Below, in pieces: positions 1 to 64,000 of a DNA stretch of 64,000 nt. Numbering within the stretch: the first letter of the stretch is position 1; each line of letters starts with the position of its first letter. The position numbers and the translations under genes were made by a program. This stretch comes from Ginglymostoma cirratum (lineage: Eukaryota), in contig JAHRHZ010000022.1 of assembly GCA_024137785.1 (NCBI GenBank), forward strand, positions 27,890,377 through 27,954,376, written 5' to 3'. The notes below the pieces were generated by a model that worked only from the letters and a program-made list of their open reading frames with translations, was not told the origin of the DNA and ran no database searches.

Positions 1-1764
1 CTGAAACACCTAGAACTGATCAGTGGCTGAGCCTGCTCGGATTCTAGCCAGCACTTTTTTTTATCTAGTATGTAAGCTTTTTAAAGAAAAGTCTAATGCT
101 GCTTAACGATTGTTGTTTGGAGGGTAGTGATTATTGTGGCTTTGATGCCAAATATAAGTTTGACACGTAAAAATACACCAGCAGTCCTCCTTGGCACCAG
201 TTTTGTCTGTGGGAGAGCTGAGTAAATTGTATCTAAAGGTTTCAGTTTTGTTTAGCTTATACTGAATGGTATGATGGTGACTTGTGCCAACTCTATGTCT
301 ATAACTAACCAGGAGAAATGGGATACACTTCCTTAAAGAATTTCCTTCATGGTATTCTAACGTAGGCAAAGATATAAAAAAAATACCTTTACTTATGTGA
401 AATACATTGAATATGTTCTAAAATGGGGATTTAAATTTTTTTAAAAAAGTGAAATGTCTGTTTTGAGATGTTGGCCTGCAATGTAGTTGGCTCCTAGATA
501 ACAGAAGAAATTTGCAATATCTATAAATAGACAGGATGAATCCAGAGAAATTTTCTGTGGAACTGAGAAGGATGGTTAAAACCTGAGGAAATTTTAAGGT
601 AAGCGTATCCTTGAAAGCATGGTAGGTACCTATGCAGCATAATTTAATCCACTCTAAATTTGTCAAAATCTTTCTATACTACTAGTGTGTAAAAACAGTG
701 GAGAATGAAATCGTTTCGTTGTTTGTTTGTAATTGCTTTTATTTAAACATTTTAGCTAGTGATTATTTTGATGTAATATCTCATTAGGTTTTTATTTGAG
801 CTCTCTCATATCAATCTATAGGATAGTAACACTCAAGTGTTAACTCGCAGGCAGAGAATTGAAAAAGTGTCGCTTTATAATTAATTTCCTTATTCAGAGT
901 CCCATGTGCATGGAAGGAAAAATTAAAAGGAATAACTTTTTTTCCCTGTTTCTCTCCTCTACATGTTGGCCTTCCCCTACATGATGTACTTCATTTTAAT
1001 TTCGTGCCAAGACTCCTGGAAAACTGCAGGTGATTGTGGCCGAAATTGCCTTTATTTCTGAAAAGTAGCGTATGTGTTGCTGAGTCTGACTTGTATAAAC
1101 AATGTAACTGTTTAATGGCTGTCATTGTGGAAGATGGCTGGTTCTTGATTCTTTCTTCATTTGGGGATGACTTTCCCCAAATGACTTTGGAGTTGATAAC
1201 ATGAATTCTTTTCCCATTGCTGTTTAGAGATGCGGTTTTTCTCTTTTCCCAATGAAATTGCTCTTCAATTCTCACTCCGGTGCTGGAACTATTTGAGGGG
1301 GCATGGAGCTACTGAAAGAAATACCTGTATTCCTGTGTTCCTTTAGACAATGTATTATGTAATTGTGCACTGGTGGTTCCTGGATGCAGTGGTACTTGCT
1401 GACTTCTGCATTTCATTATCATTTCAAATACTGTTTCCTTTTTGTGCAAATGGGCGGAGGACCCATTCTGCGCATTATTGAGAGTCACATTTCTTTCAGC
1501 TTCCAATCTGAGAGTAAAAAGTGATTTAAAAGTATTTGAAAGTTAATTTTCCATTCATCTGTGCTTTGCCAATGTGGCGAGTGTCCTGTCACAGCTTTAG
1601 TGAGAGCAGAACTTGTCACCTTATCCCACCTGTTTTTGCCACTATTACATTGAAAATGAGAAGACATTATTGGTCTGGAAATTTTTCTTGTGCTGTTTAT
1701 GACTGTACACTTTACTGTTTAGTTACCACGTTCACCTTTGAGTACATGAATGCGTATGAATTAG

Positions 1765-1870
1765 GAACCGGGTTGAGTGATTTAGGCCTGTGAGCCTGCT
1801 CCTATATCTGATAAGATCATGGCCAGTGTAACTATGGCCTCTGCTTTCTTGTTAACCTTATTCCTTTGAA
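1765..1870 (-). mobile_element. CR1 LINE 3'-end fragment
   Basis: Reverse of the CR1 tail seen elsewhere in the window (gagcctgctcc..ataagatcatggc). Confidence 0.5.
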
Positions 1871-1914
1871 ATGGTGAAGACTCACCTGAGAAGAGTGCGT
1901 CAATAATCAAAGCC

Positions 1915-3785
1915 ACTTTCTAGTCTTGAGATGGTGGTGACTTGCCTTGAATGGTGTCTGTCTATGTGGTGTAGGTTAACAATGCTGTTTGGGAGGGAGC
2001 TCCAAGATTTTGATTCGGTGACAATAAAGGAACAGTAATGCAATTCCAAGTCAAGATGGTGAGTTGTTTGGGAGTAAACTTGCATTTGCTGGTGTTCTCA
2101 TGTGTCTGTTGTCCTTAATGATCCAGACGGTGGTGATTATGGGTTTGGAACGTGCTTCTCAGAGGAGCCTGGGTGGATTTCTGCATTGTATCTTCTAGAT
2201 AGTGCGCACTGCTGCTACTGAATGTGGTGCCAAACAACTGGGTTGTTTTCTCTTGGATGGTGTAAAGCTGCTTGTTTTGTTGGAGCTACACCCATCCAGC
2301 CAAGAGGAGAGCGTTCCCTGAAGTTGACAGGTTTTGGGGGTTTGGGAGTTGAGTGAATCACCGCAGGATTCCAAGGCTCTGACCTGCTGTTGTAGCCCCA
2401 AAATTTATATGGCTAGTCCAGTTCAGTTTTTGGTCAGTGGTAACAATGATGTTAGTGGAGGATTTGACAGTGGTAATGCCACTGAATGTCAGGGAGTAAT
2501 GGTTAGATTATCTGTCTGCTGCTGAAGCTGGGGGCGTCACACTTGCTCAGTGGTTAATACTGTTGCTACACAGCACTCGGGACCTTGGTTCAGTTCCAAC
2601 CTTGGACGACTGTCTGTGTGGCGTTTGCACATTCTTCCCATGTCTGCATGGGCTTTCTCCAGGTGCTGTGGTTTACTCCCACAGTCCAAAGATGTGCAGG
2701 CTAGGTGGGTTAGCCTTGGGAAATGCAAAGTTACGAGAATAGTTCCTACTATCTCTGTTACAAGAGTAGGGTAGGCAGATGGGCCTGGGTAGGATGCTCT
2801 TTTCAGGTCAATGTGGAGTCGATGGGCTGAATGACCTGCTTCCACTCTGAAGGGATTTTGATTCTGTGTTCGTTGTCTTGTGGTTGTGTAGTGCGAATGT
2901 AACTTGACCCCTGTTAGCCCAGATCTAAAAATTGTCCAGGCTTTGCTGCATTTAAGCATGGCTTCCTGCAGCGTCTGAGGACTCTCAATTGGTGCTGAAC
3001 AATTTGCAGTCGTGAGTGAGCATTCCTACTGATTCTTATTTTGTTAGGGCTCCTTCATGCTACACTCAGTCACTTGCAGTCTTGATGTTACGGGCAGTCA
3101 TCCTCACCACCTCTGGAATTCCTCTGTCTTGTCCATGTTTGAACTGAGGCTATAATGTGGTCATTTGTTGAGTGGCCATGGTGGAATCTCAACAGAGTGT
3201 CACTGAGTAGGTTATTGCTCAACATGTGCTGCTTCATAGCACTATTGATGACCCCTTCTATTACTTCACTGAGACAATAATTGACTGGGTTGAATTTGTC
3301 CTGCCTGTCGTGTTCAGGGCAATGCTGGGCTATTTTCCAGATTGCTGAGTATGTGCCAGTGTTGTAGCTGTGCTGGAACAGCTTGGCTAGAGGTGTGGCA
3401 GTTTTTGAGCATAGGTTTGCAGTGCTGTGGCTGGAATGTTGGAGTCCATATCATCAGTCACTTCTTGATTTTGCATGGAGTGAAATCGAATTGCCAGGAG
3501 ACCAGCGTCCGTGATGTTATGGACCCTGGAGGAGGCCAAGATGAATCATTGATTTGGTACTTCTGGCTGAAGATTGTTGCAAATGTTTCACCTTTATATT
3601 TACACTGATTCATTGAGCTCTGCTATAATTGAGCATAGAGATATTTGTGGAGCCTCCTCCAATGAATTGTTTAATTGATCACACCTTACGACAGCATGAC
3701 ATGGCTGCAGAACTCTGATCTGATCTGTAACAGCTGTATAACTGGCGAGATCATTTTGCTTGATTGACTGCTATTTAGGGCAAAG
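1915..3785 (-). mobile_element. Degraded CR1-group LINE (family A), interrupted by an HE1 SINE
   Basis: Reverse-complement similarity to the RT and 3' UTR of the 11745-13285 copy (ttccaagtcaagatgg, ggagctacacccatccag, cttgatgttacgggcagtcatcctcacc). Confidence 0.75.
2530..2865 (+). mobile_element. HE1-type V-SINE
   Basis: tRNA-like head (gctcagtggttaatactg..ggttcagttcc), V domain (tgtgtggcgtttgcacattcttcccatgtctgcatgggc), CR1-like tail. Confidence 0.85.
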
Positions 3786-4119
3786 GTAATTCAGGCCAGG
3801 TTTTCTCATCAAGAGAAGATAACCATAGTAAGCAAATGGCAAAGAAGTACTAATGTATTTCTATGCCACTTAAGCTGTACCCTTTTAAAACTGCAAAACT
3901 TGCACTTATGAATAAGACTGACTATATCAGACGGTTTAAAGCATTTGATGGGTGTAAAAGTATAACCAGAACAAAGCAAATGTGGTTGATCTTCATTTCA
4001 ATATTAGAATGGAAGGATTTGTGTCTTTCTGGTATTGAAGTTCTTTCTTTGGACCCTCTAGGTTTCTTATCCTTTTCATCGACAGAGAAGAGGGGAAGGA
4101 GTTTTATTTTTTGCAGGCT

Positions 4120-4262
4120 TCTGTGTATATTTAAGGCTGAGAAGTTCTTGATTAGTAGGAGGATCAAAGGTTATGGGGCAAATGCTGGCAACTGGACGTG
4201 AGGAATGTTGAATGGTGGAGCAGGCTGAAGGGGCCAAATGGCCTACTTTTGTTCCTTATACC
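4120..4262 (+). mobile_element. CR1 LINE 3' end
   Basis: atcaaaggttatgggg..gaatggtggagcaggctgaaggggccaaatggcctact, typical CR1 3' terminus. Confidence 0.75.
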
Positions 4263-4584
4263 CTAATAGATGTCTGTGTGCACTACATTAACAAGTCTGA
4301 TAAATTGCATCTGTGCTTTTGTTAGGAAGATTTTCCTTAGACTGGTACTAGGCCTTTTTGAGTTATTTATAAATTGTGCACCTCAATGCTCCAAGAAATA
4401 ATGCATCAGTGTAACTTAAGTGTACACCACGCAAACCCACTTGACCTTCAAATTGCAAAAAGAACTCTCCTCGAACTTTTGGCTGGACAGCAGTGTCCAA
4501 CTTCCATCTTTCAGTTTATAGTCCAAAAGGGGAAAAATGATCCATACGACATCCTTGTCAGTCAAGAATCTATTCACTTCTCCC

Positions 4585-5840
4585 TTCTCTGGGGAAGAAA
4601 ATGCCAGACACTAATGACCCTCAGATGAAAAAAAAACTCCACCTCTTGGCTTAAGTGGGATACCCCTTATTTTTAAACTGTCCCCTAGCCCTAGACTATA
4701 CTGTAAGTGAGAACACCTGTTCAGAATTTACCCTGTCACACCCTGTGAGGATCTTTTATGTTTCAATAAGAATCAATTTCATTCTTATAAAATCTAATAG
4801 ATGTGGACCAGCATTGTCCAATCTTTCTTCATAAGAGACCTCATTCATCTGGAATCAGTAAGTAAATCTTCTTTGCACTGCTTCCAGTGCAATAGTATCT
4901 TTTCCTAAATAGGGGCATGAAAATGGTGCACAATAGTCCAGATGCAGTCTCACCAACACCTTGTTGAACTATGTCAAAATATCCCCAGTTTGTTTTCCAT
5001 TGCCCCTGCAATAAATGACAGCATTTCCTGTGCCTTCCTAATCCCTTACTGCACCTGCCAAATGCATTTTTTGATTCAGATAGCCAGAAGCCCATTGTAA
5101 CAAAGTTTTACAATATCTGTCCATTTAAACAATGTTATTATGTCTGTTCTTCCTGCCAAACTGGGCAGGTTCACATTTTCCTACATTATACTCCAAATGT
5201 TTGCCCATTCCCTTAACCTATCTGAATTCTCTTGCAGATTGTTTGTCCTTTTCACCATTACTCTCCTACCTGTCTAAGAGTGTCATCAGCAAATTTAGCA
5301 ACCATACCTTTAATTCGTTCAGCCAGCTAATTGATATGGATTGTGGTTGAGGCCCAGCACTCGTATCTTGCCAACTGGAAAATGACCCATTCATTCCTGT
5401 GTTTCCAGTTAACTAATCAGTTTTTCTGTGCTGTTCTGTTAGCTTCTTTACATTAACCTTTGACATGGCACCTGTCAAGTGCCTTCTGGAAATTTTAAAG
5501 TGCGCACATTCCCCTTTATACATGTTGTTTGTTTTTCCTTAAAGAACTCAAAGTTAATCTAGTATGATTTCCTTTTCATTAAACCATATTGATGTCTGCC
5601 TGATTACATTGTCCTTCTATAACCTCCTTAAATGTTGGTACAAATATTTCCCCATGATAGATGTTATGCTAACTGGCCTCGAGTTTCCTCATGTCTATCT
5701 TTCCATCATCCTTAGTGGATTTACAGTCACTGTTCTCCAATCTAATGAGAATTTACTAGAATCCTAGGGAGCTTTTGTAAAATAAAACCAATGCTTCTTT
5801 GATCACAGATGCTTTTTAAGACCCTAGGATGAAATTCCTC
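4585..5840 (-). mobile_element. Degraded vertebrate-type CR1 LINE (ORF2 region)
   Basis: Reverse-strand CR1 ORF2 remnants (gtgtcatcagcaaatttag = FADD region; gccttctggaaa = DFQKAF region), many stops. Confidence 0.7.
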
Positions 5841-5844
5841 AGGA

Positions 5845-8300
5845 ATGTTATTGGATCAGTAACCTAGAATCTTGGGCTACTGTTCTGGGGACTTGGTTTG
5901 AATCCTACAATGAGAAATGATCAAATTTGAATTCAGTAGCTTCTGGAATTTAAAGCCAGCTTTTGTAACTGTTGGTGGTTGTTGTAAAAACCTATTTGGT
6001 TCACTACTATTCTTTTAAGAAGGAAATCTGTCATCCTTAACCTGAAAACCCACAGCTGTGTGATTGACTGTGAAATGGGTCTAGCATGCCACTCAGTTGT
6101 ATCAACTAGTGTAAAGTCTAAATAAAAGGATCTGGATGGATCATTTAGCATTGATCTACGCACTGCAAAAAACCATGACAACAAAGCCACCCTTGCAAAG
6201 TTCTTTTTACCAACATCTGGGAGCTATCCCACATACTAAGCAGGCTGTTGCTTGACATTGTCATACTCCTGGAATCCTACCTTACAGATTCCGGGCATCA
6301 CTGTCATCATATCTAGTTATGTTCCGTCACACTACCAGGGCAGACTCCTCAGAAGTTTTAATATAATTGCATACAATCAGGAGAGGGCTGCCCCGGGAGT
6401 CCTCAACATTGACTTCGGAACTCATGAAACTTCATGTCATCAGGTTAAACATGGGTAAGGAAGTCTCCTGTTGATTGCCAATCTACTGATGAATCAGTAC
6501 TCCTCCATGTTGAATAATTATTTGCAGGAGACACTGATGCTGATGAGCACAGAATGTACGCCTGATGGGGAATTTCAGTGTTCATCACCAAGGCTGAGCC
6601 ATCATGCCAAAAGCAGCACAGTGGGTCAACGGTTAGCACTGCTGCCTCACAGTACTAGGGACCGGGTTCAATTCTGACCTCTGGTGACTATCTGTGTGGA
6701 GTTTGCACATTTTCTCCATATCTGCGAGGGTTTCCTCCGGATTCTCCAGTGTCCTCCCACAGTCCAAAGATGTGCACATTTATATGGATTGGCCATGTTA
6801 AATTGACTACAGAGTCCAGGGATGTATATCTTAGGTGGATTAGCAATGGGAAATGCAGCGTTATAGGGATATGGTGGGGGGTGGTCTCGGTAGGAATAAC
6901 AAGCAACATGTAGAGCTGAATGGCCTGCTTCCACACTGTAGAGTTTCTATGGTTCTAAGACTGGCTCAATAGCACCACTTAAGGGACATTACTGCTAGAC
7001 TTGGTGTGTTGCAGGTGGTGAGGGAGCCAATAAGAAACAGTGTACTTGATCTTGTCCTTGCCTATGTTGCTTCTAATTTTTTTTATCTTCTGTGTTGGTC
7101 TCCAAGTTCTGAGTACTGCTGCAACTTTTCAAAAGTTTTCAGAGTCACTGCGTTGACTCACCAATTGGCTTCGGTGGAACAGCTGCACAGCTTAGAAGAA
7201 ATGTTGATCCTCACCAGTCTCCCTGTAGCAGATGTATCTGTCCACGATAGTTTTGGTATTAGTGACCATGGCACAGTGGAGACCAACTCCTGTCTGTGCG
7301 TGGACAGTATCCTCTATCGTGTAGTGTGGTGCCACCACCATCTTAAATGGGACAGACTTTGAACTGGCATCAACCTAGATACTGGAAACCACCACAGCAG
7401 CACAGTTGAGCTAGCAAAACTGGGCATCCATGAGGTGCAGTGGGCCATGAGTAGAATTGCAGCAGATGCTAGAAGCAGTGTGGAACACAGAGGGCTAAGC
7501 GATCCTACAACCAGTGGATCAGCCAGTCAGTTGTAAACTAATGGAGATGGAGGTTCCACAGCTATCTCTATTGGTGTGGGATCCCATTGCACAAGACAAG
7601 AATGATGTAGTTGCATACATTTTCAGCTAAAAATTTTGAGTGGATAATCCATTCCAGAGGTATCAACATCATAGATGGCAGCCTTCAGTTATTTCTGTTC
7701 TGTCCACTAGATTACCCCTAGCTATGCAGTTTCAGTACAGTTACAACATTGGCATCTATCAGCAGCGTAGAAAATTGGATATGTTCTGTACAAAAAATAA
7801 GAACAGATTGGCAGAGCCAATTCCCAATCTCAGTATACTCAAGATCATTTAAGTGACAGGTGCCGTCGACTGTGTCATGATTATGCTTGCAAAGGAATAA
7901 CTTGCCTGCTGATGCTCAGATTGCCAGGGTACCAAATCCTGACCTCTGACATCTCCAGTTCAAGCGTTGACGAAAGAGCTGAACCCTAAGGTGAAAGTGA
8001 CTTCTTTTGACATTAAGCAGTATATTACCCAAGTGTGGCATCATGGAACCCTAGCAAAGCAAGTTGCTGGGAATTGGGGAAACACTATTTGCAGTCACAC
8101 CTAGGGCAAAGAAAGATGTTATGGTTGGAAGACAATCGTCTCAGTCCCAGGTCATTACTGCAAGAGTTTCTGAAGATAGTGACCTTGGGCTCAACCATCC
8201 CGACTTAGCACAATATCTCCGTTCCTTTACTCACTGTGTCAGTGTCCTGGACTCCTTCCCGAATGGCACTGTGATTGGTTCCACACCCCAAGATTTGATA
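5845..8300 (+). mobile_element. Long, internally deleted family A LINE: tRNA-like head, APE endonuclease, RT remnants
   Basis: Head matches the SINE at 36814. Endonuclease motifs TNIW (~6208), DIVILLESYL (~6254), VLDLVL (~7042), SDH (7261). RT remnants at 7700-8200 match 11745-13285. Confidence 0.75.
6612..6957 (+). mobile_element. HE1-type V-SINE inserted in the LINE endonuclease region
   Basis: ggttagcactgctgcctcacag..gggttcaattc head; V domain tgtgtggagtttgcacatt; tail ggcctgcttccacactgtagagtttctatggttct. Confidence 0.88.
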
Positions 8301-8735
8301 GGATCTATTGCAGAATACTGAGGGAGACAATGGGCCTAGTATGAAATTTTTGTATCCCCTTTAATTCAGGAGAGGTCCTAGAGGCCTGGGGAATAGCCAG
8401 TATTGTTCTTTTGCCTAAGGAGGGCAACAGGGATAATCTGGAAATTTCAGGCCGTTGAACCTTACATCAGTGGTAGGGAAATTATTGGTGAAGATTCTCG
8501 GGGATCTTGCATTTGGAAAAATTGGACTTACTAGCAATTCACAGCATGGCTTTGAATGGGGGAGGTTCTATCTTGCAAACTTGATTGAAGTTTTTGAGGT
8601 GACAAAGATGATTGAGGACAGGGTGGTGGATGTTCTCAGCATTGTCTTCAGCAAGGCCTTTGAGAACGTCCCTCATGGTAGACTGATACGGAAGGTGAAG
8701 TCACATTGGATCAGTGAGCTGGTGAGATGGAACGA
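8300..8735 (+). mobile_element. CR1 RT fragment
   Basis: ORF 8455-8802 reads NLTSVVGKLL..SQHGF..LANLIEVFE..VDVL..FSKAFENVPHGRL, the N-terminal CR1 RT motifs. Confidence 0.85.
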
Positions 8736-10509
8736 AAAGAAACAAGTACGAGCTTCTGTGCTTCACATTGTAATAATTAGGACCTGGATGGCAATAGTTT
8801 GACACCTCGGTCACTCTGTAGTCTTGAAACAGTTGTGGATTAAATTCCCATTCCAGGTGTAAAAAGGAGGAGCTAACTGTTCTTTCCAGGGCTGGATTGA
8901 GGCAACCCGCACTGCATTGAGAGATGTTCTGTCTCTCTTGTATTAAGATTGTAAAAGACACCTAGAACCTTAGTTTGGTACTTCTTACATTAAAAACTCA
9001 TCAATCTAAGCAGTTAATTGATTATGATGCACTTTGACTTCTTTGCAGGAGTAAGGTGCAATATTTGTACCAAATAACCCAAGCATGCGTTAATGACATG
9101 TCATTTAGCTGTTAATTCTTTCACCTAGAAAGATCCTATAGTTTGTTTCTCCCTTTTTTCCCCCGATATACCACTTCACCTGAAAAATCATAAATTTCCC
9201 TTCCTGACTTGAGCCAACCATTTTTGGACATGCAATTTGCAAACACACTTTAACTGAATTTTGGTAGCAGGCAGTTTATCAGTATTGATTTTTTAAAAAA
9301 AATGTGGCTTGCCAACAAAATTGGAAATAAGGCTTCCTCATAGCAGTGATCTAATAAAAAAAAAATCAAATTGAAAGCTGTATGATGGCATACTTTTCAA
9401 CAGAAAAAATATTAAAGGGCATTTGTGTTTGTGGTCAAATTATCTTAATTTTGTAGATGTCTCAAGATTTTGGTTGAGTCCAGTTATACTGAGCAATTGA
9501 ATCTACAAGACAGGGATTAGATTTGGACATTTTACAGACCTTATGTAAATTGACAGTCTTTTTTGAGATATTCTGAGAATTAATAAGATCTGACATTAAT
9601 GCAAACATTTTTAGCACATGTCCTTAAACTCAGCATACCCAATCTTTGCCCAAATTCTCTGATCTAATGTTAGCCTGTTATGTCATGATGGTTTTCAAAA
9701 TTCTTCATAGTTTGCAAAATTTGGGAGCTGTTTCTGTAATTTCTGTCTGCAAAATCAGGTGTTTTTGATCAACTTTTTAAAATTTATTATGATGAAACTG
9801 CCTTGCTGCAAGAGGGAAAATATGTACAAATGGTTGATGAATATTCACTCTTTAAGTTACAACTGAAATAACAAAAAAGTGGTGAGAGTGAAAGAGAGCA
9901 AGAAGGACTGTTAATTTTTGTTCGTGGATCGTTGTTCCTACCCAGATTCTGAGCATTGTAAGAAATGCATATGACTTCACTGGTGCTATAATCACAAACA
10001 GCTTTGAATTTGAGGAAAAGATAAGTGATTGAATTGGCTTGGAATCAGGCAATGCTCATCATCAAGCTTCTGGATCCATAACGGCACCTCATGAAGTGTT
10101 CTATTGATGGAATGTCTCGTGCACCTCCTTTTTTTTTGTTTACCTGCTGCAGTTTGGAAGTATAAAATAGTCTGACATTTAAGTAATATTCAGAAACAAA
10201 TGCATCAACCCCTTTGTGCCGTCTTCAGTCAGGAACACCACAGGTTTTTTTTTTACCAATTTGGAATTATCGTGAAACGTGTCCCTCTGATATTTACCTC
10301 TTGTCTCCACCATCTCGCTTCAATTCAGATTCTTTCAGTGATACATGTGGAAATCATAACAGGCAAATATATGAAACTTCCTTCAGCACTTTTTAATAAC
10401 CTAATTTCCCTGAAGAGAACCCCCGTATTCTGTAATGATTCCTCAGTGTTGCCAACCCTCTTCCACCTTGTTCATCTTGCCATTATTTGATTTGGACCTT
10501 CAATGTTAG

Positions 10510-10790
10510 GATTTTTTTCATTCATTGGATGTGGATGTTGCTGGCTGCTTATACCCAATTGCCCTTGAGAAGATAGTGGTGAGCTACCTTCTTGAACCAT
10601 TACAGTCCATTTGATATAGGTTGACTCTCAATGCTGTAAGGGAGCATGTTCCAGGAATTTCACCAAGTGACACTGAAGGAACTGCTTGCAGACTGTTGAG
10701 ACAGTGGTGATCTGATGTCAGTGTCTATGCACATTCACTTGGGTAAAAGAAATAGATGATCAGAGGTAGTAGTCTTCCCACGCCTCTTTA
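10510..10790 (-). mobile_element. Family A LINE 3' end
   Basis: ttcattcattggatgtggatgttgctggc..ccaattgcccttgagaag is the reverse of the tail at 13200-13285. Confidence 0.75.
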
Positions 10791-11744
10791 ACCACAGGCA
10801 CAAGATTAATTATTATCATCCTGTTGTTTCTCTGGCTGAAATATTTAACTTAGTACAAGTACAAATGCACCTGGCTCGAAGAGAACATCTGAATTATTGG
10901 GGAAATGAATTGTTAAATATGGCTGGCTCACTTGTGTAGATTTTCTTCCCTTCTCCTCCACACCCACCACCACCGCCCAGACTGGATTTCAGTGCTAACT
11001 TCAGCTGGAATTTAAATTAAATTTCTAAATACCGCATGTTCTTGATATTTCCTTTTTGTCTGGCATCTTTTTACGAGACCCAGCAATGTGCAATTTGCAT
11101 AACTCCACCTAATTGAAGCTTGTAACTGTTGTGTTTCCTTGTGTGTATTCTTACAGTGCCTGTTTATTAATGATAGGTCTGTACAACTAGCATTTCCTTA
11201 CCAGATGCACTTTCACTAAGGCATTTTGGAACTTGTCAAGATCTCAAGTCTTAAATTTTGTAGTCAAACCTTGTTTTCTTTTAATATATTCTTCACGCTT
11301 CCAGTCACGTGTGGGTCGGGAAAGGGTTTCAAGCTCAGTGTTATCATTGGTTCATGATTTCCAAAGTAATTTTGTTCCAAGTCTCTCTGTGCACATGAGC
11401 TTGCTGCAGCAGCCCTGCAAAAGTCTTTGGTATATTTTAGAGTTTGTTTCAACTTGATTACTTTTGAGGGTGGTGTTGAGAAGTTTGCCAATTTGCACCT
11501 ATGATTCTACTTCTGTTGAGTTTCTGGCTCTGGAGGTCGCTCCAAAGGATGAGATAAATATTGTGGGCTAGTTGTGATTTGGATCAGGTTGTGCACGTTC
11601 AGGCATTTTATCTGTGCTTCAGTCTTGGATTTGCACTGACCTGTCAGACCTGGAACAGCATATTTGTTAATATCCTGCTACAAGAGAGTGGTGTGACTAC
11701 CTGGTCCATTTTGATAATGTATTATAACAATTCTGTTAATTTAT

Positions 11745-13285
11745 GCATCAATTGATCATGATATCAAGAAACGGCTGGACAGGCTATGGGCCCTGGCAAC
11801 ATTCTGGCAATTTTACTTGTGCTCCAGAACATGCCGCTCCTCTAGCCAGCTGTTCCAGTATAGTCACAACACTAGCACCTACCCGCTAATGTGGAAAATT
11901 GCCCACATCTGTTATACAAAAAGCAGGACAAATCTAACCGGGCCAATTACCGCTCCATCAGTCTACTCCCGAATCATCAGTGAAGTGATGGAAGGTGTTG
12001 TCAATGGTGTGATCAAGCAGCATCTGCTTGGCAATAGCCTGCTCAGTTTGGGTTCTGCCAGGGCCACGCAGCTCCTGACTTCAGTCAAGCATTGTTTCAA
12101 ACATGGACAGGAGAGCTGAATTCCAGAGTTGAGGTGAGAGTGACAGCCCTTGACATCAAGGCCGCATGCAACTGCGTATGGCATCAAGGAACCCTAGCAA
12201 AACTGGAATCAGTGGGAATCGGGGCAAGCTCTCGTTTGATTGGAGTCATACCTGGCAGATAGGAAGATGGTCGTGGTTGTTGGAGGTCAGTCATCTCAGC
12301 TCCTGAAGATCTTTGCAGGAGTTTCTCAGGGTAGTGTTCTGGGTCCAACCAACTTCAGCTGCTTCATCAATGACCTTCCCTCCATCATAAGGTGAGATGT
12401 GAGGGTGTTCACGGATGTTTGCACAATGTTCAGCACCAATCATAACTCCTCAGACACTGAAGCAGTCCATGTTCAAATGCGACAAGATCCCAGCTTTGGC
12501 TGACAAGTGGCAAGTAACATTTGTGCCACACAAATGCCAGGCAATGACCATCTCCAATAAGTGACAATCTAACCACCGCCCCATGACATTCAGTGGTGTT
12601 TCCATCACTGAATCACCCCACGATCAACATCCAAAGGGGTTTATCATTGACCAGAAACTCAACTCGACTTGCTGCATAAGCACGGTGCTACAAGAGCAGG
12701 TCAGAGTCTAGGAATTCAGCAGCAAGTAACTCATCTCTGACTTGCCAAAGCCTGTCAGCCATCTACAAGGCACAAGTCAAGAGTATGATGGAATACTCCT
12801 CACTTTCCTGGATGGGTGCAGCTCCAACAACACTCCAGAAGCTTGACACCATCCAGAACAAAGCAGCATTCTTGACCGGCACAACATCCGCTCCCTCCAC
12901 CACCGACGCTCTAGCAGTAGTGTGTGCTATCTACAAGACGCTCTGCAGAAATTCACCAAAGATCCTAAGACAGCACCTTCCAAATCCCTCAACAACTCCC
13001 ATCTAAAAAGAAAAGAGGAATGATACATCGGATCATGCCCACCTTCAAGTTCCTCTCTAAGCCAGTCACCATCTTGACTTGGAAATATATTGCCATTCCT
13101 TCACTGTTGCTGGGTCAGTATCCTGGAATTCTCTCCTTTAATGGCACTGTGGGTTAACCCGCAGCAGGTGGACTGCAGCGGATCGAGAAGGAATGCTGAC
13201 CACCACCTTCTCTGTGGCAACCAGGGATGGGCAATAAATGCTGGTCAGCCAGCGACACCCACCAACCACAAATGAATTTTAAAAA
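11745..13285 (+). mobile_element. Best-preserved family A (CR1-group) LINE, 5'-truncated RT plus 3' UTR
   Basis: Frameshifted RT motifs: MWKIA, ALDIKAA, GVSQGSVLGPT (~12318), CFINDLP, degenerate FADD (FTDV), MEYSSLSWMGAAPTTLQKLDTIQNKA. Ends gggatgggcaataaatgctgg..aaatgaattttaaaaaa. Confidence 0.9.
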
Positions 13286-13519
13286 ACTGACTTTGTACAA
13301 CCTGCTATCAAATCCTGCTCACTTCAGCGAGTGCAAACTTTGATTTCTGACAAGCTGTCTGACATGTACGGTTCTATTACCAGTTATCATCTGGTTAGTA
13401 ACTACAGTTTGCTCTGGATATTATTTTGTTCCCTGATGTAGTGTCTGGTGTGTGACTAACCGCTTGAAGCTTGCTAATAACATGTACAAGTCGGCAGCGA
13501 TCAACAATCACAATATAAT

Positions 13520-13850
13520 ATCCATTTATTGTCACGTGTACTCTGTTGCAGGAGTACAGTGAAAATCTTTTACAATGTCTGCATTCTCATGGGGACATCT
13601 TGGGTACAATAACATAAGTACAATTCTTGGTTACAGCAGAGGGATAGAAGTAGTTGCTTAATTAGAGTTGAAGATAAAGTGAAGATAGGAAAATATTAAG
13701 GGGTTAACATTATAGTGTCCTAAGGTAAGGCTTGTCCCCTCACATTGGTCTCTGTTCAGGACTTGCTGCCTGTGTGCTGCCCTGGGGCAGCTTCCCCATG
13801 CTGCCCTGGGCTCGCAGCAACAACTTGCTACTCTGAACTTTGACATTGCA
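13520..13850 (-). mobile_element. Non-autonomous repeat fragment with L2/Rex-like tail
   Basis: Reverse reads ..ttttcactgtactc..gagtacacgtgacaataaat, related to the tails at 33123 and 61220. Confidence 0.5.
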
Positions 13851-14009
13851 AGTCTTGTCTCTGAGATATTTCTACTGAAGCAGGGCCAGTTAACCTCATG
13901 AGTATCTGCGCTCTAACACAAAGGGAAAAGATCAATTCTGTAAGGTGCTATCTGTAGAATTCTTAAGTCAGAACATTTTACCTACTGCAAGATTTCAATG
14001 CAGACCATA

Positions 14010-15760
14010 AGGCATGGATCTTGTGTCTTTGCTGTGATGACTTGGAAAGACAAGAGAACAGACAAAGACTGCTTGAACTTTGCTGCCACAGACATTGCAT
14101 AACTAATACCTTCTTTCAGAAAAAAAGCTATGCCAGAGGAGGTTGTGGAGACATAAAGATTAGATGGTTGACACAAGTGCACCTGATCATTGCCAGACAA
14201 GTGTCTGAACAGCGTTCTTAGCATGCAGCAGTGTGTGGTTAGTGGGTTAACCACTAAGTACCTGGTCTTGACCCTGCTGCAATTGTAGGTAGCATCCATT
14301 TTAACGAGCAGCTGTGGTGCTGACTGTGGTGCAGGTCATGCCCTGGTATGCACCAGAGTGAGGATTCAACTCTAAATCTTTTCAAACAAAGTGGAAATGC
14401 TGTCTTCCTCATCAGGCATGCTGCCCACCCATGTAAAAACCAACAGTCTAACTTGATTGAACAAGCACTTTTTCACACAGTGTGGAAATGAAATGTAGAG
14501 ATGCCACATATACTTCTGTACTGTCAACACACGGGAAGCAATCACTGGAAAATATTGTTTTGATGCTAATACCATTGGAATCTGTCATTTAAGCCAAATA
14601 ATAATTAATTACGAGAACGATCTGGCAAAAAGACTCCGAATTTTTCTCTCATACCCACTTGAGGTACAGTCCAATAGACTGCCTGTCACTGTACCAGTGA
14701 CTACTGGTTGCATCTTCGCCAGAGTATCCAGGTGCCTGATGCACAGTTTGGGCATGTATGAAGGGGGTCAAAAAGGCACCAGGTCCATCAGCGGAGAAAA
14801 TGGCTCCATGGAAAACCACGACGAGAAATGATGGCCAACTACAAAAAATATTTGGTGAGATCGATGACTCGTGGTAATGTTCCATTCTTTAGAATTTCCT
14901 CAATGACCATGTTCTCCCTAGACTGCCAAGAAGCCGCTTCAGCGAAATGGATACAGTGTCTCATGCCTAAAAAGAGTGCCGCCTGACCATGAACGTTGGA
15001 AGATAAATACTGTGTTGTGGGATGCTGTCATATCAAAGTGTGTCAGCATTGTTAGTTTGAAGCCTGAGGTTGGGTTGTTTGTTTGTTTCACATATCTAGC
15101 CCCTACAGTTAACAGCAATTTGTCACTTGATACTGAAATGAACACTCGTTGCAAAATTAGCAGCTTTTCAGACCAAGCTCAGGGTGTGTCTGTCCATCCT
15201 TCCTGTGAGTCCTCCAAGCCTGTGCCCTTAGTGCAGGCCGCTATAATGGTGAGACTGGTATAACATACACTAGGTTGGAGAAAAGTGTGAATGCCCCTTT
15301 CTTTGTCTCCTCTGTAAGCTTAGCATTTTTTGGTGCAAGTTTACCAGATTGATGTCCTGGAGCATGCTGATTCCATTAGCATACATTTTTGACTCAGTCA
15401 ATGATACCTGCACTGGTCTGGCCACGTACATTTGAAGGGATGGTGGCCATATACCCAAAGACATTGTGTATAGTAAACTGGTCATTGGCTATTGAGCCCC
15501 TGTGTATCCATACCTCTAATACAAGGACATCTGCATGCAAGCTTGAAGATAGTTGACGTTGACAGTGACAACTGGCAGACAAATGAAGGCGATGACATCT
15601 GGAGTCTGACTGGAGCACTGTTGGAAGAAGTGAACAAAAGCAAGATGCTTAACTGGCTACAGAGGGGACCCAGAGTGAACAGAGGCTAGTGAATGGTGCC
15701 CTGTCTTAGCCCACTGATTTCCTATGCAGCAGAGACTTCTCATGCTGGAGAGCTGTGTAT
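14010..15760 (+). mobile_element. Highly degraded RTE-clade LINE
   Basis: Endonuclease remnant NRQRLLELC..CITNTFFQ (ORF 14021). C-terminal remnants LHWSGHV and IPKDIVYSKL around 15410-15480. Confidence 0.65.
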
Positions 15761-15827
15761 TTGCAGCTTGGAGGTCATGGGGCAGATTGTTAACCTGTCT
15801 TGGTTTTGTGTGTGGCTGTGTTTCGGG

Positions 15828-17330
15828 TGCATAGGAACAGAAGCAGGCTGTTCAGTCCACTGAGTCTACTGTGCCATTTAATACAATCATGGCAGATCTA
15901 ACCCTTCAGTGTCATTTACTCACGCCCATCCCCTTAACTCTAGGCCTTTGGCAGTCAAATCTATCAATATCTACTTTAATCATACTCAAAGACTGAGCCT
16001 TCATGGCCTGCTGGGGTAGAGAGTTACAAAGATTCACAATCTTTTTCAGTGAAAAGAGATGCAAAGTAATCATTTAGCTTCTCTGCTATTCTCTATTCCC
16101 TAATATAACTTCACCTGACTCTGCTTATGATGAACCCACATCTTTCTCAGCTGAATGTTTTATTTTACATTCTACAAAAGATTTTACAGTCCATTTTTTG
16201 TTTTTGCTAAATTATGTAAGTATTTTAGTTTCCCTTTTCTTATCTTTTGTCTTCGTTTGCTATAATCTTAAAAAAATACTCCCAATCCTCAGATTCTGGT
16301 TTTCTGGCAACTTTACAAGTCTTTTTTAAACTTACCCATTTCGTTAACATTCTTTGAGCTTTTGCACCTTGAAGAAATTTAGAGTTGCTGTAAGTCATGC
16401 AGTAGTTCTTTTGAAGACTATGGCCAACGTACTATCGTACCTTAATGTATTTTTCCAGTCCACCTTAGCAAATTTGTGCCTCTCATCTCCATAATTTCCC
16501 TTATTCAAATTTGACATCCTTGCATCAGTTTGAACAACATAACCTGTCAAACACAATGTAAAATTCTGAGAACTGGTCCCAATACCTCAAATCTGATGCC
16601 CTCCTTCCATCAGTTGTCTTGATTTTATGTTTAATGTACATGGTGCTAGGAATTTTTAATTTCTTTCCTGTTTGCCTGAATTCTGCTTTCAGGACCTCTT
16701 CTCTCTTCCTAGTTGTGTTGGTGGTACCAATATGGGCTACATTACCAGTCCTCCTTTGTCTGCATGCTTCTAACCTGTGATGTAACCACTTCCCTATACA
16801 TATTTGCATAGTCCTTTGCCTCAGTAACGCACCACAGACTCTTGTCACTTCTGAAGTTCCAAAGCCTGGAGCTGATGATGTTGCCTGCAGATGTGTTTGT
16901 CTGGGACACGTGGTATGTCTGTGACTTCTGACATATCCCAGGATGCACTTCTCTTCACCCAGTCGATCTACCGTCCTGTGACTCTAAAGCCTCATTGTTA
17001 TCCTTGAATAAGTGTAAAAACCTTTGTTTCAGTTGCATTAACTTTATTTTTGTTTGGTTTACTTTAACTTGATTTAACTTCCTTTTTGGTGGTGTTTTTA
17101 TTGAAATCCAAGTTGCTACTACTACAGTTCGTTATACATTTTTTCTAGTTTTAAGCTATTTAAAATCACTCCCTAACAGCAGCTTCTCACCAGCCAGAGC
17201 ACTTTGTAGGAAACTAAGTCACACTTAACTTGGGTGTCAAGTAGCTTTGTTGAGGTGTCTCCCACAAGTCTGATTGTCTCTGTCTCTCTTCCCAGAAGAT
17301 GAGCGAAGGCCCTGAGCCTTGCCCCCCTCT
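15828..17330 (-). mobile_element. Degraded, internally deleted CR1 LINE
   Basis: 3' tail reverse (cataggaacagaagcaggctgttcagtcc) at 15830; ORF2 and probable ORF1 remnants (gtgttggtggtaccaatatgggctac) further right. Confidence 0.6.
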
Positions 17331-17419
17331 TTATTCACTGTCCGAGTAGTCTACTGTAGGTCCAGCTGTGTTTTCTCCTATCTATATCAGCCCAAAGTTG
17401 TAAAAAAAAACAAAACTTG

Positions 17420-17740
17420 CTTTCTAGGTAATGAAGTAGTTTTGAAGTGTAATCACTGATTAATGTAGGAAGCATGGCAGCCAATTTGTATATACCAAAC
17501 ACCCATATACAGCAATTTGGTAATTTCAAGCAATTGTGTGAGATGTTTATGAACAGTGTCCACAATATAAGGGATAACTATGACTGCCAGTTCCTTACAT
17601 TAATTCTCAACTGAAAGGTATTTCTGCCAATATAGCACTCACTCAGTACTGATACTGGAATATCAGGCCTTATTTTTCTGCTCAATCTGAACCCAGAACC
17701 ATCTGAATCTTAAGTTGGGTGTGTTGTGAACTGAGCATGG
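17420..17740 (-). mobile_element. Deu-domain SINE (SacSINE1/AmnSINE1-like)
   Basis: aatgaagtagttttgaagtgtaatcactg..taatgtaggaagcatggcagccaatttg is the reverse of the DeuSINE 3' part; tRNA-like head at the right end. Confidence 0.65.
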
Positions 17741-18040
17741 CAGACATGCAAATTTTAGATGGCAGTTGACCTGTCTAATCTTGATCCGGCACTTAACTAT
17801 CATATGATCTCTGGCTATTTCTCTGATTTTACTACTTTGTTTGTCCTTCACAACATTTTAATGCTTTGTCAGTCCCACTATGTTCCATTATCAAGAAGGC
17901 AAAATTATAGAACCACAGCTGTAATTGTTTCAGTTCTCCCTTTTGTATCAAGTGCATGCTTTGATAAGCTTTATGTTGATGTTACTATGTGAACCTGTTA
18001 ATTTGAGGGTTGGCAGCTACATTTTTACCTCTCCACCTGT

Positions 18041-18266
18041 AAAGGTGAAGTTGCCAGAATCCCAATGGACCAAAGAACAGTTTTCTCATTAGTGAGAGAA
18101 AACTAGTAGTGGTTAAACTTGAGGGTCATCACACCTAAGGTGAGGGGAGAATTTGAGAAGGAATGTTCTTCAGGGTAACCTCAGCTGGTGCAGAAATTGA
18201 ACCCATTCTGTTGGCATCACTCTCCTTCACACATCAGCCGTCCAGCCAACCTAGCTGATTGACCCC
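18041..18266 (-). mobile_element. tRNA-derived SINE (family also at 38012 and 58370)
   Basis: Reverse begins ggggtcaatcagctaggttggctggacggctg..gggttcaatttc (A/B boxes); body tgaccctcaagtttaaccact. Confidence 0.75.
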
Positions 18267-18389
18267 AATATCAGTAGAGACCTTGAACAGATACTTGGTG
18301 TCTTGATATGGAAATGGTGGAGATTGTGATATCAACAGATGCAAGAAAGATTTGTTGTAATGAGTGGCAGCAGAAACCTACATGCATCG

Positions 18390-19605
18390 CAATAGGCTGG
18401 TACCAAATAATACTATCCTTTCCCTGCTCCATGATGACATGGAAGCTGTGTTAATGACAAATTGCTCCACCACCAACCTATTCCCTGTTTGGACCGGTGT
18501 CAAATAGGGCTGCATCATTGCTCCAATACTGTTCTTGATCTCCCTTGGTGCAATGCTTCACTTCACTGCTAACAAGCACCCTGCTGGAGTAGAGTAAACT
18601 TGCTGGACCTGTGGGAAATTATTCAACCTCTGCTACCTTCAAGCCAAAACCAATGTTAGCCCAACCAGTGTCATCAAACTGCAGTACACAGATGATGCTT
18701 GTGTATGTGCACTCTGAGGATATACTCCAGACAATCGTCAGCTTTATGGAGGCATATGAGAGCATAAGTCTTACTCTGAACATCCATACGATGAAGGTCC
18801 TCCATTAACCTGGCTTGGAGCAAACCCTGGGCTCATCAAGGTCCATGGGGAGGCCTTGGAAAATGTTGACCACTTCCAATACCTCAAGCATCTTGTCCAA
18901 AGCAGCAAGGGTGCTAGCACAGCCTTTGGCCGCCTGAGGAAAAGGGTGTTTGAGAACAACAACATCAGATCCGACACCAGGATCAAGGTTTATGGAGCTG
19001 TGGTGGTTCCCGGTCACCTATATAGCTCTGAGATGTGGTCTGTCTACAGCAGACACCTCATGGCACTGGAGCAGTACCACTAACACTGCCTGCGCAAGAT
19101 ACTGTGAATCCACTGGGAAGAAAGGCACACCAACAGTGTCCTCGACCAGGCCAATGTCCCCAGCATGGAGGCACTGACCACCCTTCATCGGCTGGGTACG
19201 TTGTCCCCATGACTGACACGAGACACCCCATGCAGGTGCTGTATTCCCAGCTTTGAAATGGCAGCTGGGCCCCAGATAGACAGAGGAAGCTCTTCAGTGG
19301 TACCCTCAAGGCCTCACAGGTAAAGTGTGGCATTCCCGCAGACAACTGGGGTTCACTGGCCCAAAGTGGAGGAGGAGCATCCGGGAATGTGTCAAGAACC
19401 TTGACTTGCCATTGGGAAAACAAATGGAAGCGAGGCGAAAACAGTGAAAGGAGCGCAGTGCAACACTGGTGCCCTGACCACCCCTTTGTGTGATGACCAC
19501 CTGCCTTCAGAGCCCATGGTAGCCACATTGGTCTGTACAGCCACCTACATGCTCACCCTGAGTGTGGAAGAGTCTCCTCCATCTGGGAGGAACTGCTGAG
19601 GAGTA
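18390..19605 (+). mobile_element. RTE (BovB-like) LINE, 5'-truncated
   Basis: LLHDDM..TGVK*GCIIAPILF, QYTDDA, and ORF 18856 ENVDHFQYL..ASTAFGRLRKRVFENNNIRSDTRIKVYGAVV..LEQYH. Confidence 0.85.
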
Positions 19606-19706
19606 TAAGTACCAAATGATAGTAATTGTCATTCTAATGAAAATTTTGCTAAATAATTCTGAACAAGTCTGCTAGGTTAGGATTGAACTGACCTGTACTT
19701 GATAGT

Positions 19707-19809
19707 AACAAAAACAGAAGTTGCTGGAAAAGCTCAGCAGTCTGGCAGTGTCTGTGAAGAAAAAAAATCAGAGTTAACATCTTGGGTCCTCTGATCCTTC
19801 CTCAGAACT
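19707..19809 (-). mobile_element. Penelope-like terminal unit, decayed hammerhead core, 15-bp target duplication
   Basis: Reverse begins gttctgaggaaggatcagaggaccc. Flanks cctgtacttgatagt (19692-19706) and cctgtactacatagt (19810-19824). Confidence 0.75.
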
Positions 19810-19817
19810 CCTGTACT

Positions 19818-20625
19818 ACATAGTCACAGATCGACAGTTAGAAAGCGTGGAATCGGTCCTTTTGGTCTAACTTGTCCGTGTTGACCAGCTGTCTTAAACT
19901 GACCTGGTCCCATTTGTCAGCATTTGGCCATATCCCTCTAAACCCTTCCTATTTATGTTTTCATCCAGATTTCTTTTAAATGTAATTGTAGCTGCTGCCT
20001 CCACTTCCTCTAGCAGCTTGTTCCATATATGCGCCACCCTCTGCATGAAAATGTTGCATCTCAGATCCCTTTTAGATCTTTCTACTCTTACCTTAAACCT
20101 TTGCCCTCTAGTTTTGGGCTTCCATGTCCTGAGTTAAAGACTTTGTCTATTTACCCTATCCCCATTTGCCCCTCATGATTTTATAAACCTCTCTAAGGTT
20201 GCCCCTCAGTCTCCTACACTCCAGGGGAGAAACGCCATAGCCTATTCGGCCTCTCCCTGTAGCTCAAACCCTTCAATCCAGGTAATATCTTTGTAAATCT
20301 TTTCTGAACCCTTTCACATTTAACAACATCTTTCTTATAGCAGGGAGGCCAGAATTGAACGCAAATTCCAAAAGTGGTCTCACCAATGTCCTATACAGCT
20401 GCACCACGACCCCTCAACTCCTACATTCAGTGCACTGACCAATGAAGGGAAACATGCCGAATGCCTCCTTCACTACCCTGTCTAACGGTGACTCCACTTT
20501 CAAGGAATGAAACTCCTGCACTCCTAGGTTCCTTTGTTCAGCAAAATTCCCCAAGGCCCTGTCGTTAACTGTATATATCCTGCTCTGATTTCCCTTACCT
20601 CTTACCAAAATACAATACTTCACAT
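19818..20625 (-). mobile_element. CR1 (HER1-like) LINE 3' portion
   Basis: Well-preserved reverse CR1 ORF2 C-terminus (ORF 20414 EQRNLGVQ..SLKVESPLDRVVKEAFGM) and tail. Confidence 0.85.
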
Positions 20626-22224
20626 TCAGCAAGTGGCAGATAGGGTTTAATTTAAATAACATTGGATTCCTACCGGAAAAAATATGTTATTTGGTGCACC
20701 GGTGAAGAAACTGACCACTACTTATGTAAAATTTCCATTGAAGTGCTTTTATAAAGTTGATAAGCAGGTCATTTTGTCATATTTATTTATGCCACCGTCT
20801 GATCGAGGCAAGGAAGAAAATGCGATCGGCATTGGTGCTGTGTAGTTAACAAGGCAATCAAATCTGCAGAGGTTGCTTCAGGATTGATAATTCAGTTGGC
20901 TAATTAAATGCTCTGAGTCGCACTGGGAACTTAATTGCCAAAATCATTGTAGGACTGGTAGAGATCAAGAATAACCTCGGTTCCTGTTGGTTTACAGCTT
21001 GTTTTGTTTTTTTGAATGACAGTTGCAAGGTTTGTATGTAAACAGTATTCATTTATCAGCATTACTTGGTGTTCATCAAAGGGGCAATTGGGGCAATTGC
21101 ACAAGATGGTTTCAGAGCTTCATAAGATGTTTGAGATTCAGACATGATGTTTTTTGGAAATGAACTGGTTCTGTCTTTTTCTTAGCTTTTCAGAGGTTGA
21201 TGCTATGTGTGTACATTAGAGATAATTACAGGTTGGTTGGCAAATAGCTTGTTCCCACTCTCTCCTCATTTGATTCATCACTGTAGTCTGTCAGTATCTG
21301 ATTATTTGATCCACCTTTTTGCTGTGTCTTTTGGGGATTGGTTGTCTTTGCTTTCTGTAATCGTAATTGGCACATTTATATTGTAGAGTGGACAGGATGG
21401 AATGTACATTAGATTGTACAGAGATTCAGCTTGCAGTCTTGTGGTCCTTGTGAACAATAATCAAAGAAAGTCAAAGTGTTGTATTTTGGATGTGGAATTT
21501 GATGCAGTTAACTCCAACTAAACTATTCCAAAGCACCTGCTCTTAAGTAAATTATAATGATATTATACCTGGTGAAAAAAGTAAAATGGAAAAATTGTGG
21601 GTGGTAACCCTGATATTATAAATATGACTGTAGTGGGGTAAAGGTTCGACTTGAAAGAGCACAGAATCAGTTTGGTAAATGAAAAAACACGGTTTATGTG
21701 TTTAACACAGTTTATATGTTGCCTTGGCATATTGTTATAATATACTATAACTGCTCCGTCATATGGATGAGATAAACCAAACTGGCAAGCACTCGGCGAA
21801 TGTGTTCGTGGAATGAATTTGAGGCAGTATCCTTGAATAACACATCATGGTATAAACCAGGTCAGGCAATTTCTATTTTACCTTGTGTAGTGTAATGCAG
21901 TGTTAGTTTAATCATTTCTTTGATCTTCTGGGCATGAAAGATTGTGATATGATAGAATGAATTTTAGAGTGGCAGAATTGAGCCAAAAGCCAGAGTATTG
22001 AATTTCAATCAGATACATAGGGTGAGAATCAAAGTTGGCTAAGTAGATGGAAAGTTAGATTAAAAGGCATAATTGTAGGGGAGTAATGACAAGCATTTAA
22101 TGAACTACAGCTTTGTCACGATTTTCTCTGAATTTATATTCATTGAGAAGTTAAACCTCCGTGGAAAGAGTGGTTCGGCCCTGGCTAATTTAAGAGCTGA
22201 GTATCGACCGCCTGGACTTATAAG

Positions 22225-22740
22225 GCACCTTTAACACATTACAGCATCTTGAGGAGCTTCACAGAGGCATAAAAGAAAAATCAGAGCACCAGGAGATGTT
22301 GGGGCAGATGACAATTTTGATCAGACATATAGGTTTGGGGAGTATTTTGAGGGAGGAAAGTAAGGTGGAGAGGTTCTGTGGAGGAGAATTTTGGTGCTTA
22401 AGGTGGAGAGGTAGAGAGGAGGAATTCCAGTGCTTTAATGCCCAGGCAGTCAAAAGAATGGTGATTGGCAATGCTGTAATTAAATGTTAAGAATGCTGTG
22501 TCAGCTTGAACTAAATTGGTGTAATATGTTTCAGAAGATTTATAGAGTGAGAAATGAGACTCTAAAGGGATCTGAAGACCAGAATGAGAATTTTGCAGTT
22601 GACTTGGCTCCTAAATAAGTAGTGTAGATCACCAAACTCGACGTTATTGGTGAACAGGACCTGGGGTGAGTTGGGGCAAAGGCAACAGGGTTTTCAGAGT
22701 AAAATGGGAAAGGCCAGCCAGTTGAATTCTGGAAAGTACA
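22225..22740 (-). mobile_element. Degraded L2-type LINE 3' region
   Basis: ORF 22259 (-) includes LKHWNS..LSTLLSSLKILPKPICL, resembling the L2 ORF2 end (LWNSLP..FK..LKT.LF). Confidence 0.5.
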
Positions 22741-22781
22741 AAACTTAGTTATGCTAATTTTAATCAGAGAAAACGCGTGAG

Positions 22782-22900
22782 TAACGCAAGGACTGCAGCC
22801 GTTAAAGACAGCAACTCACCTCTACCTTCTTGCTGACAATAAAGGACGGGTAATAAATCCTCATTTAGCCGCTGACACCCATATCCCATAAATAAAAAAG
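22782..22900 (+). mobile_element. Family A LINE 3' tail
   Basis: ggactgcagccg..gggtaataaat..gacacccatatcccataaataaaaa, matching 13170-13285. Confidence 0.7.
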
Positions 22901-23025
22901 AACCTGATCGTCCAATAACCTTTCATGGAGCACCTATTGAATGGAAATGATAGCAGTTATGTTACATCCAATGGCTCGTCTTTATCTACTGTTCGTTGCA
23001 TTCTCAAAAACAGGTTGGTCAGTAA

Positions 23026-23138
23026 GAGAGATAATAGGTACTGCAGATGCTGGAGAATCCGAGATAACAAGGTGTGGAGCTGGATGAACACAGCAGGCCG
23101 AGCAGGAAAGCTTGACGTTTCGGGCCTAGACCCTTCAT
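23026..23138 (-). mobile_element. Penelope-like terminal unit truncated inside the hammerhead core
   Basis: Reverse reads (t)atgaagggtctaggcccgaaacgtcaagc..gattctccagcatctgcagtacctattatctc, near-identical to 37161-37287. Confidence 0.85.
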
Positions 23139-23876
23139 AAGATTTCCCTTTTTGGAAAATTATGTTGATCTGCCTAATTTTCTAAGTTCTTTTAACAGGT
23201 TCTTAATGAATCTGTGCCCTTCCTCTGACAACGTGAAGTTAGTTTAACTGTCATGTACTTTCCAGTTTTCTCCCTCCTTCAGTCTATTCAGCAGTGATGC
23301 TACATTTTCTACATCCACACAAGACTTAAAACCAATTTCATTATCCCATCAGCCACCTCCTTTAGAATGTGGGAACGTTAGCTGTTGGACCAAAGCAATT
23401 TCGACATAGAGCCAATTAATTTCACCGATATTTTCTCTTTTTACTAAAATTAATCTTGGTTCCACACTCTTAATACTCTTGGTTTCCTAATTGTTCTGTT
23501 TTGTATTTTTACTCTGATGACAAAGTACTCTGATTATTGACTCTGGTATTCCACTGTTCCCCAGCATAATTTCACTGTCTCAGTGTGAAAAAGGATCTCC
23601 ATTTATGTTTTGCTACTTTCTTATTCCATCCTCAAGCCTCCACAGTGTTTCCTGTGTTAAAATTGAGATTGCACTTTAAAAAGTATGCAGTTTGTTGTCT
23701 TGGAAATTGATTTGAGATGTTCTGTGATTTTGAAAGGTGAGAATAAATGTGAAATGAACCTTTTTTTTTAAAAAAGATATTTCTTGCTGGTTTTCTCATT
23801 TTATTTTCTTCACTTCCTCTTTTAGCCCAGAACTCTTCTCAGTGCGCTGGCATAGGATGCCCTCTGCTGTTAGCAA

Positions 23877-24182
23877 GGGACAGCATGGTGGCACAGTGGT
23901 TGGCACTGCTGCCTCATAACACCAGGGGCCCAGGTTCAGTTACAGTCTTGGGTGTCTGTGGAGTTTGCACGTTCTCCCTGTGTCTGTGTGGGTTTCTGCC
24001 AGATACTCTGGTTTCCTCCAGAAGTCCAAGATGTACAAGTGAGGTGGATTGGCTGTGTTAAATTGCCCTGTGGTGTCCAGGCTGGTGGATTAGCCTTGGT
24101 TAATGTAGGGATACGGGGATAGGATGGGGCTGTCATGATGGGCTGAATGGCCTTCCTGCATTGTGGATTCTTTGAGTTCCTA
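23877..24182 (+). mobile_element. HE1-type V-SINE
   Basis: ggtggcacagtggttggcactgctgcctca head, V domain, CR1-like tail. Confidence 0.85.
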
Positions 24183-24194
24183 GATTTTGATAAA

Positions 24195-25850
24195 GCTACA
24201 GTGATGGAACGGTGATATCGTTCCAAATCAGGATGGCCTATTATTTGGAGGGCAACTTGCAGGTAGTGGCTTATCGTTGTCCTCCTAACTGGTAGAAATG
24301 TTGTTGGAGGACCATTGAGTAACTATAATGCCACCAATGCATACTTCTGTTGGAGTAAATGTTGGAAGTGGAGGATGGATTGCCAGTCAAGCAGACTGCT
24401 TTATTCTGGATTGTATCATGCTCCTTGATTGTTGTTGGAACTGGAATCATCCAGGCAAGTTGAGTATTCCTTCACACTACTGACTGGGGCCATGTAGATG
24501 TTGAACAAGCTTAAGGGAAGCAGGAGGGGAGTTATTCACTGCGTAATTCCTAGCCTCTGTCCTGCTCTTCTAGTCATTGGATTTTTATAGTTGGTACAGT
24601 GTCTGGTCATTGGTAACTCCCAATGCATTGAGAGATTCAGCAATAATGATGCCATGGGACTTTAAGGCGTCATGTTAAATTTTCTCTTGCTTAAGATGGT
24701 CATGAATGTTACTTGTCTCTTATCAGCCCAAGCCTGTATGTCTAACTGCAGCACCTGAGGAGCTAAGAACGATGCTGAACATTGTGTAGTCACCTATGAG
24801 CGATCTATTTACGACCATATGATGGAAAGTCACAGATGAAGCAGCTGAAGTTGATTTGGTCTAGAGCAATAGCCAGTGAAATGGACCTCTTGCGGTGCAG
24901 TGGTTATCTCTATATCTGAGCCAGGGGACCTGTGTTCAAGTCCAATCTACTCCCGAGGTGTGTTATAACATCTCTGAACAGATTGATTAGGGGGTGAAAT
25001 GCCTAGATTGTGGAATGGGGCTCATGTGTAGTAATGTCCCAGCGTCTGAGCCAGGAGGTTTGGTTTCAAGTTCCACTTGCTCCAGAGCCATGTAATAGCA
25101 TCCCTGAACAGGTTGATTTTTAAAAAAGTCTAGCCAACAGAGTGCCTGTGGTGATGTTCCGCAACTGAAATTATTGCGCCCTAACGGCCACCTTTTTTTT
25201 TGTGCTGAGTATGTCTCTGACCAGTGGAGAGTTTTCCCTTGATTCCTGCTGTCTAAAGTTTTGCTAAAGCTCCTGGAGGCCATATTTCTTCAAATGCTAC
25301 ACTGATGTTGAGGGCCATTTCTGGAGTGTTCCAGCTGTTTGCATGTTTGTACTAAGGCTGTTTAATGAGGCCAGGAACCATGTGGCCCTGATTGGACCTA
25401 ATCTGAGCATCAGTGAACAGGTATTCCTTTGTAATTGTTGCTTGATAGCCCTGCTCAGATTCTTTTTATCACTGAAGCAGTGAAAGCTAAGGGCAATAAT
25501 TGACTGGGTTAGATTTATCCTACTCCGTGTATAAGACAAACCTGAACAATTTCCCACATGTTCAAGTGGGTGCTAGTGTTGTAGCTGCACTGGAATGGCT
25601 AGTTCTCGAGCAGATCTTTAGGTGTTGGTATGCAATGTCTTCTGTTTCTTGATACCATTGTGGAATGGAATAAATTGAGTAGGTTGAGAAGTGACAGTTA
25701 TGATGCTGAGGGCCTCAGGCAGACATTGGTCATATACTCAACACTACGGCTGAAGGTAGATGCAGATGCTACAGCCTTGTCTTTTGCACTAATAAGCTGG
25801 GCTGTCTTACTATTGAGGATGAAGATATTTGTGGGATCTCCACCTCCAAA
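24195..25850 (-). mobile_element. Degraded family A LINE containing two short SINEs
   Basis: Reverse match to 11745-13285; ORF 24987 (-) includes GKTLHWSETYSAQKK. Confidence 0.7.
24883..25127 (+). mobile_element. Two tandem ~110-bp tRNA-derived SINEs (24883-24990, 25017-25127)
   Basis: Each has ggtgcagtgg/gtagtaatg..tctgagccagg..ttcaagt..ctcc.gag..taacatctctgaacag.ttgatt-like sequence; same family at 30464, 57009, 63916. Confidence 0.75.
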
Positions 25851-25929
25851 GCAAAAACAGTTGAAACCCCTGACATTAAAGAATAAAAAAACTTCGTGAC
25901 TGCCAAAAACCCCAAAGATGAAGAGAAAG

Positions 25930-26810
25930 TGAGCATTGTGCCCAAGTTAACTAAGGTCAGAGTGCTGGGTAGGAAATTAAGCTGTTAGGAAGGAGTGCAG
26001 AACCTGCAATGATACATCTAGATAATTTAACTGAGTAGACAGGAGAGTGGCAGCTGGATTATCATGTGGAAAAATATGTGGCTATTCACTTTGGTAGGAG
26101 TTTTTTTGCATATTTGAGAGATTTGTGGTGCCTGTTCATGAAACAATGTTAACCCTACAGCTTCAGCAAATAATTATGAAGGCAGTGGCACATTAGCCTT
26201 TTAATGTGAGGTGTTTGGAGTACAGGAGATCTGCTATAATACATGTTTTGTTAATGTGAATTGGCATTAACGTGATTGAATAGTGGATGCTGTTTATATA
26301 ACGCAAACTTTCTACTGTACAGGTATGGTGATTTTCTATAGTGGGAGGTAACACAACGCAACTGTCGTGTTATAGGAGAACCACCTGTATTGAGCAAGGA
26401 TATATTGTTACATTGTACTGGGATTTGCCGAGATCGCATCTGGAGTTATGAGTACCATTCTAGTTTCCCTACCCAAAGAAAGATATATTTACATTTTGAG
26501 GACATGCAAGAACAATCACTTGGTCTGTTTTGAGTTGAGACAGTTGCTGTGATGAGAGATTACATAACATTGGCCTATGTTCTTTGGAGGAATGAGAAGA
26601 AATTGCATTGAAGCATAGATTGAGAAAAGTTGATGGGTGAATGCAGATGGCTGTTTTCCCCATCTGGAAAATTTGGGGATCAAGTGGTGGTGTAGTTGCT
26701 GGATAAGGGGGTGACCATTTAGGAATCAGATAAGGAACAATTTCTCCACACGGTTCTGACCCTGAGGAATTTTCCAACCAGTGGGTTGTGGCTCCTTAGT
26801 TATTGAATAA
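25930..26810 (+). mobile_element. Degraded CR1 LINE with a nested MITE
   Basis: CR1 ORF2 C-terminal remnants (gagtggcagctggattatcatgtgg, ccatttaggaatcagataagg). Confidence 0.65.
26223..26387. mobile_element. Tc1/mariner (Tigger/pogo-like) MITE
   Basis: Imperfect TIRs CAGGAGATCTGCTATAA / TTATAGGAGAACCACCTG, with TA on both sides (26221-22, 26388-89); it splits the CR1 sequence. Confidence 0.65.
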
Positions 26811-26811
26811 A

Positions 26812-27149
26812 AATAGAAAGACCTGTGGATGCTGGAAATCAGAAACAAAAATAGAAATTGCTGGAAAAGCTCAGCAGGTCTAGCAGCATTGTCCCATTAG
26901 TAGCTATTCATTCTCCAGGGCTAATCATTATCCACTCCTTTGTCTGTTCAACCGTTCTGTCTCCTTTTTGGGCTCTTTCTCCACCTATCATTTCTCCTTC
27001 CCTCTGCCCCCACCCTGTCGTCTTCATAAAAACCAACAGTTTCCTAGCTGCCATCGGTTGTGGGGAAGGGTCTCTGGACCCCGAATGTTATGTCTGATTT
27101 CTCTCCACAGATGCACTGGACTTTTCCAGCAATTTTCGTTTTTGTTCCT
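26812..27149. mobile_element. Penelope-like fragment with inverted terminal arms
   Basis: aacaaaaatagaaattgctggaaaag (~26844-26869) is the inverse of cttttccagcaattttcgtttttgtt (27121-27146). Decayed hammerhead at ~27057-27090. Confidence 0.75.
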
Positions 27150-29684
27150 TAACCTTTGTCATACTCAATAACTAAATTTGTTAAACTTTTAGACTCTCAA
27201 GGAATATAGGAAAAAGGAAATGCTGAATCTCTTTCTGATGGACTACATAATGATCAAAGATTTGGCACTGCTAGTCATGTGTTATCGTTATGGAGATTGG
27301 TGTTGTTCTATTTAATCTGAGCAATAGAGGGGAACTGTAGTACTGTCTCAAATCCAGCTTGAATTCAGATACTGTTGCTTTACGCTCCTATATATAATCG
27401 TACAGTCATTAGCCTTTTTAACAGGACACAAAATGTTCTTAGACTGTTATGCATTGTCGTAATGTTGAGTTATGTCAGCACTGATTCATGATATCACTCA
27501 AATGTTAATTGTAGCAGTGCAGTCCATACAATAGAGAACTGGGGACAGATATAAATATAATAGATCAATCTTGCCAACTTTGATGATTTCAGCTTTCATA
27601 TTATTATGTGGCAGTTTGGTTAGTCTTATCTCTGGCCAATTTCCTACCATTAGCGATTGACCCTTGGTCGTTGTGAGGGTGGTGAAAAAAGAGGAGACAC
27701 ATTACACAGACACTATTTACCCTTCACTTGCTCACCCACATGTCTGCCATTTGTGACAATTAATGGCACACTTTCATTAGTTATTTGATTGTAAGATACT
27801 GTATCAAAGTTTAAACCTATTTCTCTATTCCTGATGACGGCAATATGGTTTGATTTTTGAATGTATGCTACAGGTTGTAATTCAGGACTTCCTTAACCTT
27901 CACTTTCAGCTACCCTGTTTCTTGACCTATAAGAGTTAATCCTTACCTGGCGTGTGTAATGAATGAAAATGGTATAGAGTGTCTCTGCAACTGTGATTGC
28001 CTCATGCTATTCTAAATTTTGCACTTCATGGAAAAGAAAACAGTGGGTGACGTTGATATGGTATAACATTAGCAATTGCTTGATATTGTTTTTTTGCCCA
28101 GGAGTGACAAATGTATTTGTGGCCAAAAGAGATTATGAAGCAGAACATGTCCATCATGTGTCGCTAAGATAGGTCACAAAAGAAACTGAGAAATCTGGTT
28201 CTATGAAAGCGTCTGATTAGCACATTGAAATGACCAATAAGGCCTGACTGAACAACACAGCTTTTCAATCTGGTATGTATTTGACTTCAAATGAGGGGAC
28301 ATTTGGCCAAAATATTCTTAGCTGAGCATAATGAAATGCATTTCAGACTGCATGCAGCAACTGCACTTCACTTAAGCTTGTCAGATTCTTCTTGTGAGCA
28401 GGGTTTTGTTAATCCCGTAGGCCATACTTGTAGACAGTCTAGTGCAAACTCCTGTCGTTATATGCCCCTAAAAAGAGAGGTCAGGATCGATAATAAGGGA
28501 TGTGGTTTGCAGTGCTTGATAATGGTTATGAACGCTTGTGTTAAGCATGTCTGGAGTTGGAACAATTGCCCCTTTGTGGCTACAGAACCAACTGCTGGCC
28601 TCCAGTAGAAAAGGCTGTTATTAAAAGGCACTATTAAACTGTCTCCCAAACGCGGTGTGGGAGTGAAGGGCCACATTCAAGTGCAAATGAGCGTAATATT
28701 GGTTGTTGAACGTTCATAGTTTTTCAGACAGTTAGTTTAAAAACTCTGTTCGTTCAGTTTTCGCATCATTGTACTCTGAAATATCAAAAATATGCTTTAA
28801 GAGACATTTGAGATTGTTTGTTCAATCGTTTGTTTTTAAAGCCAAATAGTATAAAGGCGAAATGTGTATTTAGACTCCGCTTTAGATTAAAATCTTGGGA
28901 AGTTTTTTTTTGCTGCCCTTGAACAGTTCAATAAATTCCTTCCCTGCATGCTTTTCTAAGTCATGTGCTTAGTATGAGACCACATTTCTTTTATTTGTAT
29001 AATTTGAGCGACTTTCATAAAATATCAGACTTGATCTTGCAGACCAGTTCCAGTGCAGGCATCTTGCCTGACATCCAAATCCCAAAGGTAATTCTGCCAA
29101 AATTCCCTGAAGCTTTGCTGAGACCCAGCAGATTTTACCTTCGGGTTGCCACTAGATTCATGAGACTTATGTTGGGAACTTGGCAGTGATAGCATGGAGG
29201 CCTCCTGGAATAAAAGCATTCTGATGATAATCTGTTGCAACAGTATTTGTTTTACACTGCAGATTTTTTTTTATTTGGTACTATTGGAAAGATTGCCTAC
29301 ATGCAATTAACTTTATGGACAAAATTCAGTTTGATTCATTTGACAATGAAATGATCCATACCAGTAAGGAAGAGTGTATATCATTAGACTGCACTGGAAA
29401 TCAGATATGCTAATCTAGGATTAAACTGACAGACTGGGTCTAGTTGCTGGCAGGAAGTTTATTGAAGATGTATTTCTGAGAGGTTTTTCTTTGCTTTAAT
29501 TTGCAGTGTTATAAAACATCATTTTTTTGTTTCTGGCAACTTCAAGCATAAATCACAGCAAGTATTCAGGAAATCTTGCCCGTTTTTAGCAACTGGTCAA
29601 GTTCCTGTTCTCCATATTATGGAATTGTTATAAATAACAAAAGATTTGAAATGGTTAGAATGAAACAGTAATCAGTTTTTAACT

Positions 29685-29960
29685 AGAGATAGTAGGAACT
29701 CCAGATGCTGGAGAATCTCAGATTAAAAAGGTGTAGAGCTGGATGAACGCAGTAGGCCAAGCAGCATCAGAGGAGCAGAAAAGCTGATGTTTCGGGCCTA
29801 GACTCTGTTTCAGAAAATGTTCGAGCAGTTTCAGGGCTGAAGAGGTTACAAGAGTTGCAGTGGGAGAGAGATCCACTGAGGTCTTTCCGGAGGAAGAAGG
29901 GTAACTTCAAGGTAGGCGTCCTTAGAAGACGCTTCACAGTGGGGTTAAAATTGAGTTTTA
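29685..29960 (-). mobile_element. Penelope-like terminal unit plus an extra segment, 16-bp target duplication
   Basis: Terminal unit 29685-29817 matches 37161-37287 in reverse. Flanks taatcagtttttaact (29669-29684) and taatctgtttttaact (29961-29976). Confidence 0.8.
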
Positions 29961-30463
29961 TAATCTGTTTTTAACTGTTCAGATATATTTACGCTTGAGA
30001 ATAAACTTGCAACGAAACAAAATTTGTCTATATATGCCACTGAGCACTTTTTTTATGGTGAATCTATCTTCAGTGGCCCTGAAGCTGGAGATGGAATGTG
30101 GCAGGACAGAGTGAAGCTGTGAACTTGACTGAGCAAACTTTTAGGGTTAAACTCCTTTAGAAAAATCTAGACTTGTGTTTAACATTTCATGAAAATTTAG
30201 TGTTCATGTTTCTTTTAGGATTGAGCATGGATGAGCAAGCTCTCTACTGGAAAGCAACTGAAATGAGTTAAATAGGTAGCTTGATTAAACAAGTTACTTT
30301 AGCTCTGGCAGCAGCTCAACTGCGCCTCGGTAATATAAACACAAGCAGCTGAATGTGCCTTACATTGAGTCTGGTTGGATAGAGTGAAGCAGAGTATACA
30401 GATGTTCAGCGAAGGGGTGCAGGTGGTGCTGTTTTGAATTACTACCATCAGCTTCCAGTATTA

Positions 30464-30570
30464 GTGCTCTTGTGCATTGGTAATACTCCTTCCACTGAGC
30501 CTGGAGGCCCAGGTTTAAGTCCCACCTACTCCAGAGGTTTGTCATAACGTCTCTGAACAGGTGATCAGAA
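30464..30570 (+). mobile_element. ~110-bp tRNA-derived SINE
   Basis: Matches 24883-24990. Confidence 0.75.
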
Positions 30571-30623
30571 CATAGCCTACAGTATTTTATTCTTGCATTG
30601 GTACCCGATAAGATACTGGCGAG

Positions 30624-30654
30624 TAAGTTATTCTGCTTAAGTTATTCTGCTTAA
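30624..30654. repeat. Perfect 14-bp tandem duplication
   Basis: taagttattctgct twice, plus taa. Confidence 0.9.
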
Positions 30655-31119
30655 CTTCACTGCTTGTGAAGTTTAAGGAATGGCAAGACAGCTCAGTTGA
30701 GTGGATTGTGTTTTCGGTAGTATTTGGGAATTTGAGATTGCGCCCATGTGTCCTTACACACACACGTGCAGGAACAGTAACTGCAAAAGTTTGAGCTCTG
30801 GGTTTTGGATCTTGAACTGACTGGAATTACTGTATCGGTGTGGCAGAGATCTGTTCAGCTAGCATGCTTAGAAGGGTGGTTCTGCAGATTTGGAGCATAT
30901 AAAGTAGCGTGGGTATGGGTAACCACTCAGTAATCAGGAGTACCAGGCAGCTAGTTGATCTTGCTCATAACTGGGTTTTCATTTTGGATACTGATGAGGG
31001 CGATGGTTCCTCAGCAGTCCAGCTAGATCCAAGTTCATGGCACTACAGGTGGCTCAGTTGCACAGGAGAGGGATTTATTAGTTAAAGAATCAGATCTGTT
31101 TTTGTAGCTGAAGAAGTGA

Positions 31120-31365
31120 CTGACTGTGACAACTACCATTGTTGTAAAACCTCATCTGGCTCACTCGTGTCCTCGAGGGAAGTAAGCTCTCATACATACT
31201 TGGTCTGGATACATGTCATTTCAGATGCACAGCAATATGGTTGACTCTTCAGTGTCTTCTGAAATGGCCTTGCAAACCAGTCAGTTCAAGGGCAGTGGGG
31301 GAATGGGCAACAAAGGCTGCGCTTTTCAGCGATGTCCACATCCAGTGAAAGAATAGAGAAAAAAA
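31120..31365 (+). mobile_element. 5'-truncated family A bipartite SINE within CR1 remnants
   Basis: aaaacctcatctggctcact..gggaag..gaaatggcc..tcagttcaagggca..gatgtccacatccagtgaaagaat. Confidence 0.7.
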
Positions 31366-33122
31366 CTTGAGGGATATTCGTCATTCGGGATGGATTAGAA
31401 GGTTGCATCCTCCAATGGTGAGAGGATCATGTGTGGAATCTATTTGGGTGGATCTAAGAAACAGCTGAGGGTGACAAGTATTGATGGGATTTCTTTTATA
31501 GGCCATGAAAATATAGTAGTAATGTTGGGTCCAATATAAGTCAGGAAATTGGAGATGTATGTAACATTGGTAATACAGTAATAATCGGTGACTTCAGTTT
31601 ACATTGTGATGAAAAGTGTCATTTGAACATGACCTGACTGGCATTATAGATTGGTTCGGCAATGTGACAAGGTTAATCTGGCAATGCCTTCCAAGCATAA
31701 TCGTTGCTAGTGCTGAAGAAGAGGTAGCTCATGGTTCTAAATTAATGACTGTATAACTGCATTTGAGTGTGCATAATGCTTGTAATAGCAGCTTTAGCCT
31801 TTCCTTTAAAGTTTAACCCTCCCACCTCCACTGCTACCACTGTTGCTGTAAATACATACACCTTATCCCACCTAGTTGAGGATCAGAATAGTAAAACTGA
31901 AACACATGTCTGCTCTGATTGAATTGCCTGAAATGAAATGCATGATTCAGTGCAGAATCCAGTGGCTACAAGGTAATAAACGGGTCAACAATTTGTTAGT
32001 CTTTGTAGAGCTGCAGCAGCTCTATATTTATTAATTGTTATACCAGTAATAACAATAATTATATGGATCAGTGTGCCATCTTAAGATAATATTTAAATAT
32101 TTTTAATAAACTCCCACAATCTGGGCTGAAGTCGCTATCGCAATATAAGAATGAGGAAACTGAGCTCTATAGTTTATTTTACTATAGATCTAGGAGAGAA
32201 GGGAGTTTAGATTTGTATAAGATCTAAAGCTGGGTATTTTTCTTCATTAAATCACTGGACTTGGAGAGGATACCTGCAGTTGAACATAGAAGTATTTTCG
32301 GATTCTTGGTTTTTGTTGTTGCGGTATATTTTCAGTGACCTGTTTGAACTTACATAGCCAGTAAAGATGTGCTACAAGATAAAGTTTGGTGTTGTGCAAA
32401 TCTAGCAAGGCACGGATTTCCTTGATGCTTCCGTTCTCACCTCGATTTAATCAGGATATAGTTGAAATGTATTGGAACTACGGAGACCCAAAAATCAAAA
32501 ATATTTCTATGTTGTATTGTGGGGCAAAAAGTTGAATCGTGTTTGGAAATCGGCCACAGTTGTTAAATGACTATGCAGACTAGACGGACCGAATGACTTG
32601 TTCATACTATTTCCTGCATTTCTATATCCTGACCAGCATTCTACCCTCAATTAGTGAGACCAGTAATAGATTAACCAGTTCATTGGTAATACTGAACTTG
32701 AATATTGGTAGGAAAAAAATCACATTTTGTTGAAACTTTTCATCTTAACTTATTAGGGCAATTAGCAAGAAAATTAATTCAAATGGAAAACCAAAACTTA
32801 AAGGGCATGAGAGGAGAGTGCTGATTGCTTGGCAAGTGGACTCTGATTGGAAGAGGTACTCCAACAGAAAATGCACCTGTTAAGGATTATTAACTGTCCA
32901 GACTTTATTTAAATTTTAAACCAATTGTATTGACTCATTGTTCAGAGCATTGCCTTGAGAATGAACCAGTGAGTGGTTTTCCTGATTTTGTGGAATTGAA
33001 AGGGTACAGTGATCATTCGTGTTCTTTCTGTCTGCAAAGCCCTCACAGGGCGTTGAGTATGAATACATATAGTTTCCAGTACACACATGAGCACTACACT
33101 GCGATTCCAATTGACAACACTA

Positions 33123-33830
33123 AATGATTTTGTCACATGTATTTTACAGTGAGAGAAACAGTAAGACACATTGAAAAGCTTTTCCACTGTTGCCACAATC
33201 TGGTGCCATTTTGAATAGTTTTAAGAGTAAGGGAAAAATAAAAATACAGCTTAAAGAGAGTCCATCAGTCCTGAGCCAGCTCATCAATGATGGCTGCACC
33301 GTCATGTCCCGTCCATTGCCTCGCCATCATCTACACTGGACCCAACAAACGTTGAAGTTGCCAGTCTTCAGGGGCCATCTTTCACCACTAGGCCGATTCT
33401 CCTCTGCTGCTGTCTTGATGCCACCTGTGCGGGACCAAGCAGTGTCTAAAATCGCATCACTCACTGCTGGGCCCAACTCTTCAAAGCCTCTTTGATGCCC
33501 TTCTACTACTGCTTTGCTGCCACAAGTGCCAGACTCAAACAACAATGAAATCACTGATCTTAAGGGCCATCTTTCACTGCTGGGCCTACCTCACTAGCGT
33601 TGCCTCCACCCATGCAGCAGCAGCAGCTGTTTCCGATGCCAGGTCCCATGCTTGTCCTAGAAAAATAAGGAAGGGCTCACATGCTGTCACCACAAGGTCT
33701 GCAGTGGGGTTCCACATGGCAGTTGATGCTATCCGATCTCTGGACTAGAGGTAAGTAAAAATAAAAACAAAGAAAAGCAGTTGGTGCAGATGAGCCCCAG
33801 CTTAAGAGCTCTACGCCGCCGCCACCTTGA
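33123..33830 (-). mobile_element. Non-autonomous repeat with GC-rich middle and L2/Rex-like tail
   Basis: Reverse starts caaggtggcggcggcg and ends aaaatggcaccagattgtggcaac..cactgtaaaatacatgtgacaaaat; similar to 60690-61220 and 61370-61952. Confidence 0.6.
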
Positions 33831-34224
33831 TCAAATTTATTGTCATTGTAATTCTTCACACACTTAGGATTATCCAGAAAATGTTATCAAATGCAGAGTC
33901 ATATCTAATGTTGGGCATAGTGGATTTTGTGAGCACAGGCTGTTTGGGTACAGTCACTGCCTTCCTTGTTATAAGCAGTTAATGAGATAGCTGTTAGAAT
34001 GCACCAGTCTTTGGAACATACGGTCATGTTGCCACTGAAATTCATGTACCACATTACTTGATTTGCAATTGAAACTAATTTTTTCCACAATTGTGCAAAT
34101 CACATGCTTTATCAGTGGAGCAACCACACTTCCTATTCCTTTTATGCTGTCCTTCGAAATTCAAATACTCTGGACTTATTAAGGTTCCCTAATAAGGTCA
34201 CTATACAACCACGTCTTTGCGTAT

Positions 34225-35460
34225 TAAGACCATACATTGTATGAGCAGAAGCAGGCCTTTTAGCCTAGCACACCTGTTTTCCCATTCAGTGTAATCATAA
34301 CTGATCTGACAATCCTCAAGTCCACTATTCTTTTTTCTTATAACGCTCAATTCCATTACAGGTTAAGATATCCAAATAAAACCTTGAGTATAACAACCCA
34401 GTCTCTTAAACCCTCTGGGGTAAAGAATTCCACAAATTCACTACCCTTTGAGAGAAAAGAATTCCTCCTCATCTCTGTCTTAAAAGGTGGACCCCTTTTT
34501 TCTGAGATTATGCCCTCTGGCCCAAGATGGGAAGGAACATTTCTGCATCTACCCTGTCAAGTTATGAAGAATCTTTTAAATTTCAATAAGGCCACCTCTC
34601 ATTCTCCAAACGGAGTATAGGCTCAACCTACTGAAGTTCTCAAAACAGAACCCCTTCAAACCTAGCATTAGCCGAGTGAACATTTTTCTGGACTGCCATC
34701 GATGCCGATATATCTCTCTTTAGATAAGGAGCCCCAAATTGATCACTGTTCCAGCTGTTGCCTGATTCGTGTCTTGCATATTTTGAACAAGACTTCCCTA
34801 CTTTTATGCTACATTTCCTTTGAAATCGAGGCCAGCATGCCATTTTCCTTCCCTACTACCTGCTGAACGTGCATGCTAGCTTTTTGTGATTTATGCATTC
34901 CCAGATCCCCCTCTGTAGCTTTTTGCAGTCTTTCCCCATTTAAATAATCAGCTCCTCTATTCTGCCGAAGTGCATAACCATTTTAATTTTTTTCACAGTA
35001 TATTCTTCTGCCGAGTTTCACCTCCCACTTTTGTGTCATCCACAGACTTGACTATTGTATATTTATTTTCCTCAGCCAAGTCATGAATATATAGTATTAT
35101 AAATAATTGAGACTCCAGTTCTGGTTCTTGTGGCACTCTACAAGTTAAAAGGTGCCATTATTTCCTGTCCTCCTTAGCCCTTTGATTATTTTGTAAATTT
35201 TGAAATGCTGTTGTGTCTTCTACTGTGAAGACTGATGTAAAGTATTTATTCAACTCTCCTGTCATTTCTCCTTATATTATTTCTCCAGCCTGTTTATCTA
35301 AAATGTCGCTGTTTACTTTAGCCCTCTCTTCTTTTTTATCTATTGAAGTTCTTGCTGTCCTTATTACTTGCAAGTTTACTCTTGAAGGTTATCTTCTCCT
35401 TTTTGTTTTTATTTACTGTTTTTAAAACTCTTCCAGTTCCTTGGTTTTACCAGTAATCTA
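34225..35460 (-). mobile_element. Degraded CR1 LINE 3' half
   Basis: Reverse CR1 tail at 34225; ORF 34640 (-) QFGAPYLKRDISASMAVQK resembles the CR1 QFWAP.L.KD motif. Confidence 0.75.
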
Positions 35461-36983
35461 CTCATTTATTTATTTGTGTTAACAATTCATCCATCCTGTT
35501 ATGAACGCTGTGAGGATTCAGACAAAAGTTTAATCATGCATCTACATTTTTTTTGCCTGTTCTGACCTTATTGACTGGTGCACTTTTGAAGTTTCAACAC
35601 CTATACTGTTCAAGTGAAGACTGTGCCAACAACACTGCTTCCTGTTTCTTTAGAATTGGCGCAAAACCACATGGATCAAACCTAATTTCTTCCACACCAA
35701 CCCTTGAGCCATACATTCAATGCTCTAATCTGATGTATCCAATTTCAATTTGCTATGGCTCGGGTAGTAATCCAGTGATGATGGATTTTCGGGTTCTACT
35801 TATTAATTTTTTCCGTCCGTGTGCCTTTAACTCTCTCACTCTTGGACTACTCCTTTTTTGTGTTGAAGGTCAGAACAATATCTCCCTTACTGAACAGCAT
35901 TCACTCATCCATGAAATTTCCAAACTTACATTTTGTTGGCAGTTACTGTCTTTGTACTTGTTTGCTTTATGTGCTTTGCAGGCAACATGTATTTTAGCTG
36001 ACTGACATTTTACAGAGCTGAGTTAAGCACTACAGTCTGGAGAATCGTGTTTGGGCTAGCTATCTGATGAATTAATCGTAGCTGTCTGTCCAGCAGAGAA
36101 TTAATTTGTGCCTAAGACTGAAATAAACCTAACATTAATGGTAAATTGTAATTAAATACAAAGTGAAAACTCGCCTTGGTTTTAAAGATAAAGTTGGAAA
36201 GTGAGGAAACTTTTAAATTCTCATGCTACGGTCCTGTCATGTGCTGCTGTCATTGCTAAAAGTGCAGAGTGGCAAATATGCATTGGATACTCCCAGGCAC
36301 GCTGTGGAAATGTCAATCATGGGACAAGTTGGGGACATGTTGCCCTGTAAGTAGAATTGGGGAATAGTGAGCACTTATCAACAAGTGTAGGAGAAAAACA
36401 GCCTATGATTGGAGGAACAGTGAGCATTTAGGAAAGTAAAAGCTGACAGTGATTGTTACAGGAAGAGTTGTTTGCTGAAACTGAGTGAGGGTAGTAGAAT
36501 GGAGCAGTTTGCTGGGAGCTGAGTGTCTCCTTTTCATAAGTTCCAAAGGAAAGGTGCCCTTTGCTGTGGTTGTCTGCTGGAGTTGGGCTCATTTCCTGCT
36601 GTGTGTTGGGGGATGCGCTGCAAGTGAACCATAGGGAAGCTGCAAAGGAAAGAACACCATTCGAAAGCTGTCAATGAAGAAATAGTCAGTGAACTGGTCA
36701 CTTTCAATTCATTCCCTCAGTCATTTCTGGTGGACGAATGTGGCATTTCCAGTGAAGGCTGTACATACTCAAACCTCTGTACCACGAAAAGTGTAGCGGA
36801 TGTATATGTAATGGGGAAGCAATGGCCTAATGGTATTATCACTAGACTGTTAGAGACCCAGGTACTGTTCTGGGCACGTGGGTTGAAATCCTGGAATGGT
36901 GGAATTTGAATTCAATCACATAATCTGGAATTAAGAATTTTATGGTGACTATGAATCAGTTGTCAGTTGTCAGAAAACTCATC

Positions 36984-37287
36984 CTCCCTGGACTGACCTA
37001 TCTCCTCCCTACCCCCCTACCTACACTCACCTTTACTGGCTCCATCCCCGCCTCTTCGACTTGCCTGCCTCCTCTCCACCTATCCTCTCCTCTATCCATC
37101 CTCTATCCGCCTCCCCCTCTCTCCCTATTTATTTCAGAACCCTCTTCCCCTCCCCCATTTCTGATGAAGGGTTTAGGCCCGAAACGTCAAGTTTTCCTGC
37201 TCCTATGATGCTGCTTGACCTGCTGTGTTCATCCAGCCCCATGCTTGTTATCTCGGATTCTCCAGCATCTGCAGTACCTTTTATCTC
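36984..37287 (+). mobile_element. Penelope-like 3' fragment (pyrimidine-rich UTR and terminal repeat)
   Basis: C/T-rich tract, then ctgatgaagggtttaggcccgaaacgtc..gattctccagcatctgcagtaccttttatctc; flanked by ctcatc (36978-83, 37285-90). Confidence 0.85.
37157..37192 (+). ncRNA. Minimal type I hammerhead ribozyme motif (PLE-type)
   Basis: AUUU-CUGAUGA-A-GGGU(uuag)GCCC-GAAA-CGUC-AAGU: intact core boxes, stem II, stem I (AUUU/AAGU with one G-U), GUC triplet, palindromic ACGU in place of stem III. Activity not shown. Confidence 0.7.
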
Positions 37288-38011
37288 ATCTAGTTCTTTA
37301 ATCTGTTTTAGGGAAGGAAACTGCTTCGTTACCTGGTCAGGCCTAAATGTGATTCCATATCCACAGCAAATCTTACCTGCCCTTTGGGCAGTTAGGGATG
37401 GATAATAAATGCTGTTCTTGCCTGTGATGCCCACATCCTGTGAATTAATATAAAAAAGGACGTTGTCAATTTTTAAATTTAAATCTGAGATGCAGTGTAG
37501 AGAATAGCACATCCCTGATTAAAATGGTCCAGCTTTGTGTGTATGTGATGGAAATGCATCAACTGTGACTTAAACAGTCTACAAAAGCTATAGGATGATG
37601 GCTTTTTGGGTATTGTAGTAACTTTTTTTGGGGGTGGGCTGCAGTGTGGGATTAAAAACACTTTTCCATTAACATGTGTTTTTTGTTTTGTACCAATTTA
37701 GATTCTGTGTCTAGGAAATTAATGTTGAGTAATTTGAAAGCAGCCCCTGGAGCCCAACAGGGAGTTCTCAAGAAAATCTAGGAATAGTGCTTGAAAAATA
37801 ATTGATGTTGATCCATGGCTGATTACTCTGAAGAAAGAATGTGCCAATCTCACTGACACTTAAGAGCTCATTACAATTGTGGCTGAAGCTACACAATGCA
37901 CAGTTGGTTTTCTTCTTTTGAAATTAAAGTTAGAAATTCAGTGTATTTGTTTATAGAGGCATTTCAAAACTGGCTAGGTTCTACCTTACATAATTGTGTA
38001 TTTGTCTGTCA

Positions 38012-38272
38012 ACTCTGCCTGAGGCATGGTGACCCTTAGATTAAATTAACCACCAGTCGTGTCTGCATCAGAGAAACTGGAAAGTTGACGTTTCAGGTTG
38101 GCAGCCTTCTTCAGAAGGATCCCGCCCAAAACGCCAACTTTCCTGTTCCTCTGATGCTGCCTGGCCAGCTATGTTCCTCCAGCTCCATACTGTGTTGCCT
38201 CTGACTCCAGAATCTGCAGTTCTAGCTATCTCCCACCAGTCAAGTCTGTCTCCTTTAGGACTATGGTAACTT
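38012..38272 (+). mobile_element. tRNA-SINE 3' part split by a palindromic Penelope insertion
   Basis: cctgaggcatggtgacccttag..caccagtc [insert] ..ggactatggtaactt, matching 58370-58475. Confidence 0.65.
38066..38232. mobile_element. Head-to-head Penelope-like terminal units forming a hairpin, 16-bp target duplication
   Basis: 38065-38110 is an imperfect inverse of 38113-38157. Flanks ccaccagtcgtgtctg (38050-65) and ccaccagtcaagtctg (38233-48). Confidence 0.8.
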
Positions 38273-39649
38273 AATCGTTTTTCTTTATCTTTCCAAACAC
38301 TATAGGATATTACTCTGGCACCATTAGATGGCATTTCTATAAAAACTGTGAACTTTAACAAGGTTACTAGAGGACAGAACAACTGACTAACTCTTTATTT
38401 TTAATAAATTGTAGCTTTATCTGTTTAGCTGGCTGTTTTGAGTGAGGGCAGGAATTGAGATTAGCTTATGCTGAGTCGATAGCTCATCATGACAGTTGCT
38501 GATAGTTCACTGATACCAATTTTATCAGTTAGCTGAGCTTTCTAGTGACTGACTTTTAATGAATTGTGTTTTTCCATGAGACCTTATTGTCATCAGTAAG
38601 CCAAGTCTGTATAATGGCAATCAGAGCAGACAACTGAATTGGAAGAGAATTGAGAAAATGGAAGTATCTGTAGTGTATCATGAATTCTGTGGTTAAGGTG
38701 GACACGATTCAAAATTGACCATGAAGCCTAGGAAATGAATTATGGTGGCAATTACATTGCTTGCTCATTGGTTTGACTTGTTTGAATTTCAAGTTCCTGG
38801 GGCTTGGTTGGAGCAACTTTTAGTCTAGCTGCCCTTTTGTGGATAAAACTAAAAATAGCATATTTAAATGTTTGCAGATTAAGGGAGCATCCATTTGTCG
38901 CCTAAAAGGCTCTGCATTATGGATTTTAGCTTTGAGCTTGTTCCGCCATTCAGTAGGATCATGTGCAGTCCGACGTGAGCATTAACTTCAACATTTCTCG
39001 TTAAGACATTTTTCAGGCAACTTCTTAAGAATCTGTACATGCAGTCCGTACACTCAATTATGTATCTGATTTTGAAAATGTCTACAAATTGGTCTGTAGG
39101 TTTTCTTGATAATTGAAACAATGCTCAGCATTGTCAGTTTCTGCATTAAAGTTATTTCTGGTGTTGGGATGAGGAATGCAAGGAGACAAAATTTCTTCCC
39201 TCCCAGTTATTCTAAAATGTGCATCATTCATTTTGCAGCTGGGATTGAAGTAAACGTGATGCATCATATTTCCAATCTTGTTTCTTGTAGAGGCATGCTA
39301 CCAACCTTCATGCTGTGCCTGGGGCCTTCTGAAGTTTGGAGCACTAAAATGTGGTCTGACTTGGACCTCATCATTTTCACCTAATCAACTAAACAGTTCA
39401 ATCAAATGAAACTTCATTGTCAAAGTTTCTTAATTTCATCTCTCCCTCTATATAGAAATATAAATTTAAATGTTGGATTATACTTTTATTTTCATTTTTG
39501 GATAAAAGTTTGAACCAACTGATGAAAGATTCCCCTTGCTACAAATGAGGGGACTTCGCAATGGGGTTTTCCCATAGTAGTGCAACATTATTTTTCTCTA
39601 AGAGTACAAGTCCTTTTTAGAACAGAGTTATCTATAATTGTTTTGGTAA

Positions 39650-39960
39650 CTGTGCAACAATTAATGCACTGCCTTGTTGAATCACTGGAGTGAACATCTT
39701 AAACCACTGCCAAGAAACTAAGAATTGAGCAGATCTAGCAGTCGTCAGTTTTGAGGAAAATGAGTATTTCTAAATGAATGTTCCATGATGGCTATGTCAC
39801 GGACTGCCAGTTCATTGAGATGGATAAAAGTGGTCATGCAAGAAAAAGCCCAAAATGCCAACAACATACCACTCAATGTGGTCATGTGCATGTGGTTCAA
39901 CCAACAAAGTACCAAAGGTGTACCCATCTTTGGTCCTCTTGGTCAAGCTCAGTTTCAAAT
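39650..39960 (+). mobile_element. Tigger/pogo transposase relic (CENP-B-type HTH)
   Basis: ORF 39785 contains LNVVMCMWFNQQSTKGVPIFGPLGQAQ, resembling the L..AL..WF.Q.R..GVPISGP.L..A motif of pogo/TIGD/Jerky proteins. Frames are broken; element ends not found. Confidence 0.6.
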
Positions 39961-40173
39961 GGTTTCCTACCAGAGAACATCAGTACTCAAAATTCTTTTT
40001 GAAACCTGAAGACATAGTCAGCTTGATTCAAAAGCTGGCAGAAACTTTAATTTACTTTGAAAGGGGAATGCTAGCTCACTAATGATCCAGACCCAACATT
40101 GTTTCCGACAAAACTACGTAAGATTTTAGATGGATATGCCAAAGAACAGATATACAATTGTGACACATCACTC

Positions 40174-41000
40174 TGAGATAGCAAGAACTGCAGATGCTGG
40201 AGTCAGAGACAACAGTGTAGAGCTGGAGGAACACGGCAGGCCAGGCAGCATCAAAGGAGCAGAAAAGTTGATGTTTCGGGTTGGGATCCTTCTTCAGAAA
40301 TGGGGAGGGCGAAGGGAGCTGGGAAATAAATAGAGGAGGGGTGGGGCTGAGGAAGGTAGGTGGGATGGTGATAGGTGAGTGTGGGTAGGCAGTGATGGGG
40401 ATTAGTCAGTGGGATGTGTGGGGCAGATAGGTGGCATAGAAGATGGACAGATTGCATTTGGTCAAGGAGGCGGGAGGGAGGATAGGTGGGGCTGGGGAAA
40501 GGTAGGTGGGGTGGTGATAGATTAGATGCAGATAAGGGATAGTGGGGATTATTCAGTGGGAAGAAGTTGGGCAGGTTGTGTCAGGTCAAGGAGGTGGAGA
40601 TGAGAGGGAGGGTTGGACATGGCATGAGACCAGTGATGGGAAGATTTTTAAAACTGGTGAATTCTACGTTTAGGCCAATGGGCTGTAGGCTTTTGAGGTG
40701 GAATACGAGGTGTTGCTCCTCCAGTTTGCGTGTGGTGTCCCCCGTCGCCTCCATTCAAGGCCCAAAGTAAACGTTTCATATCCGTCAGGGGTTCACCTGT
40801 CCACCCTCCAACTTAGCCTACTGTTTCCGTTGCGCCCGATGTGGCCTCCTCAATACCAGTGAGACCAAGCGTAGCCTCGGGGACTGTCTCGTAGAGTATC
40901 TGCGCTCTCTACGTGACAAACACCACCACCTTCCGTTCACCGACCATTTTAACTCTCTTCTCCCCCCTGCCACTCCCTGGGTGATTTGTCCATCCTGGGC
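40174..41000. mobile_element. Penelope-like element, GIY-YIG endonuclease region with internal inversion
   Basis: Minus arm 40174-40740: RKLEEQHLVFHLKSLQPIGLNVEFTSFK, 3' UTR and terminal unit. Plus arm 40741-41000: SIQGPK*TFHIRQGFTCPPSNLAYCFRCARCGLLNTSETKRSLGD..HFNS. Confidence 0.85.
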
Positions 41001-41029
41001 AAAGTGAGTGGTCCTAACCAAAGTGATAG

Positions 41030-41302
41030 TTCCCTCCCCACCCCTGTCTGCCTTTCGTGGGGACTGCTCTCTCCGCGACTCCCTCGTCCACTCCACACTC
41101 CCCACTAACCCCCACCACACCTGGCACCTTTTCCTGCAACCGCAGGAATGGCTATACCTGCCCCTACACCTCACCCCTCACCTCCATTCAAGGCCCAAAG
41201 CAAACTTTTCATATCTGACAGGGTTTCACCTGTACATCCTCCAACTTGGTCTACTGTATCTGTTGCTCCCGATGTTCCCTCCTCTACATTGGTGCGACCA
41301 AG
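41030..41302 (+). mobile_element. Second Penelope-like fragment (Cys-rich linker and GIY-YIG start)
   Basis: PPLSAFRGDCSLRDSLVHSTLP, then after a frameshift TCPYTSPLTSIQGPKQTFHI*QGFTCTSSNLVYCICCSRCSLLYIGATK. Confidence 0.85.
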
Positions 41303-41652
41303 AATAATTCTTCTAGATCTGATCTTGAACATTCAAGCACTGGGTTGCAAAGAATAACTCATTGTCCTTGGATTTGGGAGATGGCAAGAGAGATGTGAAC
41401 ATTTGAATCTGAAAAGGAAGCAATTGAGATGATTGTTTAAAAAGAATATTTAAGGCGGGTAATTGAATTACAAAAAAACCTTCAATTATTTGCAGGAGGA
41501 TAGGGGCCCTGAATTCAACTTAGTAAAGGATAATTTTTGAACTGATTGGAAGCTCTTCGCACAGATTGATCAGTGTGGTGTAGACTTAAAGACAGAGAAA
41601 TGAAAGCAAAGACTGAATAAATATTTTAAAGATTGTCATGCTGATAATTCAC

Positions 41653-41957
41653 ATCATAGAATCCCTACTGTGTGGAAACGGGCCCTTTGGCCGAACAAGT
41701 CCACGCTGACCCTCAGAGCATCCCACCCAGACCTATAATCCACCTAGTCTACGCATCCCTGAATACTGTAGGCAATTTAGCATGGCCAGTCCACCTGGCC
41801 TCCACATCTGTGAGAGGAAACCGGAGCACCCAGATGAAACCCACGCAGACACAGGGAGAACGTGCAAACTCCACGCAGTCGTCCGAGGGCGGAATTGAAC
41901 TTGGGTTCCTGGTGTTGTGAGGTAGCAGTGCTAATCACTGAGCCACGGTGCCGCCCC
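41653..41957 (-). mobile_element. HE1-type V-SINE
   Basis: Reverse begins gggcggcaccgtggctcagtgattagcactgctacctcac; V domain; tail ..cacagtagggattctatgat. Confidence 0.9.
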
Positions 41958-42119
41958 TAATTCTGGATGCATGAGCAACAGCTTGAACAGTTTTTGTCTG
42001 TAGTTACCAAGAGTATGCCATTGGATATTTTTGGCCACTGTTTAACATCTTTGAAAACAGACCGCTCCTTCAGTGTTGCAATGCAGTGTTTACCCAAATC
42101 CTGAAGTGAAAAATAATTA

Positions 42120-42980
42120 ACTGTTATTTCGCAGCTAGGCCAGCATGTTCCCACCCATAATTGTTCTTGATAAGATGGTGGATAGCTGCCATCTTGAACT
42201 ACAATAGTCCATTCCGTGTACGTATTCCATGGTGCTATTAGGAAGGGATTTTCAAGATTTTGATCCTGCAGCAGTGAAAGAATGACAATACAGTTCCAAG
42301 TCAGGATGGTGTGTTGCTTGAAGGGAACATCCAGGTCATGGTATTCCTTGTGTCTGATGCCTTTGTCCTCCTAAGTTGTAGAGGTCACTGGTTTGGAAGG
42401 TACTGTTGAAGGAGCTGTAGTGAGATGCTGCAGTACATATTGTAGATGGTACTCTCTGCTGCCACCCTGCTTTGATGATGGAGAGTGTGAATACTGAAGA
42501 TGGTAGATGAGGCACCCATCAATTGGGCTGCTTTTTCTTAGATGATGTCATACTTCTTGAGTATTGTTGGAGCTGCACTTTTCCAGGCAAATGGAGAGTA
42601 TTCCATTGTACCCCTGACTTGTGTCATGTAGATGGTGGACCTTGAGAGTTGGGAGGTCATTTACTTGCTCAGAATTCCTACCCGCTGATGTGCTTTTGTT
42701 CCCAAAGAATTTACACGGCAGGCCCAGTTAAATAACTAGTCAATGGTGGTAGTGTTTCCAGAATGTTGACAGTGAGATATGTTTCAGCATTTGGCACTGA
42801 TGTGTTGGGCTTCCCTATCACTGAGGATGGGGATGTTTGTTGGTCATCTTCCCCTTGATTAATTGCCCACCACCATTCTTGTTTAGATATGACAGGAGCT
42901 TAGATCTGTTCTGTAGGTAACGGAATTACTTGGCTGTACTTAACATATACTGCTTCCCACTGTTTGGTGCTCATACTTTG
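42120..42980 (-). mobile_element. Family A LINE 3' portion
   Basis: Reverse match to 12650-13250 (ttccaagtcaggatgg, gttggagctgcac..ccaggcaaatggagagtattccat). Confidence 0.8.
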
Positions 42981-44281
42981 CATTGCATATGAAAGTGATG
43001 CAAATAGAGCCAAGCTAACACCTTAGAAGACAAAAGATTTATGTATTCACTGTCTTGACACCCCTTATTTTCCCTCCTTTTGCTTCAAGACAGCAGTAAA
43101 CTGACTTTATGGAATTCCACTTTTCCCTGTCGTGTTGCAATAGAATGTTTATTGATTAGCCCTGTATTTTCAGTCATGACGTTGTTGGGGTGGAACTTAA
43201 AATGTTACAGCTGTGGTGAGCAGAATCTTTTCTAAATGCTTTCAAAATAATGATGCCCAATTTTTTTATTGTTTTTTTTTAATTGGTTCACATCAATAAA
43301 TGTTATAGCGTAAGGACTACTGTTGCTCATTTAGGGTTATTGTTAGGCTGATACAATATTGAAAATTTCTATAGAGTTGCTTGCATTGCAATGCAGTTTT
43401 GGCGCAGTCTTGGCCTTTCCCATTAATCTACCTATGACAAATCACTTCCATGTATCAATGATTGGTATTGGAGGGTGATTGGTCTGTTGGTGCCATTCTG
43501 CATTATTTGCAATGCTGTCTGGCATCAATTTGCAGTCTTCATGCAAAGGTTGTGGTGGCAAATCCAGAGGCAGTTCTTGTAACTCATGGAAAGAGATTAT
43601 TTCTGCAGCTAGGACAAAGGGATTAACGGGATTGTATTAGCTGCCATTGGTAGCAAGAGAACTGCAATTGAGGAATTGGCAGAAATGTAAAAAATAAGAT
43701 TTCCTTGAAGCAAGGAAAGACTAGACTGAATAGGACCTATTTTAGAACAGTCCGAAAGAACAGGTTGTAAGTGCAACTTGAGTCCATTTTAGTTTTCTTG
43801 GATCATGCCATATTGTTGATGAGTTTGGCTTCCTACATCCTGGTGCTTACGTGATGTGATCCCTGCAGAAATGGTTCAGCTGTCCATCAGGCAACTTTAT
43901 TTTTTGTGACAGTAAAACTAAGCATTGTCATTTCCCCAAGCGTGTGTGTGTGTATATGCTTGTCCAGGTTGGATAAAGCAATTTGATTAGAAGTTTGTCG
44001 TCTTGCAGGCTTTCATTTTTTTCCCTTCTCTTCACTTGGGAGGTTCAAAAGCACTTGCAAAATCAAAGTACTTGGATCATTTTTATTGATTAAAAGAAAT
44101 TGATTGCTGAAGTTCACTGTCATGTCGTATGCAGGCATAACATTTTGAGCTACACTTTGAAAGGTTATCCTGTAGATACATTACACAGAGCTCTTTGTTT
44201 TTCAGTTGTAAGACCATGTCTTTCATTCTAGTAACAAAAACAAAATGCCTCCTTCTGAATCTTATTGTTTTTATTTCAAAG

Positions 44282-44372
44282 GGATAGAGTGCAAGAAAAG
44301 GAAGAACAGTTGATGGAAGAAAGGAAAAAAAGAAAAGACGACAAGAAGAAAAAGGAAGCCGCTTTGAAGAAG
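44282..44372 (+). CDS. TNRC6A: Coding exon of GW182-family gene (TNRC6A-like N-terminal extension)
   Basis: Translates to (R)[30 protein letters not shown], closely matching the remembered human TNRC6A N-terminus [30 protein letters not shown]. Pyrimidine tract and AAG acceptor (ttgtttttatttcaaag) before; AAG|gtactg donor after. Starts phase 2, ends phase 0. TNRC6B/C have related motifs but match less well. Confidence 0.9.
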
Positions 44373-45534
44373 GTACTGTACTTCTTGGGAGAGCAGCATA
44401 AAATGAACTTTGCCCTTTTGTCTAGAGTGTCTGAAATAAAAGTGCATTATTGGGGTGGGGGGAGAGTGGGCAGCAATGAAAGATGCCGCTGCCTGCCTTG
44501 GAATGACCTTTTATTGAAAAACGTTGAAACTTTATACGTGGATTATTCAGTACCTTTCAAATTGTTCTGTTAGAAAATTTTCATTCTTTTACTGGGAAAT
44601 GGTTAGGATTAGAGCAATAGACACTTACTCCTCCCACCACCACTCGCGTTCGGTTTTGTAGATTGTGTGGTACTTCTGTCCTGATAGACAAGGACCCCAA
44701 AACCCACCAATTAATAACTCCATCAAAGTGTGGGAATTTTAAATATTTAGGAGGCTCAATGTAGTGTATCTTTTGTTGGAAACAGATTCTTGCCCATGAA
44801 TCTAGCAGATTTTTAAAATACTATTTTAAAGGATAGTCTTCAAAATGACCTGTTTACTAGTACAAGATATGCTGTCTAATTTGGATGTCTCTTTCCAAAA
44901 ACATCAGGTGCCATAACGTGCTGTATAATCACAACTAACTTACGCCTGTTTCGGGTGTTTTTATTCTAATTGTTTGAACTATTCATTTTGATATTTTAGA
45001 GGTGAATCTCGAGTTGTTGTTCTGACTCGATGCAGAGACATCTGCTCATAAAAGTATTACAAACAATACTTGAAACAGTGGCACAGAGTGATGCAAGGGC
45101 TACTATTGGTGCGAATTTAAGGCTGGCCAGTTCAGAATCCAACTGTACATGACATTTGTCAAGTTAGATCCAGGTCATCACATCACAGCTTTTCCGAAAC
45201 TCTTAAACAAATTAACCACTGGTAAAGAAAGGTTGCAGTTAATTTGTACCTTTTCATAACCATGGGATGTTCTAAAGTGCTTTACAGCCAATAAACTACT
45301 TTTGAGATAGTGGTTGCTGTTGTAGCATGGGCTTTGAACGACTTGCTACTATTACTAGATGCAACTGCATTGTCATTGTCTAAAGTTTATAGTGAGCTTC
45401 AAGGCATATCACGCAAGCTGTTTGTCACCTTACCTCTAGTGGAAAGAGTTGTTGCACTCGTCCTCGTAGCTGGTAGATTTATCTACTGGCAGGTCAGTGG
45501 TACAGAGGAGCAAAAATTGCCCATCTTTATACGA

Positions 45535-46000
45535 TAACAGAGACACTCCTGGGATGACAGGGCTGATATTTGAAAGAGACTAGATCAGTTATCAGTTATA
45601 TCAGGTCTATATTTACTTGAGTTTAGGTGAATGAGGGGGGAAATCTTGGAAACCTATAAAATTCTGACAGGTCTAGTCAGGGTAAATGCAAGAAGGATGT
45701 TTCTGATGACTGGGGAGTTCAACACTTGTTTAAGGATTTAGGGTAGTCGATTTAGAACTGACCTGAAGAGAAATTTCTTCAGCAAATCACTGAATGGTAA
45801 GCCTGGGGAATTCTCTACCGCAGAAAGTGGTTGAGAGCAAAGCACTGAATGTTTTCAAAGAGAGATATAGCTCTTAAGGCTAAAGAATCGAAAAGGTATG
45901 GGAAAAAAGCAGGAACAAGATTCTGAGTTGGACAATCAGCCACAATCATAATTGAATGGTGGAACAGGTTTGAAGGGCCAAATGGCCTATTCCTGTTTAT
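45535..46000 (+). mobile_element. CR1 LINE 3' portion
   Basis: gagtttaggtgaatgaggggg..aacctataaaattctgacagg..gaagggccaaatggcctattcctg. Confidence 0.85.
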
Positions 46001-46628
46001 GATCCTATCTTGGTGCTGGCTGTCTAGGGACCTTGGAAAGTCTGAATTGATTTTGGACATGTTACAGAACTTACCTGTTTAGAAGCTTTGAACTAAATGG
46101 AATAGTTTGTTCAAAGTTGGGGCCTGAGGGAGTCTGGCAGTTTCTTTAAAAGTTCCTCTCTAAAGAATGATCTGTATGCACACTTTGCCTGTCATTTTGG
46201 CTACCCATTTTTCTAGTTTTTGTGGAATGAGGAAATGTGATTGCTGTATCAGTGGTAGCATCTCTGATTAGTTACCCACCTTTACTGGCAGTTTGTTTAT
46301 ATAGCGAATATGTGGAGTCTCAATTGCATAAGTGGACGGCTGGTAATGCATCTGACAGACACCTGCCCATGAGTAATGTAAACTGCCTTTCTGTAATAAA
46401 AACCCCTGCTTTTGCTGAAAACATAACACAATAAAACTTTGTTTTGCAGTTGTTCTAATGTACCAGTAATTGTAGTACTTGAGTTTTTATAATAAATGGT
46501 CACTTTCATTGATTTTTGAAATTTATTTGGATGTTTTCCACAAGAGGATGTAATCCATTTGTGCAGCTCTTTGGTGATCTTTAGGCGCAAGGTTTCATTT
46601 CAAACTGACCGACTTTCTTTTGTTGCAG

Positions 46629-46650
46629 GCAATTGAACAAAAAAACAAAG
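46629..46650 (+). CDS. TNRC6A: 22-nt coding micro-exon of the same gene (AIEQKNK+G)
   Basis: Branch-point-like ctgac (46605-46609), pyrimidine tract and ttgcag acceptor, GCAATTGAACAAAAAAACAAAG, then gtaaga donor. In frame with the previous exon; matches human TNRC6A ATEQKIK(V). Confidence 0.88.
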
Positions 46651-47389
46651 GTAAGATGACATCTGTTGCTCAGTTATTGTATGTTTCCTTGTAAGTTTTT
46701 GGCAGTATTACCATGTAACTTTTTATTTTCTGACTAAATAATCAGAAAAGGCAGTGAATGCATCATTGAGCAATGTTTTCATATATAGTGTAATGGTTCG
46801 CAGCAATTTTAAAATGTTGGTTCAGTGTTTCCTATTGCTTTTGGGGAAAATGGGAATGAAGTGATGGCAAGGAATGTATTGGACGATACCAGTAAATGAG
46901 ATTGGGATTGGTGTTTTATCTTGGTGTCTTATCTTCTATCTATGTTTCATTTTGGTGTTAAGTCGCCGTAATCAGTTGATAGGAGCACATGTAAAAGTTT
47001 AACTGTCACAAGACTTTATAAATGCTAGTGCTTTTTGAAAAAAAAATCTATAAATTAAACCAGCTGGCCTATAGCGAAAAGACTGCAAGTAAAAGTTTAT
47101 TTCACTACTGTGTGCTCAGCGCAAAGTATTGGTTGGCTTGCTTTCATCAGAGTGACATGCTGTTGAAGGATTTTGATTGAAGTTGTTTTTCCTAATTTAA
47201 TATTAACTTTTTAAAAGTTCTTCTTTCCCACCCCAATGTAGAATGCACAGTGAAAATAATTACGTTATAAAATTTTCTTCATGTCAAACCATTTATTTCA
47301 GCAGACTCATTTTATATTGGTTCCTGCCTTTGGCCTGTGTCAGCCCTACCTTTGACCTGGAGAAACCATTGCAATTGCATTGATTTAAA

Positions 47390-48360
47390 TGCTTGAAGAC
47401 TTGTAAGGCTGCAATGATGGGGCTTTGGAATGGATGGTCATTGGTTAAGGCAATTTGGAGATTTAAAGCAGGTGGTGACTATTTTGATACTGAAATATTG
47501 CTTAAATTGGAGTCAGTGAAAGTCACCAATCGCAGGGTGCTGGATGGCCAAGTTTTGGATGAGTGCAAATTTATGTAGGGTGGAGGATTGCAAATCTGCT
47601 AGGAAAGCAATAGAACAATCAAGTCTAGAAGGGAAAAATCATAGGTGAGGATTTCAGCAGATGAGCTGAGGCCTGATTGGAGTAAAGCAATGTTGTGGAA
47701 GTGAGAGCGGGCAGTCTTGACTTGGATCTTTGATCAGAATCTTATCTCTTGCTTAAGCACAATATCTGCGTTGTTTGTTACTTAACATTAGGTAGCTAAC
47801 AGGGGTGGAGGAAGTAGTTGTGAACCAAGGACAATTAATTTCAGCCTTTTCAATCTTGGGTGAAATTTATGCTCACCCAATATTGGGTGTCAAAAATCAG
47901 TGTGACAAATCAAAGACAGTAGTGGAATCGAGAGATTGTGAGTTAGAGCTGTGTGTTATTTACATAAGTATGGAATCTGACATACTTGCAGATGGCATCA
48001 CTAAGGTAGATGAGAAACCACGGATACATTTTGAGAGAGATAGCAAGATCAGCCGATGCTGGAGTCAGATAACATTGTGGAGCTGGAGGAACACAGCTCT
48101 CCAGGCAGCATCAGGGGAGTGAGAAAGTTGACATTTCGGGTCAGGACCCTTCTTCAGAGCACCCGATGTGATGCAGAAGTCTGAAGAGTAGCCACAATAA
48201 GTGATTCTCTGACTACAAGCTAATGTTGGATGGAACTAAGTCTAGACCAACTCCGTCACCAGCTAAACATCGGTGGAGGAAAATTAGAAGAGGATCATAT
48301 AGTTCAAAAGTGTCAGAGGAAGCTCACCTAGATGTTGATTAGGGTAATTAATCGTGGTCA
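47390..48360 (-). mobile_element. Degraded L2-type LINE remnants
   Basis: Purine-rich degenerate sequence resembling the reverse L2 ORF2 C-terminus; weak recognition only. Confidence 0.4.
48033..48160 (-). mobile_element. Penelope-like terminal unit with near-intact hammerhead core
   Basis: Reverse 48160-48126 reads GCU-CUGAAGA-A-GGGUCCUGACCC-GAAA-UGUC-AACU, followed by the usual terminal sequence. Confidence 0.8.
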
Positions 48361-48384
48361 TGTCTTTTACTCCCAATACTTGCA

Positions 48385-48860
48385 CATCCCTGGATAGGTG
48401 CAGTTTCAACAGCACACAAGAAGCTTGAAACCATCCAGGAACAAACAGTCTGCTTGATTGGCACCACTTCCATAAGCATCCATCTCCCCATCACCAATGC
48501 ATAATAGCAGCCATGTGTAGAAGTTCACCAAAGATCCTTTGGACGGCACCTTCCAAATCCACAAATCCTCCCATCTGAAAGGAAAGGGGCAGTAGATACA
48601 TGGAAATACCACCACCTGCAAGTTTCCCTTCAAGCGCGTCACCATCTTCCCTTGGAAATATAACGCAATTCCTTCACTGTTGCTGGGTCAAAATCCTAGA
48701 ACTGCCTCTTGAATAGCATTATGTATCAATGTACAGCATGTCGACTAGCAGTTTGAGAAGGCGGCTCACCACCCACTGCCATCTCAAGGGCAACTAAGGA
48801 CAGGCAATTAATGCTGGCCAGACAGCAGCACTCCTATCCCACACGTGAATTTTAAAAATA
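48385..48860 (+). mobile_element. Family A LINE 3' end
   Basis: aagcttgaaaccatccagg..cagcaccttcc-like..caagggcaactaaggacaggcaattaatgctggcc..gaattttaaaaa. Confidence 0.85.
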
Positions 48861-50479
48861 GTTTATGGCTTGAGCATTTTTGCGCTCTTATTTTGATATC
48901 CAACTGTATTTTAAACCTCAATTTTTACCTGTACGGTGTACCTGACAGCTTGTCCCAAACACACATCGACTTGGTGAATCAATCAGTTATCGTGGCTGAA
49001 TAATTTAAACATGCCTTTTGATAATTTAAACCTGGGGACCTATTTGTCATGTTTACCTTGAAGCTGGAGTTTCTTTGCCCACAGGGGTCTGGACATTGAA
49101 TAAATTCAGCTAGAGCTGCTGTACATGAATAATTCATTTTCAAAGTATATAGACAGGAAAATGCAAGTGTTTTTTAGGACATAATCTTGATAGTTCTGGA
49201 TCGCAAAGATTGGAGTGAGTGCTTCATTGCTTCCTGTAAATATAGTGTGCATGTTCATTGAAATGTGATGTACAGTGTAATCATTGTCATGGTTCATAAT
49301 ATTGGCTTTCTGTAGGCAAATTTTTATAATCTCATTTTCTATTCAAAAATATGCTACGACCAAGTTGATGTATACATTTGATTCAGTGAGTATGTCCTTC
49401 TGTTTGGAAGGTGGTTGAATTTAGCCAATCATCCAAAACAATTCATGTATTTTAGTCTTTCACTTGTTAACTGAGGAACTGGTTTTGGTATTGGTCAAAA
49501 GTTTAGTCACTACGTTATACCGGCTCAATGTTGGCTGCACTAATTTAGTGCCTGATTTCATAGCCCTATCTGCACCTTTGCTGAACTGGCCTGGGTATTG
49601 CACATTTCCGCCTAAATTGCAGATTGGTTTTTGAAATCATTTTCTCCTTGACCACCCTGATGAAATTCCCTCCTGAAAACTTTTGTGGTTTCTAGTCATA
49701 TTAACCTGCTGGTTGAAATGTAAGTGAGTGGTCTGTTCATAATAGCTTTGAGTAACGAGCCCTGAAGACCTCAAAATTGCCACATTTGGTTTCCTGTCTG
49801 TTGACCTGCCTGATTTTACTATGTAGAATGTGACAGTTTGCTTCAGTCCACCTGAGCTGAGGATTAGGAACTCTGGTATGCGTAAGTTTCAAAGAAACAT
49901 TAGCATTGTGCTGTTATGTTGCTCTCCCTCTATTTTGTGAATGTATTTCCCGCCCCCCCACAAAGAGAGCACCAGCACCACCATCATAAAATATTTTTGT
50001 TAATGGTCATTGTCCCTGCACGCAGTTTATAACTCTGGATTTTGAATGGTATTCCATAGCTGTCACCTGTTTTGAAAACTTTTTCCTCCATGCTTATGCT
50101 TAAAACCTGCTTCCCCCGCCAAAAAATCCAAGGGTATTGTGCAAAACAGGCTAATGCCAAAGAATGAATTTTGTGGCTTTTTGCTGTCGTCTGTGCCAAA
50201 TATTCTGAAGAGCTTGTTATTCCATGTGAAATTTTCTGCATTGAAAATGTTCAAGGAAAAGCTATCAGTATTCAGGATGGATGGAGAAAGAGCAGAGTAT
50301 AACTATTGCAGATGAACTGTATGTGTTTAAAACGAGTACAAAAAAATTTGCATTTAAATGTTTTTTCTCATTCAGAAGGTTTCATGCTACCTTGCAGCCA
50401 GTGAGGTACAATTATTGTGACATGCTCAAAAAAAGCTGACCGCTATTTGAAAGAACTGGAATAAAAGTATGTAAAACCT

Positions 50480-51025
50480 TAAGCGTTTGTCTTGAATAGA
50501 CCACATCTGGAATACTTGAGCTATTTATGGGCAGAACACTTTACAAGTTATATGTTGACTTTGAAGCAAGTGCAGTACAGGTTTACCAGTATGATTCTTG
50601 CACTCAAAGGAGAAATTAAACAAACTTCAGTCATATTCCCTGAAATTTAGAAATTTAAGAAATGGTTTCCTGAAAGTTTTCAATATGTTGAGGGGAGCGG
50701 ATAGGAACTACTCGTCCGTTCGTTCAAGAATTGAGGCCTGGTGATTTTAGTTAATAAATTAGAATCAGCCCTTGCAGGAATGACATGAGCATTCTAAATT
50801 CAAATTGTAGTAGAAGTTTGGAATATTTTCTCTAAATTAGAATTAATATTGGATCAAAAGTAAATAGTCAATCGGTAATGGATTTTTCTTTATTGGCCAA
50901 AAGTATTAAGGGACACAAGGCCAAGGTGGCCGGACGCAGTTTGATTGTAGTTCAGTTGTGAACTCCATTTCATTGACAGAACAGGCTCATGGGACTTAAT
51001 GGCCTTCTCCTGTTCTTGTGTTGCA
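50480..51025 (+). mobile_element. Old CR1 LINE 3' portion
   Basis: agaccacatctggaatact..gacagaacaggctcatgggacttaatggccttctcctgttc. Confidence 0.65.
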
Positions 51026-51474
51026 GAATTAGATTTTTTTCTCCTTACATGACTAAGAAATAAGCACTTGTGAAGTTTCAGCTAATGAATCTTAAGTTGT
51101 TCATGACTTTTTCATTAATAGGATTTAGATATCACAGGTTTGGCCTGCATTTATTGCTCATCTCTAATTGCCCTTGAGAATTTGGTGTAGACATGCAGGA
51201 TGTAGACCCCTGCGACAATAAAATAATGCTGCTATAGTTCCCAGTTAGTATTGACTTAGAGGGGAGCTTCTGGCTGGTGGTGTTCCCAAGTATGTGTTCC
51301 TCCTTGTACTTTTACCTGGTAGAGTTCGGAGGTTTGGTATGTACCGTCAAAGGAGCCTTTGTGAGTGGTTCAATGTGCTGCGATCCCCACAGATGTTGTT
51401 ATTGGACAAGTCCGATCCCAGACTGAAATCTGACTTGAGAGATCGTACATTATTTTTGTTTTGGCTTTAACGAG

Positions 51475-52335
51475 GTGGTCATCTTTCAAGATTCTATAGA
51501 TTCTGGAATTGTTCTGATGGATTGGAAGGTAGCTAATGTAATCCACTATATAAAAACGGAGGTGAGAGAAAACAGAATTATTGACTGATTAGCCTGACAT
51601 TGATAGGAAAATTGCTAGAGCATGTTATCAAGGGTTTAATAGAGCGCTTGGAAACTAGTGACCATATTAAACAGAGTCAGCATAATTTTATGATGGAGAA
51701 ATCATGCTTGACAAATTTGCCATAAATTTTGGATTTAACTCAGAACTGATGGGTGGGAACAGTTGATGTAGTTTAATTGGCTTTTGGTAAGGTCCCACAT
51801 AAGAGAATATTGCATTCAATTCTGGTCGCCACACTACAAGAAGGATGTGGAGGCTTTGGAGAAGGTGCAGATGAGGTTTATTAGGATACTGCCTCATTTA
51901 GAGGGTGTGAGCTGTATAAGGGGAAACTGGACAATCTATGATTTTTTTCCTGAAGTGGTGGAGGCTGAGGAAACCTGAGAAGTTTATAAAATTGAGAGGC
52001 ATAGATAGGGTTAATATTCAGAATCTTTTCCCCAGAGTTGAAATGTCTCATATTAGAGGGTGTGCATTTTAGGTAAGGGGGGGGAAAATTTGAAGGAGAT
52101 GAGGGGCAAGTCTTTTTACTCAGTGGTAGGTGCTTACAGTGTGCTGCCAGGGTAGTACTGGGGGCAGATATGATAGGGATGTTTAAGGGGTTTTTAGATA
52201 AGTACATGAATAAACAAGAAATGGAGGGATATGGATGATTGTCATGCAGAAGGGACTAGTTCAACTTGGTGTCATGTTTGGCACAACATCGTGGACTGAA
52301 GGGTCTGTGCCTATGCTGTGCTGTTTTATGTTCTA
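51475..52335 (+). mobile_element. CR1 RT fragment joined to a CR1 3' end
   Basis: gattggaaggtagctaatgta (DWKVANV); ORF 51784 EYCIQFWSPHYKKDVEALEKVQMRFIRILP; tail gggtctgtgcctatgctgtg. Confidence 0.85.
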
Positions 52336-52454
52336 CAATTATGGACAATTTTTTTTTTACAAACTCCTCTTTAGCAACTGCTCAGAGTGGAATCTTGCTC
52401 TTTGTTTTGAATCTTTTTCAGGAGGAATGCATTGGATTGGGAGTAGTGTACTAA

Positions 52455-52560
52455 ATATAGAATTGTCTGAAGAAATATCTGACTTGAAATGTTAACACTT
52501 TCACCCCTCCTCCATAAATGCTGCCAGACTAGCTGAATTTCTCCAGCACTTAGTTCTCTG
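52455..52560 (+). mobile_element. Old Penelope-like terminal unit
   Basis: tctgaagaa..gacttgaaatgttaac..atgctgccagactagctgaatttctccagcac. Confidence 0.55.
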
Positions 52561-52564
52561 TGAA

Positions 52565-53607
52565 CAAACAAAAACAGGTTGGCAGACAGAAAACGAAGAA
52601 TAGGAATAAATGAGTCTGTTTGAGTGGCAGACGCTGATTATTGAGATAATACAGGGATCAGAGCTTTAGGCCATAGATATTCACACTATATATTAATGAT
52701 TTAGATAAGGGAACTAAAGGTAATATCTCCAAGTTTGCAGACTTGCCAAAGTGGATCAAAAGGTGAACTGTGGAGAACACTTGCAGTAGCTCAGTATGAT
52801 TTGGACATTTTGAACAAGTAAGAAATGCATGGCAGCTGAAGTATAATGTGGATAAATGTGAGGTTATCCAATTTGGTAGCAAAAACAGGAAGATAATAAT
52901 TGTGAATGGCAGTAGATTGGGAGAGGGGAAGGTGCAATGAGACCTGGGTTTTCTTATGCACCTGTTGCTGAAATTAAGTGTGCAGGTGCAGCAGGCAAAG
53001 AAACCAAATGGTATATTGGCCTACGTGGTGTGAGATTTTGAGTACAGGACCAGGGATGCCTTGCTGCAGTTGTACAGTGTGAGACCACAACTGTGACCTC
53101 CATATCTGAGGAAAGATGTTCTAATGATGGAGGGAGCGCAACTGAGGTTTCACAGCCTGATTTCTGGGATGGTGGGAGTGACTTCTGAAGAGAGACTGGA
53201 TTGCTTAGGACCATTTTGAAGTTTAGAGGAATGAGGGACCATTTCAAGGGAAACCTATAAAATTCTAACAGGACTAGATAGGGTAAACACAGGAAGGATG
53301 TTTCCAACGACCGGTGGGTCCAGAATAGGAGTCAGTCTAAAGATATGGGAAAAGCCATTTAGGACTGACATGGAGAAATTCTTCGCCCTGAAAGTATTGA
53401 GTATGTGGACTTATTTACCACAAAGCATTGAGGCCAAAACATGGATTCCTTGAACCTTAAAAACTACATATAACTGCTTGAAAACATTCAAAGGTTTGCA
53501 AAGAAAACAGGGAAAGAGTACTGAGTTGATCAACCATGATCATAGCGATGAAGAAGCAGGCTTGAAGAGCTGAATTACCTACGTGTCCTATTTTCTATGT
53601 TTCTATG
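52565..53607 (+). mobile_element. CR1 LINE 3' half
   Basis: atatattaatgatttagat..tccaagtttgcagac (YINDLD..SKFAD) through the tail ttttctatgtttctatg. Confidence 0.85.
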
Positions 53608-54564
53608 AAGCACCAACATGCAGATTTAACAATAAAAGAGAAGTTAGAGTAAAGGAAGTAAAGATGTAATAACAAACAAGACTATTTACTTATAACACAA
53701 ACCTAAAGATTTTGAAACTCTCAAATGCAATCCCATTAATCCCAAAAGCACTGGTTTATGTATCCTAAAAGTACCTCTTGTAAAGTGCTCAGAGAAAATT
53801 GCCCGTCTAACACCACTGTAAACATAATTTAACTGTGACTTTTGCTCACGGTTTGCAAAATGTGGTAGCCCCTTCCTGGTACTTTTATATACCTGAACTT
53901 AAATTTTCTCAGCATCAATCAAACTCTTCAGGGTTTTATCCAAATACCCCTTGACTGGTGCTATTACTGAACTCCTTATGCTGAGGTAATCTACGGTTAA
54001 CAAATCTAGTTATCTTCTCCCTCTCTCAGCAGTAACTGTTTTGCACATTCATCTTCCAAGACTTGAAAGGGCCCCGAACTGAAACTGAAAAATAAACTAC
54101 TTTACCCAAAAAAAAATCAGAAAATACCACCTGAAAGCTTAAGATCTATGTCTGTGAACCTTGTTTGTTGCAAACTCTCCCAATGTAAACAAAAATCCAT
54201 TAGTCTTGCAGGCTACCTCTTTCAAACTTTAAAGAAAATACCATGGTTATAGAAGTACTTGCAAGTTAACCATTAAACCCTTCAGACACACCAAAAAGCC
54301 TCTATGTCCCTAATTTAAAATTTAAAAATCCAACTTAACGAATATTAAAATTATATAATTTACCCTATATAACAAGTCCACCTTGTGGGTTGTACCCAAC
54401 ACTAATGTGTTGGATGGGGAATAGACAGAGTTTGAAGGTGTTAATTGACTTGCCACTCAACTTGGCTGATTTTTATTTTTCTGGATGATGTCAAGCTTCT
54501 TGATTGTTATAACTGCACTCATTCAGGCAAGTGGAGAGTATTTCATCATCACTCCTTACTTGAG

Positions 54565-55365
54565 GATTAACTAACCAGCAGAAAACAGTCAAGATAAATG
54601 TGTCTTTTGCTGGTTGGTAACATGCAACTAGTGAGGTGCCGCAGGTTTCGGGCCTTTGGCCCAACTGTATAAAATCTGTGTTAATTACTTTTTGTGGGGA
54701 TGGAAAGTAATATAGCTAAGTTTGCAGATGCTGTTAAAATAGACGGAAAGTAAGTAGCAATGAAGAAATAAGAAATTTACAAATGGATATGGGTAGCTTA
54801 GGTGAATGGGCTAAAATTTGGCAGGTGGAAATTTAATGTGGATTCCAGAGGTAAGGTTCCTTTCTTGAGGGAAAGAGCAATTAAGGCTTATATCCTGTGA
54901 CGTTTAGAAGAATGAGAAGAGATCTGATTGAAGTACATAAGATGCTAAAGGGGATTGACAAAATCATTAAAAAGGATGCTTCCTTACGGGGCAATCTTGA
55001 GAGTCTTGGTTTTAGGATAAGGAGTAGCAGATTTAAAAACAAGGAGAAATCTAAACAATTCATGACCCCAAAGTATGGTGGATGCTGGGACATTAAGGTT
55101 AAAGAAGAGATCAGATACATTAATCAGTAATAGTTTGAAGGGTATCTGGCAGGAAAGTGGAGTTGAGGCCGAGATGAGATCAACCAGTTCTGAAGAAGGG
55201 TAATTGACCCTGTAACATTAACCGTGCTTTCTCTTGAGCCGTTGTCAGATCTCCTGAGTTTCTCTATCTGTTTCTGTTTTTGTTGAATGAGATCAGCCGT
55301 GATTATGTCAAAATGGCAGGGCAGGCTCAAGGGGCTGAATTGCGGTTTCTGTTCCATGTTGTTAT
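54565..55365 (+). mobile_element. Degraded CR1 LINE 3' half
   Basis: gtgccgcagg (VPQG), gctaagtttgcagatg (AKFAD), ORF 54897 RRMRRDLIEVHKMLKGID, tail ggctcaaggggctgaattg. Confidence 0.8.
55186..55286 (+). mobile_element. Penelope-like terminal unit in a CR1 tail, 12-bp target duplication
   Basis: agttctgaagaagggtaattgaccc..tttctgtttttgtt; flanks atgagatcaacc (55174-85) and atgagatcagcc (55287-98). Confidence 0.7.
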
Positions 55366-57008
55366 ATTGAAGATGGTGAACAAGCACTGGGGAGCCAAGA
55401 GGTAAGTAACTTGCAGAATTCCCATCCTCTGACCTGTTCTTGTGGCAATGGTATTTATGTGGTCGTTGCAGTTTCTGGTCAACAGTAACCCCAGGATGAT
55501 GATAATGGAGGATTATTCAGCATTGATTGTGCTTTTGAATTTCAAGGGACAATGATTGGATTCTGTATTATTGAGATGGTCATTTCCTGACATTGGTGTG
55601 GTATGCATCCTACTTGCCACTTAACTCAAACTTGAATCTTTTGCAGTTCTTGATACACTTGGACATGTACAGTTTCAATATCTGAGCAGTTGTGAATGCT
55701 GTTGAACATTCAAATCATCAGCACACATCCTCACATTGACTTTTGGATGGAGGAAAGATCGATTATGAAGCAGCTGATGATGTTCAGGCCTGTGATGACA
55801 TTTGGTTGACATGGTTCATCTTTAGTGGCCAGAAAAATCTATCTTTGTTTTATGACTATAACCAATGGAGAGTTTCTTATTGACTCCAGTTTTGCTGGGG
55901 CTGGTATTAATTTGGAAAGGCTGACTTTGTAATCTGGTCATGGGCTGCATATCATTTCAGTTGAAGTTTCACTTTTATCTATTTCTGCATAATTTTCCGA
56001 AGATTTCATGACTTTTGTGACATTACTTATGGAGCACACTAAAGTTTCTTTCCTCCCACTTTATTGAAATTTTGATGTTTCGTTCTTTTTACGGTATTGG
56101 AGCCATTAACATTTTCAGAAGCTGTTTAAAAGATCAGACTATGAGATCAATCATTCCTCCTTGTTCAGTAACTATTATGCACTGCTGGGAGCATCCTCTA
56201 GAATTAAAGAAGAGTTGTTAGAAATTTTGCAACTTTGATCGGTACCAGACTCTGCCTGGCTACATGTGTAATCATTCAATGATGCTGGATATGTGTGACA
56301 GATGGTGTCTGAATAAGAAGTCAAAAGGAACAAATACACGACAGTTGAAGATTATGTCTCCTATTAAGAAAATTAAGAAAAAAGCGCAAACTTGGGTACT
56401 GTTCGTCAGTAGCTTTCATTGCTGTGCAAAGTTACTCTAATATCAGCGACTGGCATCTGTTTCTGTGACATACTTAATGGAGTGTGATGGTGTTCACTCC
56501 TGTTGCTGCCGCCTCTCAATTTTCACACTGAAAGAGCTGTTTTTAATGCTTTTCACTCAATCAGTTTTATAAGCTTTGTGTAACTGTAAAAATGCCTCAC
56601 GTGTCCTGTGGAGTTGCAATGTGAATAAGCCACATTTGCTATTCTTCCAACAGTCTTGTAACCAACACTGCAAAAATAAATTAACTTGTTTCGGTTTTGT
56701 CAGAACCTATAGTCAAAATAACTGCGGTAGTGACTTGTGTTGATAACAGGAAAAGCCCTTGTGTATTTCATTGATATTCAGAGCTCCAATTTAGTGGTTA
56801 ATGATGTTGGAAAATGCTCAATTTCTATTATATCTATTTCTCCCCATTGCTAGTTACAGTCATTAATAACTTAACAGAACTACCACTATATTCAAGTTTA
56901 AAGTGATACATAAAAAGTACAAGCAGTTGGTGAATCTCAGCAGTTGGCTTTGCCTTTTTCCTGGTTGCATTTAGAAAGCAGTGGGAAGGAGTAGGAGAAA
57001 GCAAACGT

Positions 57009-57125
57009 AGGAGGCTCTTGTGGTGCAGTGGCAGTGTCCCTCCTTCTCAGCAGGAACCTTGGGTTCAAGCCCATGTGCTCCAGAGATGTTAAATAACATC
57101 CTTGAACTGGTTGGCTTAAAAAAAA
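57009..57125 (+). mobile_element. ~110-bp tRNA-derived SINE
   Basis: ggctcttgtggtgcagtggcagtgtccct..gggttcaagccc..taacatccttgaactggttgg. Confidence 0.75.
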
Positions 57126-57509
57126 TTCAGCAAACAACTTTTGCTTAATTTCATGTTCACTGCTCTTAAAAGAAATACAGTAATATATGCAGAGGACTAG
57201 TGTGTGCCAACTTTGAAATGGAGTAAGTAAAGATCTGACTGGCACAAATGTTGCAGTCAAAATGTAAACTGAGAATGTGATTGTTATTACTAGGGTTCAG
57301 GAAAACCAAATTCTGGGAAATCGGTTGTCAGCAAGTCCGATATTGATCGTCCATCTTTGGAACTCAGGGTCAAGTCTAGGCTGTTTGGGTTCTTGAGAAA
57401 TGATGGTGGTCGATTAGAATTCCTCAGAATTTCCCACATGGATATCCAAGACACCCGGAAAAGGTAAAATGACTTTCAGGGTCGATACAGTAACAATACT
57501 GAAATATAT

Positions 57510-57860
57510 TCTTATCAGGAAAGGCTGAAGAAGTTGGGATTCAATGGTCTGTCATCAACAAAAGACTGATAAGTGGTTGAATGGAGATTTTTGAAATTAT
57601 GAAGGGGTTTTATAGAATGGCTGTACAGATTTACCACAAATTTGGGGAGACCAAAACCAGAGGAGGTAAATATAATTTAATAAATCTATTTATCAGTTTA
57701 GGAGGAAATTTCTTTCTTAGTGAGAATGTGAAAACCTCTGCCATATGGAATATTTGAGAACAGCATGAATGCATTTGAAAGGTTTTTGGGCCTTAAAAAA
57801 AGTCATATTTGAAAGGGTATGGTGAAAAGGGCTGGAAGAAGGCTCGTGACTCATAAATAA
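57510..57860 (+). mobile_element. Old CR1 3' fragment
   Basis: ttttgaaattatgaaggggtttt..ggagaccaaaaccagagg..aatgcatttgaaagg. Confidence 0.5.
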
Positions 57861-58369
57861 CAGTACAGTATTGATTGTTAAGCCATTTGCTCTTTTTGTG
57901 CCCTTAAAAACAATGCAGATACGTTGCGTTGATTGGTGCAGTGAAGCCTGACCCTGATTAGTTTTACAATCAAAGCTTTGGAAACCAAAGAAGCAATACC
58001 CACGTTCAATCAAAAGTCAAGAAAATATTATAGAAGTGGTTTTTTGCATTATATGCAGTTGTATTTAAAGGTAGCTTAACGTTTGTATCACACTCTTTTG
58101 TGCTTAACTTTAGCCTTCAGGGATAAAATAAACTTTGTATCTGCATTCATTTGCTAGTGTTATTGTTTTTACTTAGTTTTTGAATTTGTCACTGGTTATG
58201 TAGATTATAGCTGATTGCTGTGAAATAGATTTTCAGATGTGTGGTCAAGCATCTCTTCCAGAGACATGGTTCATGGCTCAAAATGCAACAAGAATTGATT
58301 TCGTAGTGACCAGTTGTTTAATTTCTGAATATTTAAGTATGTTCTAAATGTTATGTACTGATAGAGTAG

Positions 58370-58475
58370 TTCTCAACCTCTTCCCCATGTTTGAGGCATG
58401 GTGACCTTCAGGTTAAACCACCACCAGTTGTCTGAGAGCAGCCATATAGTCTGGTAGGACTATGGAGACTGCTTT
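58370..58475 (+). mobile_element. tRNA-SINE 3' part
   Basis: tgaggcatggtgaccttcaggttaaaccaccaccagt..ggactatgg, matching 18041-18160 in reverse. Confidence 0.7.
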
Positions 58476-59339
58476 TTGTACTATTGAACTGGAAAAAAAT
58501 GTCATTATAGCAACAGCACATCATAATACATCAAAACAAGATCTTTTGGACCATTTAACTGTGGCATAGTGCAATGGCACTTATTAAATGTGTTTGTAGA
58601 AGTCTTGAATAGGTTACTCCATCTTTCCATTTCCCACTGAAAAGGTTTCCATTCACTGACATGATTGTTTGAATCAGTTTTACAGCATCATAGGTGCAAG
58701 TCTCCCAGAGCCCAAGCTAGAAATGTATTGTTAAAATGATGTTTTCCAGTAGTATCTTGGTCAAGCTTTACATATAAATAGGGAGGACAAAATAGAAAAT
58801 AAACTTTTCTACAAGTTGTTAGAATCTTTTAACGATGTTGCAGTATGATTAATTCCCATCTAGATGTGTTTGAGGTTTGGTGGAGTGTAGCCAAGTCACT
58901 ATAAGTGGAGCCTTTATGAAGATGTTGTACAATCTCAAGCTCTCAAAAAGCAAAAATCGTGATATTTGCCACTATGGCATTGTATCTCAGCTGCTTTGTA
59001 AATTATTGTAACCTCCTTTTTACCTTGTACAGTGATGTTAGCTTTGCTTATGTTAAAGAATTTTAATGCTCCTAACAAAAAGGAGCATTTTGCTACAATG
59101 GGACCAAACGTGGCACCTGTGGAGCACTAGTATTTTGAAAATTATGCTTTGTGAAATACGAGTGGCTGCCTGTTCTCTGTAGGAAGTGAGGTTTGTTTTA
59201 TGGAATTTTATCAGTACAAGTACAATGCGGTTTAAAAAAAAATTCTACTATTGGTGTGTGGTTTTCAAGTCACGTTCTACAAAAACAAAAAATAAAAAAA
59301 ATCATAATTTACATGACCACTGGGCCTAAAAGCAGATTC

Positions 59340-59723
59340 AACCACTGAAATGGTAGTCTTCTGAAATGTAGTTGTTATTGTAATACAGTAATCGTGGCAG
59401 CTGATACATATGCAGCAAACTTTTAAGAGCAGCAAAGTGATAATGATTAGTTTTTTTTATGATATTCTTTGAGGGATAAATATTGGCCAGAACACACAGG
59501 ATGAACTCTCCTGTTCTTTTTTGAAATTGTACCTTAGAATCTTCTGCATCTCGCAAAGCAGGAATGTTAGACCTCAGTTTAATGTATCATTTGAAAGGTG
59601 ACACTTTGGAGAGTGACAGTCCCTTAGTGTTGCAGTGGAATATTATATTCCTGCACTGGAGTGAAACTTGAACCTGGAATTGTGTATTTTGGATTCAAGT
59701 GCTATCAACTGAGTCACAGCTGA
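59340..59723 (-). mobile_element. Deu-domain SINE (SacSINE1/AmnSINE1-like), near complete
   Basis: gagggataaatattggccagaacac..gaactctcctgttctt is the reverse Deu-domain core; tRNA-like head ending tcaactgagtcacagctga. Confidence 0.8.
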
Positions 59724-59864
59724 TGTTACTGTTCATGTTTGTTTTTGCTGCAGACATTGGGACATTTTCATGTGGCAAATTCATACCCACCAATCTATCT
59801 CTACCTAAGCATCAATCCAATTAAGATTCTTTAATGGCTCATTTCTGGTCCCTTGGATAAATTT

Positions 59865-60415
59865 AAAAGCAAAACGGTATAGGTGCTGGCAGTTCTCAAC
59901 AGGTCTGTGACCATCAGTGGAGAGAAAACAGTTCAAATTTCAGGCTTTGATCTTTCATAAGGAGTGGGTAAAGTTAAAAATGTCATGACTTTTTAAGGAG
60001 TTTAAAGGGGAAGGGTGGAAAATGGACAAGAGAAAACCTGTTCTGGGCAGAAGATAGGAGACATTTAATTACAGAAAGGTTGGTGGGGCTAAACCCAGGG
60101 GAGCAGTAATTGAATTTTTTTTTTAAAGTGCTGAGATGAGAGATGAATGGCAGATGGACCAAAATTGATGCACGCAGAGAAAAGCAAACAGTGGTGGAAC
60201 AGAGTTTTGGTCAACTGTCTAACTCCATCTTCAGCCCAAAAGGCTGGCAAGTGCCTAATTGAAAGATAAGGTGCTGATCCTTGAGCTTGCATTAAACTGC
60301 TTTGCAGCAGCACTTTAGTAGGCAGAGGACAGAGATGTCAGCCTGAGAGAAAGGTGGAGAGTTAAAATGGCAAGTCTTCAGGTCGTATTTGTGTATTGAC
60401 TTGATGTGTTCTGCG
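59865..60415 (-). mobile_element. Old Penelope-like fragment (GIY-YIG C-terminus and terminal unit)
   Basis: Reverse of 60240-60415 gives EHIKSI..CHFNSPP..DISVLCLL..KLKDQHLIFQLGT; decayed terminal unit at 59865-59965. Confidence 0.65.
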
Positions 60416-60689
60416 TATATGTATTGTCCCATATATGACCTTTCATTTCTCTAGTGACAGTGCTTATGCCCTCTACTTGTCAGATACTCTAGACAGGGAT
60501 TTGACATTTACTGATATGTGCTGTTGATGCCAAAACTGAGTGTGCTATTGATGGAATTAAATATTTGTCATTACAAGTTATGGTACTAGCCTCAGTATTT
60601 AAATGATTCCTTAGTATTTTCTTTGACTTAATGATATTTGCCAATGTGTTAGTTTTGTTTCTCATTTCTCTTTTGTATCAAAGTTTACT

Positions 60690-61220
60690 TTTTCTGTGGC
60701 TGCGGTGGAGGAAGGCAGTTGTGAGGCCCCGCTGAGGCAGCAGCGGCGTGCTGGATCCAAATGTCTGTTCCTTGTGGCCATGGCTTCATTGAAGGTTTCA
60801 TTGTTGGTGGGTCTGATCTGTTCCTCCTGGTTTGCGGCAATTTGTGTGGTGGCAGTATGGTGGTTCCAGTTCATTCCTTGCAGTTATGGCAGCAATGGGT
60901 AGCAACTAAAGTAGTGACGGTTTCAGCATTGGTGACTTGGTGGTCAAGTTTAAACCTCCTTGCTATGGCAGCAGTACCGTGGCTGTGGTTTCTGCTTTGG
61001 CAGTGGCAGAGTGCTGGATCTGGTCCAGAAATCATTGCCTGGCTGGTTTCGGTGCAGTGTCCCATAGCTGCTTCAGAGACCTAGGGGCTCTGGAGGGAAC
61101 AAAGGATGTCTTTTGTCGTAATTATTTCTTTTTATAATTTCTGTAATTAAAATGGTGCTGAATTGTGGTGACTTATACACATCTCACTGTAGTTTCATCA
61201 TTACAAATGACAATAAATCA
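60690..61220 (+). mobile_element. Non-autonomous repeat with GC-rich middle and L2/Rex-like tail
   Basis: Ends aaaatggtgctgaattgtggtgac..tcactgtag..ttacaaatgacaataaat. Confidence 0.6.
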
Positions 61221-61369
61221 CTATTCTACTCAAGTTTGTGGTTTCAAACCCCACTGCAGCCAGATGAGATGAATTTAGGCTAGTGCTTTAATGTAATTCT
61301 CAGCGAGTCCTGCGGTTGCTGTCTTATTTCAGTTGTGATGTTAAGTGGGCAGTCCCAATCTCTGGCTTG

Positions 61370-61952
61370 ACCATTTATGCTATTCTGAAAATATAACACA
61401 TGTCTTCAAGGTACAGTGACAAGTGTTTTGCTGCCACAATCCGGCGTCATTTTGAGCTACAAAAAGAATAAAAATCAATTGCTTCAGAGTTCATCTATTC
61501 TGATTAGGTCTGAAGCACAGTTCCAGGGCTTCAGCAAGGTCTCTAAAAGCTGTTCTGGTCCTCAAGGACCAACAACAACAACGCCGATGATGCCCCAGGA
61601 GACCCTGACTCTGCTACCACCTGAAACTGGCAGGAGTCCCGGCTCTGGGAACTGCTACCGCCAAGAGTCTAGGCCCCAGGCCTACTGCTGCCAAGATTCC
61701 AGGCTCTGGGCATACTGCCACCAGGAGTCTCCACTCTGGGCTTTGCTGAAAAGAGTCCAGGCTCTGGGCTCCATCAGCAGGAGTCCCAAACCGTACTGCA
61801 GACCTGCAGCCACTGCCCTGCCAACACCCCTCTGGCCTTGAAGATGAAGAAAGAAAAGAAAAAGACGATGACTATGAAAAGGATGCAGCTGGCCTGGAGT
61901 GGACAGGCTCTGACAAGCCTGAACACTACCTACTGTGCCAGTGTCACCATCC
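61370..61952 (-). mobile_element. Non-autonomous repeat (same family as 33123 and 60690) with an internal minisatellite
   Basis: Reverse contains aaaatgacgccggattgtggcagcaaaacacttgtcactgtac. Confidence 0.6.
61631..61787. repeat. Degenerate 28-31 bp minisatellite, about 5.5 units
   Basis: Units of consensus caRgagtccaggctctggg..ctgc start at 61631, 61662, 61692, 61722, 61750 and 61778. Confidence 0.8.
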
Positions 61953-63915
61953 TTTTTATTTCCGGATCATTATTATGATACTTGTGAGACCTTGCTGGGG
62001 ACACATAACGTGTTGCATTTCTGTATCACAAATATGACTGCACTTCAGAAAAAGTAGTTAATTGATAGTAAAGTGCTCGAGGTGAACTTGTGATTGTCGA
62101 TTGAATTTAGAAAATTGGGGAAAATGTGTACTGGGTAAAATAAATCATGTTACTAATAAATTTGCTGATAATTCCTGCTGTTGTGTTGAACCAAGTGCAG
62201 CTTGGTTTGTGCTGCTTACCATTGAGGAGGTAATAGGTTGGTATGGCATAGGTGCAGTTACTTTTTCTCCTAATTCCACACCATATGAACAGCAGAATTT
62301 TCAGCATTTTGCCTGAAAGCCAGGTTTCCCCTGGTTTGGTCTTTAACATTCCATAACTGACTCCACCTTGGGGCGTAGCAAGCATAGGAAATGTACAGTA
62401 AAAACTGCAGAAGGGAACTGGGAAGAAACGTCTCTGGCTGCAAATCTGCATGCTGAAAATGTTTGCATGTTACTGTGGTTGTTCTCCGCCTTAGATTTGT
62501 GTTGTTGCCTTGCTTTGATTCTGATTGGCTAAAGTTGTTCCATCTGCCTTTGATTTAGACAAAATACATAGGAAGTTGCTAGACTTCTCAAGTTAACCCA
62601 GCTTTGCCTTGGGCCCCTACTACAGGAGGATTTGGCAAACAGTGCTCTTTTGTAGCTGTAAAATGACACCACACTTTTCCTCCATTTTCTTATGAAGCTT
62701 GCAGAGTGGGAAAGAAACAAAAGTTGGAACAGGCTTCCACCAAAATCTTTCAAACTGCTTTCCTATTTTAAGCACCCCACCCCTGCCATCCCAAATATTG
62801 GCTCCTACTCAGGTTAGTTATGGACTGGGCACTTCTAGATTTTTTGATTTTCAAAAGTGTATAGTCTTTGGCAAGTGTGTAAAAACTTGAAACGTAGCTG
62901 AAGTTCATCCCTAAAATAGTACCCCAGGAAATCTGTAACAGCTGCTAATTAGTAGACCATTTCCAATCATTTAAACTTTAGTTGAATAGTTGGAGTTTGA
63001 ACTCTTTTATTTAAAGGAACTGGGGGAGGTGCACTGCAAGAATCATGTAGAGATATAGTTAGCTGTAGCAGAGAAATGTGTTTCTGGTGAATATATCTGA
63101 CTTGTGCAATAGTGAATATGGAAATGGGTAACAATAGTAAAGCTTTATATGCTACACTACAATGCTTATTTGGTGATCATTTGAAACCTGATAGCTTTTA
63201 GTAGATAAGTTTTGTGTGTTATAATTCTTTGAGATGTGCCTTGAACATGCAACAAAAGCAAGAACCTGTCTCTTGGCCTCAAAGGATTGAATTGTTATCA
63301 GCAACTGAAAAAACAGATGAAATGGTCGCATGACTATCAAATCCAGAGATTAAATGTGACTTTTTTTGTATTAGTGTGTCAGAAACATGACCTCCTGCAT
63401 TCCTGTCATTTTACTTTGACATCCCTGCTCCCAGGCTCTTCTGGTCAGCCCCAGCTTCTAGATTGTCTTTCCTTCTCACTGAAACCAGGGTCTCTACCCA
63501 CCACTGAAACCCAGTTCAAAATTGTGTGTGCTTTCCTGTGCATATGCAGTAATGCATTTTCGTCTGATGTAGACTTCTACAAGTGACATGATGGCATCAG
63601 TGTTTGCAACTGTGTATTCCCGATTGAGTGCTCATGCATAGTTGTATACAGTTGTTGGTGTCAGCAGGCACTGCCTTTATTAAACTTGCCTTATGACCCA
63701 TTGCCAGATTCAAGGTAGCCTGCTCCCTGTTTTGTTCAATGCTGTATTGATGTAGAAAACTATACCTAATGTGCTCTGAATTTGTTGTGAAAGCTACTCT
63801 TTCCAATTTGATCAACCTTAAAATCACTAGTGCTCATGTATTTAGGCTGTGTTGGGTAGATATTTTCTAAACAACATCTTCAGAGATGTAATTACATGTC
63901 TCTTAAGGAAGTGAT

Positions 63916-63975
63916 ACTTCAACCTGAGCCTCCTAGTCTAGAGCTAGGGACACTACCATTGTGCCGCAAGTCCTC
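63916..63975 (-). mobile_element. Head of a ~110-bp tRNA-derived SINE
   Basis: Reverse reads gaggacttgcggcacaatggtagtgtccctagctctagactaggaggctcaggttgaagt. Confidence 0.6.
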
Positions 63976-64000
63976 AAATCAAACAGACTCAGCAACTAGT

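What the first reader, a model, noticed from the sequence alone, without database searches (positions are those of the whole stretch)
19707..55286. Dispersed ~100-130 bp Penelope terminal units whose 5' ends cluster at a hammerhead ribozyme core
Seen: at 19707, 23026, 29685, 38066, 48033 and 55186 (more loosely 52455) the terminal unit starts within a few nt of the CUGANGA box. At least two or three subfamilies with different stem II sequences keep the pairing (GGGUcuagGCCC, GGGUccugACCC, GGGUaauugACCC). Four copies carry 12-16 bp target duplications, so they inserted as discrete events. Known: PLE terminal repeats encode minimal hammerhead motifs (Cervera and de la Pena 2014). Inference: these behave as a ribozyme-bounded non-autonomous mini-element, or reverse transcription stalls or switches template at the ribozyme fold. 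The units keep the core upstream of the cleavage triplet, so self-cleavage at their own site does not explain the 5' end.
Basis: partly seen in the sequence, partly recalled or inferred. Interest (0 to 1): 0.7.

Follow-up and report, generated by a model that had tools for sequence, protein, structure and literature searches.

The report
Penelope copies ending at transcript start
These short repeats are stubs of an ordinary Penelope-type jumping gene, and over half of the young copies sampled start within a 15-base stretch at the front edge of its small ribozyme motif, likely because the element's RNA begins there and the copying enzyme runs off its capped end, which would show how these poorly understood elements copy themselves.

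Summary
The clustering is real. In an unbiased sample of young family-A copies, 54 of 94 scorable 5' ends lie at -7..+8 of the CUGA box; per-base hazard at -7..-1 is about 46 times background. A second family shows the same (11 of 35 at -7..-1). The units are not a separate mini-element: short and long copies intermix on a tree and share no captured 5' flank. A stall at the fold fits poorly, because the main peak lies beyond the hairpin. Both families carry a TATA-like box 29-31 nt upstream and an initiator-like A at -4, and G is over-represented just before these ends (2,392 of 4,414). The best reading is that RT, primed at the tail 95-130 nt downstream, runs off the capped transcript start. 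No RNA 5' end was observed directly. Head-to-head pairs join one long-tail and one short-tail arm in 96 of 107 cases. About 1% of copies start at the ribozyme cut site (suggestive only). Earlier notes of this scan reported the same reading in other genomes. Verdict: a known element, with a mechanism clue I did not find in print.

The parts
19707..19809 (-). Family B short unit (minimal hammerhead + tail), 5' end at A(-4); 15-bp target duplication 19692-19706 / 19810-19824
23028..23142 (-). Family A short unit with long tail, 5' end at -1; no target duplication found
26806..27147 (.). Old family B head-to-head pair: short minus arm (26806-26890) starting downstream of the hammerhead; plus arm from about 26891 carrying 3'UTR, a TATA-like box at 27025 and a decayed hammerhead (counter-example; limits approximate)
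29685..29960 (-). Composite: family A unit 29685-29818 (5' end at -4) joined to an ORF-leader piece 29819 to about 29953; 16-bp target duplication 29669-29684 / 29961-29976
36979..37287 (+). Young family A long copy (counter-example): 3'UTR, TATA-like box 37126-37132, initiator-like A at 37157, hammerhead 37157-37192 (predicted cut after 37188), tail to 37287
38066..38232 (.). Head-to-head inverted pair joined in the hammerhead core (minus arm 38066-38116, plus arm about 38113-38232); 16-bp target duplication 38050-38065 / 38233-38248
40174..40745 (-). Older family A long copy (counter-example): TATA-like box 40326-40332, initiator-like A at 40301, hammerhead 40266-40301; upstream limit approximate, followed by further inverted PLE sequence
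48036..48158 (-). Older family A short unit, 5' end at -1; no clear target duplication
52466..52560 (+). Decayed family B-like unit, 5' end near -1, stem II lost; limits approximate
55186..55286 (+). Family B short unit, 5' end exactly at A(-4); 12-bp target duplication 55174-55185 / 55287-55298

Best explanation
The units are short insertion products of Neptune-type Penelope-like retrotransposons whose 5' ends pile up at the front edge of the hammerhead, likely because the element's capped mRNA starts 4-5 nt before the CUGA box and the RT, primed at the tail 95-130 nt downstream, would run off that end. Shown: PLE origin, the two 3' end clusters, the 5' cluster, promoter-like motifs at the expected spacing in two families, excess G before the ends, and no separate lineage. 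Inferred: that -4 is the transcription start, that the G copies the cap, and that both target strands are primed, one at each tail site. The run-off cDNA would then be joined to the target, to the partner cDNA (head-to-head pair) or to another template by short microhomology. Long copies would come from priming at the second copy of the tail at the 3' end of the same RNA. The short copies lack the TATA box and are likely dead ends.
For: PLE ORF with RT and C-terminal GIY-YIG upstream of the unit. 3' ends form two clusters near +88..+99 and +124..+136, like the two RT start sites of Frangieh 2024. 5' ends: 29 of 94 at -7..-1, then 1 in the next 23 nt; family B 11 of 35. Whole-genome exact counts fall 50,033 > 38,464 > 34,050 > about 30,810 from -3 to -6 in family A and 3,519 > 2,382 > 1,670 from -3 to -5 in family B; 7 of 90 inspected family-A loci were mutated long copies, by eye. 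TATTTAT at -31 and CCATTTC in family A, TATAAA at -28..-31 and TCAGTT in family B, counted from A(-4) (consensus motifs recalled). G before ATTT in 2,392 of 4,414 against 26% background; 26 of 43 in non-inverted junctions; G before CATTT in 51 of the first 100; only 20 of the first 100 at the uncapped cut site. An extra G marks cap copying in full-length L1. Short and long copies intermix. Inverted pairs join one long and one short tail in 96 of 107.
Against: No RNA 5' end was seen: the polyA run is strand-symmetric, shows no start peak, and 89-96% of laid reads run on into unlike sequence. The G is not clean. Only about 48 of 2,392 G-ends follow a lone C (20 of the first 100 of 239); this is 3-fold above CpG background but far below a freely added G, so most G sits in microhomology. 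Slippage to the element's own CTG, or pairing with the partner arm, can give G without a cap. Family B also shows high A (about 42 of the first 100). The largest single loss in family A is a T-run class at -4. The +5..+8 peak (21 of 94) is explained only partly by microhomology. Position -4 is also the first base of stem I, so promoter and ribozyme boundary cannot be separated by position alone.
Confidence: 0.75

Rival explanations
1. RT stalls or switches template at the ribozyme fold, possibly a protein-bound or dimeric hammerhead, on a longer RNA.
For: -4 is the exact 5' edge of stem I. Family A has a second peak at +5..+8, at the 5' base of stem II. Family B has a shoulder at +9..+28 (8 of 35). 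The Anolis hammerhead is protein-assisted.
Against: A barrier should stop RT on its 3' side; hazard at +9..+33 is 0.003/nt against 0.066 at -7..-1. It does not predict TATA/initiator spacing in two families or the G excess. The +5..+8 peak is weak in family B (2 of 35), and many of its members are inverted junctions with microhomology to an arm ending near -3.
Confidence: 0.12
2. The RNA 5' end at -4 is made by processing, such as a 3' splice site or a nuclease cut next to stem I, not by transcription initiation.
For: In D. virilis Penelope the intron end maps to the 5' end of helix I. Family B has an AG at -4,-3.
Against: Family A has no AG there. No common upstream exon exists among 22 short copies with host flank (best local score 8). 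A cut would not give a G excess or TATA spacing.
Confidence: 0.07
3. An independent, ribozyme-bounded non-autonomous element (retrozyme- or SINE-like) that propagates from its own transcripts or circles.
For: Very high copy number (100,703 matches to one 25-nt anchor), discrete target duplications, and PLE-derived retrozymes are described.
Against: No private lineage or variants. 5' ends are ragged over about 15 nt with heterogeneous junctions. No tandem arrays of the unit were seen among the copies inspected. The unit lacks the TATA box. A cleavage-made circle would start at +29.
Confidence: 0.04

Closest known systems
EN+ Penelope-like elements, Neptune/Nematis type (Craig et al. 2021, PMC8557442; passages read)
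   Same: RT with C-terminal GIY-YIG, CX2-5CxxC linker, 5' truncation, adjacent inverted copy, optional 30-40 bp tail, partial tandems.
   Different: Truncation here is not spread out: over half of sampled young copies end in a 15-nt window at a promoter-like site. Not found in the passages read.
Anolis Poseidon PAc, internal RT initiation (Frangieh et al. 2024, PMC11167929; parts 1-2 of 4 read, supplementary figures gave labels only)
   Same: Two adjacent RT start sites downstream of the hammerhead define the tail; both target strands are extended; uncleaved RNA is the template.
   Different: The paper addresses where RT starts, not where it ends. Here the tail lies before the apparent ORF start. 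Its Fig. S2 coverage plots, which I could not see, may bear on 5' ends.
[quoted passage not shown]
   Same: CUGANGA-N-stem II-GAAACGUH core, short stem I, no stem III, mostly single motifs in truncated PLEs, some opposite-strand pairs.
   Different: That paper proposes cleavage and circular templates; here most short copies keep the uncut core and start upstream of it.
Non-LTR retrozymes (Li et al., bioRxiv 10.64898/2026.07.22.740005; parts 1-3 of 5 read)
   Same: PLE pLTR-derived, type I hammerhead, dispersed monomers.
   Different: Retrozymes are defined as tandem arrays with a hammerhead in each unit; these are dispersed monomers or head-to-head pairs with no lineage of their own.
Full-length L1 insertions with cap-derived extra G, and twin priming (PMC11702581; passages read); retroviral minus-strand strong-stop DNA (recalled)
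   Same: RT run-off at a capped RNA end leaving a G; priming from both target strands giving inversions.
   Different: Here run-off gives the shortest product, because priming is internal and near the RNA 5' end; both arms start at fixed sites and face head to head.

Membership tests
EN+ Penelope-like element | Single ORF with RT and C-terminal GIY-YIG endonuclease | tested here: met
   L370:5483-7447: RVT_1 E=1.8e-6 (just under the curated cut-off), GIY-YIG E=4.3e-5
EN+ Penelope-like element | Pseudo-LTR, optional 30-40 bp tail, inverted 5' copies | tested here: met
   Two 3' clusters about 33 nt apart; 43 of 94 ends abut inverted PLE sequence; partial tandems L362, L380
Neptune/Nematis clades | CX2-5CxxC linker between RT and EN | tested here: met
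   C-x4-C-x2-C before the GIY-YIG domain in the translation; definition
Neptune clade | RT phylogeny | not tested
   No reference RT set was fetched
Minimal type I hammerhead | Conserved core with stems I and II and compensatory changes | tested here: met
   13 hand-picked family representatives: 92% of cells paired, 3 of 8 pairs with two-sided change (2 in stem I, 1 in stem II); related sequences inflate the shuffle test
Minimal type I hammerhead | Self-cleavage activity | not testable with these tools
   Only indirect: a modest excess of ends at +29..+31
Non-LTR retrozyme | Tandem array with a hammerhead in each unit | tested here: not met
   Window and sampled copies are monomers, inverted pairs or small composites; no genome-wide tandem search was run
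Non-autonomous element / SINE | Own lineage and fixed ends, independent of long copies | tested here: not met
   54 short and 44 long copies intermixed, Fisher p 0.3-1.0 at three variant sites; 82 columns only
Cap run-off product | Capped transcript starting at -4 | tested here: inconclusive
   Motif spacing and G excess agree; RNA-seq shows no start peak

The most novel reading that the evidence does not exclude
The PLE mRNA is terminally redundant (start site to tail at both ends), and the genome holds tens of thousands of fossil strong-stop-like cDNAs. A PLE RT dimer primes both target strands at the two tail sites. Run-off at the cap leaves stubs and head-to-head pairs, while transfer of the run-off cDNA to the 3' repeat regenerates the upstream promoter, giving the missing mechanism of pseudo-LTR formation. 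The hammerhead sits at the extreme 5' end as a decapping switch, and the roughly 1% of copies starting at +29 record cleavage in the germline.
Probability: 0.35. Interest if true: 0.7.

Novelty: new variant of a known kind. Interest (0 to 1): 0.5.

Why it matters
How PLEs complete insertion and rebuild their pseudo-LTR is open; Schostak et al. state there is no obvious mechanism beyond tandem formation, and Frangieh et al. leave later steps unvalidated. A base-resolution record from about 100,000 young copies gives sharp, cheap predictions: a capped start 4 nt before the hammerhead, one RT start site per target strand, and rare use of cleaved RNA. It also warns annotators that such stubs are not a new SINE or retrozyme.

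Tried and rejected
Rfam scan: no hammerhead hit. First genome search required upstream sequence, so it was not used for breakpoints. The first breakpoint run had artefacts at -62 and +81 from single references; it was redone with several. RNA: no holder on record as RNA was listed; the two raw-read runs laid gave strand-symmetric read-through and no start or end peak, so short or circular RNAs were neither shown nor excluded; run X23 had only 61 reads. Single-strand and dimer folding did not return the hammerhead fold as minimum energy, so it is uninformative. Cut-site peak: transversion-letter counts are +22: 331, +28: about 280, +29: about 1,090, +31: 828, +37: 450 (+28 and +29 scaled from hand tallies of the first 100 rows). 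This is a bump, not a single-base spike, and a palindrome there confounds it. A tail-anchored family B sample could not be cut out, so family B rests on 36 copies mined from loci already held. Literature searches found no paper describing PLE copies ending at a transcription start; the library lacks most subscription journals and Repbase/Dfam notes.
Full report
Numbering: C of the CUGA box is +1, the base before it -1; the predicted cut follows +28.

Observation. All cited units are present, with 5' ends between -4 and about +5. Four target duplications of 12-16 bp with 1-2 mismatches are confirmed, but two frame composites: a unit plus ORF leader (29685-29960) and an inverted pair (38066-38232). 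The window also holds copies that run through the motif (36979-37287, 40174 onward, the plus arm at 26891-27147) and one arm that starts downstream of it.

What it is. [quoted passage not shown] This is an EN+ PLE of Neptune/Nematis type by the linker; no tree was built. At least three families share the architecture. The unit is the minimal hammerhead of Cervera and De la Pena plus the tail. 3' ends fall in two clusters about 33 nt apart, matching the two internal RT start sites shown in vitro for the Anolis element.

Breakpoints. I sampled young family A by an anchor at +33..+57, blind to the 5' side (100,703 genome matches): 104 copies on contig C1 and 23 from 80 arbitrarily placed 10-kb stretches, of whose bases 339,124 of 800,000 read N. 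Of 127 copies, 33 were censored. Of 94 ends, 29 lie at -7..-1, 4 at +1..+4, 21 at +5..+8, 8 at +9..+33 and 32 further upstream. Hazard is 0.066/nt at -7..-1 against 0.0014 upstream, a 46-fold excess. Family B, mined from held loci, has 11 of 35 at -7..-1, 2 at -9 and 6 beyond -30. Whole-genome exact counts lose 38% between -3 and -6 in family A and 53% between -3 and -5 in family B. In a polyA run, depth on family B jumps about six-fold at this point on both strands; this reflects copies inside host transcripts, not a promoter.

Why there. Long copies of family A carry TATTTAT 31 nt before the A at -4, in the context CC-A-TTTC. Family B, with a different upstream sequence, carries TATAAA 28-31 nt before the A of TC-A-GTT. 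These fit a TATA box and initiator (consensus recalled); a similar pair was noted in a rotifer pLTR, and the D. virilis promoter lies in the pLTR. Among copies that leave the parent just before A(-4), the junction base is G in 2,392 of 4,414 (background 26%). It is G in 26 of 43 non-inverted junctions over three sets, in 51 of the first 100 ending at -5, but in 20 of the first 100 at the cut site. An extra G marks cap copying in L1. Against a clean reading: most G sits in microhomology or could come from slippage to the element's own CTG, many ends are T-run stutters, and family B also has excess A. First-100 tallies were counted by hand.

Rivals. A separate mini-element predicts its own lineage; 54 short and 44 long copies intermix (26 changes, 25.6 shuffled; 22 identical rows include both) and short copies share no flank. 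A stall predicts ends on the 3' side of the hairpin, where family A hazard is near background. The +5..+8 peak may reflect joining by microhomology or trimming back to the stem II hairpin, and is not settled. Splicing predicts a common upstream exon, which is absent. Self-cleavage accounts for little: 1,765 copies differ at +28, and 21 of 30 inspected are true ends (two are one insertion seen twice), about 1% of copies, 1.3-4 times neighbouring controls.

Two-ended priming. Prompted by an earlier scan note, I scored head-to-head pairs in all held loci (not a random sample; 7 dropped for N or edge): 96 of 107 join a long-tail and a short-tail arm, against 53 expected. This suggests that each target strand uses its own start site. 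Of four copies spanning hammerhead to ORF leader, two end at about -3 and two continue seamlessly into the promoter; the latter fit transfer to the 3' repeat, read-through RNA or a circle equally.

Prior work. The parts are known: hammerheads in pLTRs, tails, inversions, truncation. I found no paper placing the start at the hammerhead edge or describing run-off stubs. Papers seen: PMC11167929 parts 1-2 of 4 plus two supplementary PDFs that gave labels only; PMC4209133 parts 1-2 of 4; the 2026 bioRxiv retrozyme preprint parts 1-3 of 5, no supplements; passages only of PMC8557442, PMC2377424, PMC3846280, PMC11702581 and PMC6155905. Earlier notes of this scan reached the same reading in other genomes; they are not independent support, and my reading was recorded before that call.

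Verdict. Observation confirmed, interpretation redirected: run-off at the likely capped start (0.75), stall (0.12), processing (0.07), mini-element (0.04). New variant of a known kind; interest 0.5.

Noticed in passing
L380:4242-4526, L362, L363, L163, L006, window 29819-29953: Upstream segments of composite insertions that include the ORF leader end at about +240..+295 and are joined directly to another PLE segment; possibly a preferred template-switch landing zone.
   Followed up: partly
L008:1076-1169, L222:2982-3020: A third PLE family with stem II GAGUC/GACUY and stem I AGCU/AGCU; both arms of the L008 inverted pair end within about 8 nt upstream of the CUGA box.
   Followed up: partly
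L291-L320: About two thirds of copies that differ at +28 truly start at the predicted ribozyme cut site; possible trace of cleavage in vivo, confounded by a local palindrome.
   Followed up: partly
L152, L158, L170, L111, L396: Short repeated restarts of the first bases of the unit at the 5' junction, as if RT jumps several times at the template end.
   Followed up: no
L031-L110 and many pattern loci: 39% of the window-plus-random-stretch bases read N, and runs of N often sit inside inverted pairs, so inverted insertions are probably under-scored.
   Followed up: partly
L235, L254, L366, L373: Family A and family B units are found joined or nested at each other's ends, suggesting cross-family template switching or targeting.
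   Followed up: no
window 2535-2857, 6614-6946, 23881-24173, 41736-41954: Dispersed copies of a tRNA-headed SINE-like repeat (families D1, D11, D14, D16); identity as a shark SINE is recalled, not tested.
   Followed up: no
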